Source: Candidatus Parcubacteria bacterium
GTDB taxonomy: Bacteria > Patescibacteriota > Minisyncoccia > Minisyncoccales > JAGMDC01
Length of the DNA stretch: 64,000 nt
NCBI GenBank assembly: GCA_023130975.1
Contig: JAGMAD010000006.1
Coordinates: 23,187-87,186, forward strand
Direction: 5' to 3'
Part shown: one piece after another, positions 1 to 64,000 of the stretch
Numbering within the stretch: the stretch's first letter is position 1
Layout of the letters: every line of letters starts with the position of its first letter
Program-made: the position numbers and the translations under genes
The notes under the pieces: model-generated
The model's input: only the letters and a program-made list of their open reading frames with translations
The model's database searches: none
What the model was told of the DNA's origin: nothing

Positions 1-894
1 TAATGACGAAATCCGCCATGGAATAACAAAAAAACTAAAACTTGCCTGAGTTTTTTCTATGCCGGATTCAAGATTAAGTTCCGCAGTATATCTGCCAAAA
101 GCAAAATTATCTTTTTCTCTTTTTAGTCCTTGAATAAATCCCTTTTCATCTGTTTCTATTTCTGTTTCTGTTTTTTTATCTTCGTCTTCGTCAATCTTTT
201 CCCAAGTTGTCTCAAATCTCCGAATACTCTGAGGCAGGACATTTCCATCAGTTCTATTTGCTGGTATAAAAGCCGCAACCTTGCCAAAAATATTTTTTAT
301 TGTTATTTCTCCTTCTGGCTTAACACGGTCTCCGCCGCTATTCCTGAAGCGGAAAATAAAATTTACTGGCAGAGCGTCAAAAAATTTCTGGTTATCTTTT
401 GTACTAAATTCTAAAAGCCCCATTCCTTCTTCTATCTCTCCTGTAACCTTAAGCAAAACAAGAATACCCACTTTTGCTGAAACAGAAACCGCTCCGCCTT
501 TTTCAGATTTGAGAGGAGAAGTGCTCCAAAAAATAGCCGCGAAATGCCCTCCTGAATCAGCGTTTTGGGGTATCTTAATGGTAAAAGAGACCTCTTTTTT
601 TTCTTCCGTGTCCAGTGTTACTTGCGGCGCTATTTCAATCCATGTCGCTAACCCCTCTTCAGTAGGAACAAATGTAGGCGCGCCTGTTTCTCCTGTTGCT
701 TCAAAATTCTCAAAAGAAGAATAAAAGGTCTTGGTTCCCTTGTGTTCATTGATAAGTAAAATTTCTCCCTTAACTATTTCTCCGGGATCGCTTGTTATTT
801 CTATTCTTACTGGAGACACAGTCAAAGCAAAAACAGTAGAACTTAAAAACAATCCTACTAAAATAAAAATCGTAGCGAAAATAAATCGTTTCAT
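1..894 (-). CDS. secreted beta-sandwich surface protein, DUF916-like (C-terminus beyond window start)
   Basis: Absent from ORF track (no stop in window). Reverse ATG at 892-894 opens a frame to position 1: MKRFIFATIFILVGLFLSSTVFA|LTVSPVRIEITSDPGEIVKGEILLINEH... The + ORFs 130..414 and 281..724 are antisense shadows. Confidence 0.6.
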   Translation of the reverse strand, partial: MKRFIFATIFILVGLFLSSTVFALTVSPVRIEITSDPGEIVKGEILLINEHKGTKTFYSSFENFEATGETGAPTFVPTEEGLATWIEIAPQVTLDTEEKKEVSFTIKIPQNADSGGHFAAIFWSTSPLKSEKGGAVSVSAKVGILVLLKVTGEIEEGMGLLEFSTKDNQKFFDALPVNFIFRFRNSGGDRVKPEGEITIKNIFGKVAAFIPANRTDGNVLPQSIRRFETTWEKIDEDEDKKTETEIETDEKGFIQGLKREKDNFAFGRYTAELNLESGIEKTQASFSFFVIPWRISSL

Positions 895-919
895 ATCATA
901 GAAGCGAATTAACGCGAAA

Positions 920-2011
920 TTAGAAATTTCCGGTTGCAACATAGGTTAAGGAAGCCGTGTAATCAGTGTGGGCTTCTGTATTTGTGGCAATATTGGCAGC
1001 ATAGTACAAGGAGTAGGTTACGGTAGCCGTATCGCTGGTACATGTGGCAATAACATCTGTTGTGCTTGCAGTTCCTCCATAAAAATAGCTGTCAGCTGGC
1101 GCATCATCATAGTCCCCATCAATAGAGTTTGTACACACCCCTCCAGTAGCCGTAATGCGCAAACCAAACTCTTCTTGCGCGGTAGTAAGCGTTTGCTCCG
1201 TACTCATAGCCGTAATACTGTCTGCCGGGGTGCCAGTAGAGGTTAAGGTGTCGCCTTTCACAGTTATAGTATAGCCACCCGTACTATTTGTGCCCGCGGT
1301 AATGGTATGAGCAACAGTTGCTGAACCCTCTCCGTCTTCATCGGTATCCGCCCACCTGGACGCGCTGGAACTCAAAGTGCCAAACCCCATGGTTTCGTCT
1401 CCTACAATGTCAAAGCTAAGAGAAGCTGGCACTGTTGCGGTTGTCACTACTGTATCGTCGGTAATAAGATGAATTATTGCGTCTCCTGTGTCAACATCAC
1501 TGCTACCATTATTGGTTTTAATGGTTATAGCATGGGAACCAGCAGTATCGTCGGTTCCTAATAAAGCAGTGGGGCTTCCTGCTTGCGCGATATCTACACA
1601 ATATTTTGTTGTAGCAGCCAAATCATCAACCGCCTCAACAGTAATGGTGTCATGACTTGACGCGCCACTGCCTTGCACACATTTAGCAGTTAAAGTACCT
1701 GGAAGAGAGGTAGAGCTTTCATCTGTGCAGCCAGTAGCCACTAAATCCGTTCCTGCTGTCCTGCACCACTTAGTATCATCATCATCAGGAGTAACCATAA
1801 TAACTTTATTATTACCCGCACCGCCACTAACCGCGCCCACAGTAGTGAAAATAACCTTGTGAGTAATAGCAGAAGCTGTGTCTGCCTTCAAGCGGTTTAA
1901 TATGTCTTTTACTAGTGTAAAAGTTCCGGCTAAAACTGTTTGAGAGCCAAAAATAACTATTAATCCCAAGATCACTAAGGTGACTATAAATTTTTTCAAA
2001 TTTATTTTCAT
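920..2011 (-). CDS. secreted Thr/Ser/Gly-rich surface protein with WxL-like C-terminal domain
   Basis: 363 aa with N-terminal signal/TM. C-terminal about 150 aa (LSFDIVGDETMGFGT..RWAD..YTASLTYVATGNF) is paralogous to the C-terminus of the 632-aa neighbour. Confidence 0.6.
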   Translation of the reverse strand: MKINLKKFIVTLVILGLIVIFGSQTVLAGTFTLVKDILNRLKADTASAITHKVIFTTVGAVSGGAGNNKVIMVTPDDDDTKWCRTAGTDLVATGCTDESSTSLPGTLTAKCVQGSGASSHDTITVEAVDDLAATTKYCVDIAQAGSPTALLGTDDTAGSHAITIKTNNGSSDVDTGDAIIHLITDDTVVTTATVPASLSFDIVGDETMGFGTLSSSASRWADTDEDGEGSATVAHTITAGTNSTGGYTITVKGDTLTSTGTPADSITAMSTEQTLTTAQEEFGLRITATGGVCTNSIDGDYDDAPADSYFYGGTASTTDVIATCTSDTATVTYSLYYAANIATNTEAHTDYTASLTYVATGNF

Positions 2012-2174
2012 TTTGCTTGCCCGCTACAATTTTTGTTCCGCAAAATTTGGGCGGGTAAATTAATTATTTTTTGGTTAGAAATCTACGTAACATTTCCAAC
2101 CAATTTCGACCTTTTTTCATTATACTAAATAAAATTACATAAATACAATTTCCTGCGGTGGATAACTCTTGCTG

Positions 2175-4073
2175 TTAAAAAGTTCCGGTGCAGATGAAAG
2201 TGAGACTGTCTGAATAGGAGCCTGCAGGCGTGGTGTTAGTAATTCCGGCTATGGGCTTTACGTCAACTGTTCCGCTATCAACCGCACCAGACGCGCTGGC
2301 AAAAGTTTGCGCCGAAGTAGTGAGCAGGGTAGTTCCATCTACAGCAAACCCAGCAGTAATAGTGAGAAGATAAGCGCTTGCTCCATAAACAGCGTAACCC
2401 TCGGTAGCGTTAGCCACAGAACTGGGTCCCACAGCGTCAATCAAATGGGTTGTTCCATATGATTTGTATAATCCGGCGCTAGTGCCGCTTCCTTGACTCC
2501 TTACTGTAATGACCAAGCCGCTGGTGGAGTTGGTTGACGCTCCAAGCTGAGTTGCCTGACCCGCGCCCGGATCTCCAGTGTCTCCTGTCTCAGCGCTGTT
2601 AGCCCACCGCTTGTTGGTGTCGGGCCAGGTCCCAAAACCAACAGCATTATTAGTAATGCTAAAACTTAAAGTAGGAGCGCTAGACGGTGTAAAAGGCGAG
2701 CCAGTAAAGATGACGCCGGCATCGTAGTTGCCGTTTGAATCTTTTTGAAAAACTTTATAAGAATAATCTTGGTCGTTGGTGAGCGCTACCGCGCTGCATC
2801 CGCCAGTCCCGGCTCCGTCAATACCGCTCACGCCAGCTGAAGCCGCGTCACCTGTGCGCATGCACGCAACTGTTGCTGTAGTAATGGTTTGATCCACGGT
2901 ATAATCTGTTCCTTCTGCTGGTACCTCGCTCCCAGGAGTTGCAGCGGCCCATCGCAAAACCACGGAACGGCTGAAATCAGAACTTGAGGAAGTTGTCCAG
3001 TTAAGAGTAACCTGCGTGTCTCCCTCGCTTCCGCTTGTGACTGTAGCTCCATTGGGCGATAAATTATCAATGGTGAGCGCGTTAGGATTAGTGTCACTGC
3101 CCAAATGAGTATATCCGCCTGTTCCTGTCCACGCAGTAACCGGCGCAGTGATGGCATACTCGGCTCCTGGCACTGCTGGCATCAAGCTATGAGTCTTTGG
3201 AGTAGCGCGGACCTTAAAAGTTGTTCCCTCTGTGCCCGCGGACATGCCTGAAACATTGATAACGTTTGAGTCGGCCGCAGGAGAAGTAGTGAACCCCAAT
3301 TCTGTATTGGCGCTGTCAGTGATATTTAATCTGCCGATGCCATTTGCGGTTGAAAGATTCACTGTTACATCAGTTATCGTCTCTGTGCCGCTACTTGTTG
3401 TTATAACAAACTGATCCACATCTGTCTCTACCCCCCCAGGAGCAATAGTAGCGGCTCCTGGATCAGTACCAGTGCTAAGAGTGGAAGTTAGAGAATAATC
3501 AACATAAAGATATGCCCGCCTAATATAAATCTCTGTTGTTGATGGGGAACCAGATTTATCATATTTAACTTTTAATTTTGCAGCTGTAATCTTTGCCCAA
3601 GTGTCTAATGTACCGCTTATATCAACATTTTCCCAATAATAGCTATCTGAAGAAGGATTGATGTCGCCAAGTTTTACACTCCACGCAGTACCATCATGGA
3701 TATAAACTTCCACAGAATCATTCCTTAATGTGTCAACTATTTTTAGCTCAAGATAAACTTTAACGCTATTTATAGCTCCACTAGCGGAAGGGTCAATAAA
3801 GGTGAATTCTTCGTGCCAATATTCATCGGTTTTTGTATAGATGTAGTTCGCAGTGTTGTTATCTAACCAGGGAGAACTCCCAAATTCTGTCCATTGTTCA
3901 TTAATAGAAGTAAATCCACTAACATAAAGTGTTTCATTACTCGTTTTTGCTTCCTGAATTTTTGGCGGAAAATCTAAAATTTGCGGCCAGCCGGAAAAAA
4001 CCCAGGCGGTAATTACAAAAAATATCATTATAAATTGTATTATTTTGTAAGTTCTTAAAACTTTAATCATCAT
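2175..4073 (-). CDS. large secreted surface protein (N-terminal beta-sandwich, FN3-like segment, WxL-like C-terminal domain)
   Basis: 632 aa with N-terminal TM. FN3-like VTLNWTTSSSSDF..YSYKVFQKDSNGN. C-terminus LSFSITNNAVGFGTW..RWAN..YSDSLTFICTGTF shared with 920..2011. Confidence 0.6.
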   Translation of the reverse strand: MMIKVLRTYKIIQFIMIFFVITAWVFSGWPQILDFPPKIQEAKTSNETLYVSGFTSINEQWTEFGSSPWLDNNTANYIYTKTDEYWHEEFTFIDPSASGAINSVKVYLELKIVDTLRNDSVEVYIHDGTAWSVKLGDINPSSDSYYWENVDISGTLDTWAKITAAKLKVKYDKSGSPSTTEIYIRRAYLYVDYSLTSTLSTGTDPGAATIAPGGVETDVDQFVITTSSGTETITDVTVNLSTANGIGRLNITDSANTELGFTTSPAADSNVINVSGMSAGTEGTTFKVRATPKTHSLMPAVPGAEYAITAPVTAWTGTGGYTHLGSDTNPNALTIDNLSPNGATVTSGSEGDTQVTLNWTTSSSSDFSRSVVLRWAAATPGSEVPAEGTDYTVDQTITTATVACMRTGDAASAGVSGIDGAGTGGCSAVALTNDQDYSYKVFQKDSNGNYDAGVIFTGSPFTPSSAPTLSFSITNNAVGFGTWPDTNKRWANSAETGDTGDPGAGQATQLGASTNSTSGLVITVRSQGSGTSAGLYKSYGTTHLIDAVGPSSVANATEGYAVYGASAYLLTITAGFAVDGTTLLTTSAQTFASASGAVDSGTVDVKPIAGITNTTPAGSYSDSLTFICTGTF

Positions 4074-4151
4074 TAAATAAACTCTTTAAGAAAATGTAAT
4101 TATTAATAATACCCGCTTTTGCAAACCCGATTCTTTTTAACTTTAAAGTTA

Positions 4152-4170
4152 TCAGAGAACTGTTCTCTGA
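4152..4170. repeat. REP-like perfect palindrome TCAGAGAAC-T-GTTCTCTGA, 2 nt after the RAYT stop
   Basis: Read directly; same core at 4869-4885 and degenerate at 4645-4662. Confidence 0.85.
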
Positions 4171-4172
4171 TT

Positions 4173-4859
4173 TTATTTGATCTCTTTTTTGTATTTTACC
4201 CAATTTTCAATAAATTTTCTACATCCTTCTTTCCCGCCCATTACTTCAAGCATAAAATCTCTTTCAGTTACTGAATGGAAATTCTTTTTTCCAATATAAT
4301 CAGGATAACTTGACCATTTATAATTTTCTAAAAATTCAATTACTTTTTCTGGATTTTTAATTCCTATTTCTTTCCATTTTGGTTCTATTAAAGATATGCC
4401 ATTGGTATGAATATAGACAAACACAGTTTTTAGTTGTTCATTAGTTTTGATGTGAACTGCCCGAAATCTTCCCTGAAAAAGATGACCCTTCCGATTATAT
4501 TTTTTATTGAAATAGGCAGCATAACCAGCGCCAAATTTTCTCATAAATTGGCTTATTCCTTCGTCTTTAAGTTGCTTCACTAATAAATGAATATGATTAG
4601 GCATAAAATAAAAAGCCCAAATCTCTACTAATAAATCTCGATTATCAGAGAACTGTTCTTTGTTTCTTTTCTTTATTTTAATACGCACTTTTCGTCGTTC
4701 CCTAATAGTAATTGGCGTTTCTATTGTATTAAATTCATAGAGAGAGAAAATTGCTCGATAATAATCATTCTCGTCCTTGAAAATTAAAGAATCTCCGACT
4801 CCTCGAATAACAATATGATAAATTTCACCATTAACTAATTGTGGTCGTTGAATAGGCAT
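4173..4859 (-). CDS. REP-associated tyrosine transposase (RAYT, IS200/Y1 HUH family)
   Basis: 228 aa with HUH motif in MPNHIHLLV and a downstream Tyr region FVYIHTNG. The N-terminus QLVNGEIYHIVIRG is typical of COG1943 proteins. Flanked on both sides by the same palindrome. Confidence 0.8.
   Translation of the reverse strand: MPIQRPQLVNGEIYHIVIRGVGDSLIFKDENDYYRAIFSLYEFNTIETPITIRERRKVRIKIKKRNKEQFSDNRDLLVEIWAFYFMPNHIHLLVKQLKDEGISQFMRKFGAGYAAYFNKKYNRKGHLFQGRFRAVHIKTNEQLKTVFVYIHTNGISLIEPKWKEIGIKNPEKVIEFLENYKWSSYPDYIGKKNFHSVTERDFMLEVMGGKEGCRKFIENWVKYKKEIK
4645..4662. repeat. degenerate third copy of the REP palindrome inside the RAYT CDS
   Basis: TCAGAGAACTGTTCTTTG, two differences from the flanking copies; encodes KEQFSD. 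Confidence 0.6.
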
Positions 4860-4868
4860 ACTAATTTA

Positions 4869-4885
4869 CAGAGAACTGTTCTCTG
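4869..4885. repeat. REP-like palindrome CAGAGAAC-T-GTTCTCTG, 9 nt upstream of the RAYT start
   Basis: Read directly. Confidence 0.85.
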
Positions 4886-4950
4886 ATAGTCTATTTATTG
4901 CTTCATTATAACAGACCTTGGTTTGATATATCAAATCTCTGATTTGCTAT

Positions 4951-4990
4951 AACAAAAAATCGCCTCTGCTGAAAGGCGAAATGGCGATTT
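4951..4990 (-). terminator. intrinsic terminator of the RRM-protein gene (A-run/T-run on both sides)
   Basis: Minus reading TCGCCTttcagcAGAGGCGA followed by TTTTTTG; nested outer ATCGCC/GGCGAT. Confidence 0.65.
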
Positions 4991-5023
4991 TTTGTTTTTT
5001 AGTTTCAGGAGTTTTCTCAAATT

Positions 5024-5323
5024 CTATCGATTAAAATTTTCTCCAGAATTAGAAAACTTCTTAAAAGGTTTTTTCTCCATTGGCTTGGCTTCATCTACCA
5101 CTATATTTCTTCCATCTAACTCTTTTCCATTAAGCATTTCTATTGCTTTTTTGGCTTCCTCTTCTGAGGACATTTCCACAAAGCCAAATCCTTTTGACCT
5201 GCCAGAAAATTTATCCATAATGATAGTTGCTGAATCTACTGTGCCTGCCTCTGAAAATAAATCTTTAAGAGAATCTTCCTTGGTATCGTAAGAAAGACTT
5301 CCTACATAAAGTTTCTTTTCCAT
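5024..5323 (-). CDS. RRM-type RNA-binding protein
   Basis: 99 aa; RNP-2 LYVGSL and RNP-1 KGFGFVEM motifs. Confidence 0.9.
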   Translation of the reverse strand: MEKKLYVGSLSYDTKEDSLKDLFSEAGTVDSATIIMDKFSGRSKGFGFVEMSSEEEAKKAIEMLNGKELDGRNIVVDEAKPMEKKPFKKFSNSGENFNR

Positions 5324-5543
5324 TTTTTTTCTTCTTAAAAATTAACGAATAAACGACCTACTCCTAATATCCTTACTTAATTTTAAAAAAATTAGTACAA
5401 AACTTAGAGAGCACGACCGAAACACCGAGCACTCAGAGTACTGAGTGTCTAATGACCAGTTTTTTAAGTATATACCTATTGCTAAAATTTGTCAAATTTA
5501 ATCAGAGTTTTTCTCCTGCTAATTTCTATGTCTTTAACTTTCT

Positions 5544-6362
5544 TTAATTAATCTCGTAGGTAATTGTTACGGTAACTTCTATTTTATTTTCTCCGGTTTC
5601 TATTTGAGGCGCTGGCGCCTCTTCTCCGGCTCCAATCCCAACCATCTTTTCTAAGCCGTAATATCGCGGGAAAACACTGGTTTCTTGGAAGCTAGTAATC
5701 CTTACTAAATTAACATCTAATTGAGAAGCTAATTCTTTTGCTTTGGTTTTGGCTTTTTCAATTGCCTGTTCTCTGGCTTGTTTTTTCAGTTCGTCTTGAT
5801 TGTCAATGGTAAACTGTAAATCACCAACCTGATTAGCGCCTGTCTCAGTTGCTCCTTGAATAATATCTCCAATTTTTGCCATATCTCTGATTTTAACCTG
5901 AAGCGACTGCCTAACCTCATAACCTACCAGTACTCTCCTGCCTTCAGGATAAGGGGGAATTTCTGCTCTATGCCACTCATAACGGGGATAGATATTAAAA
6001 CTAATTGTTTTTAAATCCTTTTCTTCAACTCCCTCGCTTTTCATAAAATTAATAATGGCATTCATTTTTTCTGTATTTTCTGCCATTGCCTCATTGACGG
6101 TCTTGGCTTCTGTGACAACAGAAAAAACAGACAAAGCTAAATCTGGCTTAGCATAGACCTCGCCTTTATCAAAAACAGTGATAGTATTCTTTGTTTCAAT
6201 CTCCTGGCCAATATACTTTCCTTGTTTAATCTTATTTTGAATATCAACAACAGTAGAAAAAAACAAAGCAGTTAAAAGAAGCACTAAAACCAACAAGAGT
6301 ACAGGTAACAATCCTTTGTGTTTTTCAATTTTTTGAAAATTATTATCGTTCATATATTTCAT
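5544..6362 (-). CDS. SIMPL/DUF541 domain protein, membrane-anchored
   Basis: 272 aa with N-terminal TM. GYEVRQSLQVKIRD..GANQVGDLQFTIDN..QAREQAIEKAKTKAKELA pattern typical of DUF541. Confidence 0.75.
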   Translation of the reverse strand: MKYMNDNNFQKIEKHKGLLPVLLLVLVLLLTALFFSTVVDIQNKIKQGKYIGQEIETKNTITVFDKGEVYAKPDLALSVFSVVTEAKTVNEAMAENTEKMNAIINFMKSEGVEEKDLKTISFNIYPRYEWHRAEIPPYPEGRRVLVGYEVRQSLQVKIRDMAKIGDIIQGATETGANQVGDLQFTIDNQDELKKQAREQAIEKAKTKAKELASQLDVNLVRITSFQETSVFPRYYGLEKMVGIGAGEEAPAPQIETGENKIEVTVTITYEIN

Positions 6363-6385
6363 AATAGCATAAAAAAATAAAAAGT

Positions 6386-7453
6386 CTAAACACCACTTTT
6401 GATTTCTATTACATCGCCGTCTTGGACAACATATTCTTTTCCCTCTGTCCGTATTAAACCTTTCTCTCTGGCACCACCAAAGCCATCAGCTTCAACAAGT
6501 TCCTGCCAATTAATTACTTCTGCCTTTATAAAATATTTTTCGAAATCACTGTGGATTACCCCGCCTGCCTGCGGCGCTTTTTTCCCTCTCTTTAAAGTCC
6601 AAGCGCGAGTTTCATCTAAGCCAGTAGTAAAAAAAGTTATCAAATCAAGCAGTTTATAACATTCTTGGATTAGAACGTCTATTTTTAATTCTTTAGGCAA
6701 ATCAAATTCTTTTCTCTCTTCAGAAGATAAATCCGCGGCATCAAACTCTGTCAATATATTAATAACCAAAAATGGCCAGTTGTTTTTCTGAAAAACTTCT
6801 TTCATTTCTTCAGAAACTTCTTTTTCAGAGCCGTTTAATAAATACAATCTTGGTTTTATGGTTAATAACTGGTAATAATTTAATTTTTTCTTTTCTTCGC
6901 TGTCCCAGTTTTGTTCGCTTAAGAGCTTGTTTTCCAGTAGAATTTTTTGCGCTTTTTGCAGAATCTCTATTTCTTTTTTTGCTTCTTTGCTTTCTGCCCT
7001 GACATCCTTTTCTAAATCCTGGATTCTTTTTTCTAATGTTTCCAAGTCTTTCAAAGCCATTTCTGTATCCAAAATTTCTTTTTCTTTTAAAACATCAATT
7101 TTATCTTGGGTATTAACAACCTTTTCATTTTGAAAAGAGCGCAAAATATAAACTATGGCATTTGTCTCCCTGATGTTGGCTAGAAATTTATTGCCCAATC
7201 CTTCTCCTTTATTAGACCCTTTTACTAAACCAGCAATATCAACAAATTCTACTGTTGTATAAATCTTTTTCTTAGAGTTTGTCAATTCAGCTAATTTATC
7301 CACCCTTTCATCAGAGACAGCCACAACACCAACATTAGGATTAATGGTGCAAAAAGGATAATTAGAACGGTCAACTTGTTTTTTTGTAATAGCTTGGAAC
7401 AAGGTTGATTTGCCTACATTAGGCAAACCAACAATTCCTACAGATAAAGGCAT
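6386..7453 (-). CDS. ychF: redox-regulated ATPase YchF
   Basis: 355 aa; P-loop GLPNVGKSTLF, coiled-coil insert, conserved C-terminal domain (VRAWTLKRG..APQAAG-like). Confidence 0.92.
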   Translation of the reverse strand: MPLSVGIVGLPNVGKSTLFQAITKKQVDRSNYPFCTINPNVGVVAVSDERVDKLAELTNSKKKIYTTVEFVDIAGLVKGSNKGEGLGNKFLANIRETNAIVYILRSFQNEKVVNTQDKIDVLKEKEILDTEMALKDLETLEKRIQDLEKDVRAESKEAKKEIEILQKAQKILLENKLLSEQNWDSEEKKKLNYYQLLTIKPRLYLLNGSEKEVSEEMKEVFQKNNWPFLVINILTEFDAADLSSEERKEFDLPKELKIDVLIQECYKLLDLITFFTTGLDETRAWTLKRGKKAPQAGGVIHSDFEKYFIKAEVINWQELVEADGFGGAREKGLIRTEGKEYVVQDGDVIEIKSGV

Positions 7454-7464
7454 AGAAAATTAAA

Positions 7465-8040
7465 CTACATTCCTAAATCAATAAAGTAATCTCCTTCTTT
7501 ATAATCTTTTGAATAAATCTTTAACTTTAAACCAGTAGAAATTTTTGCCACTTCATATATTTTTGTACACAGAGTCGGAGTAAATCCTGGTTTCAGTAAA
7601 GCACCACATCTACTATCATCTGAAATCCAATATTCTGCACCATCAAAAGAATAAAATTTTCTTCCCTCACTATCTACTATTTCCTGAATATCCCAACTTT
7701 TTCCTGGTATATTGTCTTTGCCTATATTTTCTGCAGTTATTGTTACTTCAATAAATTTTTCAGTCGTAGTGATATCTTTTCTTTGATGTTGATAGTCAAC
7801 AACTTCTGAGGCCTCAAGAATATTTCCTCTGTGTTCTACTTTTCCTATTTTAAATCTTACATCACCCACCACAACTTCATAAATAGGTTCTATTTTCTCT
7901 TCTTCTATTACTGGATTAGGTTTCCATAAAATTTTCAACATCACAACAGACAAAACTATAATCCCAATAATTATTCCGCCTAAAATTAAAAATTCTCTTG
8001 AAATTTGTCCTTTAGATTTTATTTTATCTTTTTTTTCCAT
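7465..8040 (-). CDS. membrane-anchored hypothetical protein (DUF4352-like ectodomain)
   Basis: 191 aa; one TM then a beta-rich domain (FIEVTITAENIGKDNI..WDIQEIVDSEGRKF). Confidence 0.5.
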   Translation of the reverse strand: MEKKDKIKSKGQISREFLILGGIIIGIIVLSVVMLKILWKPNPVIEEEKIEPIYEVVVGDVRFKIGKVEHRGNILEASEVVDYQHQRKDITTTEKFIEVTITAENIGKDNIPGKSWDIQEIVDSEGRKFYSFDGAEYWISDDSRCGALLKPGFTPTLCTKIYEVAKISTGLKLKIYSKDYKEGDYFIDLGM

Positions 8041-8067
8041 AATATTTAATTTATTCTCCGACCTTTA

Positions 8068-8134
8068 CCCCCACATCAAACCAGTATAAATCTCATTTAT
8101 CTACGCAAAGCGCAATACTGGTTTGGTGTGGGGG
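8068..8134. promoter_or_regulatory. 20-bp-stem inverted repeat in divergent promoter region
   Basis: CCCCCACATCAAACCAGTAT (8068-8087) versus ATACTGGTTTGGTGTGGGGG (8115-8134); one T.G mismatch, 27-nt loop; contains a TATACT hexamer. Confidence 0.55.
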
Positions 8135-8221
8135 ATTATTTTATTTTAGCATAATGAAAACTTGGAGCAACTCGCAAGTTCAAAACTTGATTTTATAGCA
8201 AAATATGATATAATATCTTAT

Positions 8222-9361
8222 ATGAAATCAATCCTGACTATTATTGCTATTATTATTGTTTTAATCGCCATTATGGCTTGCGGACAAGGCCCAAAAGATA
8301 AATTGGCTGATTTTGGACTGGCAAATATTTTTCAGTCCCAGAAAACCGTTTCTCAAAAGCCGGCTTTGGAAGAAAAAGAGAAACCTCAAGAGCCGTCTAT
8401 CTTTATTAATACCTATATCATTGCTGGTCCAAGCGAAGGAGAAATAATAGAAGGAACAGATAAGATTACTTTTGAATTTGAAGCAAAAATTTATCCAGAA
8501 GAAAGTGAAGAAAGAATATATTTTGAAACAAAGATTGAGGAAATTGATGACGACTGGAAAAAAACTTATTCCCAAAAAAGAACAGTGAAATTTCCTCCCG
8601 GCCAGCAAGAATATACTTTTTTAGTTCGGGCAAAAATTAAAGATATAGTCAAAATAACTCCGGCCAGAAGAACTTTTATTATAAACAATTCTCCTTATTC
8701 CCACAAAATAGAAATCTCAAATGTAAAAACAGAAACCGCTTCCCGTCCCTCTTTAATAACTCTAAGAACTTATCTTAAAAAAGATGAAAAGATTAATATC
8801 ACTGGCTGGCAAATTAAAACAAAAAAAGGGAAATTTCTTATTCCTCAAGGAATAGAAAAATTTAATCCTTATTATCAAAAACCATTTAAAGATATTGTTA
8901 TAAAAAATGGTGATAAAATATATTTATCTGGCAGTCAAAGTCCTTTTAGAGGAGAGAAAAGTTTTCTAGTTAATAAATGCTTGGGGTATTTTAGAAAATA
9001 TCGTGAGTTTCCTATTTCTATATCAAAAAAATGTCCTAAGCCGGAAAAAGAAGACATTGCCTATCTTAGTCCCTGCTGTAAAGAATTTATCCTGGAACTA
9101 AACAGATGTGAAATTCCTGATTTTTCTAAAAATTATAAGGTATCGCAGGACCGACAATGCGTGTCTTATCTTGTTGATAATCTGAATTATTCTGGCTGTT
9201 ATAGAAATTTTTCCAAAGATAAAGATTTCTTAGAAAATAACTGGCATATTTATTTAAATAGAAATATCGTTGTTAGTAATGACTGGGATACATTTTATTT
9301 ACGGGATGAAAATGGTCTCTTTGTAGATAAATATTCCTATGGCTCTCCTTCTTGCGAATAA
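8222..9361 (+). CDS. lipoprotein-like secreted protein with LTD-like (lamin-tail) segment
   Basis: The track ORF starts at TTG 8162. ATG 8222 gives MKSILTIIAIIIVLIAIMAC, which is lipobox-like. INITGWQIKTKKGKFLIPQG..NGDKIYLSG resembles LTD domains. Confidence 0.5.
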   Translation: MKSILTIIAIIIVLIAIMACGQGPKDKLADFGLANIFQSQKTVSQKPALEEKEKPQEPSIFINTYIIAGPSEGEIIEGTDKITFEFEAKIYPEESEERIYFETKIEEIDDDWKKTYSQKRTVKFPPGQQEYTFLVRAKIKDIVKITPARRTFIINNSPYSHKIEISNVKTETASRPSLITLRTYLKKDEKINITGWQIKTKKGKFLIPQGIEKFNPYYQKPFKDIVIKNGDKIYLSGSQSPFRGEKSFLVNKCLGYFRKYREFPISISKKCPKPEKEDIAYLSPCCKEFILELNRCEIPDFSKNYKVSQDRQCVSYLVDNLNYSGCYRNFSKDKDFLENNWHIYLNRNIVVSNDWDTFYLRDENGLFVDKYSYGSPSCE

Positions 9362-9371
9362 AGAATTTTGT

Positions 9372-9875
9372 TTACTTTCTATCATATTTCTTTCGTTTAA
9401 AAATTATATAAAATCCTATAAGAACTAAAGCTATTGGCCACAATATATCTCCTCTCAGCAAACGGAAGGGAATGATGTTTTCCAAAAGAAAGACAAAACC
9501 AAGAATGATAATCGTAATCCCGACAATATTTCTTTTTTTGTGGTACCATTTTTTGTCCTTAAATTCTTCTCTAAATTCCTCGGCTAAAGATTCTGCCCTT
9601 TCATTAAGTTCGTGAGCGAATTCCTTAACCCTCTCCTCTGTTTTTACTCCCTTCTCTTTTTCGATAATCTTAACTTTTTCTTGACCTTCTTTTGGAATAA
9701 TAATCATTAAAATTATATAAAGTAAAATACCAACTCCGTGAATTAGAGTCAACAATATAAAAATCGCTCTGACTAAAACAACATCTATGTCAAAGTATTC
9801 GGCAATACCACCGGCAACCCCTGCGATAATACGATCTTTTCTTGAACGATAAACTTTTTTCTTTTGATCTTCCAT
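9372..9875 (-). CDS. PspC domain membrane protein
   Basis: KKVYRSRKDRIIAGVAGGIAEYFDIDVVLVRAIFILL is the PspC motif. ATG 9875 is preferred over the track TTG 9902, which overlaps recQ. Confidence 0.75.
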   Translation of the reverse strand: MEDQKKKVYRSRKDRIIAGVAGGIAEYFDIDVVLVRAIFILLTLIHGVGILLYIILMIIIPKEGQEKVKIIEKEKGVKTEERVKEFAHELNERAESLAEEFREEFKDKKWYHKKRNIVGITIIILGFVFLLENIIPFRLLRGDILWPIALVLIGFYIIFKRKKYDRK

Positions 9876-9880
9876 TTTTT

Positions 9881-11080
9881 TTAATAGGCGCTCTTTAAGC
9901 AAATATCACAAGCGCCGCAATTTTCTTTGGGAAACTTCTCTCCAAAATATCCAAGCAAAAATCTTCGGCGGCAATCTCTGGACTCGCAATATTCTACAAT
10001 CTGATTTATTTTTCCCTGAATATGATTCCGCTCATCAAGATTACTAATCTGCTCAAGAAAATATTCATGCTTCATTTTGTCTCCATAAGAATAAAACAAA
10101 ACGCATTTACTGGGAAGCCCATCTCTTCCGGCCCGGCCAATCTGTTGATAGTATTCTTCAAGTGTCTTTGGAAATGTATAGTGAACAACCAAACGGACAT
10201 TCGGCTTATCAATGCCCATACCAAAGGCAATGGTCGCCACCATAATAGAGGCATTGTCTTGAATAAACATTTCCTGGTTGCGTTTTCGAGTTTCTTTATC
10301 AAGGCCGGCATGATATGGCAGGGCATTAAACCCTTCTATATTTAGATTGGCCGCAATATTCTCTGTGTCTTTTCTGGAAAAGCAATAAACAATTACTGAT
10401 TCGTTTCTGTGTTTTTCAAGGAGTTGAATAAGTTTAGAAAAAGTGCTATTGCCTTTTTTCCTGAAAACAAAAAAACTTAGATTTTTTCTGTCAAAACTGG
10501 AAACAGCTATTTTCGGCTTGTCTAAGGAAAGCTGTTTTATAATATCTTTCTGCACTTCTGGCGTAGCCGTTGCCGTGAGAGCGATAATAGGAACTCCTGA
10601 AAACTGTTTTTTAATAAATTTAAGATTGCGATAATCCGGACGAAAATCATGGCCCCATTCAGAAATACAATGCGCTTCATCAACAGCAATAAGATCCATT
10701 TTCAAGGTTTGTAAAAAACTGCGGAAACTTTTCAATGCTAATCGTTCTGGAGCCGCATAAAGAATTTTAATTTTTTTTTCTAATAACTGCTTTTGAATTT
10801 GAAAAATTTCTTTGGAAGAAAGCGATGAATTAATGTATTCTGCCGCAATACCATTGGACTTCAAAGCATCAACCTGGTCTTTCATCAAGGAAATAAGGGG
10901 AGAAATTACCAATGTCAATCCCTTAAATTTTAGAGCCGGGAATTGATAACAAAGAGATTTCCCTCCTCCTGTTGGTAGAATTATAAACGAATCTTTCCGC
11001 TCCAAGACATTGTTTATAATTTCTTCCTGAAAAGGCCTGAATTGCTCGTGACCAAAATATCTCTTTAATAATTTTTTCAT
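9881..11080 (-). CDS. recQ: ATP-dependent DNA helicase RecQ (short form, no HRDC)
   Basis: 399 aa; motif [15 protein letters not shown] box [19 protein letters not shown]-terminal Zn-binding Cys cluster. Confidence 0.88.
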
Positions 11081-11081
11081 T

Positions 11082-13838
11082 CTACTTTGCGCTCTCTAAT
11101 ATCTCACCGAGTTTTTTCATTTGTTCACCGTACAAAGCCCAATTGCCGCTCCGTTGAGCCTGCATAGCGCGGTTAAAATAATCTTTGGCCTGCTGGATCA
11201 AATCCAGACCCACAGAAGGTTTTACTGGGGCTAATTTAACTGCTTCCTGGTCAGCAGAAATTGCGCCGCCAAACACGTCGGCTAAGGCAAGATCCAAACT
11301 CTCTTCCATAGCAATGCGGTTTTCGTGAGCAACAATTACTCTTTTTAATTCTGGTATCTTGCCGCCTTCAGCCCGCAGGTAAATCGGCTGAACGTAAATA
11401 AGCGATTCTTCAATCGGAATAACAAGCAGATTGCCTTTGATAACTTCAGAACCCCTCTGGTCCCAAAGGGAAATTTGGCGTGAAATATCCGCGTCTTGGT
11501 TAATGCGGTTGGTAATCTGCCTTGGACCAAAGACCAGTTTTTGTTTGGGAAAACGGTAAACCACCAACTGACCGTAAAATTCTTTGTCATTGCGCGCTAC
11601 CATCCAGGCCGAGAGATTGTCTTTACCGCGCGGGGTAAAAGGAATCATTAAGATGAACTCTTCCTGCTCTTCGCCAGGCAGTTTCATAATCATATGTCTC
11701 ATCATTGGATCAGCCTGCGTTCCTTCTGCAATAATCGGAATCTGCCACTGATCTTCTTTGTTATAAAAAATCTGCGCCTTATCCATATGATAAATCGTGT
11801 AAAGTCCGGTCTGATAGGCGAATAAATCCTCTGGATATCTGATGTGAGTTCTCAAATCATTACTGAGCTCATCAAGCGGCAAAAACGAATCTTTAAAAAT
11901 CTTGGCATAGGTTTTAATAACCGGATCGTCTTTGTCCGCGATATAAAACGTCATTCTGCCGTCATAAGCGTCAATCACCACTTTAACTGAATTTCTGATA
12001 TAATTGATGTTTTTCCCGGGAAAAGAACTAAATACGTCTTTGACCAGTTCGGCATAAGGATAACGATCCGAAGTGACATAGGCGTCATAAATCCATTTCA
12101 ATTTGCCTTCTTTGGTAACGACTATATAAGGATCGTGGTCCAGGCTCAGGAAAGGCAGAACCCGTCTAACTCTTTCCTCTATATTACGGTAATACATTAT
12201 TCTTGAATCTTCAGTGATATCGTTGGATAAAAGAATTTTCAGAGACCTAAATTTTAGGGCAAACAGCGCTTTGCGGAAAATTGATTCAATTTTTACGCCG
12301 CCTTCTCCTTCATATTCTGTAAAGACATTTTCCTCGCCCGAGGGGTAATTAAACTCTTTTGCTTTGGTGTTGACCACCACCCAGTCGTTGGTCAGCTCTC
12401 CATAATATATTTCCGGTCGGCTCACTGCAAGCGATTCTATGTCAGAGGAAGGTGGCAAATCTTTCAAAAACAGCACGGGCAAACCCGCCGGGGTTACCTC
12501 ATTAACCGGGCTTAAAGTAAGTCCAAAGCCGTGAGTAAAAGTTAGGCGCTCGTTGATAAAAGTACGTTGAGGCAGGCTTGTGGAATTAAGCTCCCTGGGA
12601 GAGAGTAAAACTTGGCGAAAATCGCCGTTTAACTGATAGCGGTCATTGTCAATGGAAACAAAATCATAGTAGGTGCGGATTTCCTGAAGCTGGCCAAAAG
12701 TATCAAGCAAGGGCTCGCGGTCCCAAAGCCTCACATTTTTAATAGTGGAACGATTGTTGTTAATATCATCTATGGTAAGCAAGGCCTCGCCGGTTAAATC
12801 GCGCTCTGTTACCGTATCCAGGATAAAAGCTTTTTGCGTGGCCTCAATATTGTGTTTAATGTAAGGAGTTTCTTTAACCAGCTCGTTTGGTAAAACCACA
12901 AATCTCTGTAGAATTACTGGATACACCCAGCCGCCCAAAATTAAAGTTACGACATAAATACTAACAGCTAAAACAATAAAGCGGTTGCCCTGTTTAAAAA
13001 TATTGAGCACAGCTAGTACAGCAGCGATTGCGGCAACAAAAACGAGTATTTTCAAAAACGGCAAAACAGCATGGATGTCAGTAAAGCTGGCGCCGATAAA
13101 CGGTCCGGTAGAGCTATAAAGCAAAGAGGGTATTTTGACAGCATAAATTTTAAAACTTGTTAAAATAAACAAAAGAGCAACCAGGATTGATAAATGAACC
13201 TTGGCGGTTTTTTCTATAAATAAAAATTCCAGCGCTCCCGCAATGCCTGGTACTGACTCTCTAAGGGTAATAGCGCCCCGCAAAAAGTAAATAACAGCCG
13301 CGCCGATTAGGGACACGCCAATAATCCAAAACCCCAGCCCGAGCAAAAATTGAATAAACGGCAACTCAAAGAAATAAAAAGCAATATCGCGGCCAAATAT
13401 CGGATCAAACGCATTAAAAGGCACTGCGTTAAAATGCTTAAGCACTATTTCCCATTTGCCTGCCCCGACCAGACCGGTCAAAAGTCCGAATAACAGCGAA
13501 ACCGGCAAAATGAATTTATCAATATATTTTTCTAAATTTAATTCTCTAATCTGGCCGACTCCGCCCTGCATGCCTTGATGCGAACGGATAACGAATGGCC
13601 TTGACACAACAAGCCGCTTAACTAACCAAAGATTGCCGTAGATAATAAAAAAGCTCAAAATGCCTATTCCCAATCCCAAAAAAATCTTGGCTCCGAGAAT
13701 GGTGGTAAAAATATTACTAAAGCCAATTTCCTCAAACCAGTACCAGTCAGTCAGCAGCCGAAAAATGCTGGGTACTATAAAAATAGCCAGCAATATTAAG
13801 CCGTAAATAATGTAAGAAATAATATGTTTTGAAATCAT
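11082..13838 (-). CDS. UPF0182 family membrane protein
   Basis: 918 aa with about 7 N-terminal TM helices and a large soluble domain. Recalled family strings: [31 protein letters not shown]. Confidence 0.75.
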
Positions 13839-13862
13839 AATCTATGTGCTTGCTCTACTATA

Positions 13863-13891
13863 ATAATATGCTGCATTACCGCATTTGTCAA
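13863..13891 (-). promoter_or_regulatory. sigma70-like promoter TTGACA-N17-TATTAT for UPF0182 gene
   Basis: Minus reading TTGACAaatgcggtaatgcagcaTATTAT, about 25 nt upstream of the start. Confidence 0.45.
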
Positions 13892-13911
13892 AATGTCCAT
13901 ATTTTCCCTTA

Positions 13912-14502
13912 TCAAAAATTTAATTTTTCTTTGGTGTAAAACAGCAAAGAAGTGATTATTAAAGAAAGGGCTGCTCCGGCTATGGCATCTTGAGGAAAAT
14001 GATAACCGGAATAAATTACAAAAAAGCCCACTAAAAAAGCAAGAACCAAAAGCGGCAAACCAAGTTTAGGTTTGATTATAAAAATTGGCAAAGAAAGCCC
14101 GAAAGCCAACATAGTAGTAGTAGAAGGAAAAGAAAAACTTCCTACTGCCCAGTTTCCTGCTAAATTCACCTCAGTTAAAACTTGGGCTGGCCTCGGCGAA
14201 AATTTAATCATCTCCCCTATTAAATAACAAAGAAATCCTGTGAATAAAGCAAGTCCTCCTAATAATCTATAATTTTTAAACAGAAGTATTACCAAAGGTA
14301 TAATCCCAATCAAAAGAAACAAAGGAACGAAAATATGAAGAAAAGCAAAATCCAAAGCAGAATGAGAAAGATTTTTATTAATCAATAAAAAAACCCTGGT
14401 ATCCCCAACCAAAAAATCCACTAAAAACAGAAAAACCAAGAGCAAAAATACTGCCCTAAAAGATTTATTAAAGAATTTATTTAAAAACAACTTACTTTTC
14501 AT
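13912..14502 (-). CDS. PAP2 superfamily phosphatase (membrane)
   Basis: 196 aa, polytopic; SFPSTTT and SGYHFPQDAIAG resemble PAP2 motifs 2 and 3. Confidence 0.55.
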   Translation of the reverse strand: MKSKLFLNKFFNKSFRAVFLLLVFLFLVDFLVGDTRVFLLINKNLSHSALDFAFLHIFVPLFLLIGIIPLVILLFKNYRLLGGLALFTGFLCYLIGEMIKFSPRPAQVLTEVNLAGNWAVGSFSFPSTTTMLAFGLSLPIFIIKPKLGLPLLVLAFLVGFFVIYSGYHFPQDAIAGAALSLIITSLLFYTKEKLNF

Positions 14503-14575
14503 TGTCCGTGTTGATGTATGTCGGTGTTGATGTCAGATATCAACACATATATCAATTTTTTCTATTTTTCCTTAT

Positions 14576-14854
14576 TTACTCTATTCCTACTAATTTTAGT
14601 TCATCTCCATCTTTCAAAACATCATACTCTGTGGGTTTCTTTCCATTTAATAAAAATCCTAATTTGCCCGGTGAGAATTTTTTTGTGATTTCCGGATAAG
14701 AAGAAAAAAGGAAATACAAGGATTGAGCAAAACCTAATCCTTCAGAAACCATTATTTCTTCAAAATCTTTTCCAGTAATTTTTTTCAAATTTTCGTTATA
14801 GAAAACCTTAATTTTAATCGGCTTCAAAACATTTTCCATAATTTTAATTTTCAA
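14576..14854 (-). CDS. beta-grasp (MoaD/ThiS-like) small protein without C-terminal GG
   Basis: 92 aa (TTG start; ATG at 14839 is an alternative); LNGKKPTEYDVLKDGDELKLVGIE resembles the ThiS/MoaD C-terminus but ends in IE. Confidence 0.4.
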   Translation of the reverse strand: MKIKIMENVLKPIKIKVFYNENLKKITGKDFEEIMVSEGLGFAQSLYFLFSSYPEITKKFSPGKLGFLLNGKKPTEYDVLKDGDELKLVGIE

Positions 14855-14862
14855 AAAATAAT

Positions 14863-14911
14863 ACTACGAGAAAACATTACGAGAAATGTTCTCGTGGTGT
14901 TTTTTCGTAGT
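14863..14911 (-). terminator. nested hairpin terminator after the MazF-like gene
   Basis: Outer ACTACGAGAAAACA/TGTTTTTTCGTAGT, inner ACGAGAA-atg-TTCTCGT; T-run follows on the minus strand. Confidence 0.6.
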
Positions 14912-14957
14912 GACTCTTCGTTATAAATATTGCGGATTTCATCAAGATTTATATTTA

Positions 14958-15293
14958 TTATAAGTCGAAATGAATTCTTAAATAATCTTTAACTTGCTCT
15001 GTTATATTTTTCTTTACAGCCCCAATTCGTTTAATAAAACGAGATTCATCAAAAGACTGAATATGATAAACCTTTAATATTGAATCACAAAACAATCTAT
15101 TCTGGCCATCTCTGGCCACTAAAATATCATCTCGAATTTTATTATTTGAATTTGAGGTAAGCGGAATTATCGTAAAAACAGAACTCTGTTTAATTTGAGA
15201 GTCGGTCTCAATAATTAAAGCCGGCCGCTCTTTTTTATATTCGTGGCCGACTGAATTCAAAAATTTGACTAGCCAAATCTCGCCTTGCTTCAT
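14958..15293 (-). CDS. MazF/PemK family endoribonuclease toxin
   Basis: 111 aa; GEIWLVKF..GHEYKKERPALII..IIPLTS pattern of PemK/MazF; 4-nt ATGA overlap with the upstream gene. Confidence 0.85.
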   Translation of the reverse strand: MKQGEIWLVKFLNSVGHEYKKERPALIIETDSQIKQSSVFTIIPLTSNSNNKIRDDILVARDGQNRLFCDSILKVYHIQSFDESRFIKRIGAVKKNITEQVKDYLRIHFDL

Positions 15294-16144
15294 AGGTTCT
15301 TATAATAATTATGTTCTTTATCCGGCATCTCGCCTAAACTTTTAAGCGTGTCTCCGGCCGCCGCATCTTGCCATACTTGTTCGTAATCACATTGAGCATA
15401 AGGCAATTTACGAAAAACCACTAAACCATAAGGAATAATTTCATTATCTTTAGTCGAGCTCCACGGTGCATCTCCATGAACATATTCTTCAATTTGCCTA
15501 GCACCCATATCTGACAAACGAGTAAGTACTTTATCAACTAACTCTTTCTCTTTTACTGAAAAATTATCCATTTTATAATCCTTTAGAGCTATATATCTTT
15601 TTTGAGTCATTCCGTAATAATCTTGATTAAAAACTTTTATTTCTTGATCATCCCTCATATCTTGAATAACTGGCTGATATTGTTTTAATTGTGGTATAGA
15701 TCCGAATTTCTGATGAATATAATTCATTCCCGTTACCGGCTTTCCTAAAGCCTCATAAGCATCGAAGTCAATAAAATATAAAAGCTTATATAAAACTGTC
15801 TCACCAAAATTCGGCTTACCACCGCACTTTGACAAAATATATAAAATAAGTTCACGCAACTTCTCAGATTCAAATTTTATACCCTTATTTGCGTTTACTA
15901 TATATTTACTCTTAGCGAGATCTTTAATTTCTACTCTTTTATTCTGAAGTAACTCGTCAGTGCTTAATTTGAACACCTTCGCCATCTTGGCCAATTCCAA
16001 AGCATTAAGGCTACGATTACCCCTTTCAATCTCTGACAATGCCGCACGTGAAATACCAATAAATTTTGCTAATTCTTCTTGACTTAGTTCTCGTTCATCA
16101 CGCAACTTTTTAATTTTTTGACCTAATTGTTTTTGTGTAAGCAT
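15290..16144 (-). CDS. antitoxin: XRE-type HTH fused to Panacea (DUF4065/SocA-like) domain
   Basis: 284 aa; N-terminus LSQEELAKFIGISRAALSEIERGNR (HTH_3); C-terminus GETVLYKLLYFIDFDAYEALGKPVTGMNYIHQKFGSIP typical of DUF4065. Confidence 0.8.
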   Translation of the reverse strand: MLTQKQLGQKIKKLRDERELSQEELAKFIGISRAALSEIERGNRSLNALELAKMAKVFKLSTDELLQNKRVEIKDLAKSKYIVNANKGIKFESEKLRELILYILSKCGGKPNFGETVLYKLLYFIDFDAYEALGKPVTGMNYIHQKFGSIPQLKQYQPVIQDMRDDQEIKVFNQDYYGMTQKRYIALKDYKMDNFSVKEKELVDKVLTRLSDMGARQIEEYVHGDAPWSSTKDNEIIPYGLVVFRKLPYAQCDYEQVWQDAAAGDTLKSLGEMPDKEHNYYKNL

Positions 16145-16178
16145 AATTTTATTGATTTAAGTTATCCACACTACCTTT

Positions 16179-16208
16179 AGTATAACGCATTGATAGATTT
16201 ACTGTCAA
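16179..16208 (-). promoter_or_regulatory. TTGACA-N18-TATACT promoter of the toxin-antitoxin operon
   Basis: Read on the minus strand; back-to-back with the + promoter at 16225. Confidence 0.5.
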
Positions 16209-16224
16209 TACCCTGCTGGATTTC

Positions 16225-16253
16225 TTGACAACAAAAGGGCGATGTTATAAAAT
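16225..16253 (+). promoter_or_regulatory. TTGACA-N17-TAAAAT promoter
   Basis: The TTG start of track ORF 16225..16608 is the -35 hexamer itself. Confidence 0.5.
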
Positions 16254-16401
16254 AAAAGACGAATATCCAAAAATAATGCGGGGCTTAGTCGAACCCCGTA
16301 TGAGAATGTATCAGGTCGATATCCTGAACAGATTAACCCTATATTTACAGGATAGCACATTTTCAGTTTTTGGAGAAATAATTAATATTGATAAAACTAT
16401 T

Positions 16402-16608
16402 ATGGTTAAATATTATGTTAATATGAACGCTCAATCAAACGGCGACCATGAAGTGCACAAGTTTGGGTGCTCATATATGCCTGATTCTGAAAACAGGAAA
16501 TACCTTGGTGAGTTCACAACATGTCACGGTGCAGTCAGAGAAGCAAAGAAGTGCTACTCACAATCGAATGGGTGCTACTACTGCTCTAATGCGTGTCATA
16601 CACAATAA
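16402..16608 (+). CDS. small Cys/His-rich hypothetical protein
   Basis: MVKYYVNMNAQSNGDHEVHKFGCSYMP..CHGAVREAKKCY..NGCYYCSNACH. The conserved-looking part starts at ATG 16402, and a strong terminator follows. Confidence 0.55.
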   Translation: MVKYYVNMNAQSNGDHEVHKFGCSYMPDSENRKYLGEFTTCHGAVREAKKCYSQSNGCYYCSNACHTQ

Positions 16609-16621
16609 TAGATGAAAATTT

Positions 16622-16662
16622 GACCCCCTGTCATGCTTTGCACGACAGGGGGTCTTTCATTT
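16622..16662 (+). terminator. intrinsic terminator
   Basis: 11-bp perfect stem GACCCCCTGTC/GACAGGGGGTC followed by TTTCATTT. Confidence 0.8.
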
Positions 16663-16839
16663 ATGGCTAATATCTACTCCCAAAACCTCTCCAATTTCAT
16701 CTTTAATTCGCCACCAAAGAAACTTCAACTGATTGTTAAACACCTTATCTTTTTCTTATTCTCTCCGCTCTCATGCTATAAGCCACATCTCAAGCATTAC
16801 TTAGCTAAGCAATGCCTATCAACTTTTACAGAAACCTTT

Positions 16840-17073
16840 TTAGCGTTTCTCCAACCATTCTTCAAAATTACCAATTTTATAACCGAGTTTATATGCCTTT
16901 TCTCTTAATTCAGGTAATGACTTTATTTCCTTACCCATTTCAAAAACCTTCTTTTCTGCCTGAACATAATTATATATAAACAATATATTATCCTCTAATG
17001 AAGTATCTTTATTTTCTTTCAAGGCTCTTTCTATTTTTTTGATTTCTTCTTCGTACATAATTTTATTTCTCAA
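16840..17073 (-). CDS. small helical hypothetical protein
   Basis: 77 aa (TTG start; ATG at 17058 gives 72 aa); charged, coiled-coil-like. Confidence 0.45.
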   Translation of the reverse strand: MRNKIMYEEEIKKIERALKENKDTSLEDNILFIYNYVQAEKKVFEMGKEIKSLPELREKAYKLGYKIGNFEEWLEKR

Positions 17074-17274
17074 TTAATTCCTTGCCCCCGTAGTGAGATA
17101 TAATTTCTACTACTGGGATTCAACTTTTTATTTGGCTTGTTGTAATAATACTTTTACTTTACTATGGAAGTTCAACTTCAATAGACTTCAATTCCGGTAA
17201 GTCTTTTGGTTTTCCTAAGAATATTTACAATTTTTACGATTAACATCAAAAAAAATGAAGTCGTAGAATCAACT

Positions 17275-18786
17275 TTATTTCCCTTTTTTCTTTTTACCCA
17301 TCATTTCTTTTGCTTCATTAACGTGTTCACAAATTTTTCCAAAAAAATGATCAAATTCTTCCAAATATTTTTGTGGAGTTAAAGTAGCATCTTCTATGGG
17401 AACAGTCTGTAAGGCCGCTGTTTCTAATAAATAAAAAGGGTTCCCCTTGGATTCTTTGTATCCGGGAAACATATTATTGATCACCAAAATTTTCCCCTTT
17501 TCCTCCTCTTTCTCCCCCTTGGTTTCTTCAATCTTGCTCCTTATAGTTTCTTCCATGGATCTAATCTCCCAATCCATAAATTTCTTTAATCTCTTCCGAA
17601 TACCTATTTTGTCCGGAGGAGGTGATGTCCTTGGTTGGTACTTTTTTCTCTTTTGTATTTCATCACGATGTTTCGCAAGGGTTGTCTCTCGAGACTCAGG
17701 AGATTTTTGTCCATAATCATATTCTTGCGAGACAGAAATATTATCTTGATTTTCTTTGTGAATCAATTTTAAAACTACCTGAAACAAATCTCTTGCTTTT
17801 TTCACTCTTTCAATATCTTCTCCGGTAGGTTCTTCCACCTTCCTGCCTAGTAATTCGTCAACATGTGATTTCAAGATAGAAAACATTTTATCTTCTACGG
17901 TCATCCATTCTTCGGTATCTCTTTTGAAATCCGTTTTGTTTGTATTCACAGGAACAAAATCCAAAAACATCTCGCCGAAAAGAAAGTTTAAAGTTGCCTT
18001 ATAAGATGGATCAGGATGCCTAAAAAATTCTCTATCGCAAATTAATCTTCCCTTATAATAACATCTTATACCGCCTTTTAATCCCGATCGAGGTAGTAAT
18101 CGTCCAATCCAACCCTTTGTATGCTTGCTTTTTGAAATACCGAAATCGACTCGCTCTATTGTGAAATCTTCATCTAGCGGAAATGGCGTCACATTTATTT
18201 TTTGTTCATCAATTATTAATTCAACTTCTTTATTTTCTATTAATGGCCGGTAAGCACTAATCAAAATTTCTTTAAGTTTTCTTTTAAAATTATCAGTGAT
18301 ATTAAACCTTAAATTTTCTATCTCTATTTTCGTATATCCTCTCTCTGATGCGGCGGGTAGGGGCATAACTCGATACTTCTTCAATCGACTAGTGTCCGTT
18401 AAATTATAATCTTCAATCCTATAAGCCTCATTTCCCCCTACGGGAGAAGTGGTCAGAATAAAAGATCGACCCAAATATCCAATGGCTGATTTTCCACCTT
18501 GGCCGTATAAACCAACATCATAATCATTTCTTGACCTTATGCCACCCCAATTAAAGAAAAACTTCAAATCTTTTATATTCATTCCCTCTCCACCGATATC
18601 CTGAATTTCTATCTTTTTCGGTTTTTGTATAAAGAAAATTTTAACTTGCATTTTCTTCCCAGGGATTCTATGACTTATAGAATTATCAATGATTTCTTGG
18701 ATAGCTTCATATGCATTACTAAAATTACTGTACAAGGCGGTTTTAATATTAGGATTTAATTGCTCTTGTATTAATATATCTTTCAT
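17275..18786 (-). CDS. GHKL (HATPase_c_3, MORC-like) ATPase with Lys/Glu-rich C-terminal region
   Basis: 503 aa; N-box EIIDNSISH, G1 IQDIGGEGM, G2 GLYGQGGKSAIGYLG; middle GWIGRL..GGIRCYYKGRLI resembles MORC transducer regions. Confidence 0.75.
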   Translation of the reverse strand: MKDILIQEQLNPNIKTALYSNFSNAYEAIQEIIDNSISHRIPGKKMQVKIFFIQKPKKIEIQDIGGEGMNIKDLKFFFNWGGIRSRNDYDVGLYGQGGKSAIGYLGRSFILTTSPVGGNEAYRIEDYNLTDTSRLKKYRVMPLPAASERGYTKIEIENLRFNITDNFKRKLKEILISAYRPLIENKEVELIIDEQKINVTPFPLDEDFTIERVDFGISKSKHTKGWIGRLLPRSGLKGGIRCYYKGRLICDREFFRHPDPSYKATLNFLFGEMFLDFVPVNTNKTDFKRDTEEWMTVEDKMFSILKSHVDELLGRKVEEPTGEDIERVKKARDLFQVVLKLIHKENQDNISVSQEYDYGQKSPESRETTLAKHRDEIQKRKKYQPRTSPPPDKIGIRKRLKKFMDWEIRSMEETIRSKIEETKGEKEEEKGKILVINNMFPGYKESKGNPFYLLETAALQTVPIEDATLTPQKYLEEFDHFFGKICEHVNEAKEMMGKKKKGK

Positions 18787-18791
18787 AATAC

Positions 18792-19019
18792 TTATAATTT
18801 AAACTCTTTTTCTTTTGGAAAATGGAATTTAGATTTTGTTTCTTTGACCTTTTGATTAATGACATTAAAAATTTTATCTATATCCTCCCTATTGTAATTA
18901 TAAACACCCCTGTTGGCACAGTTTCCTAGGACTCTTAATCTTTTTAATATTTCGTTTGTCCTATAGCTTGCTAATCTTTTAAATCTTTCTCTTTTTTCGG
19001 TTAAATCTACTTGAGTCAT
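18792..19019 (-). CDS. small helical protein, first gene of the GHKL operon
   Basis: 75 aa; its stop lies 5 nt before the GHKL start; no family recognised. Confidence 0.5.
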   Translation of the reverse strand: MTQVDLTEKRERFKRLASYRTNEILKRLRVLGNCANRGVYNYNREDIDKIFNVINQKVKETKSKFHFPKEKEFKL

Positions 19020-19425
19020 ATTTTTTTGTTGAGTTAATGAATATTTTGTACGACCTTATGTAGGCAGTATAGCAAACCCGTCACATCTTGTCAAGAGTTT
19101 CTGCTATAATTGCTCTATTTTTGTAATATATCATACTATTCAAAATAAAGCAAGCATTTCAGCTATGAATAACACAAGGAAGCATAAGTTCTGTTGCGTG
19201 TAGAAAGACGAGCCGAGTATAACGCTTTTTTATCTTAATTTCAAGCCAAAATTAAAAAAACGGAACCGATGAAATTCCGCTTGTTTCAAATATAGTGTAG
19301 ATTTTGTCTTTGAGTGAAATTCAGGTATAATACACAAAGATGAAATTTACTCATATCTACCAAAAGTAGAATTACTTCCCGGAAGCTAAATCTGTTCTGT
19401 TATAAGGATAGGACTTTCAAGGTCA

Positions 19426-20505
19426 ATGAATAATATGTCAAAAAATAAAAAAATAACTAACTTGAAAAAAAGTTCAATAATTGTTTTGGTAATAGCTTCT
19501 ATCGGTTTTTTATCTTTGTTCTTTCAACAAGAATTAGAGGATAACAAAAAATGTGAACAAAGTAATGAGTGCAAGCTTTCTCTTTGTGATTGCAAATGTT
19601 ATCGCGCGGGTCAGACGCCGGAAGTCTTAGAAAACAAGGTTTGTGGAATTAACTGTCAGGAGATACACGAAGTATTTGGCTGTAAATGTAAAAATAATAA
19701 GTGTTCAGAAGTAAAACCGATTAAAGTTGCCGCCTTCAATATTCAGATATTTGGAAAAACGAAAAGAGAGAAAAATGAAGTAATGGATGTGCTGAAAAGA
19801 ATCGCTCAAGAATTTGACATCATGCTTGTTCAAGAAATTAGAGATGTAAAAGAAGAAACCGCTTCTTATTACCTTCAAAAAATAAACGAAGCGGTTGGTT
19901 ATAAAAAATATGCTTTCCAAAGAAGTGAAAGGCTTGGCAGAGGAAAAAGTAAAGAAGCTTATGTTTATTTCTACAATACTGATAAAATAGAATTTATTGA
20001 GGGCTCTGCTTATGTGTATAATGATATAAACGATGTTTTTCAAAGAGAGCCATATATAGCTTCTTTTAAAAGTGGAAATTTTGACTTTACTCTTGCGGGA
20101 ATTCACGTTAAGCCAGATGATGCCGACTCCGAAATTGGCCATCTTGCGGATGTCGTTGATTCAATTTTAGTAAAGGACCCCAACGAAAAAGATATTATAG
20201 TTATGGGAGATTTTAATGCAGATGGAAGTTATTTTGATGAAAATGACAATATTAATCCTTTTAAATTCTCTAAATACCATTGGGCAATTACTAATAATAT
20301 GGATACTATGACTAAAACTGACTGGACTTATGATAGAATAGTTATGATGAATGCTACACTTAGTTATGAATATATGAGTAACAGCGCGGCAGTTTTTTAT
20401 TTTGATAAAGAATATGCTCTCAATGAGGAAAAATTGGTCTTGGAGGTCTCGGATCATTATCCAATCTATGCAAAGTTCAGAACAGATTTAATAGACGATG
20501 ATTAA
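19426..20505 (+). CDS. secreted/anchored DNase I-like nuclease (EEP superfamily) with Cys-rich N-terminal module
   Basis: 359 aa; TM anchor; KVAAFNIQIFGKTKREKNEVMDVLKRIAQEFDIMLVQEIRD parallels the DNase I N-terminus; C-terminal SDHYPIYAKF. Confidence 0.8.
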   Translation: MNNMSKNKKITNLKKSSIIVLVIASIGFLSLFFQQELEDNKKCEQSNECKLSLCDCKCYRAGQTPEVLENKVCGINCQEIHEVFGCKCKNNKCSEVKPIKVAAFNIQIFGKTKREKNEVMDVLKRIAQEFDIMLVQEIRDVKEETASYYLQKINEAVGYKKYAFQRSERLGRGKSKEAYVYFYNTDKIEFIEGSAYVYNDINDVFQREPYIASFKSGNFDFTLAGIHVKPDDADSEIGHLADVVDSILVKDPNEKDIIVMGDFNADGSYFDENDNINPFKFSKYHWAITNNMDTMTKTDWTYDRIVMMNATLSYEYMSNSAAVFYFDKEYALNEEKLVLEVSDHYPIYAKFRTDLIDDD

Positions 20506-20548
20506 AGCGACTGAGGTTTGATTTCAACCTTCCCAATTTATTTCTACT

Positions 20549-20573
20549 AAAAAACCGCCTCTTTGACGAGGCG
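20549..20573 (-). terminator. terminator hairpin CGCCTC/GAGGCG with T-run (minus), between convergent genes
   Basis: Minus reading CGCCTCgtcaaaGAGGCGgTTTTTT. Confidence 0.6.
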
Positions 20574-20631
20574 ACCGAAATTAGCTCCCAAGATAGGATG
20601 ATTTTTAGATTATATAATATAGAAAGATTTA

Positions 20632-20760
20632 TTACTTGCGTATCTTCACTCGTTCCTTTTCGGTAGTTCTTGGTTTTTTTTCAGCCTGTTTTCTTAAAAT
20701 AAATTTACCAGTTATTGAACTTCTATATATTATCCTTGTTTTTATTTTACTTTTTCCCAT
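20632..20760 (-). CDS. 42-aa basic small protein
   Basis: MGKSKIKTRIIYRSSITGKFILRKQAEKKPRTTEKERVKIRK. Below the ORF-track cutoff. Has its own TATAAT plus AAAGGTCGG box upstream and a terminator downstream. Resembles a recurrent small-protein family (R-S-x-x-T-G-x-F-V ... T-T-x-x-E). Confidence 0.5.
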   Translation of the reverse strand: MGKSKIKTRIIYRSSITGKFILRKQAEKKPRTTEKERVKIRK

Positions 20761-20842
20761 AATTTAAAGAGTTTTTAGAGTCCGACCTTTCTATTATATT
20801 TTAACACATTAAAAAACTTAAGGGAACAACCTCGAGAAGTTG

Positions 20843-20913
20843 GCTCCGCCAACTGGACGCTGCTGCACCCCGTAGTTCCCGCCTTAACGGGATACTACTG
20901 GGGTTAGAACCTG
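20843..20913 (-). repeat. family-1 tRNA-like 3' element, long form with 38-nt hairpin insert
   Basis: Minus reading CAGGTTCTAA[CCCCAGTAGTATCCCGTTAAGGCGGGAACTACGGGGTG]CAGCAGCGTCCAGTTGGCGGAGC; starts 5 nt after the stop of 20918..21352. Confidence 0.7.
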
Positions 20914-20917
20914 TCTT

Positions 20918-21352
20918 TTATCTAATTTTACTTAAATCACTATCAAGAATAACTGGTCTCATAGCTTCTATTTCTTCCTTGTAATTTATGTCAGGAATGG
21001 GATTTAGTAAAAATATCTTTTTACCTAAAACATAAGCAAATCCCATTTCTAAAAAAGTGTTACCTCCAATATAGTTTTTGATGCTATTTTTATCAAAATT
21101 CAAAACTAAAACCGCATCACTATTTTTTATTCTTTCTATATGCTCATCGATTAATGATTTCTTGATCTTCAATAAATCTTCTGTAAAATTATTTTTCCTC
21201 ATTGTGTGATAATCCTTCATAGATACAACATTGCCATTTACCTCAACTCCTTGCGACCAAATAAAAACAAGATGGTTTTCCTGTTCCAATCTTTTCTTAA
21301 TTTCGTAGCATTCTTTGGTAAAAAATGCTGATGAGCAAATTGTTATTTTCAT
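20918..21352 (-). CDS. nucleoside 2-deoxyribosyltransferase-like protein
   Basis: 144 aa; MKITICSSAFF..SDAVLVLN..YIGGNTFLEMGFAYVLGKKIFLL pattern of the NDT-like/YtoQ-type fold. Confidence 0.5.
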   Translation of the reverse strand: MKITICSSAFFTKECYEIKKRLEQENHLVFIWSQGVEVNGNVVSMKDYHTMRKNNFTEDLLKIKKSLIDEHIERIKNSDAVLVLNFDKNSIKNYIGGNTFLEMGFAYVLGKKIFLLNPIPDINYKEEIEAMRPVILDSDLSKIR

Positions 21353-21377
21353 AATTAAAGATTTAAACTTGATTTTT

Positions 21378-21487
21378 ATTTCGGCAGCTAGGATGAAAGC
21401 TGCCGAAAGAACTTGCCCGCCCGCTTCGCCGAAGCTTCAGCGAGGCGAGAAGGGATACCCTACCCTTCAGGGTAGGATAGTTCATAA
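21378..21487. repeat. 110-nt three-hairpin element, copy A (inverted partner at 23040-23150)
   Basis: The central 56 nt are identical to the reverse complement of copy B. The flanking hairpins differ by compensatory changes. Overlaps the last 9 codons and stop of maf. Confidence 0.85.
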
Positions 21488-22056
21488 CCGACATCAGGAA
21501 GCATTTCAACTATTATTTCCAAAGGAATACCTCTTAAAAGATTATTATAACTTCCCTCTATTCTTTGAATAAATGCCGAACTGGAATGCTTTAAGGGGTC
21601 ATAACCCAAAGCATAAGTATTAAAATGAGGGTCTTCATCAAGATATTTCTCAATTTCTTTATCTGAAAGTTTTCTCATAAATACCTCTGTTTTAACAACT
21701 CTTGAAATTATTTTATTCAAAGATGTATTAATCATATAAATTCCTGTATAAAATTGATGGTTATTTCCTGACAGGGATTGTAGCCGCTGAAATTTTTCTT
21801 CTTTTGATTTTGGCTTTTCAAGAATCTGATTATTAAAATATCCAACAGAATCCATCCCAATTACAATAGCGTCGGAATGGTTTTTAGCCACTGCTTCCGC
21901 CTTTAATCTGGAAAGATTTTTTACCAATTCTTCAGGATTATTTCTCTCCGCTTTAGATTCATCCACATTACTTCCTTCCACTTCAAAATCAATTCCTAAA
22001 TATCCAAATGCTTCTTTGCGGTATGGAGAAGTTGTGGCTAAAATTAGTTTGGTCAT
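21460..22056 (-). CDS. maf: Maf-like nucleoside triphosphate pyrophosphatase
   Basis: 198 aa; LILATTSPYRKEAFGYLGIDFEV.., GIYMIN.., typical Maf. Confidence 0.85.
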   Translation of the reverse strand: MTKLILATTSPYRKEAFGYLGIDFEVEGSNVDESKAERNNPEELVKNLSRLKAEAVAKNHSDAIVIGMDSVGYFNNQILEKPKSKEEKFQRLQSLSGNNHQFYTGIYMINTSLNKIISRVVKTEVFMRKLSDKEIEKYLDEDPHFNTYALGYDPLKHSSSAFIQRIEGSYNNLLRGIPLEIIVEMLPDVGYELSYPEG

Positions 22057-22067
22057 AAAAATAAATT

Positions 22068-22163
22068 AATGAATTTTATCTAAATCTTTATTTATAACTA
22101 TTGGCTGCATTACTTTAATCTCATCTCTATAAAGCATATACTGGCACAAATTACAATTTTCAT
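22068..22163 (-). pseudogene. internally deleted remnant of an NDT-like paralog
   Basis: ATG at 22161-22163 gives MKIVICAS (compare MKITICSS of 20918..21352). A second frame gives YRDEIKVMQPIVINKDLDKIH* (compare KEEIEAMRPVILDSDLSKIR*). The middle of the gene is missing. Confidence 0.6.
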
Positions 22164-22178
22164 ATTGCTTTATCTTAC

Positions 22179-22206
22179 AAAAAAATTGCCTTCTTGGCAA
22201 TTTTTT
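22179..22206 (-). terminator. terminator AAAAAATTGCC-ttctt-GGCAATTTTTT
   Basis: Perfect palindrome with A-run and T-run. Confidence 0.7.
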
Positions 22207-22210
22207 ATCG

Positions 22211-22240
22211 GCTCCCCCAACTGGACGCTATTAGAACCTG
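22211..22240 (-). repeat. family-1 tRNA-like 3' element
   Basis: Minus reading CAGGTTCTAATAGCGTCCAGTTGGGGGAGC, between the stop of 22314..22937 and its terminator. Confidence 0.7.
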
Positions 22241-22313
22241 TTTAAGGGAAATTTAAATAAAAAAGTGGGGGGCAGAAAGAAATCTCATGATTTTTCCTTG
22301 CCTCCCTTAGGAA

Positions 22314-22937
22314 TTATGGCTCTACCTTTACACTCCAAGTAATCTCTTCTTTACGAGCGCCCGGCTCAAGCTTCACTTTATCCTGGTCAACCATACTTTT
22401 AAGTTTTTTTTCGTTGACATCTGTATTTATCTTCTGGCTCATCACCTTTGGTAATTCTTCCTCAGAAATACCAAGGCCCATCAGAGCTTTTTTTATGGTT
22501 TTTTCCAGAATCTCTTCGGAAATAGTAATTCCCTTTTTGGTGACAAAGCCAACTGGAACGGAGACAGAAACAATCAGTGTTTCTCTGACTATGGCTGAAT
22601 AACTAATCTGCAAAGATTGTCTTAGCAAATCTCTGTCATAACTCACTTTCTCACTAGGAAATGTAGTAAGAACAAAATTGTCCTTTTCTGAGACAAGACC
22701 TCGCAATCCCTTGGTTTCTTGGGCTATTTTAAGTATTTGTTCTCTGTCGAGAAGCCGAACCCCATCCAATCTGTCTATTTCACATTTGATTGTATAGTAT
22801 TTTCTAGCCAGTCCATAAAACTCCTCGATAGTTCTACGCAAGATATCCAGCTCAACATCTGGCTCTCTTCTTAATTGAACCCCCTCAATATGAGTCGGGA
22901 AAGTACCAAATCTCTCTTTTTTTACCATTTTCTTCAC
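22314..22937 (-). CDS. hypothetical protein
   Basis: 207 aa; SD-like AGAGGTGA upstream; no family recognised. Confidence 0.55.
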   Translation of the reverse strand: MKKMVKKERFGTFPTHIEGVQLRREPDVELDILRRTIEEFYGLARKYYTIKCEIDRLDGVRLLDREQILKIAQETKGLRGLVSEKDNFVLTTFPSEKVSYDRDLLRQSLQISYSAIVRETLIVSVSVPVGFVTKKGITISEEILEKTIKKALMGLGISEEELPKVMSQKINTDVNEKKLKSMVDQDKVKLEPGARKEEITWSVKVEP

Positions 22938-22980
22938 CTCTTTTTATATTATGTGCTGTATATTTCTAATCTTAGTTTCT

Positions 22981-23021
22981 TAAACAAAAAAGTCAAGCCC
23001 GAGGCGCAAGACGCCTCGGGC
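22981..23021 (-). terminator. strong intrinsic terminator
   Basis: GCCCGAGGCG-tcttg-CGCCTCGGGC followed by TTGACTTTTTTG on the minus strand. Confidence 0.8.
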
Positions 23022-23039
23022 AAAGAAGTGATAACTCAA

Positions 23040-23150
23040 TTATGAACTACCCTGCCCTAAAGGGCAGGGTATCCCTTCTCGCCTCGCTGAAGCTTCGGCG
23101 AAGCGGGCGGGCAAGTTCTTTCGGCGGTGGAGTATTCCCGCCGCCGAAAT
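23040..23150. repeat. 111-nt three-hairpin element, copy B
   Basis: Reverse complement of copy A. On the minus strand it starts 3 nt after the stop of 23154..23468 and is followed by the 22981-23021 terminator. Confidence 0.85.
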
Positions 23151-23153
23151 AGA

Positions 23154-23468
23154 TTAATATTCTAATTTTACTCCAAGTTTATCTGCTAAAGATTGGATCC
23201 ATTTTTCATGACGATTAAGTTGATTTGATACAGCTACATATTCTGTTTTTAAGTCACTAACCGCTTTAACAAGTTTATCCACTGAGTTTGTTAAGTTTTG
23301 AATAGATCCTCTAAGAGCAATAAGCTCTTGTTTTGTTTCCTTTCTCAATAAATCAAACTCTTCAAGGGTTACTAATTTTGAACTTAAATTATTTAAATCC
23401 TCTTTGGTGGTTGTGTTCTGAAACTTCTCATCCAAATATTCAATTAATTCTTTATAATCTTTGTCCAT
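23154..23468 (-). CDS. coiled-coil hypothetical protein
   Basis: 104 aa from ATG 23468 (track uses GTG 23471); heptad-rich; TTGACA-N16-TATAAT sits 7 nt upstream of the ATG. Confidence 0.55.
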   Translation of the reverse strand: MDKDYKELIEYLDEKFQNTTTKEDLNNLSSKLVTLEEFDLLRKETKQELIALRGSIQNLTNSVDKLVKAVSDLKTEYVAVSNQLNRHEKWIQSLADKLGVKLEY

Positions 23469-23508
23469 CACTTTAATTATAAAACCTCAAAAACTAATGT
23501 CAAATTCA

Positions 23509-23538
23509 GCTCCCCCAACTAAATACTGTTAGAACCTG
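23509..23538 (-). repeat. family-1 tRNA-like 3' element (diverged)
   Basis: Minus reading CAGGTTCTAACAGTATTTAGTTGGGGGAGC, 9 nt after the stop of 23548..23769. Confidence 0.6.
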
Positions 23539-23547
23539 CTTAGCAAT

Positions 23548-23769
23548 CTAAAGTTCTTCTTTTTGAAACTTCTCTTCCTGGATTTGGTCTGACCTCCTGA
23601 TAATTTTTATTAATTCGGCAACATGTTCTTTTTCGTCATCTCTAATATGACCCAATATCTTTTTAACTTCTTTATTATCAGTTTCATCTATATGTTCCTG
23701 ATATTGATTAATAGCTTGTAGTTCTCCTATTAAATCTTCTCTTAAGTTTTTTAGAGTTTTATTGTCCAT
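23548..23769 (-). CDS. small ferritin-like (EncFtn-like) protein
   Basis: 73 aa; IGELQAINQYQEHI..ILGHIRDDEKEHVAELIKIIRR parallels the ExxA..Y....HNxNEExEH..xLxWIRR pattern of encapsulated-ferritin-type proteins. Confidence 0.5.
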   Translation of the reverse strand: MDNKTLKNLREDLIGELQAINQYQEHIDETDNKEVKKILGHIRDDEKEHVAELIKIIRRSDQIQEEKFQKEEL

Positions 23770-23842
23770 ATTTTTCTAATCTCTTTTATTTATAATATTT
23801 GACCTTTGTATTTTTATTCTACCAAAGAATCGCTTTTTCGCC

Positions 23843-23877
23843 AATCCGTCAGCTGGCGGAGCAGAGGGGATTTTTTT
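23843..23877 (+). terminator. plus-strand hairpin AATCC..GGATT plus T7 enclosing a family-1-like box
   Basis: AATCCGTCAGCTGGCGGAGCAGAGGGGATTTTTTT. Confidence 0.45.
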
Positions 23878-23919
23878 ACTAAACTTTTGAAATATTTTTT
23901 AAATATGATATATTTAATT

Positions 23920-23961
23920 AAGAACCTGACTTCGTCAGAACCTTGTTTTTCGCTAACGCTC
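23920..23961 (+). repeat. family-2 element (dispersed copy)
   Basis: AAGAACCTGACTTCGTCAGAACCTTG..TTCGCTAACGCTC. Confidence 0.6.
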
Positions 23962-24003
23962 AAAATAAGAGGAAATAGCTTTAGAAAAAATAATCAACTA
24001 ATT

Positions 24004-24228
24004 ATGTTCTTCGTAGATGGCAAATTTAATATTACTCTGGTTTTACTTGGTATAATCTTAGCTTTTTATTTGTGGTATACTTTTGCTATTGTCTATCATT
24101 TAATCAGATTCGGAGTAGGAACCAAACCTAAAACCATCGCCTTAATTTTCTTTGTGGGCTCTGTTTTCTTATTTTCTCTGGCAATAATTATTTATACCCA
24201 AATTAATTGGGCAACTATTTTGCAATAA
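24004..24228 (+). CDS. small 2-TM membrane protein
   Basis: 74 aa from ATG 24004; the track N-terminal extension (23806-) crosses repeats and a terminator. Confidence 0.5.
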   Translation: MFFVDGKFNITLVLLGIILAFYLWYTFAIVYHLIRFGVGTKPKTIALIFFVGSVFLFSLAIIIYTQINWATILQ

Positions 24229-24236
24229 ATTATTTT

Positions 24237-24755
24237 ATGTCTATCTTTACTTCCTCAAAAAATAGTTTTGAAGGACAACTCCCGGGAGAAACCACAATTT
24301 TGTTAACCAGAAAGCATTGGCTTAATTTATTCGTTCCGCTGTTTATTAATCTGCTGCTGATTTTATTACCTTTTGTGGTTTATTTTATCATAAATTCCTT
24401 TAGCTGGTACGATAAGATTTCCTCTCTTTATTGGTTCCTGGCAACACTACTTCTGTTAATTTTATGGAATTTAGCTTTTTATAACATTATGATTTATGCT
24501 CTAAATACTGTTTTAGTAACTAACAAAAGAGTAATCGAAAATAAGCAAGAAGGTCTGTTTAAACACAGAATTAACGAATTAGAATTAGATAAGGTTCAGG
24601 ACATATCAATAAAGGTTTTCGGTCTTTTAGCAGAGTTGTTGAGTTTTGGAAATTTAGAGATTCAAAGCGCTGGAGCCAAAGTTAAGTTCTCTTTTACTCA
24701 ACTGCCTCATCCCCAAAAGATAAAAAATACTATTATGAAGTTAAAAATTAGTTGA
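24237..24755 (+). CDS. bacterial PH domain (bPH_2/YdbS-like) membrane protein
   Basis: 172 aa from ATG 24237; 2 TM then VLVTNKRVIENKQEGLFKHRINELELDKVQDISI. Confidence 0.6.
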   Translation: MSIFTSSKNSFEGQLPGETTILLTRKHWLNLFVPLFINLLLILLPFVVYFIINSFSWYDKISSLYWFLATLLLLILWNLAFYNIMIYALNTVLVTNKRVIENKQEGLFKHRINELELDKVQDISIKVFGLLAELLSFGNLEIQSAGAKVKFSFTQLPHPQKIKNTIMKLKIS

Positions 24756-24835
24756 ATCTCAGCAGAATTAAAAACTGATTATGAAAAAAAGCCCAAGAAT
24801 GGGCTTAATTTCATTTATTTGATTTACTGAATTTC

Positions 24836-25033
24836 TTAAAGGCGGGTTACGTTTGTTGCGTTAGGACCCTTTGCAGAATCGGTCTTATCGAAAGACACTC
24901 TATCACCTACTTTTAACTCTTCAAAGGTTACACCCTTAAGTTCGTTGCTGTGAAAGAATAAATCTTTCTCTTCACCATCAACGGTAATAAATCCAAATCC
25001 TTTACCCGTAAGGTTTTTAATTGTTCCTTCCAT
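24836..25033 (-). CDS. cold-shock domain protein (CspA family)
   Basis: 65 aa; KGFGFI RNP-1 and FFHSNE RNP-2-like motifs. Confidence 0.92.
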   Translation of the reverse strand: MEGTIKNLTGKGFGFITVDGEEKDLFFHSNELKGVTFEELKVGDRVSFDKTDSAKGPNATNVTRL

Positions 25034-25045
25034 GATTGTAATTTA

Positions 25046-25100
25046 CCCTATTAAATAATTCCGCCAAAGGCGAAATTGCCCCAAAGGGCATTTAACAGGG
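25046..25100 (-). promoter_or_regulatory. structured 5' UTR of the csp gene (outer helix enclosing two hairpins)
   Basis: Outer CCCTATTAAAT/ATTTAACAGGG; inner CCGCC-aaa-GGCG and TGCCC-caaa-GGGCA; ends 13 nt before the ATG. Confidence 0.5.
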
Positions 25101-25248
25101 TGAAGATTAATTAATTTTAGTTCCCTGAATAAACTCGACTAAATTTTGATTAAGGCAACTATCTATGAATAATATTAACATTTAAAAAATAATTAGTCAA
25201 CCAAAAAACCACCTTTCCGCCAACTGGCGGAGACGAGACGGTAAATTT

Positions 25249-25278
25249 ACTCCCCCAACTGGACGTTATTAGAACCTG
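25249..25278 (-). repeat. family-1 tRNA-like 3' element
   Basis: Minus reading CAGGTTCTAATAACGTCCAGTTGGGGGAGT after the stop of 25303..25527; a second partial box CCGCCAGTTGGCGGA lies at 25216-25232. Confidence 0.7.
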
Positions 25279-25302
25279 TTTGATGAAAATTTAGAAAAAA
25301 CT

Positions 25303-25527
25303 CTAAAAGAAAGCGTATAATACAGCCATTGCAAGCGTGATAAGTAGTGTTATGCCAATCCATGCTTTAGCGCCAGCCTCACGTATTCCGTATCCAACCC
25401 AAAGAAGTATTGGAATTAAATACAAAGGCACTACGTCAACTGGTTTGTGAACTACATTCTTAAAAAATATCACCAACAGCAATGGAAGAAAAAATGCAAC
25501 TATTAATATTTTTGTGTCATCTTTCAT
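25303..25527 (-). CDS. small 2-3 TM membrane protein
   Basis: 74 aa, hydrophobic; TATAAT plus AAAGGTCGGG box upstream. Confidence 0.55.
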   Translation of the reverse strand: MKDDTKILIVAFFLPLLLVIFFKNVVHKPVDVVPLYLIPILLWVGYGIREAGAKAWIGITLLITLAMAVLYAFF

Positions 25528-25586
25528 TTTTATTATCTTCTTTTTTAAATAGTTTAGACCCGACCTTTATCAAATTATACCAAATT

Positions 25587-25613
25587 AAAAACCTGAGACA
25601 AACAATTCTCAGG
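25587..25613 (-). terminator. intrinsic terminator CCTGAGA/TCTCAGG plus T-run
   Basis: Minus reading CCTGAGAattgtttgTCTCAGGTTTTT. Confidence 0.7.
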
Positions 25614-25713
25614 TCCTTGCTCCGCCAACACTAACATCAAAATCTTTAAGCAATCCTCTATAAAGATTTTCACTCCCGCATTTTAGACATTTTTCGTTTG
25701 TTATATTTCTACT

Positions 25714-25893
25714 CTATTTTACAATATACTTCAATAAACTATAACAAATAAAAGTAATAACAGCCACCAACAATCCTGTAATTGTCCAATGTAATTCTGT
25801 CGTGGTTCCTATTAAAACTCCTAAAAATCCGCCGAGCCCCGCCGCAATTCCGACTATAATTGGTATTTTGTTCATTTTATTATCTTGCTCCAT
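25714..25893 (-). CDS. 59-aa membrane protein
   Basis: MEQDNKMNKIPIIVGIAAGLGGFLGVLIGTTTELHWTITGLLVAVITFICYSLLKYIVK; below track cutoff; followed by a terminator. Confidence 0.45.
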   Translation of the reverse strand: MEQDNKMNKIPIIVGIAAGLGGFLGVLIGTTTELHWTITGLLVAVITFICYSLLKYIVK

Positions 25894-25950
25894 ATTTATA
25901 CTTTAATTTTACCTCGACCTTTACTTCATTGTCAAATTCTTCATTAAATT

Positions 25951-26109
25951 TTACGCTCCGCTGAGGCATATCCGCTTTTTGAGAAAACTATCTCGGACAA
26001 CTAAATTAAAAGTTCCGAATTTCATTTTACGGATGTATTCGATTAATTTAATCTCGGCCGGGTAGAGTTCGTCTAACACTTTGTCTTGCGCATTGATTAC
26101 TGCTTTCAT
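25951..26109 (-). CDS. 52-aa YezD/DUF2292-like small protein
   Basis: MKAVINAQDKVLDELYPAEIKLIEYIRKMKFGTFNLVVRDSF...; below track cutoff. Confidence 0.4.
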   Translation of the reverse strand: MKAVINAQDKVLDELYPAEIKLIEYIRKMKFGTFNLVVRDSFLKKRICLSGA

Positions 26110-26196
26110 ATCTATTATAACTTAAAGATTCTTTTTAGAAAAGTAAAAAAATTTATTAAAAACTGCGCAGTGACGGACTTTTTTTGTTTTAATTAA

Positions 26197-26226
26197 AAAC
26201 CACCTCAAATTTAATTGGGGTGGTTT
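26197..26226 (-). terminator. terminator AAACCACC/GGTGGTTT
   Basis: Hairpin plus T-run downstream of 26299..26847. Confidence 0.5.
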
Positions 26227-26298
26227 TGAAATCTAATTTGCAGCCAAAAAATCATCTCCTGCTTACTCTGTTTTGTCCGTGGTGATGGTTACTTATTC

Positions 26299-26847
26299 TT
26301 ATTCTAAACATCCGCACATTTCAGTATTTTTTTCTGTAAGCAATCTTTCATTGGAAATCCAAGGGCAAGGTTCTGATTTATCTTTGGCTACTGCTTTACA
26401 ATACTCTTCACAATTGATTTCCTTTTTTACCGTACATCTGTTATCAACACAAACAGGTGTAAATTTCTCTAAATTTAAGCAATCAAAACAACGAGGCGGC
26501 GCGTATCGTGGACAGAGTGGCGGACATTTTGCTTTCATTTCCTGTTCTATTTTTTCCTTATTTGCTTTATTTACAACCTTTGATGGTTCTCTTTTACAGG
26601 GATCCGGGGTAGGACAACATTGAAAATCCAAAAATACGCAATCGCTATCTTGCGAACAGGATTCTTCTTCCGGTATCACTTCTTCCGGCAATTTTTCTTT
26701 TGACATTTCACCTTCCCTTTCCGACAGCCAGCCATACTGCCATACCACAATTCCGCCGGCAATGCCAGCGACTAAAACGATAATTAAAATTCCTATTGGC
26801 GTAGAAATCCCTTTGTTTAAAAACTTAAATTGATTTTGATTACTCAT
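26299..26847 (-). CDS. membrane-anchored Cys-rich hypothetical protein
   Basis: 182 aa; one TM, then about 16 Cys in the ectodomain. Confidence 0.55.
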   Translation of the reverse strand: MSNQNQFKFLNKGISTPIGILIIVLVAGIAGGIVVWQYGWLSEREGEMSKEKLPEEVIPEEESCSQDSDCVFLDFQCCPTPDPCKREPSKVVNKANKEKIEQEMKAKCPPLCPRYAPPRCFDCLNLEKFTPVCVDNRCTVKKEINCEEYCKAVAKDKSEPCPWISNERLLTEKNTEMCGCLE

Positions 26848-27111
26848 AATCTTTTACTTTTTCTTTTAACTAATTGGAATAAATTTTTATTCCAAAAGAC
26901 CTAAAAAAAAAGCGTTTAATTGAATATTAGTAATGATAACATTTTTTAAACCATAAAAAAGATTATGAATTTTTGTCTATTTATTCACTAAAATGAAATT
27001 GTGAAAATACATTTCCGAAAAGTAAAAACTTGCTTTCAGCAAATTTTTTGCCGTGCTTTGATTTTTAGCTCCGTTTCTGTCAATTATCCTTTTTACTAGC
27101 AACGCTCAGTT

Positions 27112-27354
27112 CTAACCCTTATATTTTCTCGGATCTGCTCCGTAAGTATGTTCTGTCTGAATTTTGCCGGTTCTTCCGTGTATTTTTATCTGGCTTGGTT
27201 TTTGCTTTTTTGCAATTCCCCGGGCTTTTTTAATTGCTTTTTCTTTATTTTCAAACACAGCAATCGATTGTTTGTTTCCTTCTTTGGCTATCTTCCAGTC
27301 TTTTGCCCCTCCTTTTTTCTTTGGAGCAATATGAATTATTAGCCTCTTAGACAT
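27112..27354 (-). CDS. DUF2188 family small protein
   Basis: 80 aa; IHIAPKKKGGAKDWKI..FENKEKAIKKARGIAK..IKIHGRTGKIQTEHTYGADPRKYKG. Confidence 0.75.
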   Translation of the reverse strand: MSKRLIIHIAPKKKGGAKDWKIAKEGNKQSIAVFENKEKAIKKARGIAKKQKPSQIKIHGRTGKIQTEHTYGADPRKYKG

Positions 27355-27450
27355 AATAATTATTTCCTCTAATTAAAATTATTTTAGGTCGACCTTTATA
27401 AATTATCTTTATCAAAATATCTCAATTCATTAAACTGATATATCTTTAAT

Positions 27451-28584
27451 CTACTTAATAATCCCGCCTTCTTTTTTAATCACCTTCATCTTAGTCTTTA
27501 TTTCTTCCTTCAGTTTGTTATATCTGTCCCATGTCAACAGCCAAACCAAAGCAATGGAATCAATAGCGTCAGCCAGGACATAAACGCTTATTTTATCTAA
27601 CTTCTTTTTGTATTGCGGATTTTTTAATATCTTTAATTTCTTATACTCCCCTTCTTTAATATCTTCCGGAATAAAATCAGTGGACACGAGATAAGAAACA
27701 AAGCAAACCGCTTTGATATAATCATATATCTTTTTGTTTTTCTCGCCCAAAATCTCTTCATCAGCAAGTTTGCCTTTTGTTTTCTTTAACACCCATTTTC
27801 TTTTACTTAATTCGTCTATCACGCCGCAGAGGAAAGATTTTCTAAACTGTTTTTCTTTCTTTTTGTCTTTAACGAGTTCTGGAGCGCCCCCGATATCATA
27901 GTTAAAAACTTTTCTCTTTTTATCAAATTCAAAAAAAAATTTTATTTCTTTGTCCCAGTATTTCTCCATATCCGGGTGAATGGTAGAGGGCCCGTAAAAA
28001 TCTCTGGCGTCGCAGTGCGGAGGCACGTGGGCGTCAGCCAAATAATGGCTCAACATTAAAAAATAAAGCGTTATTTGATCATCGCTGAATATAATGTCAG
28101 AACCCTTTGGCTCGTCCTTTTGAATTAGGACCATATCCCTGATAGCGTGGGCCAAGGCCTCGCATCTGTCTGGCAGGACATATTTAGATTTTCGGCAGGT
28201 CTTTTCTTTTAATCTGGATTTATTGATTCCCAGCTTTTCCAATGAACGCAAGTGAGCCGGTGTTCTGTTTTTGAATTCTTTAGCTTCTTGTTTTTCTTTC
28301 TTGGTTAACGGTTTTTTAAGTTTCAATGTATGCCCGCCGGTGAGGTTGTCGGCTATAACGCTGTCGGGAAACCAGGCGCCTTTAACAAAAGCGTCTTTGT
28401 GCTTGTCAAAAAATTTCACAAAATTCTCAGCTTGTTTTTTAAAATGATCGTCAAAATCGTCGCCGAGAAAATAACCTTTGAAATTTTTCCCAAGAAAACT
28501 TCGCCTAAAAAATTTGGTTCTTTTAGGTCTCTTTAATCTCTCCAAGGCCATTAACGCCAGCCAGGCGTGAGCTATTGCTTTCAT
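27451..28584 (-). CDS. phospholipase C/P1-nuclease superfamily zinc hydrolase (putative)
   Basis: MKAIAHAWLAL.. and HYLADAHVPPHCD resemble the N-terminal His and H-x-x-D-x-H-x-P-x-H zinc motifs. ATG 28584 is preferred over track start 28611. Confidence 0.45.
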   Translation of the reverse strand: MKAIAHAWLALMALERLKRPKRTKFFRRSFLGKNFKGYFLGDDFDDHFKKQAENFVKFFDKHKDAFVKGAWFPDSVIADNLTGGHTLKLKKPLTKKEKQEAKEFKNRTPAHLRSLEKLGINKSRLKEKTCRKSKYVLPDRCEALAHAIRDMVLIQKDEPKGSDIIFSDDQITLYFLMLSHYLADAHVPPHCDARDFYGPSTIHPDMEKYWDKEIKFFFEFDKKRKVFNYDIGGAPELVKDKKKEKQFRKSFLCGVIDELSKRKWVLKKTKGKLADEEILGEKNKKIYDYIKAVCFVSYLVSTDFIPEDIKEGEYKKLKILKNPQYKKKLDKISVYVLADAIDSIALVWLLTWDRYNKLKEEIKTKMKVIKKEGGIIK

Positions 28585-28715
28585 AGTTTGATTATACCAA
28601 AAAACCGCCAAAAAAGCGATCTTGCCCCTGCAGGCATTACTGTTACGCTTGCCATCACTGCTATTAATAAAGCAACTGTAACCACTATTCCAACTATCTT
28701 TTTCTTGTTATCCAT
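28581..28715 (-). CDS. 44-aa membrane peptide
   Basis: MDNKKKIVGIVVTVALLIAVMASVTVMPAGARSLFWRFFGIIKL; strong SD AAAGGAGGAAAAC; ATGA overlap with the next gene. Confidence 0.5.
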   Translation of the reverse strand: MDNKKKIVGIVVTVALLIAVMASVTVMPAGARSLFWRFFGIIKL

Positions 28716-28910
28716 TTTTTGTTTTCCTCCTTTTCATTTAACGGATCTACCCAAGATTCTCGCTATTCTGGTGTCTCGGATAGCCTAATTTATCTACCAA
28801 ACCTTTGGCAAACAAATTAGATTATCCGAGTTTCATTTAATCCATATTTTATTGAAAAAATACTGCTTTTTTTTAGCAAATTCAAATAACTCTGTCAAAT
28901 TTCCCACACA

Positions 28911-28935
28911 AAAAAATCGTCCAAAAGGCGATTTT
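28911..28935 (-). terminator. typA terminator
   Basis: Minus reading AAAATCGCCTTTTGGACGATTTTTTT. Confidence 0.55.
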
Positions 28936-28950
28936 CTGTATAACTTTGAA

Positions 28951-30756
28951 TTATTTATTCTCTCGTTTTGCTCTTGTGCGATCTATTTCTGTAAGATATT
29001 TCTTTCGCAACCTTACGTTTTTAGGCGTTATTTCTAGATATTCGTCTTTATCCATTATCTCTAACCCGGTTTCAATGGTTATAATTTGAGGAGGCGTAAG
29101 ATTAATCGCGTCGTCAGCAGCAGCAGCTCGCATATTGGTAAGATGCTTTCCTTTAATTGGATTTACCGTCATTTGCTCTCCTTTTGCCGTATTGCCAATT
29201 ACCATACCCTCATACACTTCGGTGTTTGCTTTAATATACAAGGTACCTCTGGTCTGTAAGTTATCAAGCGCATAAGCCAATGTTTTGCCAGTTGCTCCAG
29301 AAATCATCGACCCCACTTTTTTATGTGCAATTTCTCCCGCGTATTGACGGTATCCAATAACCCGTGTTGCTAAAATTCCGTTTCCTTTTGTATCTATAAC
29401 AAATTGGTTTCGATATCCAAATAAACCGCGGCTTGGACCTTCAAACTGCATAAAAGAACGGCCTTCTTGTAGCTCCATATGTATTAATTGCGCTCCACGA
29501 GAACTTAACTTTTCAATAACTGTTCCCTGAAACTCTTCTGGTACATCTGCTATAATTTCCTCAAAGGGCTCATGCTTTTCGCCGTCTCCGCCAGCTGGCG
29601 GATATTTTATAATCACCTGGGGCCGAGAAACCTGAAGCTCATACCCTTCTCTACGCATGTTTTCAATAAAAATAGCTACATGCAATTCTCCTCTTCCGTA
29701 TACAACAAATCGTTCAGCCGATTGCGCGTCAAAATCTATTTTTAATCCTACATTTACCTCAAGCTCTTTTTCTAAGCGCTCTCGAAGTTGTCGACTTGTT
29801 ACAAACTTTCCCTCGCGTCCAGCGAACGGAGAGTCGTTTACTAAAAATGTAAGTTCAATAGTAGGTTCGTCTATAGAAATACTTTCGAGCAACGGTTCAT
29901 CTGCAGATTTTGCCAACGTATCTCCAATATATGCATCTGGAAGTCCAGCAATTATGGCAATATCGCCAGCTTCAACGGTTTGTGCGTCTTTTCTAACAAT
30001 TCCCTCAAATGTAAATAGTTTTGTTACCTTATGGCTTGTAGTTTGCCTAGAATGCTTTTTTACATACACAGTATCTCCAACATTAACATTGCCGCTATGC
30101 ACACGAACAATTGCAAGCCGCCCTAAAAAATTGTCATATGCCAAATTAAAAGGCTGAGCGCGAAACACATTGTCATTATCTTTTGAGGCTACTGGCACAT
30201 GCTCTATAATTATGTCTAATACCGGAGTAATATCTTTTGTTTCGTCAGCAAGATTGCGTTTTACAATCCCATCTCTTGCAATGGCGTATACTACTGGAAA
30301 ATCGAGCTGCTCGTTCGTTGCTCCAAGCTCTGTAAACAATTCAAATACCTCGTTGTGCACACGATCCGGATTTGCTGCTGGCTTGTCAATTTTGTTAATT
30401 ACTAGTATAGGTCGCAATCCAAGCTCCAAGGACTTTTTTAATACAAAACGAGTTTGCGGCATTGGGCCTTCTTGCGCATCCACCACCAACAGCACTGAAT
30501 CAATAGAGCGCAATACTCTCTCTACCTCAGAACCAAAATCTGCATGCCCTGGCGTATCTACAATGTTAATTTTGGTATCTTTATATAATACGGCAGCATT
30601 CTTTGAGTAAATCGTAATTCCACGCTCTTTTTCAAGCGTGTTTGAGTCCATACTTACTTCTTTATCTGCAGCTCCTGTTTGCCGTAAAATAGCATCAGTA
30701 AGCGCGGTTTTCCCATGGTCTACATGGGCAATAATAGCTATATTTCGAATTTCCAT
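28951..30756 (-). CDS. typA: translational GTPase TypA/BipA
   Basis: 601 aa; IRNIAIIAHVDHGKTALTD, DTPGHADF, NKIDK; EF-G-like domains. Confidence 0.95.
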   Translation of the reverse strand: MEIRNIAIIAHVDHGKTALTDAILRQTGAADKEVSMDSNTLEKERGITIYSKNAAVLYKDTKINIVDTPGHADFGSEVERVLRSIDSVLLVVDAQEGPMPQTRFVLKKSLELGLRPILVINKIDKPAANPDRVHNEVFELFTELGATNEQLDFPVVYAIARDGIVKRNLADETKDITPVLDIIIEHVPVASKDNDNVFRAQPFNLAYDNFLGRLAIVRVHSGNVNVGDTVYVKKHSRQTTSHKVTKLFTFEGIVRKDAQTVEAGDIAIIAGLPDAYIGDTLAKSADEPLLESISIDEPTIELTFLVNDSPFAGREGKFVTSRQLRERLEKELEVNVGLKIDFDAQSAERFVVYGRGELHVAIFIENMRREGYELQVSRPQVIIKYPPAGGDGEKHEPFEEIIADVPEEFQGTVIEKLSSRGAQLIHMELQEGRSFMQFEGPSRGLFGYRNQFVIDTKGNGILATRVIGYRQYAGEIAHKKVGSMISGATGKTLAYALDNLQTRGTLYIKANTEVYEGMVIGNTAKGEQMTVNPIKGKHLTNMRAAAADDAINLTPPQIITIETGLEIMDKDEYLEITPKNVRLRKKYLTEIDRTRAKRENK

Positions 30757-30776
30757 GTTGGCAAATTTAACCTAAT

Positions 30777-30807
30777 AAAAAAATCTCCTCGATAATATAA
30801 GGAGATC
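30777..30807 (-). promoter_or_regulatory. intrinsic-terminator hairpin inside the typA leader (attenuator candidate)
   Basis: ATCTCCTtatattatcgAGGAGAT plus T7, 20 nt upstream of the typA ATG and downstream of a TTGACA promoter at 30926-30931. Confidence 0.55.
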
Positions 30808-31135
30808 ACGACAGCTCCGCGAACTAGCAAAACTACAAACAATTCTCGTGGTTTCGTCTCCCTGCCAAGCCGCATTAACGGCTTCTCGAATCGAACATCC
30901 TTAAAGTATCATATTTACTCCCGCCTGTCAATGACATAATGACATTTCTATTTGATTGCTCTACCCCACCCCGCCACTCACTATTTCTTAAACATAGAGT
31001 TGACCCCTTATTTTGGACCCCTTATTTTGTTTTTTAACTTAATTCCAATCCAAATAAAAAAACGCTTACTCAGTATAAAATACCTTTCAGCTTTTAGGGT
31101 TCTTTTTAATGTTTCTTATTTGCCTCGGTGGTGAA

Positions 31136-32374
31136 TTACCTTCTTCTCTTCTTGTGAGTTGTTTTTCTTGTCTTTAGATACACTTCTACTAACTTGCCTA
31201 ATGCGATTGCAGAAAACACGATGATAAGGGGTAAAAAGGACTTTATAAGCTCTTTAACCCTGGGTTTAATGAATGATGCTTGCACTGGTCCTAATTTAGC
31301 GTTTGGATTATCAAGAGAAATTTCTACCATACTATCCGTTTTTGCTCCAATCGCCATCCTAGCTTTTGGAGATAAATCTATATCCCTTTTTGTACTCACA
31401 TTAGGCCCATAATCTACGGGTTCTACTATAACTGATTTTCCATTTTCTATGTTTGTCACTTTTATTCTTTGATTTCTCAACCACGCTTTACTCCAAGGTC
31501 CTGTCGAATGGTATGGAGGCCATCTCATCGCACAGTAATAAGGTATTTCTTCATCGACTACTCGACCATAAAGATCTTCCCGATATAAAGATAACGCTAC
31601 TTTATTCCATTGTCTTTTTTGTTTGGGCTCATTCATCCAATTATCGAAATCTTTCTTTAGTTGCGGATTCTTCTTAAAGTATTCTGTAAAGAACTCTTCG
31701 TATGACATTTTTATTCCTATAGGAAGGCGTTCATTATAGAATTTTTTTCTGAGTTTTTTGTCTATCCATATATCGTCCTTGCCTCCGAATTCACTGCATT
31801 TTCCCCACACTGTTTCGCCTTTCAATACGTCCATTGCCTTATTTTCAAAGTAGATTGTTATGCTTTTAGATTTGCCTGAAGAGTGTCTGATGGTTATGGT
31901 AACCTTTTCGTTTGCGCCCTGATCTTCTCTTTTAGGAACGATATATTCACCTTCCATAGGTTCACCCACTGTAAGTTCTTTGGGAAGTCTAAGGATTCCA
32001 ATTTTAGGTGTCCGCTCATAGTCATAATCACCGGAACACATTATTTCAAAAGAAATTTTAGAAGTGCTCTTTCCGTATACGGGAAGCTTATCAGGCTTGG
32101 CAGATAAATATTTTATGCAATAGCCTTCTTGTTGGATAAGACAGGCATCAGAATTAGTATTGGGACTGCATGGATCACAAGGATTACTATCCATGAGATC
32201 TTCATCAAAATCATACTCGCCATCTTTATCACTGTCTGCTAAAGGATCCAATGAATCTAGAACGCAACCCGGGATCGGTTTAGCGGCAACAAGCGACGAA
32301 CAAACAACTGCAATCATCAATGTCATTACGATAACCACTATCATAAGGACTTTTTTCATTTTTTTTCTTTTCAC
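31136..32374 (-). CDS. secreted RlpA-like double-psi beta-barrel protein with C-terminal TM anchor
   Basis: 412 aa with signal peptide. Asp-rich Ca-binding-like DSDKDGEYDFDED. YYCAMRW..RIKVTNIENGKSVIVEPVDYGPN..DIDLSPKA is DPBB/RlpA-like. Confidence 0.6.
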   Translation of the reverse strand: MKRKKMKKVLMIVVIVMTLMIAVVCSSLVAAKPIPGCVLDSLDPLADSDKDGEYDFDEDLMDSNPCDPCSPNTNSDACLIQQEGYCIKYLSAKPDKLPVYGKSTSKISFEIMCSGDYDYERTPKIGILRLPKELTVGEPMEGEYIVPKREDQGANEKVTITIRHSSGKSKSITIYFENKAMDVLKGETVWGKCSEFGGKDDIWIDKKLRKKFYNERLPIGIKMSYEEFFTEYFKKNPQLKKDFDNWMNEPKQKRQWNKVALSLYREDLYGRVVDEEIPYYCAMRWPPYHSTGPWSKAWLRNQRIKVTNIENGKSVIVEPVDYGPNVSTKRDIDLSPKARMAIGAKTDSMVEISLDNPNAKLGPVQASFIKPRVKELIKSFLPLIIVFSAIALGKLVEVYLKTRKTTHKKRRR

Positions 32375-32552
32375 CTCCTTTCTTTTTTCAATCCGTCGTT
32401 AAAACCTTTCCTCAATATTTCATTTAGATAATCTATCAATATATCATTGAAAAAGTTCTGTTCTTTTTCTATCAAATTTCACAAACTCTGTCAAATTTTC
32501 CGCCTAAAAAACCGCCTCTTTGGCGATTTTTTAGGCCTTTCGGTCTCCTGAA

Positions 32553-32585
32553 CGCCTCACTACTCTGCTCCCGAGTTCAAACCTT
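32553..32585 (-). repeat. tRNA 3'-end-plus-trailer-like fragment
   Basis: Minus reading GGTTTGAACTCGGGAGCAGAGTAGTGAGGCG; compare genuine tRNA-Asn GGTTCGAATCCTACCCGCAGAGCAGAGTAGCGAAAG. Confidence 0.55.
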
Positions 32586-32643
32586 AAACGAACTTTAGAG
32601 GACTTTGGGTATATGGCAATGGTGAAGGAAAAACTGAACGAAA

Positions 32644-32886
32644 TCAAGATATCCTGCCGTAATTGCGGGATATTTTTATTTCCTTCGCTTTCCTAAAAAT
32701 TAGAATTGCTCCGCCAACTGGACGCTGCTCGCGCCTGCTTGATAAAAAATTTAGAGGAATAAAATACAATTTTGGATTTTTAAACAATAGCTCTGAATCC
32801 AAAGCTAACCATTTGGTCAATCTATCCAGAATTATTAAACCCAAAGCAAGAAATACTAAAAATCTTGCTCTATTTAGGTATTTCAT
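32644..32886 (-). pseudogene. LspA-like (signal peptidase II) N-terminal fragment interrupted by a family-1 element
   Basis: FLVFLALGLIILDRLTKWLAL matches the LspA N-terminal motif (compare B. subtilis ADQLTKWLV). The frame then runs through the repeat box (RREQRPVGGA) and stops, and the rest of lspA is absent. Confidence 0.35.
32708..32737 (-). repeat. family-1 element (variant 5' box)
   Basis: Minus reading CAGGCGCGAGCAGCGTCCAGTTGGCGGAGC. Confidence 0.65.
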
Positions 32887-32896
32887 CTTCAGGCAT

Positions 32897-34267
32897 TTAC
32901 TCGCCTTCAGGCGGTTTCTTTTCTAGTAATTGTTTGCAAGCTGGTTCCTGGGGATTTTGAGTACAATATTGTTTGCATTCCTCAGGACTAGTGCATTTCC
33001 CTTCTAATTCTGGGGGTACGCCTTCAGGCGGTTTCTCTTCGCCTTCAGGCGGTTTCTTTTCTAGTAATTGTTTGCAAGCTGGTTCCTGGGGATTTTGAGT
33101 ACAATATTGTTTGCATTCCTCAGGACTAGTGCATTTCCCTTCTAATTCTGGGGGTATTAGCATTTCTGGAGGCTTTCCTTCTGGGGACATGTCCTCTGGA
33201 GGTAGTCCCATCTCACCTTCTGAAGGCTTTGGCGTATATTTTTCAAAACAATTCTTTATTTTCTCACCAACTTCAGGACTAGGCATAAAGGTACCAGTTT
33301 GAATTTTCTCCAAAACTTCTTCTCCTACGGTTGACTTTATACATTCTAAAACTTCTGGCGGCGCTTGCTTTAATCCCTCCTGTAATTGCTGTATGCCTTC
33401 TTTCGTTTTCTGAATTTCTTCCTCAGGAATTAAATCGTGCTCCTTGGCAAAATTAAAACAAACTTCTTGATTAGCCGGGTTGTTGCAAAAAGCCTCACAT
33501 TCTTCTTTACTCTGACAACCACCTGGTCCTTGGCCACCGGTTTTTAAAAACATTTCTTTCTCCTCTGGCGTCATTAATCCAGCTTTAGAGGCAAAATCAG
33601 CACATTCTTGAAAATGAATCTTTTGAGCACAGTAAGCCTCGCATTCCTCTTTAGCCTGACAGCCGCCGGGGCTCTCCCCTTTTGCCATTAAAGACACTGC
33701 TTTCATTCCCCGGCTGCACTCTTCTGAAGATAGTATCCCTATCTTACAAGCATACGAGAAGCACTCTCGCATATGTTTCCGCTGTGAACAATAAGCATCA
33801 CACTTTTCCTTGGTTCTACAGTTTCCCGGGAAAGGAATTCCAGCCAGCATAGCCTTTCTTACCAGTCTTGCTTCCCTCGCTTCTTCTGGAGGAATAATTC
33901 CGATTTTTTCAGCATAATCTATACATTCTTCTATCACAGTCGGATTTTTACAATAAGCATCACATTCTTCTTTACCTTTACATCCACCAGGGCTTTCCAC
34001 CCCTTCAGCTAAGGCCTTTACTACTTTTTTAGCTACTTCTAATTCTTCTGGAGTCATTAAGTTGTGAGCTTCAGCAAAAGATACACATTCTTCAATGTTT
34101 TCCCAACTATCGCAATAAGCCTGACATTCATCTTCATTCTGGCAATTTCCTAATTCCTCCACCGGATAATTTATTTCATCAGCAAAAACCAGAAAACCCG
34201 CTAAAAGTCCAGCACCAAGAATAATAAATAGAGGGAGTAAATTGATATTGTCTTTAATTCTAAGCAT
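32897..34267 (-). CDS. secreted Cys-rich repeat protein (about 8 copies of a C-x4-6-EC-x2-YC..EC..FA module)
   Basis: 456 aa; signal anchor; modules such as GGCKGKEECDAYCKNPTVIEECIDYA; Pro/Glu-rich linkers. Confidence 0.65.
   Translation of the reverse strand: MLRIKDNINLLPLFIILGAGLLAGFLVFADEINYPVEELGNCQNEDECQAYCDSWENIEECVSFAEAHNLMTPEELEVAKKVVKALAEGVESPGGCKGKEECDAYCKNPTVIEECIDYAEKIGIIPPEEAREARLVRKAMLAGIPFPGNCRTKEKCDAYCSQRKHMRECFSYACKIGILSSEECSRGMKAVSLMAKGESPGGCQAKEECEAYCAQKIHFQECADFASKAGLMTPEEKEMFLKTGGQGPGGCQSKEECEAFCNNPANQEVCFNFAKEHDLIPEEEIQKTKEGIQQLQEGLKQAPPEVLECIKSTVGEEVLEKIQTGTFMPSPEVGEKIKNCFEKYTPKPSEGEMGLPPEDMSPEGKPPEMLIPPELEGKCTSPEECKQYCTQNPQEPACKQLLEKKPPEGEEKPPEGVPPELEGKCTSPEECKQYCTQNPQEPACKQLLEKKPPEGE
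32902..33155 (-). repeat. in-frame tandem duplication, period 138 bp (116 bp identical)
   Basis: 32902-33017 is identical to 33040-33155; duplicates PPELEGKCTSPEECKQYCTQNPQEPACKQLLEKKPPEGE. Confidence 0.9.
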
Positions 34268-34270
34268 AAA

Positions 34271-34513
34271 TTATTCAAAAGGATTTATTTTTAATCCTTC
34301 AAAAGGATTGATTTTGGCCTTAAAAGGATTGGTCTGGGGAATTTTTTCTGCCGGATTCCGGACCATTTCATAAATTTTTTCACCAAAAGTTTTTGCCTCT
34401 TCTTTTTCCAAGGGCTCAATGGTAATTTCGGGGTATTTCTGGAAAAAATAAAAAGCACCTCCAGTAACCAATAAAACAATGATGATAAAAATTATAATAA
34501 CTTTTGGCTTCAT
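34271..34513 (-). CDS. small membrane-anchored protein
   Basis: 80 aa; N-terminal TM; C-terminal INPFEGLKINPFE repeat. Confidence 0.5.
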   Translation of the reverse strand: MKPKVIIIFIIIVLLVTGGAFYFFQKYPEITIEPLEKEEAKTFGEKIYEMVRNPAEKIPQTNPFKAKINPFEGLKINPFE

Positions 34514-34662
34514 ATTTTTATTATACTAAATTCTAGAAAAGAAAGAAACTGTGGATAATTTATTATTCAACTTTCCATAATAATTAAAATTTTTGTATTC
34601 ATAATTCTATTCTACCAAAAAACCGCCTAACTGAAAAGGCAACGGAAGAAAAGGTAGATTCT

Positions 34663-34848
34663 CTATTTTTTAACAGAAAGAAAAAAGATGATAAATAGTA
34701 CAAATCCAACCCCAAGACCAATATACATACCAGGAACAAGTTTATCTGTTAAGAAACCTATTCCCATACCAATGAAAAGACCAGCTGGAATAAAAAGAGC
34801 ACTTATTCCTCTTTTGTCTTTTTTTTCTTTAATTTCTTGTTCTTCCAT
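34663..34848 (-). CDS. small 2-TM membrane protein
   Basis: 61 aa, hydrophobic. Confidence 0.45.
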   Translation of the reverse strand: MEEQEIKEKKDKRGISALFIPAGLFIGMGIGFLTDKLVPGMYIGLGVGFVLFIIFFLSVKK

Positions 34849-34892
34849 ATTTTTAATTATGATTTATTTTAAGACCTTTTTTTTATTCTATC

Positions 34893-34918
34893 AAAACACC
34901 ACCTCCATTACAAGGTGG
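34893..34918 (-). terminator. terminator CCACCT/AGGTGG plus T-run
   Basis: Minus reading CCACCTtgtaatggAGGTGGtgTTTTG. Confidence 0.6.
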
Positions 34919-34927
34919 CATAAATTT

Positions 34928-34957
34928 GCTCTGCCAGCGGGACGCTGTCAGAACCTG
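34928..34957 (-). repeat. family-1 tRNA-like 3' element
   Basis: Minus reading CAGGTTCTGACAGCGTCCCGCTGGCAGAGC, 14 nt after the stop of the hydrolase gene. Confidence 0.65.
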
Positions 34958-34970
34958 TTTAGTGGGTAGT

Positions 34971-35480
34971 TTAGCTTAAAATATACCTCTCAAGCTTGGA
35001 AAAATTAATGGTATCAAAATGGTCATCTCCTTCAATCTCAATCAACTTACCATTAACATAGTTGGCTAAATCCTCTCCGTGTTTCAATGGTACCCAAGGG
35101 TTTTTTGTTTGATTTAGAATAAAGAATTCTTCGCAATTCTGCTTGATTTTCTGCCAATCAAAATCTTGTTCAAAAAAATTATTCGTTGGCTTAGAACCGA
35201 ATTTCCTGATTGGTGTTGCAATTAAAACACATCTCTTTATCTTCTCATCTATCTTCTCTAAATATTTTAAAATAGCTGTGCCACCTAAACTATGACCAGC
35301 AAGAACCGAATTATCATCGGGGTCAAAATCTTCAATAATACTTACCCACTGTTCTTTTTTAGAATGTTTCGTGTTGGGCATATCTGGCACAATAACCTTA
35401 AGACCTAACTTTTCTAATCTCTCCTTTTCTTCTAAAAACCAGTGCTCTTCTGGATTACTTTCCCATCCATGAAGTATTTG
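34971..35480 (-). CDS. serine hydrolase (YdeN/RBBP9, alpha/beta fold) lacking a canonical start codon
   Basis: GHSLGG nucleophile elbow. The open frame extends 30 codons above the track GTG start and encodes the conserved ILHGWESNPEEHWF. It is bounded by TAA at 35481-35483 with no ATG/GTG/TTG. Confidence 0.55.
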   Translation of the reverse strand, partial: QILHGWESNPEEHWFLEEKERLEKLGLKVIVPDMPNTKHSKKEQWVSIIEDFDPDDNSVLAGHSLGGTAILKYLEKIDEKIKRCVLIATPIRKFGSKPTNNFFEQDFDWQKIKQNCEEFFILNQTKNPWVPLKHGEDLANYVNGKLIEIEGDDHFDTINFSKLERYILS

Positions 35481-35531
35481 TTATAATAAAAAGCAGAGAA
35501 AGGTCGATAACATCTAACTTTTTATTGTTTT

Positions 35532-36221
35532 ATGAAGAACAAATATTTATTCATTATTCTTGCTTTAGTTATTGCTATCCTGTTAATTAACTTCAAGGTG
35601 TTTCTTGACGGTATAACAACGCAAAGAATGTTGGCTAAGGTCTTGGTTGAAAAGCTAGCTAAGAGCACTAAGTGTATGACGATCCAGGACGGTTCACTAT
35701 ATACCTCTGATGGCGAGCTGATCAACACAGGTTATAGCCAGTGGGGCTATAACTACCAGGCGCATATGTTTAATGGCATGTATTGTGATTATCATCCAAT
35801 GTATCGTCCTGGGGGCGCCTATTACGAGTGGTGCCAAGACAATTATGGAAATGATAGATTAATGATGAAGTGGAATAATGCCTGGTTGTCTAACAAAGAC
35901 TGTAATGCTGACGGGCTTTTAGATCGTTATTATGGATACGACAGTTACATTGGCTCTGGCGCTTGGTTGACAAACCACACGAGTGGCATGTACCAGGAAG
36001 GCGAGCAGTCCTGTTCCTGGAATTATTTTGTTAAGATTGTCGCCGCGCCCAGTGACGCTGAAAAAGTAGGTAATGTTTGGCATTTAGCCGATGGCACAGA
36101 ATTAGGAGAGGTTATCTGGGGATCATTTGCTATAGTCCAAAGCATATACAATGATACCTGTACAGGTGAACATGGGATTGAGTATTTGAGCCCAGCTGGT
36201 CCTGGTTTCGGCAAGTTCTAA
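35532..36221 (+). CDS. secreted Trp/Tyr-rich hypothetical protein
   Basis: 229 aa; signal anchor; visibly more GC-rich than its neighbours; only + gene in a long minus-strand run. Confidence 0.6.
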   Translation: MKNKYLFIILALVIAILLINFKVFLDGITTQRMLAKVLVEKLAKSTKCMTIQDGSLYTSDGELINTGYSQWGYNYQAHMFNGMYCDYHPMYRPGGAYYEWCQDNYGNDRLMMKWNNAWLSNKDCNADGLLDRYYGYDSYIGSGAWLTNHTSGMYQEGEQSCSWNYFVKIVAAPSDAEKVGNVWHLADGTELGEVIWGSFAIVQSIYNDTCTGEHGIEYLSPAGPGFGKF

Positions 36222-36264
36222 TCCGATCTAACCCGCCTCTTAATTTATTAGATCTTGTTCGGTT

Positions 36265-36297
36265 GTGGCTCGGGTTAAAACCCGGGCCACTCTTTTA
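36265..36297 (+). terminator. terminator GTGGCTCGGG/CCCGGGCCAC
   Basis: 10-bp stem (one G.T) followed by TCTTTT; between convergent genes. Confidence 0.65.
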
Positions 36298-36359
36298 ACA
36301 AAAATCAGTTCGTATCGGAAAATGCTGGCTCCGAGGGACGGACGATGTTAAAATTTGTT

Positions 36360-36557
36360 TTATTTAGATTCTAGAGGAATAAGTATTAATAAGACTAAAT
36401 ATAAAATAATCCCAATACCATTGGCAAAAATTAGTAATACAAAAAATATTCTTACCAACAAAGGATCGATTCCTAAATGTTTAGCTAAACCGCCACAAAC
36501 TCCTGCAATCATTCTATTATCTCTTGAACGATAAACTTTTTTTATTGGTTCTTCCAT
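36360..36557 (-). CDS. PspC domain small membrane protein
   Basis: MEEPIKKVYRSRDNRMIAGVCGGLAKHLGIDPLLVRIFFVLL; ATG 36557 preferred over track TTG 36584. Confidence 0.75.
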   Translation of the reverse strand: MEEPIKKVYRSRDNRMIAGVCGGLAKHLGIDPLLVRIFFVLLIFANGIGIILYLVLLILIPLESK

Positions 36558-36640
36558 AATTTTAATTATTTTATTAATTATCAACCTTTATTCTATTTTA
36601 CCAAAAAACCGCCTCTTTGGCGAGACGGCTTCGCTGCTCT

Positions 36641-36672
36641 GCTCCCCCTACAGAACGCATTTAGAACAGTTG
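36641..36672 (-). repeat. family-1 element with tRNA-trailer-like tail
   Basis: Minus reading CAACTGTTCTAAATGCGTTCTGTAGGGGGAGC, then AGAGCAGCGAAGCC as found after the tRNA-Asn 3' end. Confidence 0.55.
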
Positions 36673-36793
36673 ATTGGAAGAAAATAAGGGAAGAATTAGA
36701 GGTTTTTAGGATAAAAATTCCTGTTTCTGAAATGATATCAGCTTACAGTATAAAAAAGTAATGAAAAATAGAACTGACCCTATTTTTTCCTGT

Positions 36794-37546
36794 TTAATTT
36801 AATTCAAGCTCTGCAACAATGGGCAAATGGTCGGATATATCGGTATCTATGGTTTTAAAACTTTTGCATTTTAGCCTCTCCGAAATAAAAATATAATCAA
36901 GCTTCCATTTCAATTCTGTTTCCTCAAATCCTTTATAAGAAAATGGATGTTTCGTCCAAGTTGGATTATGTTCTTTATCTATATATGAAACTTCCTTGTC
37001 TATTTTTTTAATGACTTCTGATTTAAAGTGAGAATTAAAGTCACCCGCTATAATCATTGGTTGCTTGTCTTTTATTATTTCAATTACTTTTTCGGCTTCC
37101 TCAATTTTTATTGGCATGTCCGCGAAAGCAGGCGAATAAGTAAAATGTGTAGTAAAAACATAAAGCTTCTGTCCATTTATTTCAACTTTCACCTCTACCA
37201 AGTTTCTTGACTGTCTTTCGTAATCGTCTGTCCAATCCAAAGGTTTTAAATAATAATGGATATTGGAAGAAAGGACAGAAAATTTAGAAAAAATAGCATT
37301 GCCAAAAAAAATCTCCCTATCTCTTTCTTTTTTGTAAGTTATGGGAGCAATAATTCCTCTAAAATCAGGAAAAGCGTTTTCAAATTCGTGAAAAACATCA
37401 ATATTATTTAGCCCGAACTTAGGAAAATTTTTGGTTACTTCTTGAAGAACAAAAATATCTGGATTTTGACCTTTAATCAAATCAATTTCTTTTTTCCAAT
37501 TCTTGCCATACCAAAGATTAAAAGTAAGAAATCTAAAAGTAGTCAT
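36794..37546 (-). CDS. endonuclease/exonuclease/phosphatase (EEP) family protein
   Basis: 250 aa; FLTFNLWYG, DIFVLQEV, GDFN, SDHLPIVAELE. Confidence 0.85.
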   Translation of the reverse strand: MTTFRFLTFNLWYGKNWKKEIDLIKGQNPDIFVLQEVTKNFPKFGLNNIDVFHEFENAFPDFRGIIAPITYKKERDREIFFGNAIFSKFSVLSSNIHYYLKPLDWTDDYERQSRNLVEVKVEINGQKLYVFTTHFTYSPAFADMPIKIEEAEKVIEIIKDKQPMIIAGDFNSHFKSEVIKKIDKEVSYIDKEHNPTWTKHPFSYKGFEETELKWKLDYIFISERLKCKSFKTIDTDISDHLPIVAELELN

Positions 37547-37560
37547 GTCCTTATTCTACC

Positions 37561-37587
37561 AAAAAATCGCCTTTTTGGCGATTTTTT
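37561..37587. terminator. perfect palindromic terminator AAAAAATCGCC-ttttt-GGCGATTTTTT
   Basis: Read directly; immediately upstream (minus sense) of the TAGAAT promoter of 36794..37546. Confidence 0.6.
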
Positions 37588-37736
37588 TTGCATGTTCCGA
37601 GGAACGGACGACGTTCGAACCTATTTTATGACCACAAAAGAGTATTTTTACCTCCCAATTTTAGCCAGCCCATAAATTATACTGCAATTCTGATAAAATT
37701 TGACCAGACCATTCTTCTTTGATAGTATGAGATAAT

Positions 37737-38471
37737 ATGGAAAATATAAAAAAAGAAAAATACCTAAAATTAATTTTTGGAGTTATTTTAATTTCTCTTA
37801 TTCTTGGAGGAACATTTTTATTCACGGAAAAAAAGAAATTAGAAAAAGAGAATATTATATTGCAAAAAGAAATAAGTCAAAAAACAGATTTAACTTATCT
37901 ACTTGATAATCAATACTCATCTTTTTTTGAAGAAGTGCCAGAGGATTGGAAAACCTATCGGAATGAAAAATATGGATTTGAAATGAAGTATCCAAGTAAA
38001 ATAATGGAAGGGAAGTCCTTAGGTCTAATTGAGAAACCCTTGACAGGGACTACAATATATGGATTGGAGGCAATGGAAGATATCCATATCCCTTACGTTA
38101 AAGAAAAACAACCCTATGAGGAGTTATTTAAGATTGGTACGACCGTAATTCCCGGAGATTTACCAAAACTCGAATTTTTAATAACTGAAAGTTCTGGACA
38201 GAAATCTTTTTGTAGTAAATTTTTTTGTAATCGAAAATTATTTTATTTTAATGAAGGAATTCCTATTTATGAATTTTCAACTGGTTTTTTTGAAAAAGAT
38301 ATACTTGTAATTTCGAAGAGAGATTATTTTATAGTCAATGCAAAAGCGAAATTGATTTTCTATATTTGGTATGTTTATGATTCCGATGTTATTGAACCTG
38401 AGATAATAGAAAAGTATTTACCAATAACTGTTTTTGAAGGAGTTCTCTCAACTTTTAAATTTCTAAAATAA
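37737..38471 (+). CDS. membrane-anchored hypothetical protein
   Basis: 244 aa; N-terminal TM; no family recognised. Confidence 0.55.
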   Translation: MENIKKEKYLKLIFGVILISLILGGTFLFTEKKKLEKENIILQKEISQKTDLTYLLDNQYSSFFEEVPEDWKTYRNEKYGFEMKYPSKIMEGKSLGLIEKPLTGTTIYGLEAMEDIHIPYVKEKQPYEELFKIGTTVIPGDLPKLEFLITESSGQKSFCSKFFCNRKLFYFNEGIPIYEFSTGFFEKDILVISKRDYFIVNAKAKLIFYIWYVYDSDVIEPEIIEKYLPITVFEGVLSTFKFLK

Positions 38472-38543
38472 AAAGAGGGTAGAAAAAAGTGAACTACCCA
38501 ATTTTGTTAATTTTTTGCAAGAACTCTCTTTGTTATCTTACTT

Positions 38544-38816
38544 TCAGCAGAGATGTCCCGGGTAAGGACCATAGTAATAGTAGTAGTCTACCCCGGTGTA
38601 GGTTTTGTAGCCAGCGTTTCTCAACTTAGAAATAGTTGTGGTCCAGTGAGAGATTATCTCGCCATATCCAGGTGTGGCGTAACGATTTGGCTCCACATTG
38701 CCATTTGAGTCAATTATACCTATTGTATCCCCACTTCTGTAGACAACGATGGCTATATGCGGTGTGCCCGTGCTTCTTGGCTTGAAGATAATATCTCCTG
38801 GCCGAACTTCGTCGTT
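38544..38816 (-). pseudogene. NlpC/P60 (or CHAP)-type peptidase C-terminal remnant
   Basis: A 90-codon frame without a start: EVRPGDIIFKPRSTGTPHIAIVVYRSGDTIGIIDSNG.. This is the PGD-x-x-F ... H-x-A-I-V segment. The catalytic Cys region is missing and a TGA lies directly upstream. Confidence 0.6.
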
Positions 38817-38962
38817 TCAACATAAAACTCAACCCTTTTTTGAGTTGGAACTTTTTTTACAGTATTAAAAGCGACCCTTTCGCCTTTCTTGGTATAGAAA
38901 TGGACTTGGGTCTCTTGATTTTTATATTTTGTAGCGATAAAGCTGACCTTTTTCTTAGCCAT
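38753..38962 (-). CDS. small basic protein whose 3' end reads out-of-frame into the peptidase remnant
   Basis: MAKKKVSFIATKYKNQETQVHFYTKKGERVAFNTVKKVPTQKRVEFYVETTKF.. from ATG 38962. Confidence 0.4.
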   Translation of the reverse strand: MAKKKVSFIATKYKNQETQVHFYTKKGERVAFNTVKKVPTQKRVEFYVETTKFGQEILSSSQEARAHRI

Positions 38963-39120
38963 AATCTTGAAACTAAATCTTTTATTGTTATTATAACAAT
39001 AAAAGTAAAATAAAGTCAAAAAAGTATAAATACTAAAAATAAAACAATTTTAATTTTTTCTTTCATAGATTTTGTGACTTTCTTAATTCTAAACTACCAC
39101 TTTTCTACTCAAAAAACAAC

Positions 39121-39144
39121 AAAAAAACAGGGGTTTTGACCCTG
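39121..39144 (-). terminator. terminator after tRNA-Asn
   Basis: Minus reading CAGGGTcaaaACCCCTG plus T7. Confidence 0.7.
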
Positions 39145-39158
39145 CTTTCGCTACTCTG

Positions 39159-39454
39159 CTCTGCGGGTAGGATTCGAACCTACAACCTAAGGCTTACATC
39201 TAATCCTAACATTTCTATTAGGGATGGACTATCTCATCCCCCTTTTTTTAATTAAAAAGAGGGGGCGAGGCGCTATAAGTCTCTGAACCTTCCGAGCATA
39301 TAAAGCGTCATGTACTCGGCTTGGCTGCGGATTACCATTGATTCGATAAATCGACCATTAGGCTTCCCGCAATTCACCTCGTTTTTCATTTAGTATCTCT
39401 ACTAAAAGCTGCAAAAATTTACAGGCCCTCGCGCTACCATTGCGCCACCGCAGA
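39159..39454 (-). tRNA. tRNA-Asn(GUU) interrupted by a group I intron; CCA not encoded
   Basis: The exons 39454-39421 and 39196-39159 join into a 72-nt cloverleaf. It has acceptor TCTGCGG/CCGCAGA, D-loop AATGGTA, anticodon loop CTGT|TAA, T-arm GTAGG-TTCGAAT-CCTAC and G73. Confidence 0.85.
39197..39420 (-). ncRNA. group I intron (IC3-like) in the anticodon loop, no internal ORF
   Basis: P1 is CUGU/GCAG with U.G at the 5' splice site. Core strings are GCGGGAAGCCUAA, AAUCCGCAGCCAAGCCGAG, CUCGGAAGGUUCAGAGACU and GAUAGUCC. A terminal G precedes the 3' exon. Confidence 0.8.
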
Positions 39455-39485
39455 GCAAAATAGTGAAAAAAATATTTTAATAAAA

Positions 39486-40154
39486 CTATTTAAATATTCC
39501 TTCAATCCAACCCATTACTTTTCTGTGTAAATTAACATCATCAGCACCGACCCTTAAAACTCCATAAATATGTTTGACTTTTCTTAATCGATAAGGATTA
39601 TTTTTAACGATATAACTTTTTCTAAATTGAGTAAGAGGAATTTTTGTTATCTTAGACCAAAATTTTTTCGCTTTTCCTTCATCCAAATTATCGTGAATAT
39701 ATAAACTACAGCGAAATTTCTCTTCGGGGATTTTACAAAACTCTCGAAACCAATCCGCCATAAACTTTATTGCTCGAGGATCAGAATTAGAAAACTCAAC
39801 GTCGCCGTCTGTTTTACTTCCTTCTGCAAAATACATTGCTATTCCAGTTATAAATCTATCTCGTTTTGACAAGTTTCCCATCTCCTTTTTTCCTTCTTTT
39901 ATTAATTTCTCTGTAATTTCTTTTCGCTTCCTTATTTTATTCATCGCGGCGATAATACTTCCTTTTAACTGTCCTGTTTTTTTATTCAAATATAATTTTT
40001 CAAGCTGTTTTTTAGTTAACTCAACATCACGAACCCATAAACTTACAGAAGATAGCGAAACTTTTAATTTTCTTTGAATTTCTTTTACTGATAATCCTTT
40101 TTTTCTCAGTTCTCGAGCTTTCAATTTTAATTCTAATTTACCTGCATAACTCAT
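39486..40154 (-). CDS. free-standing HTH plus LAGLIDADG-type homing endonuclease (putative)
   Basis: 222 aa; N-terminal HTH LRKKGLSVKEIQRKLKVSLSSVSLWVRDV; single LAGLIDADG-like motif FITGIAMYFAEGSKTDGDVEFSNSD. Confidence 0.55.
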   Translation of the reverse strand: MSYAGKLELKLKARELRKKGLSVKEIQRKLKVSLSSVSLWVRDVELTKKQLEKLYLNKKTGQLKGSIIAAMNKIRKRKEITEKLIKEGKKEMGNLSKRDRFITGIAMYFAEGSKTDGDVEFSNSDPRAIKFMADWFREFCKIPEEKFRCSLYIHDNLDEGKAKKFWSKITKIPLTQFRKSYIVKNNPYRLRKVKHIYGVLRVGADDVNLHRKVMGWIEGIFK

Positions 40155-40162
40155 TATTTAAT

Positions 40163-40228
40163 TGTCGCATACCGAACCTACAATGTCAAGTTATATACTG
40201 CCTACTCTATCAATTGAACTACCGCAGA
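40163..40228 (-). pseudogene. decayed intron-less copy of the tRNA-Asn gene
   Basis: Minus reading TCTGCGGTAGTTCAATTGATAGAGTAGGCAGTATATAACTTGACATTGTAGGTTCGGTATGCGACA. It has the same acceptor 5' strand and TTGTAGGTTCG T-arm start. The anticodon stem and 3' acceptor are lost. Confidence 0.6.
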
Positions 40229-40362
40229 ATGTATTTTGTGTTTTTACTATAAATTAAAATATAAAACTTTTCAAGCTTTCCGTGAAAATCTTCTCGCATT
40301 CGCAAGAGATTCTTCGCTTCGTTCAGAATGACAATTGAAAATTGATTGAAAATTTTTATAAC

Positions 40363-41628
40363 TTAGTATCCTTTCAGTTTTTTCAATTTTTCATGCTCCC
40401 GAATTTTCTCAAGCGCCCGGGCTTCAATCTGGCGGATTCTCTCCCGGGTAACATCAAAAACATTACCTACTTCTTCAAGCGTATGGGTAATGCCGTCTCT
40501 TAAACCGAATCTCAAAGATAAAATTTCCTGCTCTCTGGGAGTTAAATCAATCAAAATTTCTTTTAACCGTTCCCGAAGCAGAGTCCGAGCAGCTTCCACG
40601 GATGGAGCAATAGTTTTTTTATCCTCAACAAATTCAGCTAAAATACTATCCTCTTCGTCCTCGCCTACCGGTGTTTCTAAAGAAACTGCTTCTTGGGAAA
40701 TTCTCATTATGTAATGAATCTTGGAAACATCAACTCCCATTTCTGCTGCCACTTCTTCCGGCAATGGTTCCCTGCCTAAATCCTGTAAAAGCCGCCGTCT
40801 GATCTGAGTGAATTTGGAAAGTGTCTCTATCATATGAACCGGGATCCTAATTGTTCTTGCCTGGTCAGCTAATGCCCGGGTAATTGCCTGCCTTATCCAC
40901 CAAGTAGCATAAGTGGAAAATTTATAGCCCCTTCGCCAATCAAACTTTTCTACTGCTCTAAATAAACCTAAATTTCCTTCCTGAATTAAGTCAAGCAAGC
41001 TCAAATTGGCACTTCTACCAATATATCTTTTGGCAATAGAAACCACTAACCGTAAATTAGCTTGAGCCAGTTTCTTTCTTGCTTCTTCATCTCCTTGCTC
41101 AATCTGCTTAGCTAATTCTTTTTCTTCAGCCGCAGTTAAGAATGCTACCCTGCCTATTTCTTTCAAATACATTTGAACCGAATCAATGGGCGCCTCCAGC
41201 GCTCTTTTCTTTTTTTTCTCAAAATCAGGAGGAAGCGGCTCCAGAAATTCTCTTACTTCTTTAACCTCAATTCCCTTATCTTCTAATTTCTGGTAAAGCT
41301 CTTCTAAACCATTTATGTCTTCTTCTATTCTGGGAAAAGAATGTAAAATCTCGGAAAAGGTAATAAAACCGCGAGGAGTTCCTTTTTTAATTAAATCTTC
41401 AATTTTTTCCGGGGTGATAATTTTTCCTTTCCTGACGATTCTTTTTACTTTCTTTACCTTCTTGACTTTCTTTACTTTAATTAATCTAAGCTTTTTCTTT
41501 TTCGCTCTGACCAGTTTCGGTTTCTTATTTAACTTGGTTTTCTTTTTGGTTTTTTTACTTATCTCTTTTTTATCCCGCACTTTTTGTGCATAAAAGGTGC
41601 TGGATTTTCTTTTTTTTATCTTTGGCAT
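40363..41628 (-). CDS. rpoD: RNA polymerase sigma factor RpoD with Lys-rich N-terminal extension
   Basis: 421 aa; [13 protein letters not shown] (region 2.4) and [24 protein letters not shown] (region 4.2). Confidence 0.93.
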
Positions 41629-41629
41629 T

Positions 41630-43381
41630 TTAATTTTCGTTTAACCTTTGGCAGAGTTTGTTAAACTCCACGGTTAAGGAACTGATTTTTTCTAAATCTT
41701 TTGTTTCCTCGGCTTTTTTGATGGCTTGGGAAAGCTCATCTAATTTATTTTTTGATGCCAATAACTGAATTTCTTTTAAACAGGTCTCAATTTCTTCTTT
41801 CGGCTCAACTTCGCTTTCCTCTATTTCTCTTTTAAAACAAAGCTCATTTAAAAAGTTTTTCAGCTCTGGAGAAGTATCTTCTTTCTTAAAAAAATCCTGC
41901 TCTTTTTTAAGGTTAATTAAAATTTCTTTGGTCTGGCTGGAAAAAAGGGGAAAATAATCTTCTGAAACAAAGGACAGGTTTTCAGGCGACTTTAAGACCA
42001 AAGAGAGAATTCTTTCTTCCAAAAGTTCTTTTTTTGATTTGGGAGCCAGCTCTGATTTTTCTGCTTCTTTTGCTTCTTCTGAAAAATAATCCAGTTTTTC
42101 TATATTAGCTTTTTTTAGCTCAACTTCTATGTCTACTTCTTTTATTTCTATTTTTTGAGATAATTGCTGAATCCAGTGCGCCTGCTCAATTTTGTTAGGT
42201 ATTTTCTTGATTTTCGGCAAAAGGATTTTAGAAATTACTTTTTTTCCTTCAGCTGTTTTAGAATCAAATTTTGAAAAAGTTGTCTCAAAATAGAAATCCA
42301 TTATTGATTTTGTTTTATCTATTATTTCTTTCCACTGCTCTGGATTTTCAGAAGCAATATCAGCCGGGTCTTTTCCTTCTGGCATTATTGCTACTTTTAT
42401 ATTAAATCCCTGGACTTGAGCCAAATCAATGCCTTTTTTAGTGGCTGAATCACCAGCAATATCCATATCAAAAGCAGTAACTAAGTTCTCAGAATATCTT
42501 TTTAAAATAGCTAACTGAAAAGGAGTTAAAGCTGTTCCGGAAGTAGCCACCACATTTTCTACACAGGACTGATGGGACAGGATAACATCTGTCTGGCCTT
42601 CTACTAAAATACATTCATCTTCCTGCCTGATAGCCATTTTTGCTTTATTCAATCCATAAAGAATTCGGCTTTTGTCATATAAAGGAGTGTTAGGAGTGTT
42701 GACATATTTAGCCACTTCTTTGCTATCTCCAAATATTCGGCCAGTGAAGCCAACCACTTGGGAATTCAAATCAAAAATGGGAAACATTATTCTTTTTCTA
42801 AATCTATCATATTCCCCTCCTCCTCCTTCTTCTTTTTTTATAGCAAGTCCTGCTTTAATTATCTCTTCTCTTTTATAACCTTGAGAGACCAAAAAATCAG
42901 AAAGTCCCTCCCAGACATCAGGAGCATAACCAATACGCCATTTCTTTATTGAGTCCTCTGAGATTCCTCTTTCTAAGAGATATTTTTTTGCTTGTTGGCC
43001 GGTTTTTGATTCTAATTGTTTGCTGAAAAAATTTGCCGCCAAATCAGATATTTCATAAAGCCGCTGTCTTTCTGTCCTTATTTTCGGACTTATTTTTTTT
43101 AATTCCACTCCTGCTCTCTGGGCTAAAATTTTCAGGGCTTCGGGAAATTCCACCCCTTCTATTTTCATTATGAACTTGAAGACATCGCCGCCTTCTGAGC
43201 ACGAGCCAAAACAGTGCCACATTTGCCTTGAAGGCGAAACGAAAAAAGAAGGTCTTTTTTCTGAATGAAAAGGACAAATAGCCCGGTAATTAATCCCGGT
43301 CTTTTGCAGTTTGATATAACCGCCGATGACTTCAACAATATCCAAGCGATTTTTAATTTCGTCAATAGGCGAATTAAACAT
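41630..43381 (-). CDS. dnaG: DNA primase DnaG
   Basis: 583 aa; CHC2 zinc finger [13 protein letters not shown]; [15 protein letters not shown]. Confidence 0.92.
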
Positions 43382-43494
43382 ATACTTTATTGTTAAAATT
43401 TGCTATAATAGAACAAGATTGGTAAGATCAAGCTTTTTTAGTATAATCTACTACAATTTAGATTAACAAATCTTTAATATAAATACAAGATATT

Positions 43495-44673
43495 ATGAAA
43501 ATTTTATTTTTATATGATTTCCCTTTGTGGGGATCAGGAAGCGGAACCTATCTTCGGAATACGATTCAGGAGCTGGTAAAATTAAATCATAAAATAGGAA
43601 TTTTATGTCCAGAAGAAAGAAGGTTTTTAGCCGATGACATAAAACAATATACGGTAAGTCCTCCTCAATCCCCCATCTTTATTGGACATCCTGAATTAAA
43701 AGGAGCAAAAAGATATTCTGAATTATCGGAAAGAGAAATTACTGAAATCTATAAATCCTATTTAGATGCTTGCTTAGAGGCGGTAACAAATTTCGAACCT
43801 GACATTATTCATATCCATCATCTCTCTTTAATTTCCTGGATAGGAAGATATATTAGTGCGATTTACGGAATCAAGTACATTATTACTTCTCACGGAAGCT
43901 GTCTTTATAATCTCTACGGTGACAAGAGGTACATCCCTCTCTGTGAAGACGCGGTAAGGAATGCCAAAGCAATTACAGTAGTGAGCGGGGATACCAGAAT
44001 AAAATTCTCAAAATTATTTGGAAAAATTTTTGAAAAGAAAAATATTTTTGTTATCCCGGGAGGGGTAGATGTCTCTCTTTTTCCTTCTCAAGTAGATACA
44101 TCTTCCTTAGATAAAAAATATAAAATAGAAAATAAAAAAATGATTCTTTTTGCAGGTCGCTTAATTTCCCACAAAGGAACAAAATATTTAGTTAAGGCAG
44201 CAAAAGATATCGCTGGAGAAATTTTCATCGCAGGAGAAGGACCGGAGAAACAATACCTCTTGAATTTAATTGCCACCAAGGGTCTAAAAAACGTCCATCT
44301 CTTAGGCCACCAAACCGAAGAAAAAATGTTGAAATTTTATTACCGAGCCGACATCTTTGTCGCTCCTTCTGTTTGGGACGAACCCTTGGGTTTAACCATA
44401 TTAGAAGCAATGGCTTCCAGAACTCCGGTAATAGCAACCAGAAAAGGAGGAATCCCTCTTTTAGTTAAAAATGGATATAATGGTATTTTTGTGGAAGCTC
44501 GGAATCCAAAAAAGATCGCCAAGGCCTGCAATAAGCTTTTAGAAAATGATGAGTTAAGAAAAAAAATGGGAGAAAACGCCAGAAAAACAATTGAAGAAAA
44601 GTTCACCTGGAAAAAAATTGCCTTGAAGTTTCACCGTCTTTATAGAAAAATTAGTAAAAACAATAAAAAATAA
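43495..44673 (+). CDS. glycosyltransferase family 4
   Basis: 392 aa; EPLGLTILEAMASRTPVIATRKGGIP (E-x7-E region). Confidence 0.8.
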   Translation: MKILFLYDFPLWGSGSGTYLRNTIQELVKLNHKIGILCPEERRFLADDIKQYTVSPPQSPIFIGHPELKGAKRYSELSEREITEIYKSYLDACLEAVTNFEPDIIHIHHLSLISWIGRYISAIYGIKYIITSHGSCLYNLYGDKRYIPLCEDAVRNAKAITVVSGDTRIKFSKLFGKIFEKKNIFVIPGGVDVSLFPSQVDTSSLDKKYKIENKKMILFAGRLISHKGTKYLVKAAKDIAGEIFIAGEGPEKQYLLNLIATKGLKNVHLLGHQTEEKMLKFYYRADIFVAPSVWDEPLGLTILEAMASRTPVIATRKGGIPLLVKNGYNGIFVEARNPKKIAKACNKLLENDELRKKMGENARKTIEEKFTWKKIALKFHRLYRKISKNNKK

Positions 44674-44772
44674 AAGAGAAAATTCTTCTATATTTGCTCT
44701 TTTTGCCCAGTACAGGTATTATGCGGAGTTTGTCAAAATCCTTAGTTTCTAATCGAGAATTCTATTATGCTA

Positions 44773-44800
44773 TTGACAAATTGTGAAGAGGTGCTATAAT
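44773..44800 (+). promoter_or_regulatory. TTGACA-N16-TATAAT promoter
   Basis: Read directly, about 85 nt upstream of 44885. Confidence 0.5.
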
Positions 44801-44884
44801 TACAATATAGCATTTGAACAAGTAAATACGAGTTAGTAATACTGAAAATACAGAAAAGGAAAAAAAGAAAAAGAGGTGATTTAA

Positions 44885-45544
44885 TTGAAAGCAATAGTAG
44901 TTTTTGGATGCGGACCACAAAACAGTAACGAATTAACTCCTGTAGGAAAATTAGTTATTGAAGCAACGGCAAAATTTTTTTGCCAGTCCTCTGAAGAGAT
45001 GATGATAATCCCCACTGGAGGAAAAACAGGACAGAGCTTATTCTCGGAAGCGGAGGTAATGGAAGAAGAGCTAATCAGGTTAGGAGTGCCGAAAAAACGT
45101 ATTGTTCTGGAACCGAATGCAACAAATACGATAGAAAATCTTGCATTTGTGGCTAATGTCGTGGATAAGATGGGCTTAGATTATCTTATTCATATTACAA
45201 ACAGGGTTCATATGCCACAAGTAAAAGAACTCTGTAAATTGATAGAACTAGAGAAAATCTCAAGCTATGAAATCGCAGACGAGATAATAAAATGTGAAAT
45301 AGAAGATGTCAGAGCCGAAAATATAGATCGATGGATGCGAGGTCTCCGAGAAATTCCATTGTATTGGCTCCCTCAGATAGCCCAGATAGAAAATCCGAAA
45401 CGTTGGAAATACATCCTGTGCCAGCCGCGAATCAGAGATTTCCTAAAAGAAATGTACGGAATTGCTTATCCAGAAAAACTAAGTCAAGACCAGCTCCTCA
45501 AATTACAGGAGGAAATAAAAAAAGAAAAAAGAATTATGCCTTGA
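44885..45544 (+). CDS. DUF218 (YdcF/ElyC/SanA-like) protein
   Basis: 219 aa; TTG start with SD AGAGGTGA 6 nt upstream; SEAEVMEEELIRLGVPKKRIVLEPNATNTIEN. Confidence 0.65.
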   Translation: MKAIVVFGCGPQNSNELTPVGKLVIEATAKFFCQSSEEMMIIPTGGKTGQSLFSEAEVMEEELIRLGVPKKRIVLEPNATNTIENLAFVANVVDKMGLDYLIHITNRVHMPQVKELCKLIELEKISSYEIADEIIKCEIEDVRAENIDRWMRGLREIPLYWLPQIAQIENPKRWKYILCQPRIRDFLKEMYGIAYPEKLSQDQLLKLQEEIKKEKRIMP

Positions 45545-45602
45545 GAGGACAAATATTTATCCTCTCTTTTTATTTTAGAAAATTATGATAAAATAACTCA
45601 AT

Positions 45603-46208
45603 ATGACTATAGTGGTTTTAGGAGGCGGAATAACTAAAGATGGCAAGTTGCCTAAGCATATAAAAGAAAGATTAGAAAAAGTTTTACAAATTTTTAGAAA
45701 ACGAAAACAAGCAAAAGTTTTAGTTTGCGGTAGATATAGTTTTTTGTATCCTAAAAATCAGCTTCCTAAAAAAACGGAAGCAAGAGCAATGCGTGATTAT
45801 CTTATAAGTATTGGCATTCCAAAAAAGGACATATATCTTGAAAATAAATCCAAAGATACCATCGCTAATGTCTATTACGCAAAAAAGCTCTATTTTATTC
45901 CAAGAAAAGAAAAAGACGCGGTTATTATTACTTCAGGGTTTCACTTAGAAAGAGCAAAATTTATCTTTCGGAAAATATTTGGGAAGGGCTATCAATTTAA
46001 ATTTATTTCTCCTCTTTCTTCTCTTAAGGTTAAAGAGAAAACAAAAATAGTAGAAAGACAAAAGGAGCTTCTTAAAAAAACAAAAGAAATTTTAAATAAA
46101 ATGAAATCCGGAGATCATAATTTCCTAAAAGGTAAATTATATAAAATAAAATATTATAAAGAAAAAAGGGCCGATTGGGTCATAAAATTCGTCACAGAAG
46201 GAAAATAA
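45603..46208 (+). CDS. DUF218 (YdcF-like) protein
   Basis: 201 aa; VVLGGG.., TEARAMRDYLISIGIPKKDIYLENKSKDTIAN. Confidence 0.7.
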   Translation: MTIVVLGGGITKDGKLPKHIKERLEKVLQIFRKRKQAKVLVCGRYSFLYPKNQLPKKTEARAMRDYLISIGIPKKDIYLENKSKDTIANVYYAKKLYFIPRKEKDAVIITSGFHLERAKFIFRKIFGKGYQFKFISPLSSLKVKEKTKIVERQKELLKKTKEILNKMKSGDHNFLKGKLYKIKYYKEKRADWVIKFVTEGK

Positions 46209-46231
46209 AAAATTGAAATAGACCTATACTT

Positions 46232-47347
46232 ATGAAAATTCTTATCGTTTCACTTTTAAAGAGAAAAATTAATTCCCAGATTACTGCGGCCAGGCCGCGA
46301 ATGATTTATGATTTGGTTTGCGGATTAAAAGAACAGGGGCATGATATCGCTGTATTAGGAACAGGCGACAGTTATATCCCGGGAGTAAAAATTATTCCGG
46401 TAATTCCAAAATGTTTTGTTGATATGCCGGCTTATGAAAATCCTTTTTATGCCGAAACAAGTTTTTTAACAAAGCAAGCAAAAATACTTGAAAAAATAGG
46501 GAATAATTTTGATATTGTGCATAATCATACCTATCCTGAGTTTATAAATCTTTTAGTGGTAGATAAATTAAAAGTGCCAGTTTTAACTACTATTCATGCT
46601 CAAATAACTCCGCAATTAGATGATATTCTTTCAGAATTTAATAATATTAAAAATTGCTATTTTGTTTCTATCTCAGAAGCCCATAAAAAATTAGCTAAAA
46701 AAACAAAAATTTGGAAAGTAATCCATAACGGAGTGGATACAAATTTGTATAAATTTTCAGCAAAAAAGGAAGATTATTTTTTATGGATTGGAAGATTATC
46801 AAAAGCAAAAGACAAGCAAGGAAATTTTATGGATCCAAAGGGAATAAAATGGGCAATAAAATTAGCCGAGGAAACAAACTCAAATCTTCTACTCTCAGGT
46901 AATGTTGAAGATAGAGAATTTTTTGAAAAAGATGTAAAGCCCCATCTCTCTTCAAAGATAAAATGGATAGGACCAGTTTCTTCTGAACAACTCCTTTCCA
47001 AAAGAGAGGTGGCAAAATTAATGCAAAAAGCAAAGGCATTCTTGATGACCATTAACTGGTATGAACCTTTTGGTTTAACAATGGCAGAAAGTATGAGCTG
47101 CGGCACTCCGGTTATTGGATTTGATAGAGGATCAGTTTCAGAACTTGTGGTTGATAAAAAAACTGGCTTTGTGGTTAAAGCAAAAGAGGGAATAAATGGA
47201 TTGAAAAAGGCCTTAAAAAATATAGATAAAATAAAACCAGAGGATTGCCGAATGCATATTGAAAAAGAATTCAGTTTGGAAACAATGATAAATAATTACG
47301 AAAAAATTTATTACGATCTTAAACCTAAAAATGCCTCAAAAAATTAA
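46232..47347 (+). CDS. glycosyltransferase family 4
   Basis: 371 aa; EPFGLTMAESMSCGTPVIGFDRGSVSELV. Confidence 0.8.
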   Translation: MKILIVSLLKRKINSQITAARPRMIYDLVCGLKEQGHDIAVLGTGDSYIPGVKIIPVIPKCFVDMPAYENPFYAETSFLTKQAKILEKIGNNFDIVHNHTYPEFINLLVVDKLKVPVLTTIHAQITPQLDDILSEFNNIKNCYFVSISEAHKKLAKKTKIWKVIHNGVDTNLYKFSAKKEDYFLWIGRLSKAKDKQGNFMDPKGIKWAIKLAEETNSNLLLSGNVEDREFFEKDVKPHLSSKIKWIGPVSSEQLLSKREVAKLMQKAKAFLMTINWYEPFGLTMAESMSCGTPVIGFDRGSVSELVVDKKTGFVVKAKEGINGLKKALKNIDKIKPEDCRMHIEKEFSLETMINNYEKIYYDLKPKNASKN

Positions 47348-48428
47348 AGTGGTCATACTTTCTAATAAGGAAAAGAATGACCTTTCGGCTATAAATATAG
47401 TAATAGCTGGAATTTTTCCTCATCTTGAAAAAAAAATAGATATTAAATGGAAAATCTGCTCCGGGATAAAAACAGGGGCGTTTTTTAAATATATAGGAGA
47501 ATCCTTAAAACTTAAAAATGGACCCGCCCTAAAACTTCCGATTATTGCCATTTTTACTTTTTTAAAATTTCTTTTTAATCAAGATCTCTGGAAATGCCAA
47601 ATTATAAATGCCCATGGAGCAGATTCATGGATTCCTGTTGTTTTACTTTCAAAGATTTTAAAAAAAACATCTATAATAACGCTTCATGAAACAGAAAATT
47701 ATACTAAAGAGCATTGGTTTTATGGAGGAAAAAAAATGGCCAATTGGCTATGGAAATGGACTCTAAAAAATGCGGATTATCTTATAGATATAAGCAACAC
47801 TGTAAAGCTTGGAAAATCTTTTTATATCCCCAATGGAATAGATCTTTCAATATTTAAACCAAGATTTACTGAAAAAAAAGAAAAGACTATTCTCTTTGTT
47901 GGACGATTAAGAAACCAAAAAGGAATAGAGTATTTTGTAAAAGCTATTCAAATTATAAAAAAACACCAAACAAAAGAAAAAATAAGATCCGTTGTTGTCA
48001 CTAGTTCTATGTTAAAAGTCCCTGAAGAAGAAAAATATGCCAAACTAATAAAAGAAAACGGAATTGAACTTCATTCAAGGATTCCTTTCAAAGAAATAAA
48101 AAAATATTACCAAGAAGCAGATGTTTTGGTCCTGTCTTCGGTGTATGAAGCTTTTGGATTAGTGCTTCTTGAAGCAATGGCTTGCGGAACGCCTGTAGTG
48201 GCTTCTAATGTTGGGGGAATTCCTAATGTAGTGAAAGATGGATTTGTTGGTTTTTTAGTTCCCCCTCGAGACTCTCAAGTAATCGCTCAAAAAATCTTAG
48301 TTCTTTTGGGGAATGAAAAATTAAGAGAAAAAATGTCAGAGAATTGCTTAGAGTGGGTAAAAAGTTTTTCTTGGGAGAAAATAGCAGAAAAATATTTAGA
48401 GATTTATTATCAAGTATTGACTCGTTAA
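47331..48428 (+). CDS. glycosyltransferase family 4
   Basis: 365 aa; EAFGLVLLEAMACGTPVVASNVGGIPNVV; 17-nt overlap with the upstream GT gene. Confidence 0.8.
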   Translation: MPQKIKVVILSNKEKNDLSAINIVIAGIFPHLEKKIDIKWKICSGIKTGAFFKYIGESLKLKNGPALKLPIIAIFTFLKFLFNQDLWKCQIINAHGADSWIPVVLLSKILKKTSIITLHETENYTKEHWFYGGKKMANWLWKWTLKNADYLIDISNTVKLGKSFYIPNGIDLSIFKPRFTEKKEKTILFVGRLRNQKGIEYFVKAIQIIKKHQTKEKIRSVVVTSSMLKVPEEEKYAKLIKENGIELHSRIPFKEIKKYYQEADVLVLSSVYEAFGLVLLEAMACGTPVVASNVGGIPNVVKDGFVGFLVPPRDSQVIAQKILVLLGNEKLREKMSENCLEWVKSFSWEKIAEKYLEIYYQVLTR

Positions 48429-48449
48429 GAGAAAATTAAGTAAGATCTT

Positions 48450-49331
48450 TTATTGTTTCTGCTGTTCACTTCTCTGCCAGACCGAGACCTGGGGAAAAGG
48501 AATTTCAATGCCTTCTTTGTCAAAAGTAATTTTAATTCTTCTTCTCAATTCCCTGCCGATTTCCCATTGCTTTAAAGGCATTGTCTCGCCTAAAACCTTT
48601 ATAATAATAGCTGAATCAGCAAACTCATCTATACCGATAACTTCTGGTGTTTTTAAAATAGAACTTTTCCATTTTGGGTCCTCAGCTAATTCCCTGCCTA
48701 TTTGATTTAGAACCTGTGAAACGTGGTCTATATTTTCTTTGTAGGCAACTCCGATTTTAAGATGAACCCTAGAAAATTCCTGTGATTTATTAGAAGCCAC
48801 CTTAATTTCTCCATTAGGAATATGGTGAACCGCTCCGTCTATGTCTCTAAGTACTGTTTTTCTCAAAGTAATATCTTCAACTTTACCGCCAATTCCAGCG
48901 ATTTGTATGACATCTCCTACTCGATACTGATTTTCCAGCATAATAAAGAGCCCGGCTAAAAAATCTCTAATCATATACTGGGCGCCAAAACCAACAGCCA
49001 CCCCAATAATTCCAGCTCCAAGAAAGATACCGCTGATATCTATACCCAATTCAGGAAGAATCATTAAAACAGCTATAGCCCAAATAATCATAGTCAAAGT
49101 GCTATTAAAAATCTTAATTAAAGTGTCTTCTCTTTTTCTTTCTGCATCTGGGTCTTTTGCTACTTGTTCTGGCTTGATTAATTTTCTAACAAATTTTTCA
49201 ATAAAAATCTTACTAAATCGAATAAGCAAAACCGCGCCAATTAAAATAACAACAATTTTTATTCCGTGAGAAAAAAACCAAGGCATTATTCCTTGAACAA
49301 TGTTTTGAAAATCTATATTTTGAAAATCCAT
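48450..49331 (-). CDS. mechanosensitive ion channel (MscS family)
   Basis: 293 aa; 3 TM; FIMLENQYRVGDVIQI..HIPNGEI. Confidence 0.85.
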   Translation of the reverse strand: MDFQNIDFQNIVQGIMPWFFSHGIKIVVILIGAVLLIRFSKIFIEKFVRKLIKPEQVAKDPDAERKREDTLIKIFNSTLTMIIWAIAVLMILPELGIDISGIFLGAGIIGVAVGFGAQYMIRDFLAGLFIMLENQYRVGDVIQIAGIGGKVEDITLRKTVLRDIDGAVHHIPNGEIKVASNKSQEFSRVHLKIGVAYKENIDHVSQVLNQIGRELAEDPKWKSSILKTPEVIGIDEFADSAIIIKVLGETMPLKQWEIGRELRRRIKITFDKEGIEIPFPQVSVWQRSEQQKQ

Positions 49332-49382
49332 ATTAATGCGGGACGTAAAATTTTACTTCGTAAAATTAACGTTCTTACGTAG

Positions 49383-49465
49383 CGGAGGGACAGGGATTCG
49401 AACCCTGGAGAGCAATGCTCACGTGTTCTCCAAACACGCGCCTTAAACCACTCAGCCATCCCTCC
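49383..49465 (-). tRNA. tRNA-Ser(GGA), class II, CCA not encoded
   Basis: GGAGGGA acceptor, anticodon arm CGTGT-TTGGAGA-ACACG, long variable arm, T-arm CAGGG-TTCGAAT-CCCTG. Confidence 0.9.
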
Positions 49466-49506
49466 TTAATCAGTTATCATTGATAACTGATTGATAACTA
49501 ATAAAT

Positions 49507-50019
49507 TTACAATCCTTGTTTTGTGCCTTTGACCCTGGCAATTAACCTTTCTCTTAACTCTTCGGCTTTTTCTTTTTCAATGCCAGGCAGTCTTCCTTCT
49601 GCCCAAGCCCCCCATTTTCCTTGAGATCCGCCGAATCCAGCTGTCTGAAGCCGAAGCTCGCTTAAGCCCAAAATTCGGGCAATCACTCCCCGATGAATGT
49701 CAATATTCTGAATTCTTTCATAGGGAATAGAAGTATACTTTTTCCAAATTACTCCGCGTTCCACTTTAAATGTATCATCAGTAATTTCATAGAGCCAGAA
49801 ACGATAAGTCAGCTTTGCCCAGATATAACAAAAAATGAGATAAAGAATAAAAAGAATTATAGGAAGTAAAATCATCCAAGAGAAAAAATCTGCTCTTTCG
49901 ATTATTTTTGGTCCTGCTATCCCCCAAGACATCCACATCAAAAAAAGAAAGAAAAATAAACCGCTGAAGAAAAACTGAAAGAAAAATATCCAAACTACTT
50001 TAGAATTTAATTTTTCCAT
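49507..50019 (-). CDS. bacterial PH domain (YdbS/bPH_2) membrane protein
   Basis: 170 aa; 2 TM then YEITDDTFKVERGVIWKKYTSIPYERIQNIDI. Confidence 0.65.
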   Translation of the reverse strand: MEKLNSKVVWIFFFQFFFSGLFFFLFLMWMSWGIAGPKIIERADFFSWMILLPIILFILYLIFCYIWAKLTYRFWLYEITDDTFKVERGVIWKKYTSIPYERIQNIDIHRGVIARILGLSELRLQTAGFGGSQGKWGAWAEGRLPGIEKEKAEELRERLIARVKGTKQGL

Positions 50020-50100
50020 ATTATTGCTTAACTTTATTTTGAGGGAGGACGGGCCTCCTCCAATTTTTTCGACCTTTTAATTCAAGATTATGTATTAATA

Positions 50101-50145
50101 CATTAGCGAATCAAGGTTCTGCGAGCGTTAGCGAACAGGTTCTTA
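50101..50145 (-). repeat. family-2 element directly after the htpX stop
   Basis: Minus reading (TA)AGAACCTGTTCGCTAACGCTCGCAGAACCTTGATTCGCTAATG. Confidence 0.65.
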
Positions 50146-51042
50146 TACTTTCATTCCTCGAAGGGATTTGATACGTTGTTCAACGGGCGGATGCGTCATA
50201 AATAGTTTAGTGAACCAGCTTTTAGATTGTTTGCCCCTAAAAGGCGAAGATATAAAAAGATGAGCAGTGGAATTATTAGCTACTCTCATTGGATTTGGAT
50301 CAGCAGAAATTTTTTCCAGGGCCCGAGCCAAACCTTCTGGATAACGGGTTAATAAAGCGCCGGAGGCATCAGCTAAAAATTCTCTTTTCCTGGAAATTGA
50401 CAGCCGGATTAAAGAAGCAGCAATAGGAGCTAAAATAGCGGCAACAATTCCCAAAGCTAATAGAATTAATCCGCTTGAATCCCGGGCATCGCGCCTGCCC
50501 ATTCCGCTCCAGAAACTAATCCGCAAAAAAATATTGGAAAGCATTGCCACCACTCCCACCAAAACCACAATAACTGTCTGTAAAAGCATATCCTTATTGC
50601 CAATATGGGAAAGCTCGTGGGCAATGACTCCTTCTAATTCTGTCCTTTCTAATTTTTCTAAAAGGCCTCTGGTTACTGCCACCACAGCGTGATTGGCATC
50701 TCTGCCAGTAGCAAAAGCATTGGGTTGGGATTCGTTGATAATAAAAATTTTAGGCAAAGGAAGGCCAGCAGTGATACATAGGTTTTCTACCAGGCGATAA
50801 AGTTCTGGCTCATCTTTTTTCTCAATGGGTTTAGCCCGACTCATTCTTAAGACAATTTTATCTGAATACCAATAACTACTAAAACTCATTACAATACTTA
50901 AGGTTATAGCGATTATTAAAATAATACTGCTGTTAAGTAAAAAACTAAAAAGCCAGCCCAGAGCAATGATGAATATCAAAAAGCTCGTTATCAAAAGCCA
51001 TGTTTTGCGAGTATTACTTTCAGCATGTGTGTAAAGCGTCAT
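50143..51042 (-). CDS. htpX: zinc metalloprotease HtpX (M48)
   Basis: 299 aa; HELSHIGNKD zinc motif; 4 TM. Confidence 0.9.
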   Translation of the reverse strand: MTLYTHAESNTRKTWLLITSFLIFIIALGWLFSFLLNSSIILIIAITLSIVMSFSSYWYSDKIVLRMSRAKPIEKKDEPELYRLVENLCITAGLPLPKIFIINESQPNAFATGRDANHAVVAVTRGLLEKLERTELEGVIAHELSHIGNKDMLLQTVIVVLVGVVAMLSNIFLRISFWSGMGRRDARDSSGLILLALGIVAAILAPIAASLIRLSISRKREFLADASGALLTRYPEGLARALEKISADPNPMRVANNSTAHLFISSPFRGKQSKSWFTKLFMTHPPVEQRIKSLRGMKV

Positions 51043-51049
51043 ATAGGAA

Positions 51050-51607
51050 TTAAAAATTCACTTTCACTGGTTCGCGGGCAGCTGGTTCTTCTACTTCAAA
51101 AAAATCCATCTTTTTAAAACCAAGGGGTTTAGCAATGAGATTTACTGGAAATACTTCAATCTTGATATTGAGATCCCTGACATTAGTATTATAAAACCTT
51201 CTGGATGCCTGGATTTTGTCTTCAGTATCACGGAGCTCTCTTTGTAATTCCAGAAAATTTTCTGAAGCGCGCAATTGAGGATAGTTCTCAGCCACAGCAA
51301 AAAGGGATTTTAAAGTATCAGACAGCATATTTTCTGCCTGTCCTTTTTCTTTAATGCCAGCAGCTCCCATTGCTCTGGTTCTGGCTTCAGTAACTTTTTC
51401 AAAAAGCTCTCGCTCATGAGTAGCATAGCCCTTGACTGTTTCTACCAAATTAGGAATCAGATTATATCTTCGCTTTAACTGAACGTCAATATCTGACCAG
51501 GCCTCTTTGGCTCGATTTTTTAAGGTAATCAAACGGTTGTAAGTTAAAATCAGCCAAAGAACAATTCCGACCGCGACTATTAAAATAAGTATTTGAAGAG
51601 TAGTCAT
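51050..51607 (-). CDS. lemA: LemA family protein
   Basis: 185 aa; N-terminal TM; YNRLITLKNRAKEAWSDIDVQLKRRYNLIPNLVETVKGY. Confidence 0.88.
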   Translation of the reverse strand: MTTLQILILIVAVGIVLWLILTYNRLITLKNRAKEAWSDIDVQLKRRYNLIPNLVETVKGYATHERELFEKVTEARTRAMGAAGIKEKGQAENMLSDTLKSLFAVAENYPQLRASENFLELQRELRDTEDKIQASRRFYNTNVRDLNIKIEVFPVNLIAKPLGFKKMDFFEVEEPAAREPVKVNF

Positions 51608-51613
51608 TGTATT

Positions 51614-51655
51614 AGATTTTAGATTTTAGATTTTAGATGTTAGATGTTGGATACT
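51614..51655. repeat. heptamer array (AGATTTT)x3 (AGATGTT)x2 GGATACT in the lemA 5' UTR region
   Basis: Read directly; shares the 16-mer TAGATGTTGGATACTA with 62961-63002. Confidence 0.8.
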
Positions 51656-51764
51656 AATCCCGACCTTTACATTTTAATTATATTAAAATTTAACCCTTTT
51701 GTCAAAAAAAATCGCCCTGCAGGTTATCTTAAAAAGATAACTTTACAGAGCATTGTAAAAATTG

Positions 51765-52067
51765 TTACAGAGATTGGCTTAAAAATTCTTCTCGTATTTC
51801 CTGGAAAATCCATTCCTCATCTTCGTCAAAATCAAGCGACAAGAATCTGTAGTTTGGTTCGTGGCAGCAAATTGAAAGTTCATTAGCAATTGTTAAAGGA
51901 TCATACCCATTGCTTTTCAATCCTTTAATCTGAGCATATATCTCTTGCTTGATATTTTCACCGTTCGCTATTACTATTAAGCGACCACAATCGCATCTTG
52001 CAAACTTGCAACCATTTTTCTTAAATTCCTCTGACGTTTCCTCTAATTCTATCTTTTTCTTTCCCAT
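51765..52067 (-). CDS. hypothetical Cys-containing acidic protein
   Basis: 100 aa; SD AGGAGG upstream; no family recognised. Confidence 0.5.
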   Translation of the reverse strand: MGKKKIELEETSEEFKKNGCKFARCDCGRLIVIANGENIKQEIYAQIKGLKSNGYDPLTIANELSICCHEPNYRFLSLDFDEDEEWIFQEIREEFLSQSL

Positions 52068-52189
52068 TATTTCTCTCGCCTCCTAATTTTTTTATCCATA
52101 TTTTCCAAAAAAATTGGCAAAGAGCGTCATTGGGCTGATGCCCTTTCCTCTTTGGTATTTTGAGATTAGCAAGGTTTAGAAAATTAGTC

Positions 52190-52269
52190 AACCCCGTAGT
52201 AGAATTTCAACTTGCTCTGCAAAAATAGTTTTCTAAAAGAAAACTTTGTTGAAATTTCACTACGGGGTC
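52190..52269. repeat. 80-nt compound hairpin with CCCCGTAGT/ACTACGGGG stem (family 3)
   Basis: Arms 52190-52211 and 52248-52269; inner AGTTTTCT-aaa-AGAAAACT. Confidence 0.7.
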
Positions 52270-52274
52270 AATCC

Positions 52275-52302
52275 AAAAACTCGGCGCAAGCGCCGAGTTT
52301 TT
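52275..52302 (-). terminator. groEL terminator CTCGGCG/CGCCGAG
   Basis: A-run and T-run flank the 7-bp GC stem. Confidence 0.8.
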
Positions 52303-52312
52303 GTTATTAATC

Positions 52313-52340
52313 AGTGATAAATGATAAGTGATAAGTGATT
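52313..52340. repeat. heptamer array GTGATAA ATGATAA GTGATAA GTGATTA
   Basis: Read directly, between the groEL stop and its terminator. Confidence 0.75.
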
Positions 52341-52342
52341 AT

Positions 52343-54282
<1,940 letters not shown>

Positions 54283-54477
54283 AATTATAATAAATCCCAA
54301 ATCCTAATGACCAATGACCAACCAAATCTCAATTTCCTAAATCCCAAACATTTGGGCATTAGAGTTTAGGGCTTGGTTGGGCATTGGGATTTGGTCATTG
54401 GGGCTTTTAATTATTACTTCTCTATCTTAAACAAAACAAAATATTTGTCAAGAAGATAAATTTATGATAATCTAAGC

Positions 54478-54984
54478 GTGCGGGACTCGCACCCTCAAGA
54501 AATGGAAACACAAGATTTAAATTTTGAAAAAAAGAAAAAATATGAACGCATTAAAGATTCGTCTTGGTTTATTTTGACTATTGCTTTTTTAGTAGCTTTT
54601 TTAGGCATTGCCATTTTAAGCTGGCAATATCATAAAATAGCAGAAAAAGAAATTTTCTCTTTAAAACAAACTATGGAACAAAATTTAGCAGAAGATTTAT
54701 TAGAAAAATTTATGGCATACAGAATTGAAAAGAATGAAAACCAAGCCATGCTTTACCTTACAGAAAATGCAATGGAACAAAAAAATCAAGAAAAATTTTT
54801 ATTAATAAATAATTTTAAAAGTTTTGAGATATTAAAAACTGAAAAAAAAGATGAAACAAATTATAAATCTACAGTAAAAATCCAAGAAGAAAACGAAAAC
54901 TATGAAATAATTGAAATAATAATTATAACTAAAATTTTAGAGTTGGATAAATATTACATAGATTCAATAGAAATAGCCGGATAG
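54478..54984 (+). CDS. membrane-anchored hypothetical protein
   Basis: 168 aa (GTG start; ATG 54502 is an alternative); one TM. Confidence 0.45.
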   Translation: MRDSHPQEMETQDLNFEKKKKYERIKDSSWFILTIAFLVAFLGIAILSWQYHKIAEKEIFSLKQTMEQNLAEDLLEKFMAYRIEKNENQAMLYLTENAMEQKNQEKFLLINNFKSFEILKTEKKDETNYKSTVKIQEENENYEIIEIIIITKILELDKYYIDSIEIAG

Positions 54985-54985
54985 A

Positions 54986-56359
54986 TTGATGATTAACAAA
55001 AAAACAAAGAAAAATTGCTTATTTATAATTTTTTTAACCCTGTCAATCGGGTTTTTTGTTTTTTTAATTTTAACAATGCCTGGCAATGAAATTTTTGTAG
55101 AGAAGAAAAACAATCAAACTGCTTCTGTTGCTGATACTATTAAAGAGCGAGAAGAAGAATTAAGACAGTTAAGGGATTTTGAAACAGAAAAAAAGCAGGA
55201 ATTCATTTCTCAAAAAACAGATTTTTTAGAAATCCATCTCCAAGAAATGAAAGCCAGAATTTATAAACAAGGTATTTTAGAAAAAGAAATTTCTATTTTA
55301 GCAAAAGGAGATCCTGAATTTTGGGGTGGTGTTCCCTCTGGTCTCTATCAAGTAATTTCTGGCTATAAAAAGGCCTTTTCAAATATCGCCAAAGTTTATA
55401 TGCCCTGGAGTATTAATTTCTACGCTAAGTATTATCTCCACGGTGAACCCTTTTATTCTAATGGCCAACCAACTGAATTCGATTATACCGGCGGCTGCGT
55501 TAGATTCTCTGATGAAGACGCGGAATTCATTTATAACGCTACAGAAATAGAAATGCCTGTTTTAATAATTGATAAAGAAAATAATGGCTACAAATATGAC
55601 TCTTGGAAAAAAACAAAATCAATACCAGAATTATCTGCTCAATCCTGGCTGATAGCTGACCTTGATAATGATTATGTTTTGGCTGAAAAAAATCCTGAAG
55701 AAATACTACCAATTGCTTCTTTAACTAAATTAATGGCTGCTGTAGTTGTTATTGAAAATAATGATTTAAGAAAATCAATTTGGGTTAATAAAGAAATGTT
55801 AAATGCCTACGGCTCTACTCCAGGATTAGAAGCTGGACAAAAATATAATTTGGTTGAACTGCTCCATCCTCTTTTAATTCAGTCGTCTAATGATGCCGCT
55901 GAAATCTTAACTTATTTTTCAGGAAGAGAAAAAACTATCAGATTAATGAATGAAAAGACAAAAATGATTGGCATGGAAAACACTTTTTATGAGGATCCAA
56001 GTGGTTTAAGTGAAAAAAATGTTTCTACTGTTAAAGACCTTTTCTATTTAGGCAATTATATTTTTAATACCAGGCCTCTTCTTTTAAAAATAAGCAAAGG
56101 GGAAATTATTGAGACCTTTAGTTCGGTTTGTTTTCAAGATCTGCATAATAAAAATATTTTTCCAGAAAGCCAGGATTTTTTAGGCGGCAAGACCGGCTTT
56201 ATTTTAGAGTCAAAATACACTGGTATGTTTTTATTTGAATTACCTTTACCAGACAACACTTCACACAATATTATAATTGTTCTTTTAAAGTCCGATGATC
56301 TCAAAGACGATGTCCAAAAAATCCTCTTCTGGTGGCTTGAAGAAAATTATCTTGAATAG
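54986..56359 (+). CDS. fusion of L,D-transpeptidase (YkuD) and D-alanyl-D-alanine carboxypeptidase (S11)
   Basis: 457 aa; YkuD motif LHGEP..YTGGCVRFS; S11 motifs ASLTK, SSNDAA, KTGF. Confidence 0.75.
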   Translation: MMINKKTKKNCLFIIFLTLSIGFFVFLILTMPGNEIFVEKKNNQTASVADTIKEREEELRQLRDFETEKKQEFISQKTDFLEIHLQEMKARIYKQGILEKEISILAKGDPEFWGGVPSGLYQVISGYKKAFSNIAKVYMPWSINFYAKYYLHGEPFYSNGQPTEFDYTGGCVRFSDEDAEFIYNATEIEMPVLIIDKENNGYKYDSWKKTKSIPELSAQSWLIADLDNDYVLAEKNPEEILPIASLTKLMAAVVVIENNDLRKSIWVNKEMLNAYGSTPGLEAGQKYNLVELLHPLLIQSSNDAAEILTYFSGREKTIRLMNEKTKMIGMENTFYEDPSGLSEKNVSTVKDLFYLGNYIFNTRPLLLKISKGEIIETFSSVCFQDLHNKNIFPESQDFLGGKTGFILESKYTGMFLFELPLPDNTSHNIIIVLLKSDDLKDDVQKILFWWLEENYLE

Positions 56360-56395
56360 CTTACGGGGTTTACTTTTATTATAATATCTGATATT

Positions 56396-56773
56396 ATGAT
56401 TATAGTGTTTAGAGAGCTAATTCTGAAAATTATTGCTGGAATAATAGGAATCTGGTTAGCTGCTCAATTTGTTCCTGGAGTAGAAATCACAGATTCCTGG
56501 CAGACCCTGATATGGGCTGGTTTAGTTTTAGGTCTGATAAATTATTTTATTAAGCCAGTTTTAAATCTTATTACCCTGCCCTTGCGGATAATAACTCTTG
56601 GCTTATTTAGTTTAGTAATTAATATGGGCATAATTTGGCTCATAGATATTCTCTTTCCAGAAATAATTATCTCTGGTATTGCTGCTCTTTTCTGGGCAAC
56701 CTTGATTGTGTGGTTGTTAAGTCTAATCATTCCAAAACTTATTCCTAAAAAGAAAATAATTGTAGAAGAATAA
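56396..56773 (+). CDS. phage-holin-4-like (DUF360) membrane protein
   Basis: 125 aa; 4 TM; LINYFIKPVLNLITLPLRIITLGLF. Confidence 0.6.
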   Translation: MIIVFRELILKIIAGIIGIWLAAQFVPGVEITDSWQTLIWAGLVLGLINYFIKPVLNLITLPLRIITLGLFSLVINMGIIWLIDILFPEIIISGIAALFWATLIVWLLSLIIPKLIPKKKIIVEE

Positions 56774-56775
56774 AT

Positions 56776-57006
56776 ATGAAAGAATTTTTTCCTTTTATAC
56801 AAATCATCATTGCAGTATTACTGATTGTCCTCATTCTCTTTCAGCAAAGAGGAACTGCTTTAGGTTCTGCTTTTGGAGGCGGAGGCAGCAGCGGTGGCTC
56901 AGGATTTTACGCTACCAGACGAGGTATTCAGCAAAAAATATATTGGGTTACTATTATCTTAGGAATACTTTTTATTGGGTTATCTCTTCTGACCCTGGTT
57001 TTCTAA
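56776..57006 (+). CDS. secG: preprotein translocase subunit SecG
   Basis: 76 aa; 2 TM with a Gly-rich loop LFQQRGTALGSAFGGGGSSG. Confidence 0.75.
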   Translation: MKEFFPFIQIIIAVLLIVLILFQQRGTALGSAFGGGGSSGGSGFYATRRGIQQKIYWVTIILGILFIGLSLLTLVF

Positions 57007-57015
57007 TTTTTAATA

Positions 57016-59079
57016 ATGAGTCCTAAAAACTTCTCATTAGAAAATTTGAGGTCTAGCTTTAAATTTTCTAAGCAAAAATGGCCTTCGTTTGGCCAATGGA
57101 AGCAAATATTTAAAGTTCTTGATAAAAAAGAAAAAAAATGGTTTCTCGGTTTTTTTGTTTTATTTCTCTTTTCTGCTCTTTTTCTTTCTACCAACTTTTA
57201 TTTTAAACACACTGAAATCGTCCCTAAAAAAGGAGGAACCTATATTGAGGGAGTTGTTGGCCAACCCAGACACATCAATCCTATTTATGCCACTTCCAAT
57301 GATACAGACAGGGATTTAACAGAATTATTATTTTCTGGATTGATGAAATACAATAATAAAGGTGAGATTGTTCCAGACCTGGCTAAAAGCTACAAAACAG
57401 AAGACGAAGGCAGAACATACAGCTTTTATTTAAAAGAAGACATTCTTTGGTCAGACGGCCAAAAATTTTCTGTTGATGACATAGTTTTTACTATTAAAGT
57501 AATCCAGAACTCTGATTACGAAAGTGATCTTCGGACAAATTGGCTGGGAGTAGAAGTAGAAAAAATATCAGATGAGGCAGTTAAATTCAAATTAGAAAAA
57601 CCATACAGCGGTTTTTTAGAGCGTTTGACTTTGAAAATTCTGCCTTCTCATATCTGGCAGGATATTTCTCCTGAAAACTTTACCAAGACCTATTACAATC
57701 TTCAGCCAATAACTTGCGGTCTGTATAAGATAGAAAAAATAAATCAAGATAAAAAAACCGGTATTGTAGAATCCTTAATTTTAGAAAGAGATCCTCATTA
57801 TTTTAATAAAGAACCCTATATCTCTAAAATTATTTTTTATTTTTTTGAAAAAGAAGAAGAAGTCTTTAAAGCCGCCCAATCAGGAAAAATAAAAGGGTTT
57901 TCCTTGAACTCTTTTGATTACCCCCCACCACTTTTGGCTTGCCAAAAGTGGTGGGGGGCTGAACATAGATTTACTCTGCCAAGATATTTTGCTGTATTCT
58001 TCAATCCTGATAAATCAAAAATTTTAGATGATAAAAATATCAGACAGGCATTGAATTACGGAACTAACAAAAAAGAAATTATTGAAAAAGTGCTTTTAGG
58101 CAAAGGAGAAACAGTAAATTCCCCTATTTTGCCGGAAATCTTTAGCTATCAATTGCCTTCTGAAATTTACGAATATGATTTAGAAAAAGCAAAAGAAATT
58201 TTAGAGGAACAGGGATTTAAAGAAACAGAAAGAGGTCTAAGGGAAAAAACTGTTAAAAAAGAACTGGCTTTTACATTTAAAAGCCGGCTAACAACCGGCT
58301 CAAAAAACAAAGAAGTGGAAGAGCTTCAAAAATGCTTAGCCAATCCGCCAGGTGGCGGACCAGAAATTTACCCAGAAGGAGAAACAACCGGCTATTTCGG
58401 CTCAAAAACAAAAGAAGCAGTGATTAAATTCCAGGAAAAATACAAGGAAGATATTTTAGAGCCCTGGGGATATGAAAAAGGAACTGGGACAGTAGGAAAA
58501 ACCACCCGTGAAAAACTTAACGAACTTTGCTTTGGCGACCCTTACGAGACAATACAATTAAAATTTTCCTTAGTAACAGTTGAAGACCCTGTTCTTAAAA
58601 AAGTGGCTGAATTATTAAAAGAACAATGGCAAAAAATAGGAGCAAAAATTGAGGTCCAAACTTATTCCGTTTCAGAGCTTCAGTTTAATTTTATAAAACC
58701 AAGAGAATATGAGTCCTTATTATTCGGCGAGGTATTGGGAATTGTTCCTGACCCATATCCGTTTTGGCATTCCTTGCAAAAAATAGATCCAGGATTGAAT
58801 TTAGCTATATATGAAAACAAAAAAACAGATAAATTATTAGAAGAAGCCAGACAAACAGAAGATAGCAATTTAAGAAAAGAAAAACTACAAAAATTTCAAG
58901 ACCTTTTAATCCAAGATGCTCCCTGTGTTTTCTTATACAGCCCTAATTATATTTACTTCGTTTCTGATGAGATAAAAGGAATAAGCAAAGGAATAATTGC
59001 TGACCCTTCAAAAAGATTTAATGAAATTGAAGATTGGTATATAAGAACCTCTCGTCGCTTCGCTCCTCGAGAACCTTGA
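57016..59079 (+). CDS. ABC transporter substrate-binding protein family 5 (peptide/nickel type) with inserted PG-binding-like domain
   Basis: 687 aa. The N-terminal anchor, GGTYIEGVVGQPRHINP and LVPDLAKSY are typical of SBP_bac_5. The last 12 codons lie in a family-2 repeat. Confidence 0.78.
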   Translation: MSPKNFSLENLRSSFKFSKQKWPSFGQWKQIFKVLDKKEKKWFLGFFVLFLFSALFLSTNFYFKHTEIVPKKGGTYIEGVVGQPRHINPIYATSNDTDRDLTELLFSGLMKYNNKGEIVPDLAKSYKTEDEGRTYSFYLKEDILWSDGQKFSVDDIVFTIKVIQNSDYESDLRTNWLGVEVEKISDEAVKFKLEKPYSGFLERLTLKILPSHIWQDISPENFTKTYYNLQPITCGLYKIEKINQDKKTGIVESLILERDPHYFNKEPYISKIIFYFFEKEEEVFKAAQSGKIKGFSLNSFDYPPPLLACQKWWGAEHRFTLPRYFAVFFNPDKSKILDDKNIRQALNYGTNKKEIIEKVLLGKGETVNSPILPEIFSYQLPSEIYEYDLEKAKEILEEQGFKETERGLREKTVKKELAFTFKSRLTTGSKNKEVEELQKCLANPPGGGPEIYPEGETTGYFGSKTKEAVIKFQEKYKEDILEPWGYEKGTGTVGKTTREKLNELCFGDPYETIQLKFSLVTVEDPVLKKVAELLKEQWQKIGAKIEVQTYSVSELQFNFIKPREYESLLFGEVLGIVPDPYPFWHSLQKIDPGLNLAIYENKKTDKLLEEARQTEDSNLRKEKLQKFQDLLIQDAPCVFLYSPNYIYFVSDEIKGISKGIIADPSKRFNEIEDWYIRTSRRFAPREP

Positions 59080-59092
59080 TTACTTCGTAATT
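59043..59092 (+). repeat. family-2 element overlapping the 3' end of the SBP gene
   Basis: AAGAACCTCTCGTCGCTTCGCTCCTCGAGAACCTTGATTACTTCGTAATT. Confidence 0.7.
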
Positions 59093-59107
59093 TAAGACAA
59101 AAAGGAC

Positions 59108-59662
59108 ATGGAAATAAGATATTTAGATGATATGAAATCTGTTCTCTATGACCAAAAATGGGCGAAAAATGCTCCGAATTTTGAGCTTTATTATATGCAC
59201 CGCGGCTTGAAGAAAAAAGGCGAATTAAGATATGATATTACTATAATTCCTTCTCGGATGCTGGGAAAAGAATTTGTAAAAACCAAAGGGCATTATCATA
59301 TTGGAAAATTTCAAGAATTGTATAAAGTTTTAGAAGGACAAGCTATTTTTCTGATGCAAAAAGGGAAAAATATCGTTGAAGATGTTTGCATTATTAAAGC
59401 GAAAAAAAATGAGATTGTTATTATTCCTTCAAATTATGGCCATATTACGATTAACCCGTCAAAAAAAACCCTAAAAATGGCTAACTGGATCTCTAAAAGA
59501 TGTAAAAGTGATTATAAACCAATTGAAAAAATGAAAGGAGCAGGATATTTTTACACTAAAACCGGCTGGATAAAAAACAAAAACTATAAAAAAATTACAA
59601 AATTGCGATTTGAAAAACCTCTCAAAAAAATACCAAAAAATTTAGATTTTTTGGAAGGTTAA
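59108..59662 (+). CDS. cupin-type glucose-6-phosphate isomerase (putative)
   Basis: 184 aa; TKGHYH..ELYKVLEGQAIFLMQ..PSNYGHITIN resembles archaeal-type cupin PGI. Confidence 0.55.
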   Translation: MEIRYLDDMKSVLYDQKWAKNAPNFELYYMHRGLKKKGELRYDITIIPSRMLGKEFVKTKGHYHIGKFQELYKVLEGQAIFLMQKGKNIVEDVCIIKAKKNEIVIIPSNYGHITINPSKKTLKMANWISKRCKSDYKPIEKMKGAGYFYTKTGWIKNKNYKKITKLRFEKPLKKIPKNLDFLEG

Positions 59663-59748
59663 GCGGGCGTGGCGGAACAGAAGACGCGCAGCGTTCAGGA
59701 CGCTGTAGCCGAAAGGCTGTGGGGGTGCAAATCCTCTCGCCCGCACCA
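59663..59748 (+). tRNA. tRNA-Leu(CAG), CCA encoded, non-canonical D- and T-loops
   Basis: Acceptor GCGGGCG/CGCCCGC, anticodon arm CAGCG-TTCAGGA-CGCTG, long variable arm. The D-loop GAACAGAAGA lacks GG and the T-loop reads TGCAAAT. Starts the base after the upstream stop codon. Confidence 0.65.
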
Positions 59749-59790
59749 ATAAACCAAATTTCTAATTTTATAATTTTTAATTTTATAAAT

Positions 59791-59834
59791 AAGAACCTTT
59801 CACTTTGTTCAAGAACCTTGATTACTTCGTAATT
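59791..59834 (+). repeat. family-2 element downstream of tRNA-Leu
   Basis: AAGAACCTTTCACTTTGTTCAAGAACCTTGATTACTTCGTAATT. Confidence 0.7.
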
Positions 59835-59909
59835 AAATCCTAATTTGTAAAAATTAAGACATTAAAAATTATTTGAAAATTAGAAAATTAAAAATTAAAA
59901 ATTTTAAGC

Positions 59910-61598
59910 ATGTATAATCCTCAACAACAAATAACAAACAACTTACGGATAATACCTCTTGGTGGTCTCGGCGAGGTTGGTCGGAATATGGCGGTCTTAG
60001 AATACAAAGGCCAGATTTTGATTATTGACATAGGTTTCAGAATGCCAGAAGAAGATATGCATGGCATTGATTATATTATTCCTAATATTGGTTATCTCAG
60101 GGGCAAGGAAAAAAACATTTTAGGGGTGGTTTTCACCCACGGGCATTATGACCATATCGGCGCTGTCCCATATATTATTGGAAAAATCGGCAATCCTCCT
60201 TTATTTGCCTCTGCTTTGACCCAAGGCATAATTTTAAGAAGACAGGAAGATTTTCCCAGACAGCCGAAGTTAGATATAGAAGAAGTGAAAGATGGAAGCA
60301 AAATAACGCTTGGCCCTTTCAGAATTGAATTTTTTAGAATGAACCATAATATCCCGGATAATTTAGGATTATTCATTCAAACACCAGTAGGAAATATCTT
60401 ACATACCTCTGATTTTAAATTTGATAATTCTCCAGTAAATGACCTGCCTACTGATTTTAAAAAACTTAGAGAACTTTCTCAAAGAAAAATTTTATTACTA
60501 ATGTCTGACTCCACTGGGGCTGAAGAAGAAGGCCATTCTCTTTCAGAAAGAGAAATTCAAAAAAATCTGGAGGAAATTTTTATAAAAGCAAAAGGTAGAA
60601 TTATTGCTGCTACTTTTGCTTCTTTAATTAACCGAATCCAGCAAATAATCAGTTTATCAGAAAAATACAACAGAAAAGTAATTGTAGAAGGATACTCAAT
60701 GAAAACCAACGTAGAAATTTGTAAGATACTCGGCTATATCAAAACAAAAAAAGGCACTATAGTTCCAGCCAAAGAAATCAAAAATTTAGCTGACTCCCAA
60801 ATAACTTTTCTTTGTACCGGCGCTCAAGGCGAAGAATCATCTGCTTTAATGAAAATAACTAATGGTGAACATCGCTTTCTAAAATTTAAAAAGGGGGACA
60901 CTGTAATTTTTTCTTCCTCAATTATTCCTGGCAATGAACGAACTGTCCAAATTCTTAAAGACGACATCTTGAGGCAAGGGACAAAGGTTTTCCATTACAA
61001 AATGATGGATATTCATGCCGGCGGCCATGCCCAGCAAAGCGAATTAAAAGAAATGTTCCAAATTATGAAGCCGAAGTTTTTTATGCCTATCCATGGTCAA
61101 TACTCTATGCTGGTCAATCATGCTGAAATTGCTCGGTCATTAGGAATTCCAGAAAAAAATATAGTAGTAGCGGAAAATGGCCAGATAATTAATTTAAGCC
61201 AGGAAAAGATTTTTATTAAAAAAGATAACATACCTTCAAATTATATCATGGTTGATGGATTAGGTATCGGTGATGTCGGTGAAATTGTTTTAAGAGACAG
61301 ACGAGTATTATCCCAAGACGGAATGTTTGTGATTGTGGCAATCGTTGACAAAAAAACCGGAAAAGTTAAGTCCTCTCCAGATATTATATCAAGAGGTTTT
61401 GTCTACTTAAGAGAATCAAAACCATTGCTGGCTGAAACAAGAAAAAGAGTAATTACTATCATCAATAAAGCTATTGCTTCTGAAAAAACAATCAATTGGG
61501 CAAACCTTAAAGAAGAAGTGCGAAAAAAAATAGGTGAATTTTTGTTCACTAAAACACAACGCCGGCCTATGGTTCTACCAGTAATTATTGAAGTTTAG
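59910..61598 (+). CDS. rnj: ribonuclease J
   Basis: 562 aa; metallo-beta-lactamase HGHYDHIG, beta-CASP, C-terminal domain. Confidence 0.92.
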   Translation: MYNPQQQITNNLRIIPLGGLGEVGRNMAVLEYKGQILIIDIGFRMPEEDMHGIDYIIPNIGYLRGKEKNILGVVFTHGHYDHIGAVPYIIGKIGNPPLFASALTQGIILRRQEDFPRQPKLDIEEVKDGSKITLGPFRIEFFRMNHNIPDNLGLFIQTPVGNILHTSDFKFDNSPVNDLPTDFKKLRELSQRKILLLMSDSTGAEEEGHSLSEREIQKNLEEIFIKAKGRIIAATFASLINRIQQIISLSEKYNRKVIVEGYSMKTNVEICKILGYIKTKKGTIVPAKEIKNLADSQITFLCTGAQGEESSALMKITNGEHRFLKFKKGDTVIFSSSIIPGNERTVQILKDDILRQGTKVFHYKMMDIHAGGHAQQSELKEMFQIMKPKFFMPIHGQYSMLVNHAEIARSLGIPEKNIVVAENGQIINLSQEKIFIKKDNIPSNYIMVDGLGIGDVGEIVLRDRRVLSQDGMFVIVAIVDKKTGKVKSSPDIISRGFVYLRESKPLLAETRKRVITIINKAIASEKTINWANLKEEVRKKIGEFLFTKTQRRPMVLPVIIEV

Positions 61599-61607
61599 AA
61601 ATTAAAA

Positions 61608-61631
61608 GGGACTAAAGCCGGACTTTAGTCC
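61608..61631 (+). terminator. hairpin GGACTAAAG/CTTTAGTCC after rnj (no T-run)
   Basis: 9-bp perfect stem; abuts the next promoter. Confidence 0.4.
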
Positions 61632-61660
61632 TTGACCCACTTATTGTAAAATGATATGAT
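61632..61660 (+). promoter_or_regulatory. TTGACC-N17-TATGAT promoter of rpsF-ssb-rpsR
   Basis: Read directly, 10 nt upstream of the rpsF ATG region. Confidence 0.5.
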
Positions 61661-61669
61661 TGTTTTACT

Positions 61670-62654
<985 letters not shown>

Positions 62655-62698
62655 GTTAAAAGTTCAAAGTTAAAAGTTAAAGTTTTAAGTTAAAAGTT
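62655..62698. repeat. heptamer array GTTAAAA GTTCAAA GTTAAAA GTTAAA GTTTTAA GTTAAAA
   Basis: Read directly after the ssb stop; followed by a partly complementary AT-rich arm. Confidence 0.75.
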
Positions 62699-62764
62699 AT
62701 TGAAAAATTGCTTTTTCAATTTTTAACTTTTCACTTTTAATTTTTAACTTGAGCGTTAGCGAAC

Positions 62765-62962
62765 GTGGACTGTTACTTTTGTAGAAAAAATATAAAAGAA
62801 ATTGATTTTAAGGAGACAGAAGTACTCCGGAGATTTATTTCTGGCTTAGGCAAGATAAGACCTAGAAAAAAGACCGGATTATGTGCTTCTCACCAACGAA
62901 AACTAAGCCGGGCAGTTAAAAGAGCCCGTCATTTAGGATTACTCTCTGCTGTTGAAAAGTAG
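62765..62962 (+). CDS. rpsR: 30S ribosomal protein S18
   Basis: 65 aa; GTG start; CYFCRKNIKEIDFKETEVLRRFIS..GKIRPRKKTGLCASHQRKL. Confidence 0.88.
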   Translation: MDCYFCRKNIKEIDFKETEVLRRFISGLGKIRPRKKTGLCASHQRKLSRAVKRARHLGLLSAVEK

Positions 62963-63002
62963 ATATTAGATGTTGGATACTAGATGTTAGATATTAGATA
63001 TT
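62961..63002. repeat. heptamer array AGATATT AGATGTT GGATACT AGATGTT AGATATT AGATATT
   Basis: Read directly, starting within the rpsR stop codon. Confidence 0.8.
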
Positions 63003-63010
63003 AGTCAATT

Positions 63011-63042
63011 AAAAAAAATTGCGGCTCTGCCGCAATTTTTTG
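63011..63042 (+). terminator. rpsR operon terminator
   Basis: A8-TTGCGGC-tct-GCCGCAA-T6. Confidence 0.85.
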
Positions 63043-63064
63043 ATTAGGAAAGTTGAAACTTATT

Positions 63065-63202
63065 AAGAACCTGCTCACTTCGCTCGCAGAACCTTGATTC
63101 CTTCGGAATTAAGAACCTGCTCACTTCGCTCGCAGAACCTTGATTCCTTCGGAATTAAGAACCTGCTCACTTCGCTCGCAGAACCTTGATTCCTTCGGAA
63201 TT
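63065..63202 (+). repeat. three identical tandem 46-nt family-2 units
   Basis: AAGAACCTGCTCACTTCGCTCGCAGAACCTTGATTCCTTCGGAATT at 63065, 63111 and 63157. Confidence 0.95.
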
Positions 63203-63293
63203 AGTAAGCTAAAATTAGACTGACCGCCACAACAAAGGCCAAAACAATAACTATGGTTCCTGTTTTTGTAGAGATTTTTTTATTAAGAGACAT
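63201..63293 (-). CDS. 30-aa membrane peptide (tentative)
   Basis: MSLNKKISTKTGTIVIVLAFVVAVSLILAY; AAAAGGTCGGAG box upstream; the stop overlaps the last repeat unit. Confidence 0.3.
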   Translation of the reverse strand: MSLNKKISTKTGTIVIVLAFVVAVSLILAY

Positions 63294-63331
63294 AGAATAA
63301 TATTTTAATTAACATAATTACTCCGACCTTT

Positions 63332-64000
63332 TTATTGGTTTTTAATGATTGCTTTTTCTATTTTTTTAACTAGTTCTGGGTTTTCTTTTAAAAAAGTTCG
63401 AGCCGCCTCTAATCCTATTCCAAGCTTTGTCTCTTCAAAACTATAAGTGTTTCCTGATTTTTTAATAATCTCCTGCTTTAGGCCAGCATTTAATAAATCA
63501 GAAAATTTAGAAATTCCTTCAGCATAATAAATATCAAACTCCACTGTTTTAAAGGGAGCAGCTACTTTATTTTTAACTATTTTTGCTCTAATTCGAGAAC
63601 CGACAATTTCATCTTTTTGTTTTATCTGGGCAATTCTTTTTAGGTTTATTCTTACAGAAGAATAAAATTTCAAAGCCAAGCCGCCCGGCGTTGTTTCTGG
63701 GTTGCCCCAGCTGATGCCGATTTTCATTCTTGTTTGATTCAAAAAAATAACAACTGTTTTTGTTTTAGAAATAATTCCTGACAACTTTCGGAGAGCTTGC
63801 GACATCAGACGGGCTTGAAGACCAATTTGAAATTCTCCCACTTCGCCAGCAATTTCTGCTTTAGGAGTTAAAGCAGCAACTGAATCAATTACAATAACAT
63901 CAATATTGCCTGATCTAACTAATGTTTCTACAATTTGGAGCGCCTGCTCTCCGGAATCCGGTTGAGAGATTAAAAGGTTGTCAACATTTACTCCAATTTT
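63332..64000 (-). CDS. recA: recombinase RecA (N-terminus beyond window end)
   Basis: The frame is open to position 64000: ..[65 protein letters not shown]. Confidence 0.96.

What the first reader, a model, noticed from the sequence alone, without database searches (positions are those of the whole stretch)
2107..63332. Recurrent (T)AAAGGTCG(R) box immediately downstream of -10 hexamers at a dozen or more promoters
Read in gene sense, the box follows a TATAAT/TATACT/TAGAAT-like hexamer by 2-15 nt and precedes the start codon by about 25-95 nt. Core coordinates are 2107-2114, 8059-8067, 19051-19058, 20783-20790, 23801-23807, 25561-25569, 25915-25923, 27390-27398, 35499-35506 (plus strand), 50070-50078, 51661-51669 and 63324-63332. 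Variants lie at 5354-5360, 34872-34879 and 36582-36590. Examples are TATAATagAAAGGTCGGAC, TATAATttgaTAAAGGTCGGG and TATAATtaaaatgTAAAGGTCGGGA. Every copy is oriented with the downstream gene, mostly small membrane or secreted proteins, lemA and the surface operon. The position suggests the first transcribed nucleotides or a promoter-proximal operator. I know of no described element with this sequence.
Basis: seen in the sequence. Interest (0 to 1): 0.6.

Follow-up and report, generated by a model that had tools for sequence, protein, structure and literature searches.

The report
Conserved AAAGGTCG box after promoters
A short sequence, AAAGGTCG, sits about where transcription is predicted to start in front of many surface, membrane and stress genes of this tiny uncultured bacterium and its relatives; it is a real control signal that I could not find described, in a lineage that does not use the usual ribosome-binding site.

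Summary
The window is from a Candidatus Nealsonbacteria genome (Patescibacteria/CPR; GCA_030629575.1). AAAGGTCG occurs 10 times against 1.7 expected. All 10 copies lie in the 15% of the window that is intergenic, and all point toward the downstream gene.

AGGTCG and AAGGTC are the most enriched hexamers in upstream regions, ahead of TATAAT and TTGACA.

In 1.28 Mb from related Parcubacteria, the box is sense 49 times and antisense 6 times. It peaks 25-34 nt before ATG. It is a conserved block between a conserved -10 and a variable leader upstream of lemA. It also fills the 9-nt spacer of the CIRCE operator upstream of groES in at least 10 lineages, and in none of about 50 non-CPR (mostly Firmicutes) CIRCEs.

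Firmicutes and Magasanikbacteria-type loci show only background levels. The genome shows no Shine-Dalgarno signal and has many leaderless-type promoters.

The box is single, non-palindromic and has no fixed partner hexamer. It marks pilin, lemA, PspC, small membrane-protein and surface-operon genes, but not housekeeping or tRNA units.

My best reading is a promoter-proximal 5'-leader element read in the RNA by an unknown conserved partner (confidence 0.45). The function is untested. I found no description of it.

The parts
2107..2114 (-). AAAGGTCG box heading the surface-protein operon. The first gene is 920-2011; four more large secreted proteins follow beyond the window start. The 95-nt leader has two stable hairpins.
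   Evidence: Operon content from L172. Leader fold leaves 26 nt outside the hairpins.
8059..8066 (-). AAAGGTCG box 18 nt before the ATG of a 191-aa membrane protein gene (7465-8040). It directly follows a 19-bp inverted repeat.
19051..19058 (-). TAAGGTCG variant, 7 nt after the -10 of a TTGACA-17-TATACT promoter (19094-19066) and 31 nt before the ATG of a 75-aa protein gene (18792-19019).
20783..20790 (-). AAAGGTCG box 2 nt after a TATAAT hexamer and 22 nt before the ATG of a 42-aa basic ORF (20632-20760).
23800..23807 (-). AAAGGTCA variant, 8 nt after TAGAAT (promoter-like site 23844-23816) and about 30 nt before the ATG of a 73-aa EncFtn/rubrerythrin-like gene (23548-23769).
25561..25568 (-). 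AAAGGTCG box 5 nt after TATAAT (TTGTCT-16-TATAAT, 25601-25574) and 33 nt before the ATG of a 74-aa membrane protein gene (25303-25527).
25915..25922 (-). AAAGGTCG box 21 nt before the ATG of a 59-aa membrane protein gene (25714-25893). It lies inside the spacer of the best-scoring promoter (TTGACA-18-TAAAAT, 25935-25906).
27390..27397 (-). AAAGGTCG box 35 nt before the ATG of a DUF2188 gene (27112-27354).
35499..35506 (+). AAAGGTCG box, the only plus-strand copy. It is 11 nt after TATAAT and 25 nt before the ATG of a 229-aa secreted or membrane protein gene (35532-36221).
50070..50077 (-). AAAGGTCG box 50 nt before the ATG of a bPH_2 membrane protein gene (49507-50019). The leader holds one stable hairpin. 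A pilin (N_methyl) gene with a box occupies the corresponding place in L001.
51661..51668 (-). AAAGGTCG box 8 nt after the -10 of a perfect TTGACA-17-TATAAT promoter (-35 at 51705-51700, -10 at 51682-51677). It is 53 nt before the ATG of lemA (51050-51607), which is followed by an M48 peptidase gene (50143-51042).
63324..63331 (-). AAAGGTCG box directly after the recA stop codon and 30 nt before the ATG of a small membrane-protein ORF.
   Evidence: recA identified in L168.
5354..5361 (-). Weak variant GTAGGTCG, 30 nt before the ATG of an RRM-type RNA-binding protein gene (5024-5323).
34872..34879 (-). Variant AAAGGTCT, 23 nt before the ATG of a 61-aa membrane protein ORF.
36582..36589 (-). Variant AAAGGTTG, 24 nt before the ATG of a PspC-domain gene (36360-36557).
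16171..16178 (-). Possible extra weak variant AAAGGTAG, directly after a TATACT hexamer and about 27 nt before the ATG of gene 15290-16144.

Best explanation
The box is a promoter-proximal leader element. It lies at or within about 15 nt downstream of the predicted transcription start of a defined set of transcription units. These encode pilins, lemA-M48, PspC, bPH_2, small membrane proteins, a surface-protein operon and, in relatives, groES.

I propose that it is transcribed as the first G+C-containing island of an otherwise A/U-rich leader with no Shine-Dalgarno sequence. I propose that it acts in the RNA, which would explain the strict sense orientation. It would serve as the docking site for one conserved trans-acting partner, either the small ribosomal subunit or an RNA-binding protein. 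That partner would stabilise the 5' end and/or help the ribosome start about 30 nt downstream.

Shown here: the motif is real, lineage-wide, sense-only, single-copy and promoter-anchored; it has a preferred distance to the ATG; and it is restricted to one gene class.

Inferred, not shown: that it is transcribed, that it acts as RNA, who the partner is, and the direction of the effect.
For: - **Enrichment and placement.** 10 copies against 1.67 expected, all intergenic. It is the top-enriched upstream hexamer.
- **Orientation.** In 1.28 Mb of related Parcubacteria loci, AAGGTCG is sense 49 and antisense 6 in upstream regions. Of the 56 intergenic copies, only 7 lacked a called sense gene; six of these look like gene-calling failures and one is cut off by a contig end.
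- **Position relative to the promoter.** With two-hexamer promoter predictions, the box starts 4-20 nt after the -10 in 23 of 27 cases, and 5-8 nt after it for several of the best-scoring promoters. The GGTCG core would therefore be transcribed.
- **Footprint.** In window, L001 and L081, the -35, the -10 and the box are conserved while the flanks vary.
- **CIRCE spacer.** The box occupies the 9-nt spacer of CIRCE upstream of groES in at least 10 Parcubacteria loci and in 0 of about 50 non-CPR (mostly Firmicutes) CIRCEs. That spacer is the loop if CIRCE folds as an RNA hairpin.
- **Distance to ATG.** It peaks at 25-34 nt. Long leaders mostly shrink to 26-38 nt once their stable hairpin is removed.
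- **No Shine-Dalgarno signal.** SD-like 4-mers occur in 11.1% of genes, equal to background; the mostly Firmicutes control loci show 52%. Published work reports that about half of Parcubacteria lack the anti-SD (PMC9297842, PMC10783764).
- **No boxes before tRNA genes.** At most 1 of 92 has one. Housekeeping units in the same genome have none.
- **RNase J** is encoded in the window.
Against: - No 5' ends are mapped.
- Site 25915 lies in a promoter spacer. At 20783 the nearest -10-like hexamer is only 2 nt from the box, and in a few related loci it is 0-2 nt away, so the box may be only partly transcribed there.
- In close relatives the box keeps its distance to the -10 while the leader is 28, 53 or 146 nt. 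A fixed distance to the AUG is therefore not essential.
- The predicted accessibility of the box is not higher than with shuffled flanks (0.53 against 0.58).
- No complementary RNA was found in any sequence I hold. I could not obtain any Parcubacteria rRNA.
- Internal genes of operons have no box, so it cannot be a general initiation signal.
Confidence: 0.45

Rival explanations
1. The box is the DNA operator of a transcription regulator. That regulator would control a cell-envelope, pilus and chaperone regulon by binding over the transcription start.
For: The gene set looks like a regulon: pilins 10, LemA 24, Cpn10 8, bPH_2 3, plus PspC, small membrane proteins and a surface operon. The box is kept upstream of the same gene families across lineages. 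It is anchored to the -10 rather than to the ATG in close relatives. It overlaps the predicted +1.
Against: It is a single non-palindromic 8-mer. A direct second copy at 9-12 nt occurs in only 2 of 72 cases, and inverted copies are rare. Orientation is essentially 100% sense, which a steric repressor does not need. Spacing to the -10 varies from 0 to 20 nt. In groES promoters it sits inside the spacer of CIRCE, which from general knowledge is the HrcA operator.
Confidence: 0.2
2. The box is read as single-stranded non-template DNA in the early transcription bubble by an RNA-polymerase-associated factor. This would resemble the ops element and RfaH, and would modify elongation and couple the first ribosome on mRNAs that have no Shine-Dalgarno sequence.
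For: It is orientation-specific, single-copy, promoter-proximal and has variable spacing. The target genes are surface and pilus operons without a Shine-Dalgarno sequence. From general knowledge, that is the gene class RfaH serves.
Against: The sequence is unrelated to ops (GGCGGTAGCGTG, from general knowledge). Most targets are short single genes, not long operons. I did not look for a NusG paralogue. A site at +1 to +10 is earlier than known ops positions.
Confidence: 0.12
3. The box is an intrinsic promoter feature: a favoured start-site and initial transcribed sequence for the housekeeping RNA polymerase, with no trans-acting partner.
For: The box starts at about +1 at several of the best-scoring promoters. 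It begins with A-A-A, a good initiating context. Published metatranscriptomes report pilins and secreted proteins among the most expressed genes in Paceibacteria (PMC10936435).
Against: tRNA promoters lack it. The rpsF-ssb, rpoBC and other housekeeping promoters in the same genome lack it. Spacing to the -10 varies, reaching 15 nt in CIRCE promoters. Polymerase contacts would need a fixed register.
Confidence: 0.1
4. The box is a -35-type or -10-type element of an alternative sigma factor. The 25-34 nt distance to the ATG would then reflect leaderless transcripts.
For: A box-to-ATG distance of 25-34 nt equals a spacer, a -10 and about 7 nt. Leaderless-type promoters are common in this genome.
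Against: No position up to 30 nt downstream of the box carries more than 0.13 bits. No upstream position outside the box reaches 0.3 bits. -10-like hexamers at the spacing a -35 would require (15-19 nt after the box) occur in only 4 of 50 cases. Distances of 18-24 nt leave no room for such a promoter. groES and lemA have clear sigma-70-type hexamers upstream of the box.
Confidence: 0.03
5. The recurrence reflects chance, base composition, or copies of one repeat family.
For: The DNA is AT-rich, and other intergenic repeat families exist in the window.
Against: None of 100 shuffles reached the observed count. All copies are intergenic and sense. The flanks carry no information, so this is not a repeat unit. 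The box is conserved at orthologous places in distant relatives and sits at background level in the mostly Firmicutes control loci.
Confidence: 0.01

Closest known systems
STAB-SD and other 5' stabilisers of Firmicutes mRNAs (cryIIIA; from general knowledge, not tested here)
   Same: Both are short, sense-only sequences near the 5' end of the transcript and far from the start codon. Both occur in bacteria that have the 5'-to-3' exonuclease RNase J, whose gene is present in the window. The proposed action is the same: a bound partner protects the 5' end.
   Different: STAB-SD is a Shine-Dalgarno sequence (GAAAGGAGG) that pairs with the 16S 3' tail. This box shares only AAAGG with it. The genome shows no Shine-Dalgarno signal, and relatives often lack the anti-SD (PMC9297842, PMC10783764). 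The partner here is unknown.
Shine-Dalgarno sequence
   Same: Both are purine-rich, sense-only motifs upstream of start codons with a preferred distance.
   Different: The distance here is 25-34 nt rather than 5-10. The box occurs only at the head of some transcription units and not before internal genes. It follows the promoter rather than the ATG when the leader changes length.
CIRCE, the HrcA operator (TTAGCACTC-N9-GAGTGCTAA; consensus from general knowledge)
   Same: In at least 10 Parcubacteria loci the box is exactly the N9 spacer of the groES CIRCE.
   Different: Stand-alone boxes have no CIRCE arms. About 50 non-CPR (mostly Firmicutes) CIRCEs have unrelated spacers. The box is an additional signal embedded in CIRCE, not part of the inverted repeat.
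ops element and RfaH-type NusG paralogues (from general knowledge)
   Same: Both are single, asymmetric, orientation-dependent leader elements of surface-structure genes that lack a Shine-Dalgarno sequence.
   Different: The sequence is different. The position is much closer to +1. The targets are mostly short genes. No paralogue was looked for.
CtsR operator (tandem A/GGTCAAA heptads; from general knowledge)
   Same: Both share the GGTC(A/G)A core and an association with stress and chaperone genes.
   Different: There is no tandem second heptad; only 2 of 72 cases have a second GGTC at 9-12 nt. From general knowledge, CtsR is a Firmicutes regulator.
5' terminal oligopyrimidine (TOP) motif of eukaryotic mRNAs (from general knowledge)
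   Same: Both are start-site-adjacent sequence tags shared by one functional class of mRNAs and read by a trans-acting protein.
   Different: The domain of life, the sequence and the gene class all differ. This is an analogy of logic only.

Membership tests
Shine-Dalgarno sequence | Lies 5-10 nt upstream of the start codon | tested here: not met
   The distance from box end to ATG peaks at 25-34 nt. The minimum among well-supported sites is 16-18 nt.
Shine-Dalgarno sequence | Complementary to the 3' tail of the organism's own 16S rRNA | not testable with these tools
   No Parcubacteria rRNA could be fetched. Against the canonical tail, only AAAGG would pair.
Shine-Dalgarno sequence | Present before most genes, including internal genes of operons | tested here: not met
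   The box is present in about 22 per 100 upstream regions in the window and 5-7 per 100 in relatives. 29 of 38 boxes have more than 40 nt of intergenic DNA upstream, that is, room for a promoter.
CIRCE / HrcA operator | 9-bp inverted repeat arms TTAGCACTC and GAGTGCTAA separated by 9 bp | tested here: not met
   No CIRCE with 4 or fewer arm mismatches exists in the window. The flanks of stand-alone boxes carry no information.
CtsR operator | Tandem direct repeat of the heptad with a 3-nt spacer | tested here: not met
   A second GGTC at 9-12 nt occurs in 2 of 72 instances.
Sigma-factor promoter element (-35 or -10 of an alternative sigma) | A partner hexamer at a fixed distance | tested here: not met
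   No position outside the 8-mer exceeds about 0.3 bits upstream or 0.13 bits downstream. There is no peak of -10-like hexamers at one offset.
STAB-SD type 5' stabiliser | Located near the 5' end of the mature mRNA | tested here: inconclusive
   Promoter predictions put the box at about +1 to +13, but no 5' end is mapped.
STAB-SD type 5' stabiliser | Binds the 30S subunit through anti-SD pairing and prolongs mRNA half-life | not testable with these tools
   This needs rRNA sequence and decay measurements.
ops / RfaH system | ops consensus GGCGGTAGCGTG in the leader, plus a NusG paralogue in the genome | tested here: not met
   The sequence is not similar (direct reading). The paralogue was not searched for.
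Described RNA families (Rfam 15) | Match to a curated covariance model | tested here: not met
   There was no match on any box leader at gathering score. Searches at E-value up to 5 on two box-rich stretches gave only chance-level matches.
Interspersed repeat (REP/MITE-like) | Copies share sequence beyond the core | tested here: not met
   The flanks are unrelated.

The most novel reading that the evidence does not exclude
The box is the mRNA half of a new mRNA-ribosome contact that stands in for the lost Shine-Dalgarno/anti-Shine-Dalgarno pairing in Paceibacteria. AAAGGUCG, about 30 nt upstream of the AUG, would pair with a complementary stretch (CGACCUUU) of 16S rRNA. One candidate is the tip of helix 26, which is reported to be unusually conserved in Parcubacteria with no known role (PMC9297842). 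Another is a longer 3' tail. Alternatively, the box would bind a platform protein. Either way, it would recruit the small subunit to the 5' end of leadered mRNAs for abundant surface proteins.
Probability: 0.12. Interest if true: 0.9.

Novelty: new variant of a known kind. Interest (0 to 1): 0.65.

Why it matters
Paceibacteria (Parcubacteria) are a very large, almost wholly uncultured group. I found no published promoter, leader or regulon signal for them. Many of them are known to lack the anti-Shine-Dalgarno sequence.

A short, easily searched tag that marks pilin, surface and envelope-stress genes across the group offers three things:
- A first handle on gene regulation in these episymbionts.
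- A way to predict which hypothetical small proteins belong to the cell-surface or host-contact programme.
- A concrete, testable candidate for how leadered mRNAs are expressed without a Shine-Dalgarno sequence.

The tests are cheap. One is to look for the complement in their rRNA. The other is to read 5' ends in existing metatranscriptomes.

Tried and rejected
- **Alternative-sigma element.** I rejected both the -35 and the -10 readings. There is no partner hexamer at a fixed distance, and no 'AAC'-type -35 of the extracytoplasmic-function (ECF) sigma kind.
- **CtsR-like or dyad operator.** There is no second half-site.
- **Anti-box small RNA.** No intergenic antisense copy remains once gene-calling failures are set aside.
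- **Pairing with 16S or 23S rRNA.** A Clostridia rRNA operon present by chance in L071 has no good complement. No Parcubacteria rRNA was present in 2.1 Mb of fetched loci. A scan of viral contigs for a 16S 3' motif gave 7 irrelevant hits. This test remains undone.
- **Avoidance of the box inside genes, as a sign of RNA-level reading.** AAAGGTC is depleted on the sense strand (47 against 82 expected), but this lies only at the 6th percentile of all 7-mers under the same null. AAAGGTG and AAAGGTA are equally depleted. The result is not informative.
- **Selection for single-strandedness of the box.** I found none (0.53 against 0.58 unpaired). Minimum-free-energy partners are mostly the first codons, probably because only those contain G and C.
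- **In-frame N-terminal extension or an upstream ORF starting at the box.** The distances show no 3-nt periodicity, and there is no start codon in or next to the box.
- **Rfam** at permissive thresholds returned nothing relevant.
- **Literature searches** for the sequence, and for Patescibacteria promoter, leader or CIRCE work, found no description.
- **-10 hexamer adjacency alone** is not evidence. Such hexamers are about as common after the box as before it.

Full report
**What the window is.** GroEL of the window (52343-53989, minus strand) is 95% identical to that of a Candidatus Nealsonbacteria MAG. It is 68-76% identical to other Nealson-, Staskawicz- and Wildermuthbacteria. Exact-protein look-ups place the window in NCBI assembly GCA_030629575.1 (contig DAOVOQ010000005.1) and in several ENA metagenome assemblies. 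G+C content is about 35%. The genes include groES/groEL, dnaG, rpoD, bipA, RNase J, rpsF-ssb and recA, along with many small membrane proteins.

**The observation.** AAAGGTCG occurs 10 times against 1.67 expected, and none of 100 shuffles reached 10. All 10 exact copies lie in the 14.7% of the window outside ORFs, and each is in sense with the next start codon.

In an unbiased hexamer count over sense-oriented upstream regions, AGGTCG and AAGGTC come first, ahead of TATAAT and TTGACA. One-mismatch variants are mostly inside genes, as chance predicts. The specific signal is therefore the exact 8-mer plus a few variants in the right place: 19051, 23800, 36582, 34872, 5354 and perhaps 16171.

**It is a lineage-wide feature.** I fetched 80 loci around groEL from genomes and 80 loci around lemA from metagenomes. 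In 1.28 Mb of Parcubacteria sequence:
- AAGGTCG is sense 49 times and antisense 6 times in upstream regions.
- 56 copies are intergenic. For only 7 of these did my crude gene caller find no sense gene just downstream. Six of the seven look like gene-calling failures (uncalled small ORFs or miscalled groES) and one is cut off by a contig end.
- The frequency per 100 upstream regions is 22 in the window and 5-7 in Paceibacteria-like loci. It is 0.9 in Magasanik-, Kuenen- and Berkelbacteria-type loci. It is also 0.9 in the non-CPR (mostly Firmicutes) control loci, and there it shows no orientation or position bias.

The aligned instances give A-A-A-G-G-T-C-G/A and nothing else. No flanking position reaches 0.3 bits upstream or 0.13 bits downstream. 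The box is not a repeat unit, has no dyad or tandem partner, and has no fixed-phase -35 or -10 partner.

**Where it sits.** Single -10-like hexamers are poor evidence here, because they are about as frequent just after the box as just before it. Two-hexamer predictions are more telling:
- In 23 of 27 cases the -10 ends 4-20 nt before the box. For several of the best-scoring promoters the gap is 5-8 nt, which puts the box at about +1.
- The clearest case is lemA. In the window, L001 (91% LemA identity) and L081 (94%), the blocks TTTTTTTTGACAAAA, TATAAT and AAGGTCGGG are conserved.
- In the same three loci, the 7-8 nt between -10 and box differ, and the leader after the box is 53, 28 and 146 nt.

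Most boxes (29 of 38) have more than 40 nt of intergenic DNA upstream, which is room for a promoter.

There are exceptions. Site 25915 lies in the spacer of an 11/12 promoter. In a few cases a -10-like hexamer abuts the box.

**Distance to the ATG.** The distance from box to ATG peaks sharply at 25-34 nt, with 32 of 69 instances in that range. Most leaders longer than 40 nt contain one stable hairpin. Removing it leaves 26-38 nt in 6-8 of 11 hairpin-containing leaders. The leader is 77% A+T and carries no conserved position.

**CIRCE.** Upstream of groES the box is the 9-nt spacer of CIRCE. An example is TTAGCACTC-AAAGGTCGT-GTTTGCTAA.
- It appears this way in L002, L003, L007, L010, L013, L018, L103, L112, L100 and L129. 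Partial matches occur in L017 and L047.
- None of about 50 non-CPR (mostly Firmicutes) CIRCEs has it.
- The arms have drifted while the spacer is kept.
- If CIRCE folds in the mRNA, the spacer is the loop.

**Context: no Shine-Dalgarno use.** SD-like 4-mers at -20 to -4 occur in 11.1% of window genes, the same as a control interval. The mostly Firmicutes control loci show 52% against 10.6%. Many genes have a TATAAT-like hexamer 6-10 nt before the ATG, which is the leaderless type; examples are rpsF, 23154-23471, 34271, 36794 and 39486.

Published surveys report that the anti-SD is found in only 48% of Parcubacteria, and that the tip of 16S helix 26 is unusually conserved there for unknown reasons (PMC9297842). 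Altered 3' tails are listed for Campbell-, Wolfe- and Yanofskybacteria (PMC10783764, supplementary table).

**Which genes carry the box.**
- In the window: a surface-protein operon, lemA-M48, bPH_2, DUF2188, an EncFtn-like protein, PspC, an RRM protein and several small membrane proteins.
- Across all loci: LemA 24, pilin-type N_methyl 10, Cpn10 8 and bPH_2 3. The LemA and Cpn10 counts are inflated by how the loci were chosen.
- Without a box in the same genome: rpsF-ssb, rpoBC, recA, ftsK, dnaG-rpoD, RNase J and bipA.
- At most 1 of 92 tRNA genes has a box upstream.

The box therefore marks a gene class, not every strong promoter.

**Interpretation.** The strict sense orientation, the single asymmetric copy and the variable distance to the -10 argue against a steric repressor site and against an RNA-polymerase contact. 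The placement in the CIRCE spacer and the absence from tRNA units point the same way. Together these favour an element read on the transcript.

I propose a 5'-proximal leader tag. It would be bound by a conserved partner that stabilises the 5' end and/or helps the ribosome start on these mRNAs, which have no Shine-Dalgarno sequence. RNase J is present. From general knowledge, the nearest precedent is the STAB-SD class of 5' stabilisers in Firmicutes.

Several points count against this reading, and I put it at 0.45:
- No 5' end is mapped.
- The leader length changes freely in close relatives.
- Predicted accessibility of the box is not raised.
- No partner is identified.

The rivals are a DNA operator of an envelope/pilus regulon (0.2), an ops-like non-template-strand signal (0.12), an intrinsic initial-transcribed sequence (0.1), an alternative-sigma element (0.03) and chance (0.01).

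**Novelty.** I found no paper containing this motif in a relevant context and no description of Patescibacteria promoter or leader signals. There was no Rfam match. As a kind of thing, a short cis-acting leader or promoter-proximal tag, it is familiar. Its sequence and its lineage are new, and so are its embedding in CIRCE and its occurrence in a group that shows no Shine-Dalgarno signal.

The most novel reading still open is pairing with 16S rRNA as a replacement for SD/anti-SD. It could be tested in minutes by anyone holding a Paceibacteria rRNA sequence. I could not fetch one with these tools.

Noticed in passing
window 39158-39454 (-): A group I intron (Rfam RF00028, 84 bits, 39205-39430) interrupts the anticodon loop of a tRNA-Asn(GTT) gene. 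Related Parcubacteria loci carry uninterrupted tRNA-Asn genes.
   Followed up: partly
window 63062-63203; also 50109-50119 (-), 59071-59081 (+), 59813-59823 (+): A 46-nt unit (ATTAAGAACCTGCTCACTTCGCTCGCAGAACCTTGATTCCTTCGGA) is repeated 3.1 times at 100% identity. Single related copies sharing the core GAACCTTGATT lie in other intergenic regions. Counting one-mismatch matches, the core has 10 hits against 2.15 expected (6 of them exact). The same element occurs twice upstream of lemA in L082. The copy number differs between assemblies of this genome.
   Followed up: partly
window 51612-51645, 52313-52339, 59848-59903, 62653-62699, 62960-63004: Heptanucleotide tandem repeats (TTAGATT, AGTGATA, TAAAAAT, AAGTTAA, TAGATAT; 4-8 copies each) lie in leaders and intergenic regions. 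Similar 'atttctaatttctaa' leaders occur upstream of lemA in L123, L125, L133 and L138.
   Followed up: no
whole window: There is no Shine-Dalgarno signal: SD-like 4-mers occur in 11.1% of genes, equal to background. Many promoters are of the leaderless type, with a TATAAT-like hexamer 6-10 nt before the ATG, including the one for rpsF-ssb (61670).
   Followed up: yes
window 54301-54460 (-): The groES leader of this genome has neither CIRCE nor a box. It carries a long inverted repeat instead (ccaatgaccaaatcccaat ... attgggatttggtcattgg-like). Relatives at 70-76% GroEL identity have CIRCE with the box in its spacer.
   Followed up: no
window 491-498, 20843-20850, 23855-23862, 25619-25626, 32708-32715: GGCGGAGC occurs 5 times against 0.44 expected. 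Three of the five copies (20843, 23855, 25619) lie in G+C-rich, hairpin-like stretches just upstream of box-associated promoters.
   Followed up: no
window 4173-4859 (-): An IS200-like Y1 transposase gene lies between the RRM protein gene and the surface operon.
   Followed up: no
L085, L086, L094, L096, L098 (upstream of lemA): Some metagenomic relatives carry AAAGGTGC, AAAGGTAC or AAAAGTCG where others have AAAGGTCG. These are possible lineage-specific variants that could be used to test co-variation with a partner.
   Followed up: no
window 32901-33156: A 138-nt unit is repeated 1.9 times at 100% identity inside gene 32897-34267. This is a cysteine-rich 456-aa protein with a weak defensin-like Pfam match.
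   Followed up: no

Follow-up and report, generated by a model that had tools for sequence, protein, structure and literature searches.

What is the short tRNA-like repeat that recurs behind the genes of this ultra-small Patescibacteria bacterium, and does it act in RNA or in DNA? In the window (the whole 64-kb stretch of DNA analysed here), a scan for CGTCCAGTTGGSGGAGC with ≤3 mismatches returned six matches, all on the minus strand and starting at 20843, 22211, 25249, 32708, 34928 and 36641, compared with 0.02 expected from shuffles. At the same threshold, the full 30-mer gave two matches versus 0 expected. The repeats are 30-38 bases long and sit at the joints of small swappable cassettes in a hypervariable region. 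They are probably, on balance, att-type partial-tRNA DNA recombination sites that delimit cassettes in tRNA-seeded islands, rather than RNA signals. Among the three origins offered by a first-pass annotation (a MITE/SINE-like element, RNase P or RNase Z processing signals, and scars of tRNA-targeted integration), the last fits best, in view of shared trailers, breakpoints at copies, a displaced trailer and copies found only downstream of the tRNA.

Table 1. Repeat copies, anchoring tRNA gene and variable islands in the window
Feature	Position	Strand	Remarks
Variable island 2, BipA to UPF0182	13900..28950	-	Holds copies 25619 to 20843
Repeat copy	20843..20913	-	4 nt after stop of 144-aa gene; found by nhmmer and CGTCCAGTTGGSGGAGC scan
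Canonical copy, CAGGTTCTAATAGCGTCCAGTTGGGGGAGC	22211..22240	-	73 nt after stop of 207-aa gene
Copy, diverged centre (CGTCC to TATTT)	23509..23538	-	9 nt after stop of EncFtn-like gene
Weak candidate copy	23848	+	Treated as unproven
Canonical copy	25249..25278	-	After 74-aa gene
Very weak copy	25619..25640	-	Only second half recognisable; treated as unproven
Variable island 1, tRNA-Asn to BipA	30800..39156	-	Relatives with 76-97% identical RpoD have other content here
Weak copy (...CTAGTTCGCGGAGC)	30814..30845	-	Distal island edge, just upstream of BipA promoter; absent from first-pass annotation
tRNA-Asn 3'-end fragment, internal deletion, plus trailer AGAGTAGTGA	32553..32585	-	Orthologous to L146 19781-19867
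Copy, diverged first half	32708..32737	-	Inside 80-aa ORF, 159 nt after 456-aa gene
Copy ending GGCAGAGC	34928..34957	-	Ending like acceptor end of window's own tRNA-Asn
Diverged copy, subtype CGTCCGTyCCTCGGAGC	36325..36350	-	9 nt after stop of PspC-domain gene
Diverged copy	36641..36672	-	Followed by tRNA-Asn-type trailer AGAGCAGCGAA and terminator
Diverged copy, TAGGTTCGAACGTCGTCCGTTCCTCGGAAC	37594..37623	-	Supported by nhmmer and tRNA-end alignment
tRNA-Asn(GUU) with group I intron (~39197-39420)	39157..39454	-	Island anchor; 3' end and trailer imitated by repeat

All six copies that had been rated as good (20843, 22211, 23509, 25249, 32708 and 34928) were recovered in place on the minus strand, copy 23509 with an nhmmer match of E=1e-7. 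Of the diverged copies, 36641 and 37594 were supported by the nhmmer or CGTCCAGTTGGSGGAGC scans and by alignment to the tRNA end, and 36325 and 32553 by aligning them with relatives and with the tRNA end. The proposed spacing of 5-70 nt behind a stop codon is close to that of five good copies (4, 73, 9, 24 and 13 nt), but not to that of copy 32708, which lies 159 nt behind the 456-aa gene. This copy is indeed inside an ORF, although the label "LspA-like" given to it has no Pfam support. The ORF is possibly a truncated gene, and ~49 nt around the copy (32707-32755) are similar to the 3' end of the cassette with the 74-aa gene. The hairpin reported inside copy 20843-20913 is present, but as a 36-nt perfect hairpin plus 5 nt instead of a 38-nt hairpin; it occurs once in the window and parts the two halves at the point of the 5-nt T-loop insertion described below. 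Copies have no similarity to each other beyond ~40 nt.

Rather than being confined to this region, a pattern that the first-pass annotation had considered, the motif is widespread across Patescibacteria contigs. The consensus (CCAyT)AAACAGGTTCTAA-nnn-CGTCCAGTTGG-sGGAGC was found in ~25 unrelated contigs, in which a 21-nt non-tRNA core is near-invariant amid otherwise unrelated flanks. The conserved left part, AAACAGGTTCTAA-nnnCG-TCCAGTTG, resembles a tRNA T-arm lengthened by five bases; the final 6-8 bases read sGGAGC in the lineage of the window and GCGCAC in a sister lineage. The repeat itself is no tRNA and matched no Rfam family. Its likeness to tRNA is real, but differs from the one proposed, in that the motif runs colinear over its whole length with the tRNA-Asn 3' end. 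MAFFT aligned 11 repeat copies from four genomes with the 3' parts of five tRNA-Asn genes, leaving a single 5-nt gap after GGTTCxAA; a twelfth row, copy 32553, represents an internally deleted tRNA-end fragment. The shared order is T-stem 5' strand and T-loop, TCC, acceptor 3' strand, discriminator and trailer, interrupted in the repeat by the 5-nt insertion. The second half, previously regarded as a D-arm mimic, corresponds to the tRNA 3' end; a sister type carries the same core followed by GGGCGCACAAA, the end and trailer of tRNA-Arg, and its ending GGGCGCAC(AAA), being the tRNA-Arg acceptor end, cannot be a D-arm. In L132 and L140 (L numbers denote loci from other genomes), the sister type stands directly downstream of tRNA-Arg. 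One and the same core thus occurs in two repeat types tied to different tRNAs, while the final bases and the following sequence agree with the island-seeding tRNA, Asn or Arg, in its acceptor end and trailer.

Trailers common to repeats and tRNA-Asn are AGAG(T/C)AGCGAA in the window, L144 and L157, and CCCAGCAGA in L147; the string AGAG(C/T)AG(C/T)GA was correctly reported to follow both two copies and the tRNA-Asn end of the window. The first 10 nt of copy 37594 equal the T-arm of the same tRNA, and a shared Exo_endo_phos block begins 8 nt later. Other window copies bear the acceptor-end variants GGGGGAGC and GGCGGAGC, which belong to the tRNA-Asn of L121 and L134 and not to that of the window (GCAGAGC), as import of cassettes along with their site would predict. 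The 5-nt insertion and altered centre imply that a working tRNA could not be rebuilt from a repeat. Because the middle of the repeat (the nnnCG insertion and AGTT) is foreign to tRNA, the copies are more than plain duplicates of a tRNA end, which counts against their being att sites.

Position and strand are strongly biased. An nhmmer search (E<0.01) of nine tRNA-Asn loci gave 17 matches, every one of them downstream of the tRNA and on the tRNA strand; the 93 kb upstream had none (p=3e-5), and the subset of six loci fetched only via RpoD gave 8 downstream versus 0 upstream. Orientation is strictly single, and in L132 and L157 the repeat occupies the exact tRNA 3' end. Relatives with RpoD identities of 97%, 94%, 81%, 80%, 77% and 76% keep dnaG-rpoD-tRNA-Asn, and the genes beyond differ; in L156, BipA, a helicase and UPF0182 all lie within a few kb downstream of the tRNA.

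Comparison with L146, the closest mosaic relative, showed that copies mark the start or end of shared blocks. The 74-aa gene and copy 25249 are orthologous to L146 20173-20505 (~95% identical), with similarity reaching no further than the copy's 3' end. The joint at L146 19781 is a composite, its left side matching that of copy 32553 and its right side that of copy 34928, and the block 34914-34604, just 3' of copy 34928, stands behind a different copy in L146. In L157, the tRNA is followed by foreign sequence: two cassettes part it from its native-type trailer AGAGTAGCGAAATAC, now 0.8 kb away directly behind the second repeat, and a third copy bears the trailer type of the L156 tRNA.

A recombination site would account for these arrangements if each cassette comprised a terminator hairpin, a TGnTAnAAT promoter, one or few ORFs and the repeat. 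Cassettes would insert at the extreme tRNA 3' end or at an existing repeat, the conserved left part of the repeat would travel with the cassette, and every insertion would move the older trailer and older cassettes outward; repeated insertion may thereby build a same-strand array and a hypervariable island, in which the repeats could additionally act as shuffling substrates. Insertion would presumably be driven by a site-specific recombinase. L155 and L144 have large serine recombinase genes next to tRNA-Asn 3' ends, complete or partial, and these recombinases are putative enzymes for the repeat; L047 has the junction sequence of L155, with no recombinase gene confirmed there. Several findings count against recombination sites. 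The 64-kb window lacks an integrase gene, as do the regions up to 10 kb from the arrays in L146, L147 and L157, the motif is absent from IMG/VR viral contigs, and neither an excised or circular cassette nor a clean empty-versus-filled pair for one cassette was seen. Some rearrangements do not involve a repeat, for example a 1.9-kb indel inside the Exo_endo_phos cassette and a joint ~20 nt upstream of copy 32708.

Whether the breakpoint lies before or after the terminator varies with the comparison, which could equally reflect homologous recombination between short shared modules. The repeat might accordingly be a pseudo-tRNA-end fragment linked to terminators and, once DNA has been taken up, passively copied and shuffled by general recombination (RecA-type or illegitimate), with no dedicated recombinase; its conservation would then reflect recent spread, and its function would be limited to supplying homology and accompanying a terminator. 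Repeat, trailer, CGCC-aaaga-GGCG terminator and TGGTAGAAT promoter recur in varied combinations, most arrays have no nearby integrase, and fragments and truncated genes adjoin copies. This explanation is nevertheless rather unlikely: a near-invariant 21-nt core in ~25 contigs and two tRNA types is hard to obtain without selection or a specific mechanism, and the strict orientation and exact tRNA 3'-end placement look site-specific. A role in RNA is more doubtful still. The repeat would serve in the 3' UTR of the mRNA before it as a linear recognition sequence or as a mimic of a tRNA end, read by an RNA-binding protein or an RNase (RNase P, RNase Z and the CCA-adding enzyme are the proposed readers), and would define or protect the 3' ends of mRNAs in front of the terminator. 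The motif lies 0-90 nt behind the stop of a same-strand ORF in 17 of ~24 independent loci, a placement that an RNA role would predict likewise and that counts against recombination sites; a terminator-like hairpin and T-run follow most copies, and the motif is like the T-loop and acceptor end read by tRNA enzymes. However, RNAalifold found no structure in 28 copies and upstream sequence that could pair with the acceptor-like end is not in excess, so that a minihelix cannot form, and Rfam gave no match. Copy 22211 lies beyond the terminator that belongs to its 207-aa gene, and a second terminator and a promoter come after it. Neither the confinement to sequence downstream of the tRNA (with 0 copies in 3' UTRs of the window's other ~45 kb) nor the trailer shared with the neighbouring tRNA is expected of an RNA signal, which leaves the RNase P/Z proposal unsupported.

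The MITE/SINE-like element was rejected, as the copies have neither terminal inverted repeats nor target duplications and differ beyond their short common stretch. REP elements are short, extragenic and often at gene 3' ends, as is the repeat, all copies are on one strand, and the window holds an IS200-like Y1 (HUH) transposase gene (4173-4859; Y1_Tnp, E=6e-11) such as accompanies REP/RAYT systems. Spread of a REP- or MITE-like element by such a transposase, with replication direction setting the orientation, is still highly improbable, because the motif is not palindromic, no copy flanks or lies near the Y1 gene, and that gene has a different palindrome of its own, CAGAGAACTGTTCTCTG, on its flanks and nowhere else. 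Colinearity with the tRNA and the shared trailers would also be left unexplained.

Among known systems, integron arrays (attI/attC) resemble the present ones in their short, mostly single-gene cassettes in one orientation with a repeat just after the ORF, one fixed anchor site, boundaries at the repeat end and content highly variable between relatives. In contrast to integrons, there is no IntI gene here, cassettes have their own promoters and the anchor is a tRNA 3' end; moreover, the repeat is a conserved sequence with no hairpin, whereas attC has a conserved structure and variable sequence. Large serine recombinases offer a second parallel, in that family members adjoin tRNA-Asn 3' ends in related loci and that, as in attP/attB half-sites, both partners (repeat and tRNA) share the 8-bp GGTTCxAA, its distance to the common inner sequence being exactly 5 bp longer in the repeat than in the tRNA. 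This offset matches the shift of the zinc-ribbon-domain motif between attP and attB (Rutherford et al. 2013, PMC3783163). Unlike serine recombinase att sites, no inverted partner half-site was found beside the copies, the element junctions in L155/L047 and L144 differ in sequence from the repeat, and same-orientation arrays are not expected since these enzymes do not recombine product sites. Tycheposon islands of Prochlorococcus contain partial-tRNA attachment-site repeats in tRNA-seeded islands (bioRxiv 10.1101/2020.12.28.424599). As in such islands, those described here begin at a tRNA gene, partial tRNA copies are dispersed through them on the strand of the tRNA, neighbouring elements are parted by a partial tRNA only, newer insertions probably displace older ones outward, content varies between close relatives, and the hosts are streamlined with few classical mobile elements. 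They differ in that the repeat is not a plain copy of a tRNA end (conserved 5-nt insertion, altered centre), the units are 0.4-2 kb with one or few genes and without their own integrase, and Asn and Arg types carry the same core in Patescibacteria hosts.

All six good copies of the repeat proposed by the first-pass annotation were recovered in place on the minus strand of the window, a piece of AT-rich chromosome (~33% G+C) whose closest RpoD relatives carry the labels Minisyncoccales, Nealsonbacteria or Patescibacteria. The second half of the motif (≤3 mismatches) occurs six times in the window versus 0.02 expected, and the whole 30-mer twice versus 0 expected; a profile search added copies 23509 and 37594 (minus-strand copies are named by their start positions). 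The two halves are separated by a spacer of 3 nt. An insertion between the halves of copy 20843 is indeed present, but consists of a 36-nt unique hairpin plus 5 nt rather than of a 38-nt hairpin as originally described. The placement of good copies close behind stop codons was borne out, five of them starting 4–73 nt past one, and behind most copies come a hairpin with a T-run and, after it, the TGnTAnAAT promoter-like box of the next gene. Most genes of this region lie on the minus strand, and the region encodes common small bacterial genes: Maf, CspA, BipA, PspC, an EncFtn-like protein, hydrolases and many hypotheticals. Between copy 22211 and Maf there is a short ORF (MKIVICASICFIEMRLK*) that resembles the N-terminus of a 144-aa nucleoside-deoxyribosyltransferase-like gene (starting MKITICSSAFF...) and is thus likely a gene fragment that a rearrangement has left behind. 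A pair of GC-rich 86-nt inverted repeats (95% complementary) encloses a 1.55-kb segment with Maf, copy 22211 and a 207-aa gene. This segment could be invertible or transposable, and the inverted repeat is probably another of the repeat families listed in the first-pass annotation.

No cloverleaf was found at the motif copies, ARAGORN calling only tRNA-Ser and tRNA-Leu in the window. Rfam, including RF00005, returned nothing at the copies either at gathering score or at E ≤ 10, aside from an RNAI match at 22177–22255 (E = 0.23) that was set aside as chance level. A T-stem is not formable, as the expected 3′ strand (AGCGT/CGTCC) is not complementary to CAGG, and an upstream acceptor 5′ strand able to pair with the acceptor-like end showed no enrichment. 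RNAalifold predicted only 2 trivial pairs on 28 copies of the tRNA-Asn-type repeat (type 1). Candidate stems of its sister, the tRNA-Arg-type repeat (type 2), namely CCAACT/AGTTGG and ACGC/GCGT, were rejected on inspection of alignment A2 as mismatched and devoid of compensatory change. The repeat is neither an RNA structure nor a known family, and annotation should treat such 'tRNA-like' strings with caution, as neither tRNA genes nor RNA motifs. Readings as an integron attC, a dif/Xer site, a DNA uptake sequence, a promoter, a CRISPR solo repeat or a coding peptide were all rejected: dyad symmetry is absent; the hexamers are not spaced as in a promoter; the copies are too few and too clustered for uptake sequences; there are no arrays with spacer periodicity; and indel lengths are not multiples of three.

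The relationship to tRNA became clear from a MAFFT alignment (A5) with the 3′ parts of five tRNA-Asn genes, in which 11 copies from four genomes were found to be colinear with the tRNA-Asn 3′ part, all the way from the T-stem 5′ strand into the trailer; the twelfth repeat row (w32553) is instead a piece of the tRNA end that has lost an internal stretch. The colinear segments are, in order, xAGGTTCxAA (T-stem 5′ strand and start of the T-loop), TCC, ..GGAGC, which corresponds to the acceptor 3′ strand and discriminator, and the trailer. The repeat departs from tRNA-Asn by one 5-nt insertion after GGTTCxAA and 4–5 substitutions. The trailer AGAG(T/C)AGCGAA lies behind tRNA-Asn in the window and in two related loci (L144 and L146), and also behind copies 36641, 32553 and L157-7223; trailer CCCAGCAGA lies behind the tRNA of L147 and behind two copies in that locus. 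Type 2 relates to tRNA-Arg as type 1 does to tRNA-Asn: the tRNA-Arg sequence in L132 is GGCGGTTCGAATCCGTCCGGGCGCGCaaatttt and the repeat sequence CGCGGTTCTAAAAGCGTCCAGTTGGGCGCACaaaaaattt, and the arrays in L132 and L140 begin directly after tRNA-Arg. The D-arm mimicry suggested earlier did not hold, because the repeat derives from a tRNA 3′ end; the AGTTGG string is a coincidence, and the Arg type is without the GAGC that a D-arm requires. Acceptor-end variants of the window copies (GGGGGAGC and GGCGGAGC) match the tRNA-Asn of other genomes and not the window's own, which would fit cassettes imported together with their site.

The intron-split tRNA-Asn of the window was overlooked by ARAGORN at default settings. 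The same program called this arrangement in relatives; the intron-bearing tRNA-Asn is present in L146, L147, L155 and L157, and tRNA-Asn without an intron in L144 and L156. The immediate neighbors of the window tRNA-Asn are rpoD and a gene for a 222-aa HTH protein, in which we read a LAGLIDADG-like stretch ('GIAMYFAEGSK') and which probably belongs with the group I intron; its homologs occupy the same place in L147 and L157. Upstream of this ORF lies a 67-nt duplicate of the rpoD–tRNA spacer and the first bases of the tRNA, and it looks as if the 222-aa gene had been inserted between rpoD and the tRNA.

All 17 copies identified with an nhmmer profile (E < 0.01) in nine tRNA-Asn-containing loci are located downstream of tRNA-Asn on the same strand, and none in 93 kb upstream (p = 3e-5); the six loci fetched through RpoD homologs only gave 8 copies downstream versus 0 upstream. 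Relatives with RpoD identities of 97%, 94%, 81%, 80%, 77% and 76% all retain dnaG–rpoD–tRNA-Asn and the upstream synteny, but have different genes behind tRNA-Asn. L156 represents a compact state, in which tRNA-Asn is followed by BipA, a helicase and UPF0182; therefore, the window contains two inserted islands, both with motif copies and accessory genes, e.g., a SocA/Panacea antitoxin-like gene and a PemK-family toxin gene. Downstream of the tRNA, the window and L146 have only cassette-sized blocks in common, the limits of which fall at copies: an Exo_endo_phos block starts 8 nt past copy 37594, a block with a 61-aa gene starts 14 nt past copy 34928, and a 74-aa gene with its copy is ~95% identical to L146, the similarity stopping at the 3′ end of the copy (alignment A3). 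At 19781 in L146, a joint links what is the left side of copy 32553 in the window to what is the right side of copy 34928 there (alignment A4). The tRNA of L157 ends in ...GCAGAGC and is followed by foreign sequence, and the native-type trailer AGAGTAGCGAAATAC is found 0.8 kb further on, directly behind the second repeat; we read this layout as the insertion of two cassettes at the very 3′ end of the tRNA. Behind the third L157 copy lies the trailer type of the L156 tRNA. A second variable spot, not linked to the repeat, is a glycosyltransferase cluster upstream of dnaG that the window and L144 have and L146 and L147 lack.

A metagenome scan with the pattern GGTTCTAA-N1-6-CGTCCAGTTGG matched 31 stretches, ~24 of which are independent AT-rich contigs with unrelated flanks. 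About 5 of 110 matches in GTDB-representative genomes are genuine, originating from MAGs labelled Paceibacterota or Saccharibacteria; the others were dismissed, mostly as chance matches in GC-rich genomes, plus one Streptococcus gene. Conservation extends outside the positions fixed by the search (AAAC-A upstream and sGGAGC downstream), a same-strand ORF stops 0–90 nt upstream of the motif in most loci, and several loci include additional same-strand copies. GC-richer contigs harbor the type 2 repeat, which has the common core GGTTCTAA-AAGCG-TCCAGTTG and a different end, GGCGCACAAA. The full motif had no match in viral contigs, where six half-motif matches in GC-rich contigs were discarded as chance, and no prior description of the repeat in Patescibacteria was found in the literature searched. 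A Bro-N-domain gene (METKI.IFKG..) precedes a repeat copy in four of four tRNA-Arg-type contigs (L129, L131, L132 and L140), and the genes between copies in loci of this type also include DUF1016, ParB-like, methyltransferase and IS3-like genes, so that their content looks like defense or mobile genes. A conserved module of ~90 nt (..GGTGTGGTGAGAATCTACC..GCCTTCGGGCAACTC joined to TTCGAATCC..GGAGC) is located behind a motif copy and terminator in four lineages and is missing from the window. It terminates in an exact tRNA-Asn 3′ end and is able to close an acceptor-like stem; no two-sided covariation and no ARAGORN or Rfam match were found for it. A c-di-GMP-I riboswitch (77 bits) is present on a small motif-bearing contig and is not adjacent to the motif.

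Positions of features in the window and, where a locus is named, in related loci
Feature	Position	Strand	Description
tRNA-Asn(GUU), split	39157–39454	−	group I intron at ~39197–39420, anticodon loop (Rfam RF00028, 84 bits)
222-aa ORF	39486–40154	−	between rpoD and tRNA; N-terminal HTH (Pfam: HTH only)
67-nt duplicate	40213–40279		
Island 1	39.1–30.8 kb		tRNA-Asn to BipA
Island 2	28.9–13.9 kb		BipA to UPF0182
Glycosyltransferase cluster	43400–48400		
144-aa gene	20918–21352		
Short ORF	~22094–22147	−	
86-nt inverted repeats	21402–21487 / 23040–23125		
Y1 (HUH) transposase gene	4173–4859	−	IS200-like
Palindrome at Y1 gene	4153–4169, 4646–4662, 4869–4885		
~90-nt module	L047 593–690; L115/L125/L127/L139; L146 16884–16973; L157 13202–13295		
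c-di-GMP-I riboswitch	L115 164–250	−	
Element at tRNA-Asn 3′ end	L155 11539–21242		
1.8-kb element	L144 16588–18393		

The repeat resembles att sites made of partial tRNAs in its homology to a tRNA 3′ segment (the Arg type matching the tRNA-Arg end), in the location of the copies downstream of the cognate tRNA in direct orientation, and in a strain-variable inter-repeat region with junctions at the repeats. An integrase, either in the element or beside the site, was found neither in the window nor in L146, L147 and L157. Large serine recombinases occur only in L144 and L155, where their genes adjoin complete or partial tRNA-Asn 3′ ends. The integrated element of L155, directly at the tRNA-Asn 3′ end, includes a large serine recombinase (the last codons of which overlap the tRNA end), Bro-N, an MmeI-type restriction-modification enzyme and an HTH_17 protein. 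The junction sequence of this element, AGATTAGAACACCTGTT, is found again behind a pseudo-tRNA end in L047, a 3-kb contig in which no recombinase gene was confirmed. The L144 element contains a large serine recombinase gene only, is bounded by terminal inverted repeats (48 of 50 nt matching), and sits within the loop of a long hairpin composed of a partial tRNA-Asn 3′ end and trailer; just past the element, 65 nt of the region after the genuine tRNA recur as a direct repeat. The ZD-binding motif of large serine recombinases is shifted by 5 bp between attP-type and attB-type half-sites (PMC3783163), and in the repeat GGTTCxAA is placed exactly 5 nt further outward than in the tRNA (A5), in agreement with this offset. 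Several points speak against a simple serine-integrase model: the geometry derived from the L155 junction (GGAGC-AGA-TTAGAACACCTGTT) gives inconsistent spacings; the copies are without an inverted partner half-site (of 41 copies, only 4 have an inverted TTAGAACC in the 150 nt downstream, none of them at a symmetric distance); arrays of product sites are not expected; and the junctions of both recombinase elements are unlike the repeat. A serine recombinase acting on the repeat may be taken as a lead only. The Y1 transposase gene of the window was rejected as a partner, since it is bracketed by its own, different palindrome, CAGAGAACTGTTCTCTG (three sites, all there, 0.08 expected), with which it forms an IS200- or RAYT-like unit that has no connection to the repeat.

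The comparative anatomy of these loci suggests how the arrays may be built. A cassette would run from a terminator hairpin through a promoter and one or a few ORFs to the repeat, whose left 21 nt would be the cassette-borne arm; the resident site would supply the last 6–8 nt and the trailer. A one-strand array would then grow as cassettes enter at the tRNA end or at a repeat already in place, and the terminator would be part of the next unit or of the tRNA trailer that was displaced, an anatomy that would explain the position of the repeat 'between stop codon and terminator'. We tentatively entertain the possibility that Patescibacteria carry an integron-like cassette system, in which the extreme 3′ end of tRNA-Asn or tRNA-Arg would be the fixed acceptor site, a ~38-nt 'expanded T-loop' mimic would be the cassette site, and a recombinase encoded elsewhere would act in trans to capture and shuffle mini-cassettes that bring a promoter and no integrase. 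This enzyme might be a serine recombinase reading the 5-bp offset. The attC sites of integrons are imperfect palindromes (R′′-L′′...L′-R′) that fold as hairpins, and the IntI gene lies beside attI; the 30–40-nt site studied here showed no inverted-repeat structure, and no IntI tyrosine recombinase gene was found beside the tRNA, whose neighbors are rpoD and the gene for the 222-aa HTH protein.

Shuffling of a passive pseudo-tRNA and terminator unit by general recombination would account for the variable breakpoints and the missing integrase, yet it leaves unexplained a near-invariant non-tRNA core common to two tRNA-specific types, and we consider it rather doubtful. A 3′-UTR signal acting in RNA, such as the RNase P/Z processing signal initially put forward, is unlikely: the closeness of the copies to stop codons is what it explains, and the missing fold, the confinement to tRNA-downstream islands and the common trailers are what it does not. 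A REP or MITE element is highly improbable and fails on anatomy. REP/RAYT systems have a palindromic repeat flanking the Y1 transposase gene, and here the motif is not palindromic and the palindrome on either side of the Y1 gene is a different sequence; MITEs have terminal inverted repeats and a target-site duplication, and no inverted ends were found at the copies, whose flanks are unrelated.

The genomes of Patescibacteria are tiny, these bacteria depend on other cells, and their acquisition of accessory and defense genes is poorly understood. The repeat provides a sequence handle on a hotspot that varies even at 94–97% RpoD identity, and points to a mechanism of cassette type with tRNA-Asn and tRNA-Arg as its anchors. 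A dedicated recombinase, if found, would make a compact new site-and-enzyme pair and a means of mapping flexible gene pools in metagenomes. The closest known situation is that of the Prochlorococcus tycheposons, tRNA-seeded islands with scattered partial tRNAs (bioRxiv 10.1101/2020.12.28.424599), and the cassette anatomy of the arrays recalls integrons. Unlike in both of these systems, the site is a modified tRNA end with an expanded T-loop from which no tRNA could be rebuilt, the units are promoter-bearing mini-cassettes that lack an integrase, one core serves the Asn and the Arg lineages, and the hosts are Patescibacteria.

Follow-up and report, generated by a model that had tools for sequence, protein, structure and literature searches.

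Two inverted copies (A and B) of a three-hairpin element in the 64-kb window, meaning the whole stretch of DNA that was analyzed, from an AT-rich Parcubacteria genome, are probably an inserted palindromic DNA repeat and not an RNA gene (probability of roughly 75%). The copies would represent two insertions of one non-autonomous, GC-rich, multi-hairpin element, REP/BIME-like or PATE-like, which would itself be a mosaic whose middle hairpin has been lengthened by a 30-nt imperfect palindrome acting as a separate tiny insertion module. The element is a new family of a known kind, the palindromic non-autonomous repeat. It is predicted to move as single-stranded, hairpin-folded DNA through the action in trans of a Y1 HUH enzyme, with cleavage and joining 3′ of the tetranucleotide TTAT, as in the IS200/IS605 and REP/RAYT systems. 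The copies and their surroundings comprise:

21379–21483, plus strand: copy A (105 nt), with maf on one side and an NDT-like gene on the other
21379–21408, plus strand: hairpin 1 of copy A, TTTCGGCAGCT / AGCTGCCGAAA
21420–21449, plus strand: the 30-nt block of copy A, CCCGCTTCGCCGAAGCTTCAGCGAGGCGAG, imperfectly palindromic about GAAGCTTC
21457–21478, plus strand: hairpin 3 of copy A, ACCCTACCC TTCA GGGTAGGAT
21484–21487, minus strand: TTAT target tetranucleotide adjoining copy A (ATAA on the plus strand), native maf sequence GGTTAT that is also present in relatives without the element
22997–23021, minus strand: intrinsic terminator downstream of copy B and outside the element, an 11-bp stem with 9 GC pairs and a T tract
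23040–23043, plus strand: TTAT adjoining copy B
23044–23149, minus strand: copy B (106 nt), which lies between the terminator and the stop codon of a 105-aa coiled-coil gene
23078–23107, minus strand: 30-nt block in copy B
23154–23156: stop codon of the 105-aa coiled-coil gene

A repeat search of the window recovered two arms (21402–21487 and 23040–23125) of 86 nt that are 95% complementary and lie 1552 nt apart, confirming the original prediction of an inverted pair of three-hairpin elements. Alignment of A and B, which are inverted to each other, likewise bore out the claim that 56 central bases are identical; homology spans from TTTCGGC to AGTTC(ATAA), for an extent of 105 and 106 nt. No copies other than A and B occur in the window, where a 50-nt core has two exact matches versus none in shuffles. 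The copies are, as had been claimed, far richer in GC than their surroundings (0.57–0.64 vs 0.35 for the window), and each strand of each copy is predicted to fold with an energy of −55 to −65 kcal/mol (z = −5.3 to −6.7 relative to shuffles). In copy A, hairpin 1 is followed by a closing stem, GAACT/AGTTC, around the block hairpin and hairpin 3. The base of the hairpin 1 stem is common to both copies and its top is wholly different. Read on the strand that has TTAT at its 5′ side, the order is TTAT, GAACT, hairpin 3, block hairpin, AGTTC and hairpin 1. The element ends (GAACTA... and ...CCGAAA) form no terminal inverted repeats, and hairpins are subterminal at both ends, with hairpin 3 beginning 5–6 nt from the TTAT end and hairpin 1 reaching the other end.

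Sites without the element are evidence for insertion. In three relatives with Maf proteins that are 86–90% identical (L047, L049, and L052), maf and the next gene are ∼10 nt apart with nothing between them, and on this comparison copy A is an insertion relative to all three; about 130 kb of the relatives' DNA has no copy of the element. The junction of TTAT with GAACTA is present at all three known insertion sites, and TTAT pre-exists in both empty sites that can be inferred, which are the maf site in relatives and, in the window, the site upstream of the 105-aa gene. There is no TTAT at the opposite end of the element, the flanks of the two ends differ, and there is therefore no target duplication. 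With relatives diverged by 10–30%, the positions of the junctions carry an uncertainty of a few bases. A duplication of TA can be dismissed, as the conserved maf codon TAT would then be lost. Homologues of the 105-aa gene have diverged too far (about 70%) to define the empty site of copy B base by base; what the comparison with them indicates is that this 3′ UTR does not have the element as a conserved feature.

Known copies number two full and one partial. The partial copy, on related contig L061 (also L062/L063), is without hairpin 1 and without exactly the central 30 nt. On one side it adjoins a truncated gene, so the junction there is a rearranged one and does not represent simple insertion; loss of exactly these 30 nt in L061 is also conceivable as the source of the difference. 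A full-length element was not found elsewhere in any collection searched. Three patterns had no matches in viral contigs, and the three matches listed in a metagenome scan with the 22-mer of the left junction are all chance matches in GC-rich coding sequence. Searches of protein space with translations of the element returned none, the first of which may be limited by its word index, as known block-bearing proteins were also missed.

Both insertions have consequences for neighboring genes. Copy A changes the last five residues of Maf from KFNQV to ELSYPEG and displaces the downstream gene by about 100 nt. Hairpin 3 of copy A, read on the minus strand, is the source of the final maf codons and the TAG stop; the original prediction correctly assigned the stop to the element and counted nine codons, where there are seven (ELSYPEG and stop). 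Copy B lengthens a 3′ UTR by ∼106 nt in the form of stable hairpins. It begins 4 nt past the stop codon of the 105-aa gene, not 3 nt as predicted, and the strong terminator said to come next is indeed there (23021–22997). These host effects of copies A and B are side effects of insertion.

Several known systems resemble the element in part. IS200/IS605 elements and their miniature derivatives (PATEs) also have no terminal inverted repeats, make no target duplication, insert directly 3′ of a specific tetranucleotide and have subterminal hairpins at both ends. However, the ends of the element match no resident IS in the window, where there is no IS200-type TnpA, and its distances from hairpin to cleavage site differ from those of IS608. 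MITEs of the TIR type have terminal inverted repeats and a target-site duplication, whereas the element has neither. REP/BIME sequences and REPtrons (RAYT, TnpA-REP; PMC3116915, PMC3733652, PMC6006769) are, like the element, short imperfect palindromes arranged in mosaics and are mainly intergenic; they sometimes supply stop codons or sit in frame within genes and have a conserved tetranucleotide at the foot of the hairpin. In contrast, REPs carry the tag GT[AG]G or CGTC, whereas TTAT is part of the target and not of the element, and the block has neither tag. REPs are also dispersed in many copies in a genome, of which the 64 kb covered here has two of the element, and consist of a hairpin of 20–40 nt or a doublet of these, unlike the 105-nt three-hairpin unit. 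The 30-nt block and a 17-nt palindrome that flanks a Y1 gene in the window would fit a REP hairpin. Yeast mitochondrial GC clusters (GC42; PMC4478555) are likewise tiny GC-rich palindromes in an AT-rich genome with no gene of their own, and they proliferate, cross species, and merge or shuffle into larger mosaics (PMC4478555); they differ in being mitochondrial, in their AG target duplications, and in a sequence unrelated to the element.

The window encodes a candidate for the mobilizing enzyme, arranged with its own palindromes:

4153–4169, plus strand: palindrome CAGAGAACTGTTCTCTG, downstream of the Y1 gene and with TTAT in front of it
4173–4859, minus strand: gene of a 228-aa Y1 HUH (RAYT-like) protein, the candidate trans-acting enzyme, with HuH motif NHIH and Tyr motif YIHTNG
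4646–4662, plus strand: third copy of the palindrome, with one mismatch, TTAT-tagged and in frame inside the Y1 gene
4869–4885, minus strand: inverted copy of the CAGAGAACTGTTCTCTG palindrome on the upstream side of the Y1 gene, with CTAT at its 5′ foot

The protein scores 42.9 bits against Pfam Y1_Tnp (cut-off of 23) and 40 bits against NCBIfam REP_Tyr_transpos, which is under the cut-off of 80. Its gene is single copy, is found in one genomic place only and, at 4153–4885, is flanked and interrupted in frame by its palindromes in the manner of a REPtron. Class 2 TnpA-REP genes are also flanked by, and interrupted in frame by, their own palindromes (PMC6006769). The Tyr motif of the Y1 protein is YIHTNG and not the Y---NP of that class, which counts against the link. 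The window shows no TnpB and no IS200-type TnpA (Y---Q motif), and its sole Y1 protein is class 2-like (NHIH / YIHTNG). Unlike in a REPtron, the palindrome that flanks the Y1 gene is not the element. The flanking repeat, CAGAGAACWGTTCTCTG, has in common with the element only TTAT and a GAAC/GTTC stem; the similarity in TTAT plus GAACT/GTTC has a probability of roughly 1% by chance. These TTAT/CTAT tags and the GAAC/GTTC stem point to the gene at 4173–4859 as a candidate mobilizing enzyme, and we only tentatively suggest that a Y1 HUH enzyme, possibly this one, carries out the cleavage and joining.

The 30-nt block is the only part of the element that is widely shared. Among the matches listed, CCCGCTTCGCCGAAGCTTCAGCGAGGCGAG occurs with sharp borders at 43 loci in records labeled as many different phyla, the labels being those deposited with the MAG records. 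Of 46 instances, set in unrelated flanking sequence, 42 are exact, an exactness that is in part an artefact of the search because an exact 25-mer was used; further copies in flanking DNA are all variants. In most cases the block is located at the apex of a local hairpin. Its flanks are complementary beyond control (−11.5 vs −8.4 ± 0.47 kcal/mol), and in 20 of 44 cases its removal leaves the junction within a hairpin loop (11.5 ± 2.3 in controls). At one locus (L017), it is nested once in an older copy of itself. The block also occurs in frame within genes, essential ones among them (CarA, MiaA, an ABC transporter, PrmC, L7/L12, S5, and L4), and in CarA and MiaA it is an insertion relative to solved homologues. 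Across coding sequences it uses five reading frames and both orientations, and its orientation relative to transcription (9:6) is what random orientation predicts. A tRNA likeness of the flanks at two loci (L026, L006) was rejected, as ARAGORN finds no tRNA. BLAST searches of plasmids and phages with the block gave only partial matches, and three rhizobial and Ralstonia matches that were opened are chance likenesses in GC-rich sequence. The block was not found in a literature search by sequence and is absent from the supplements of two REP surveys.

We regard it as doubtful that the block is mobile in its own right, as one of the smallest units known, which would have spread between phyla with a horizontally transferred Y1 HUH enzyme, inserting without duplication into single-stranded hairpin loops including its own, building mosaics, and surviving in essential genes. 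Its length of 10 codons, with five of the six frames open, would make survival there possible. Its nearest analogue is a set of cyanobacterial repeats, SDR4–6. These are reportedly mobile modules of 21–27 nt that insert precisely into repeats or palindromes (Elhai et al. 2008, Genome Res 18:1484), and are said to be confined to Nostocales and to have sequences unrelated to the block. The small dispersed repeats of Elhai et al. 2008 are cited in passages of PMC4390886 and PMC3116915. Rickettsia palindromic elements (RPEs), cited in passages of PMC3733652 and PMC10969869, are similar to the block in being in-frame palindromic insertions that leave genes intact, and composites of the form GTCAT...ATGAC in CarA, MiaA, and ribosomal protein genes resemble them. 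RPEs are 100–150 bp and found only in Rickettsia, whereas the block has 30 nt and occurs in records from many phyla, and the comparison is one of behavior, not sequence.

Hairpins and block could instead have spread and changed with no dedicated enzyme, by replication template switching between quasi-palindromes together with local duplication, the TTAT junctions being coincidental in AT-rich DNA. Correction of quasi-palindromes by template switching is established as a source of mutations. The location of the block at hairpin tips, the replacement of the top of hairpin 1 over a retained base, the short CCCG/CNGG homologies that often precede the block, and the lack of a transposase gene linked to it are as this process would predict; no gene of any kind is recurrently linked to the block within 3 kb in the 43 loci. 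It is nevertheless an unlikely account. Variable microhomologies would not be expected to yield identical 30-nt borders in unrelated contexts, TTAT at 3/3 junctions and 2/2 empty sites has a chance expectation of about 1e-4, and both ends of the element are common to A and B.

Slightly less probable still is a role of the element as a functional structured RNA (for example an sRNA, a stabilizer in the 3′ UTR, or an element for intercistronic processing or attenuation), with selection on RNA pairing explaining the compensatory changes. The very stable folds are compatible with this, as is the location of both copies within transcription units, copy A being inside a gene pair (maf and NDT) that is tight in relatives and copy B between a stop codon and a terminator. 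REP-type hairpins are, in addition, known to stabilize upstream mRNA (PMC3733652). The covariation that suggested an RNA is real and slight: between A and B, 3 of 40 pairs have compensatory changes, which is not significant because 65 of 500 shuffles of the two sequences do equally well. With the third copy, from a relative, pairing in hairpin 3 is kept through three double changes in three sequences (3 of 9 pairs changed on both sides; 15 of 500 shuffles equal this). Such pairing-preserving changes are equally expected of a DNA hairpin element, and positions of wobbles and mismatches show no consistent preference for one strand.

Other observations also disfavor an RNA. Copies A and B are oppositely oriented relative to transcription, so that transcripts carry opposite strands of them, and no further full-length copy was found in the collections searched. 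The orthologous maf site in the three close relatives and the sequence downstream of the homologues of the 105-aa gene are without the element, and the shared block appears in unrelated contexts, in either orientation and within coding sequence. The Rfam scan agrees with the statement that no known RNA family is recognizable: there is no match at gathering thresholds and, in an E-value scan of 20700–23700, the few models that overlap an edge of either copy score far too low (E = 1.1 to 8.5; 17–20 bits, relative to gathering scores of 39–90 bits for those models). A weak match to RNAI at 22177–22255 is a terminator beside another motif. Any effect as RNA would be a secondary consequence of insertion. 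What was found is in essence a MITE-like element with no further full-length copies, an outcome that the original prediction had set against its RNA reading; its alternative, a structure-dependent DNA site, is near what the evidence favors.

It is very improbable that recombination between the paired copies inverts the 1.55-kb segment with maf and the 207-aa gene as a switch: inversion is possible in principle because 56 identical bases are available within 86 nt of 95% identical inverted repeat, and gene order near maf varies among relatives with gene fragments adjoining elements, but the other recovered contigs with the sequence (L044, L045) are oriented as in the window with no sign of switching, the maf-NDT arrangement would break and genes would face their neighbors, no invertase gene is adjacent, and insertion already explains the copies.

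There appears to be no earlier description of such repeats in Patescibacteria, as none was found in full-text literature searches of differing scope, including one by sequence. The genomes of Patescibacteria are thought to be streamlined. What was a candidate for a new structured RNA is reread as a parasitic palindromic insertion that changes the C-terminus of Maf and splits a tight gene pair. For annotation of MAGs, such blocks are a warning, in that they produce spurious ORFs and false signals of covarying RNA. The block could serve the study of the spread of very small DNA modules and of the assembly of mosaic repeats. With duplication-free junctions specific to TTAT and a REPtron-like Y1 locus both present in the 64-kb window, there is a testable candidate pair of enzyme and substrate.

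A repeat search of the window, which is AT-rich (35% GC), detects an 86-nt inverted repeat whose arms (21402-21487 and 23040-23125) are 95% complementary; this and an alignment bear out the inverted pair with 56 identical central nucleotides of the original prediction. A 50-nt core occurs exactly twice in the window and never in shuffles, and sensitive BLAST found no third copy in the 64 kb. Homology between copy A and the reverse complement of copy B spans TTTCGGC to AGTTC, with ATAA next in both.

21379-21483, plus strand: copy A, at the 3' end of maf (from alignment with reverse-complemented copy B)
23044-23149, minus strand: copy B, after a 105-aa gene (from alignment with copy A)

Maf protein and DNA identical to those of the window are also present in GCA_030629575.1 and an ENA scaffold. 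Copy A supplies the stop codon (TAG) of maf, as predicted, with 7 codons rather than 9, and copy B begins 4 nt, not 3, after the stop of the 105-aa gene and is indeed followed by a terminator (11-bp stem). Both copies are certainly transcribed within longer mRNAs, in opposite senses. On either strand, each copy folds far better than shuffles (z = -5.3 to -6.7), and the common fold consists of hairpin 1 and then a GAACT/AGTTC stem enclosing a middle hairpin and hairpin 3.

Hundreds of close Maf homologues are on record, and the maf site was compared by DNA alignment with three relatives whose proteins are 86-90% identical. In all three, the same NDT-like gene (143-146 aa) starts about 10 nt past the end of maf. 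The junction reads ...GTCGGTTATAAATTTAATCAAGTTTAAATC... in the relatives and ...GTCGGTTAT, insert (GAACTATCC ... GCTGCCGAAA), then TAAAAATCAAGTTTAAATC... in the window, which unambiguously carries an insertion. Through copy A, the tail KFNQV* of the relatives becomes ELSYPEG*, outside the Pfam Maf domain (residues 3-187). No copy was found in the ~130 kb of DNA from the three relatives, and none downstream of homologues (~70% identical) of the 105-aa gene, where AT-rich spacers and terminators, or unrelated GC-rich hairpins, occupy that position. The search for further copies likewise found no full-length element in viral contigs, a genome scan, a metagenome scan (among the matches listed) or protein space. 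The element is inserted DNA rather than a conserved feature. Relatives have other GC-rich multi-hairpin islands, unrelated to the element, in AT-rich intergenic DNA (L057 3382-3495; L052 12957-13024); one follows a homologue of the 105-aa gene, and one of its hairpins, CCCCGCCC-TAAA-GGGCGGGG, is similar to hairpin 3.

The two outer hairpins gave one significant BLAST match in all fetched DNA, in relatives (contigs L061-L063) whose encoded protein shares 92% identity with the 105-aa protein over its first ~60 residues (58%). The sequence, ...CGTCGAAAAACTTGCCCG^AAGGGATACCTTGCTTTTTAAGGCAAGGTAGTTC|ATAATTAAAATG, is the same element as copies A and B, with its homology ending within the first arm of hairpin 1, at the start of a truncated NDT-like gene (70-aa ORF). 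Relative to A and B, a central module of the middle hairpin is absent as a precise 30-nt gap (1-nt ambiguity), so the outer element does not need this block, which would have been added later to a mini-hairpin already present (CCC-GAA-GGG). The gap could in principle reflect a precise deletion, but identical 30-nt borders in 44 unrelated contexts favor insertion.

On the strand opposite to that first described, all three copies read TTAT|GAACTA. TTAT at maf corresponds to a conserved GGTTAT in relatives without the element, and the window, which lacks the L061 insertion, also has TTAT at the corresponding site ahead of the 105-aa gene, the two sequences being identical from ATAATTAAA onward. 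By these comparisons, TTAT is target DNA and not element sequence. Its frequency is ~1% per position, and the chance of finding it at two independent empty-site junctions is ~1e-4. The far end, CCGAAA|TA..., is without TTAT, and the target is therefore not duplicated; nor do the two ends form inverted repeats. Single-strand HUH (Y1) transposition, known from IS200/IS605, has an established signature of three features (summarized in PMC6006769): a fixed tetranucleotide with insertion on its 3' side, lack of duplication, and subterminal hairpins. The element combines all three.

The window has a candidate enzyme gene, in single copy:

4173-4859, minus strand: Y1 gene, 228-aa protein, Pfam Y1_Tnp 42.9 bits (cut-off 23)

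The protein scores 40 bits against the NCBIfam REP-associated tyrosine transposase, under that model's cut-off of 80. Its motifs, NHIH and YIHTNG, resemble those of class 2 TnpA-REP subclasses 2.4 and 2.6 (PMC6006769), but the Tyr motif has G where class 2 TnpA-REP has P. The locus (4153-4885) is REPtron-like: inverted copies of a 17-nt palindrome, CAGAGAACWGTTCTCTG, flank the gene and a third is in frame within it (3 matches in the window versus 0.17 expected), and in subclass 2.4 REPs flank and interrupt the tnpA gene (PMC6006769). The palindrome is distinct from the element. Its 5' foot is TTAT twice and CTAT once, with an inner stem of GAAC-W-GTTC; the element starts TTAT|GAACT and closes with AGTTC, a resemblance with a chance of ~1%. 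The shared TTAT and GAAC/GTTC stem are suggestive of the Y1 gene product as a candidate enzyme for the element. We give a probability of roughly one in three to the reading that the element moves as folded single-stranded DNA, with a Y1 HUH enzyme catalyzing in trans. Relative L052 has related GAGAACNGTTCTC palindromes at 1030, 19686 and 20167.

The block was searched for with its central 25-mer in one genome per bacterial and archaeal species. Among the matches listed there were 43 loci, all with flanks unrelated to the window, that have in common a sharply bounded 30-nt block, CCCGCTTCGCCGAAGCTTCAGCGAGGCGAG; conservation continues 5 nt past the query and then ends. Exactness of the 25-mer is imposed by the search itself, and every further copy in the 378 kb of flanking DNA is a variant (one each with 1 mismatch, 4 mismatches, an internal deletion and an interruption). 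The block is an imperfect palindrome centered on GAAGCTTC, with three departures from symmetry, all transitions. No genuine match was found in plasmids or phages, and at these 43 listed loci the genes within 3 kb of the block share no recurrent protein family.

Carriers of the block, as labeled in the deposited records
Daviesbacteria: three MAGs, up to 6 loci each
Levyibacteria, Roizmanbacteria, Saccharibacteria and other Patescibacteria
WOR-3: 5 loci in one MAG
Elusimicrobia, Omnitrophota, Planctomycetia and Bacteroidetes
'Gammaproteobacteria' MAGs; two cultured Chelativorans species

Flanks of the block pair with each other more strongly (-11.5 kcal/mol) than do mismatched pairs of flanks (-8.4 ± 0.47 kcal/mol). 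In silico removal of the block leaves the junction in a hairpin loop at 20 of 44 loci (11.5 ± 2.3 in controls); at ~9 more it is one base off, a shift no larger than the 1-nt border ambiguity. One site, ATTCCCG^CGAAAGCGGGAAT, a hairpin with a GAAA loop, is recurrent, and at locus L017 one block interrupts an older, diverged one precisely at its apical loop (CCCGCCTCGCCGA^[block]^AGCCTCAGCGAGGCGAG). Five of the six frames of the block are open (the sixth has TGA), and in these five it lies in frame within genes for an ABC transporter, MiaA, CarA, PrmC, L7/L12, S5, L4, endonuclease V and an MBL hydrolase. Block-bearing composites of 32 codons in CarA and 46 codons in MiaA align as insertions relative to solved homologues. 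Separate mobility of the block is a tentative reading of these patterns. A family of composites of 56-172 nt, with ends GTCAT(T/C)C...GGAATGAC and two or three hairpins, only some of its members including the block, occurs at L002-L004, L010, L015, L020, L030, L033, L037, L042 and L043 (Daviesbacteria and others) and L001 (Chelativorans); two are in frame, in carA (96 nt) and miaA (138 nt).

Covariation between copies A and B, predicted from compensatory substitutions, is real but thin. In hairpin 1, the basal stem TTTCGGC/GCCGAAA is kept and the top is entirely different; two of the four differing positions in hairpin 3 form one compensatory pair. Double changes affect 3 of 40 pairs, which 65 of 500 shuffles equal with these two sequences. 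L061 keeps the pairing of hairpin 3 through two further compensatory pairs and one wobble, so that across three sequences both sides have changed in 3 of 9 pairs (equaled by 15 of 500 shuffles). Such changes would likewise be expected for a DNA hairpin recognized by a Y1-type enzyme, or be produced by template-switch correction in quasi-palindromes. 

Inversion of the segment between the copies, which the bracketing pair was proposed to mediate, is possible but unsupported. In L061 (2776-2988) the NDT-like gene is truncated at ~codon 57 and runs into the element, in the window maf is closely preceded by a 20-aa copy of the NDT-like C-terminus (22066-22200, minus strand), and gene order around maf differs in every relative; gene fragments adjoining elements and varied order suggest element-associated rearrangements. 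The 207-aa gene between the copies (22314-22937, minus strand) has no Pfam match, and its exact product has no gene on record in the collection queried; the same DNA is in L044 and L045.

A structured RNA, one of the original readings, is not supported. Rfam has no family matching the element, as anticipated, and the element is missing from the orthologous maf site of relatives. Sense and antisense orientations of the block in genes are 9:6, exactly the ratio of open frames, which disfavors a strand-specific RNA role. Any stabilizing or processing effect on mRNA would be a by-product.

Several other features of the window were noted. A conserved intergenic motif, GGTTCTAA(T/A)NGCGTYC-N4-GGGGGAGC, has four copies between minus-strand genes:

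20840-20876, minus strand: motif
22208-22244, minus strand: motif
23506-23542, minus strand: motif
about 36630-36665, minus strand: motif

It is also in L061 (about 3350-3380). A perfect sigma-70 promoter (23503-23476) lies just downstream of one copy, and hairpins or terminators follow others; the motif may be a site associated with promoters, or else represent a small RNA/leader family of the clade. The copy at 20840-20916 is split by a ~45-nt insertion (20852-20897) with the hairpin CCCCGTAGTTCCCGCCTTAACGGGATACTACTGGGG, another nested GC-rich hairpin, which has the heptamer GTAGTTC in common with the end of the main element. A group I intron (Rfam RF00028, 84 bits, 39205-39430; within 39165-39455, minus strand) splits the anticodon loop of an apparent tRNA-Asn(GUU) gene missed by ARAGORN and fits the group I introns reported in tRNA-Asn/Asp genes of Patescibacteria (PMC13011429). 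At 14958-16144 (minus strand), a PemK/MazF-type toxin gene adjoins an HTH plus SocA/Panacea-domain gene, likely a toxin-antitoxin pair.

Of the systems already known, REP/BIME mosaics with RAYT genes (PMC3116915, PMC3733652, PMC6006769) are among the closest, but the element lacks the defining REP tag (GTAG or CGTC) and, unlike the REPs of a REPtron, does not flank the Y1 gene. It has the structure of IS200/IS605-type miniature elements, with no matching IS. Rickettsia palindromic elements are alike in their in-frame behavior, yeast mitochondrial GC clusters (PMC4478555) also merge, shuffle and cross species, and Nostoc small dispersed repeats (21-27 nt) are also among the closest, as described in papers citing them. 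Because the REP tag is absent, the element does not flank the Y1 gene and no IS matches, we file the element as a new family within a known kind, belonging to none of those named. A search of full-text literature, also by sequence, turned up neither the block sequence nor any account of such elements in Patescibacteria.

The RNA lead is closed. The analysis shows two copies of an inserted hairpin-rich element and a block-less relative, TTAT junctions without duplication, and a widespread nested 30-nt module tolerated in genes; the proposed pairing of TTAT with a Y1 enzyme and the nested 30-mer found across phyla offer definite leads that can be tested.
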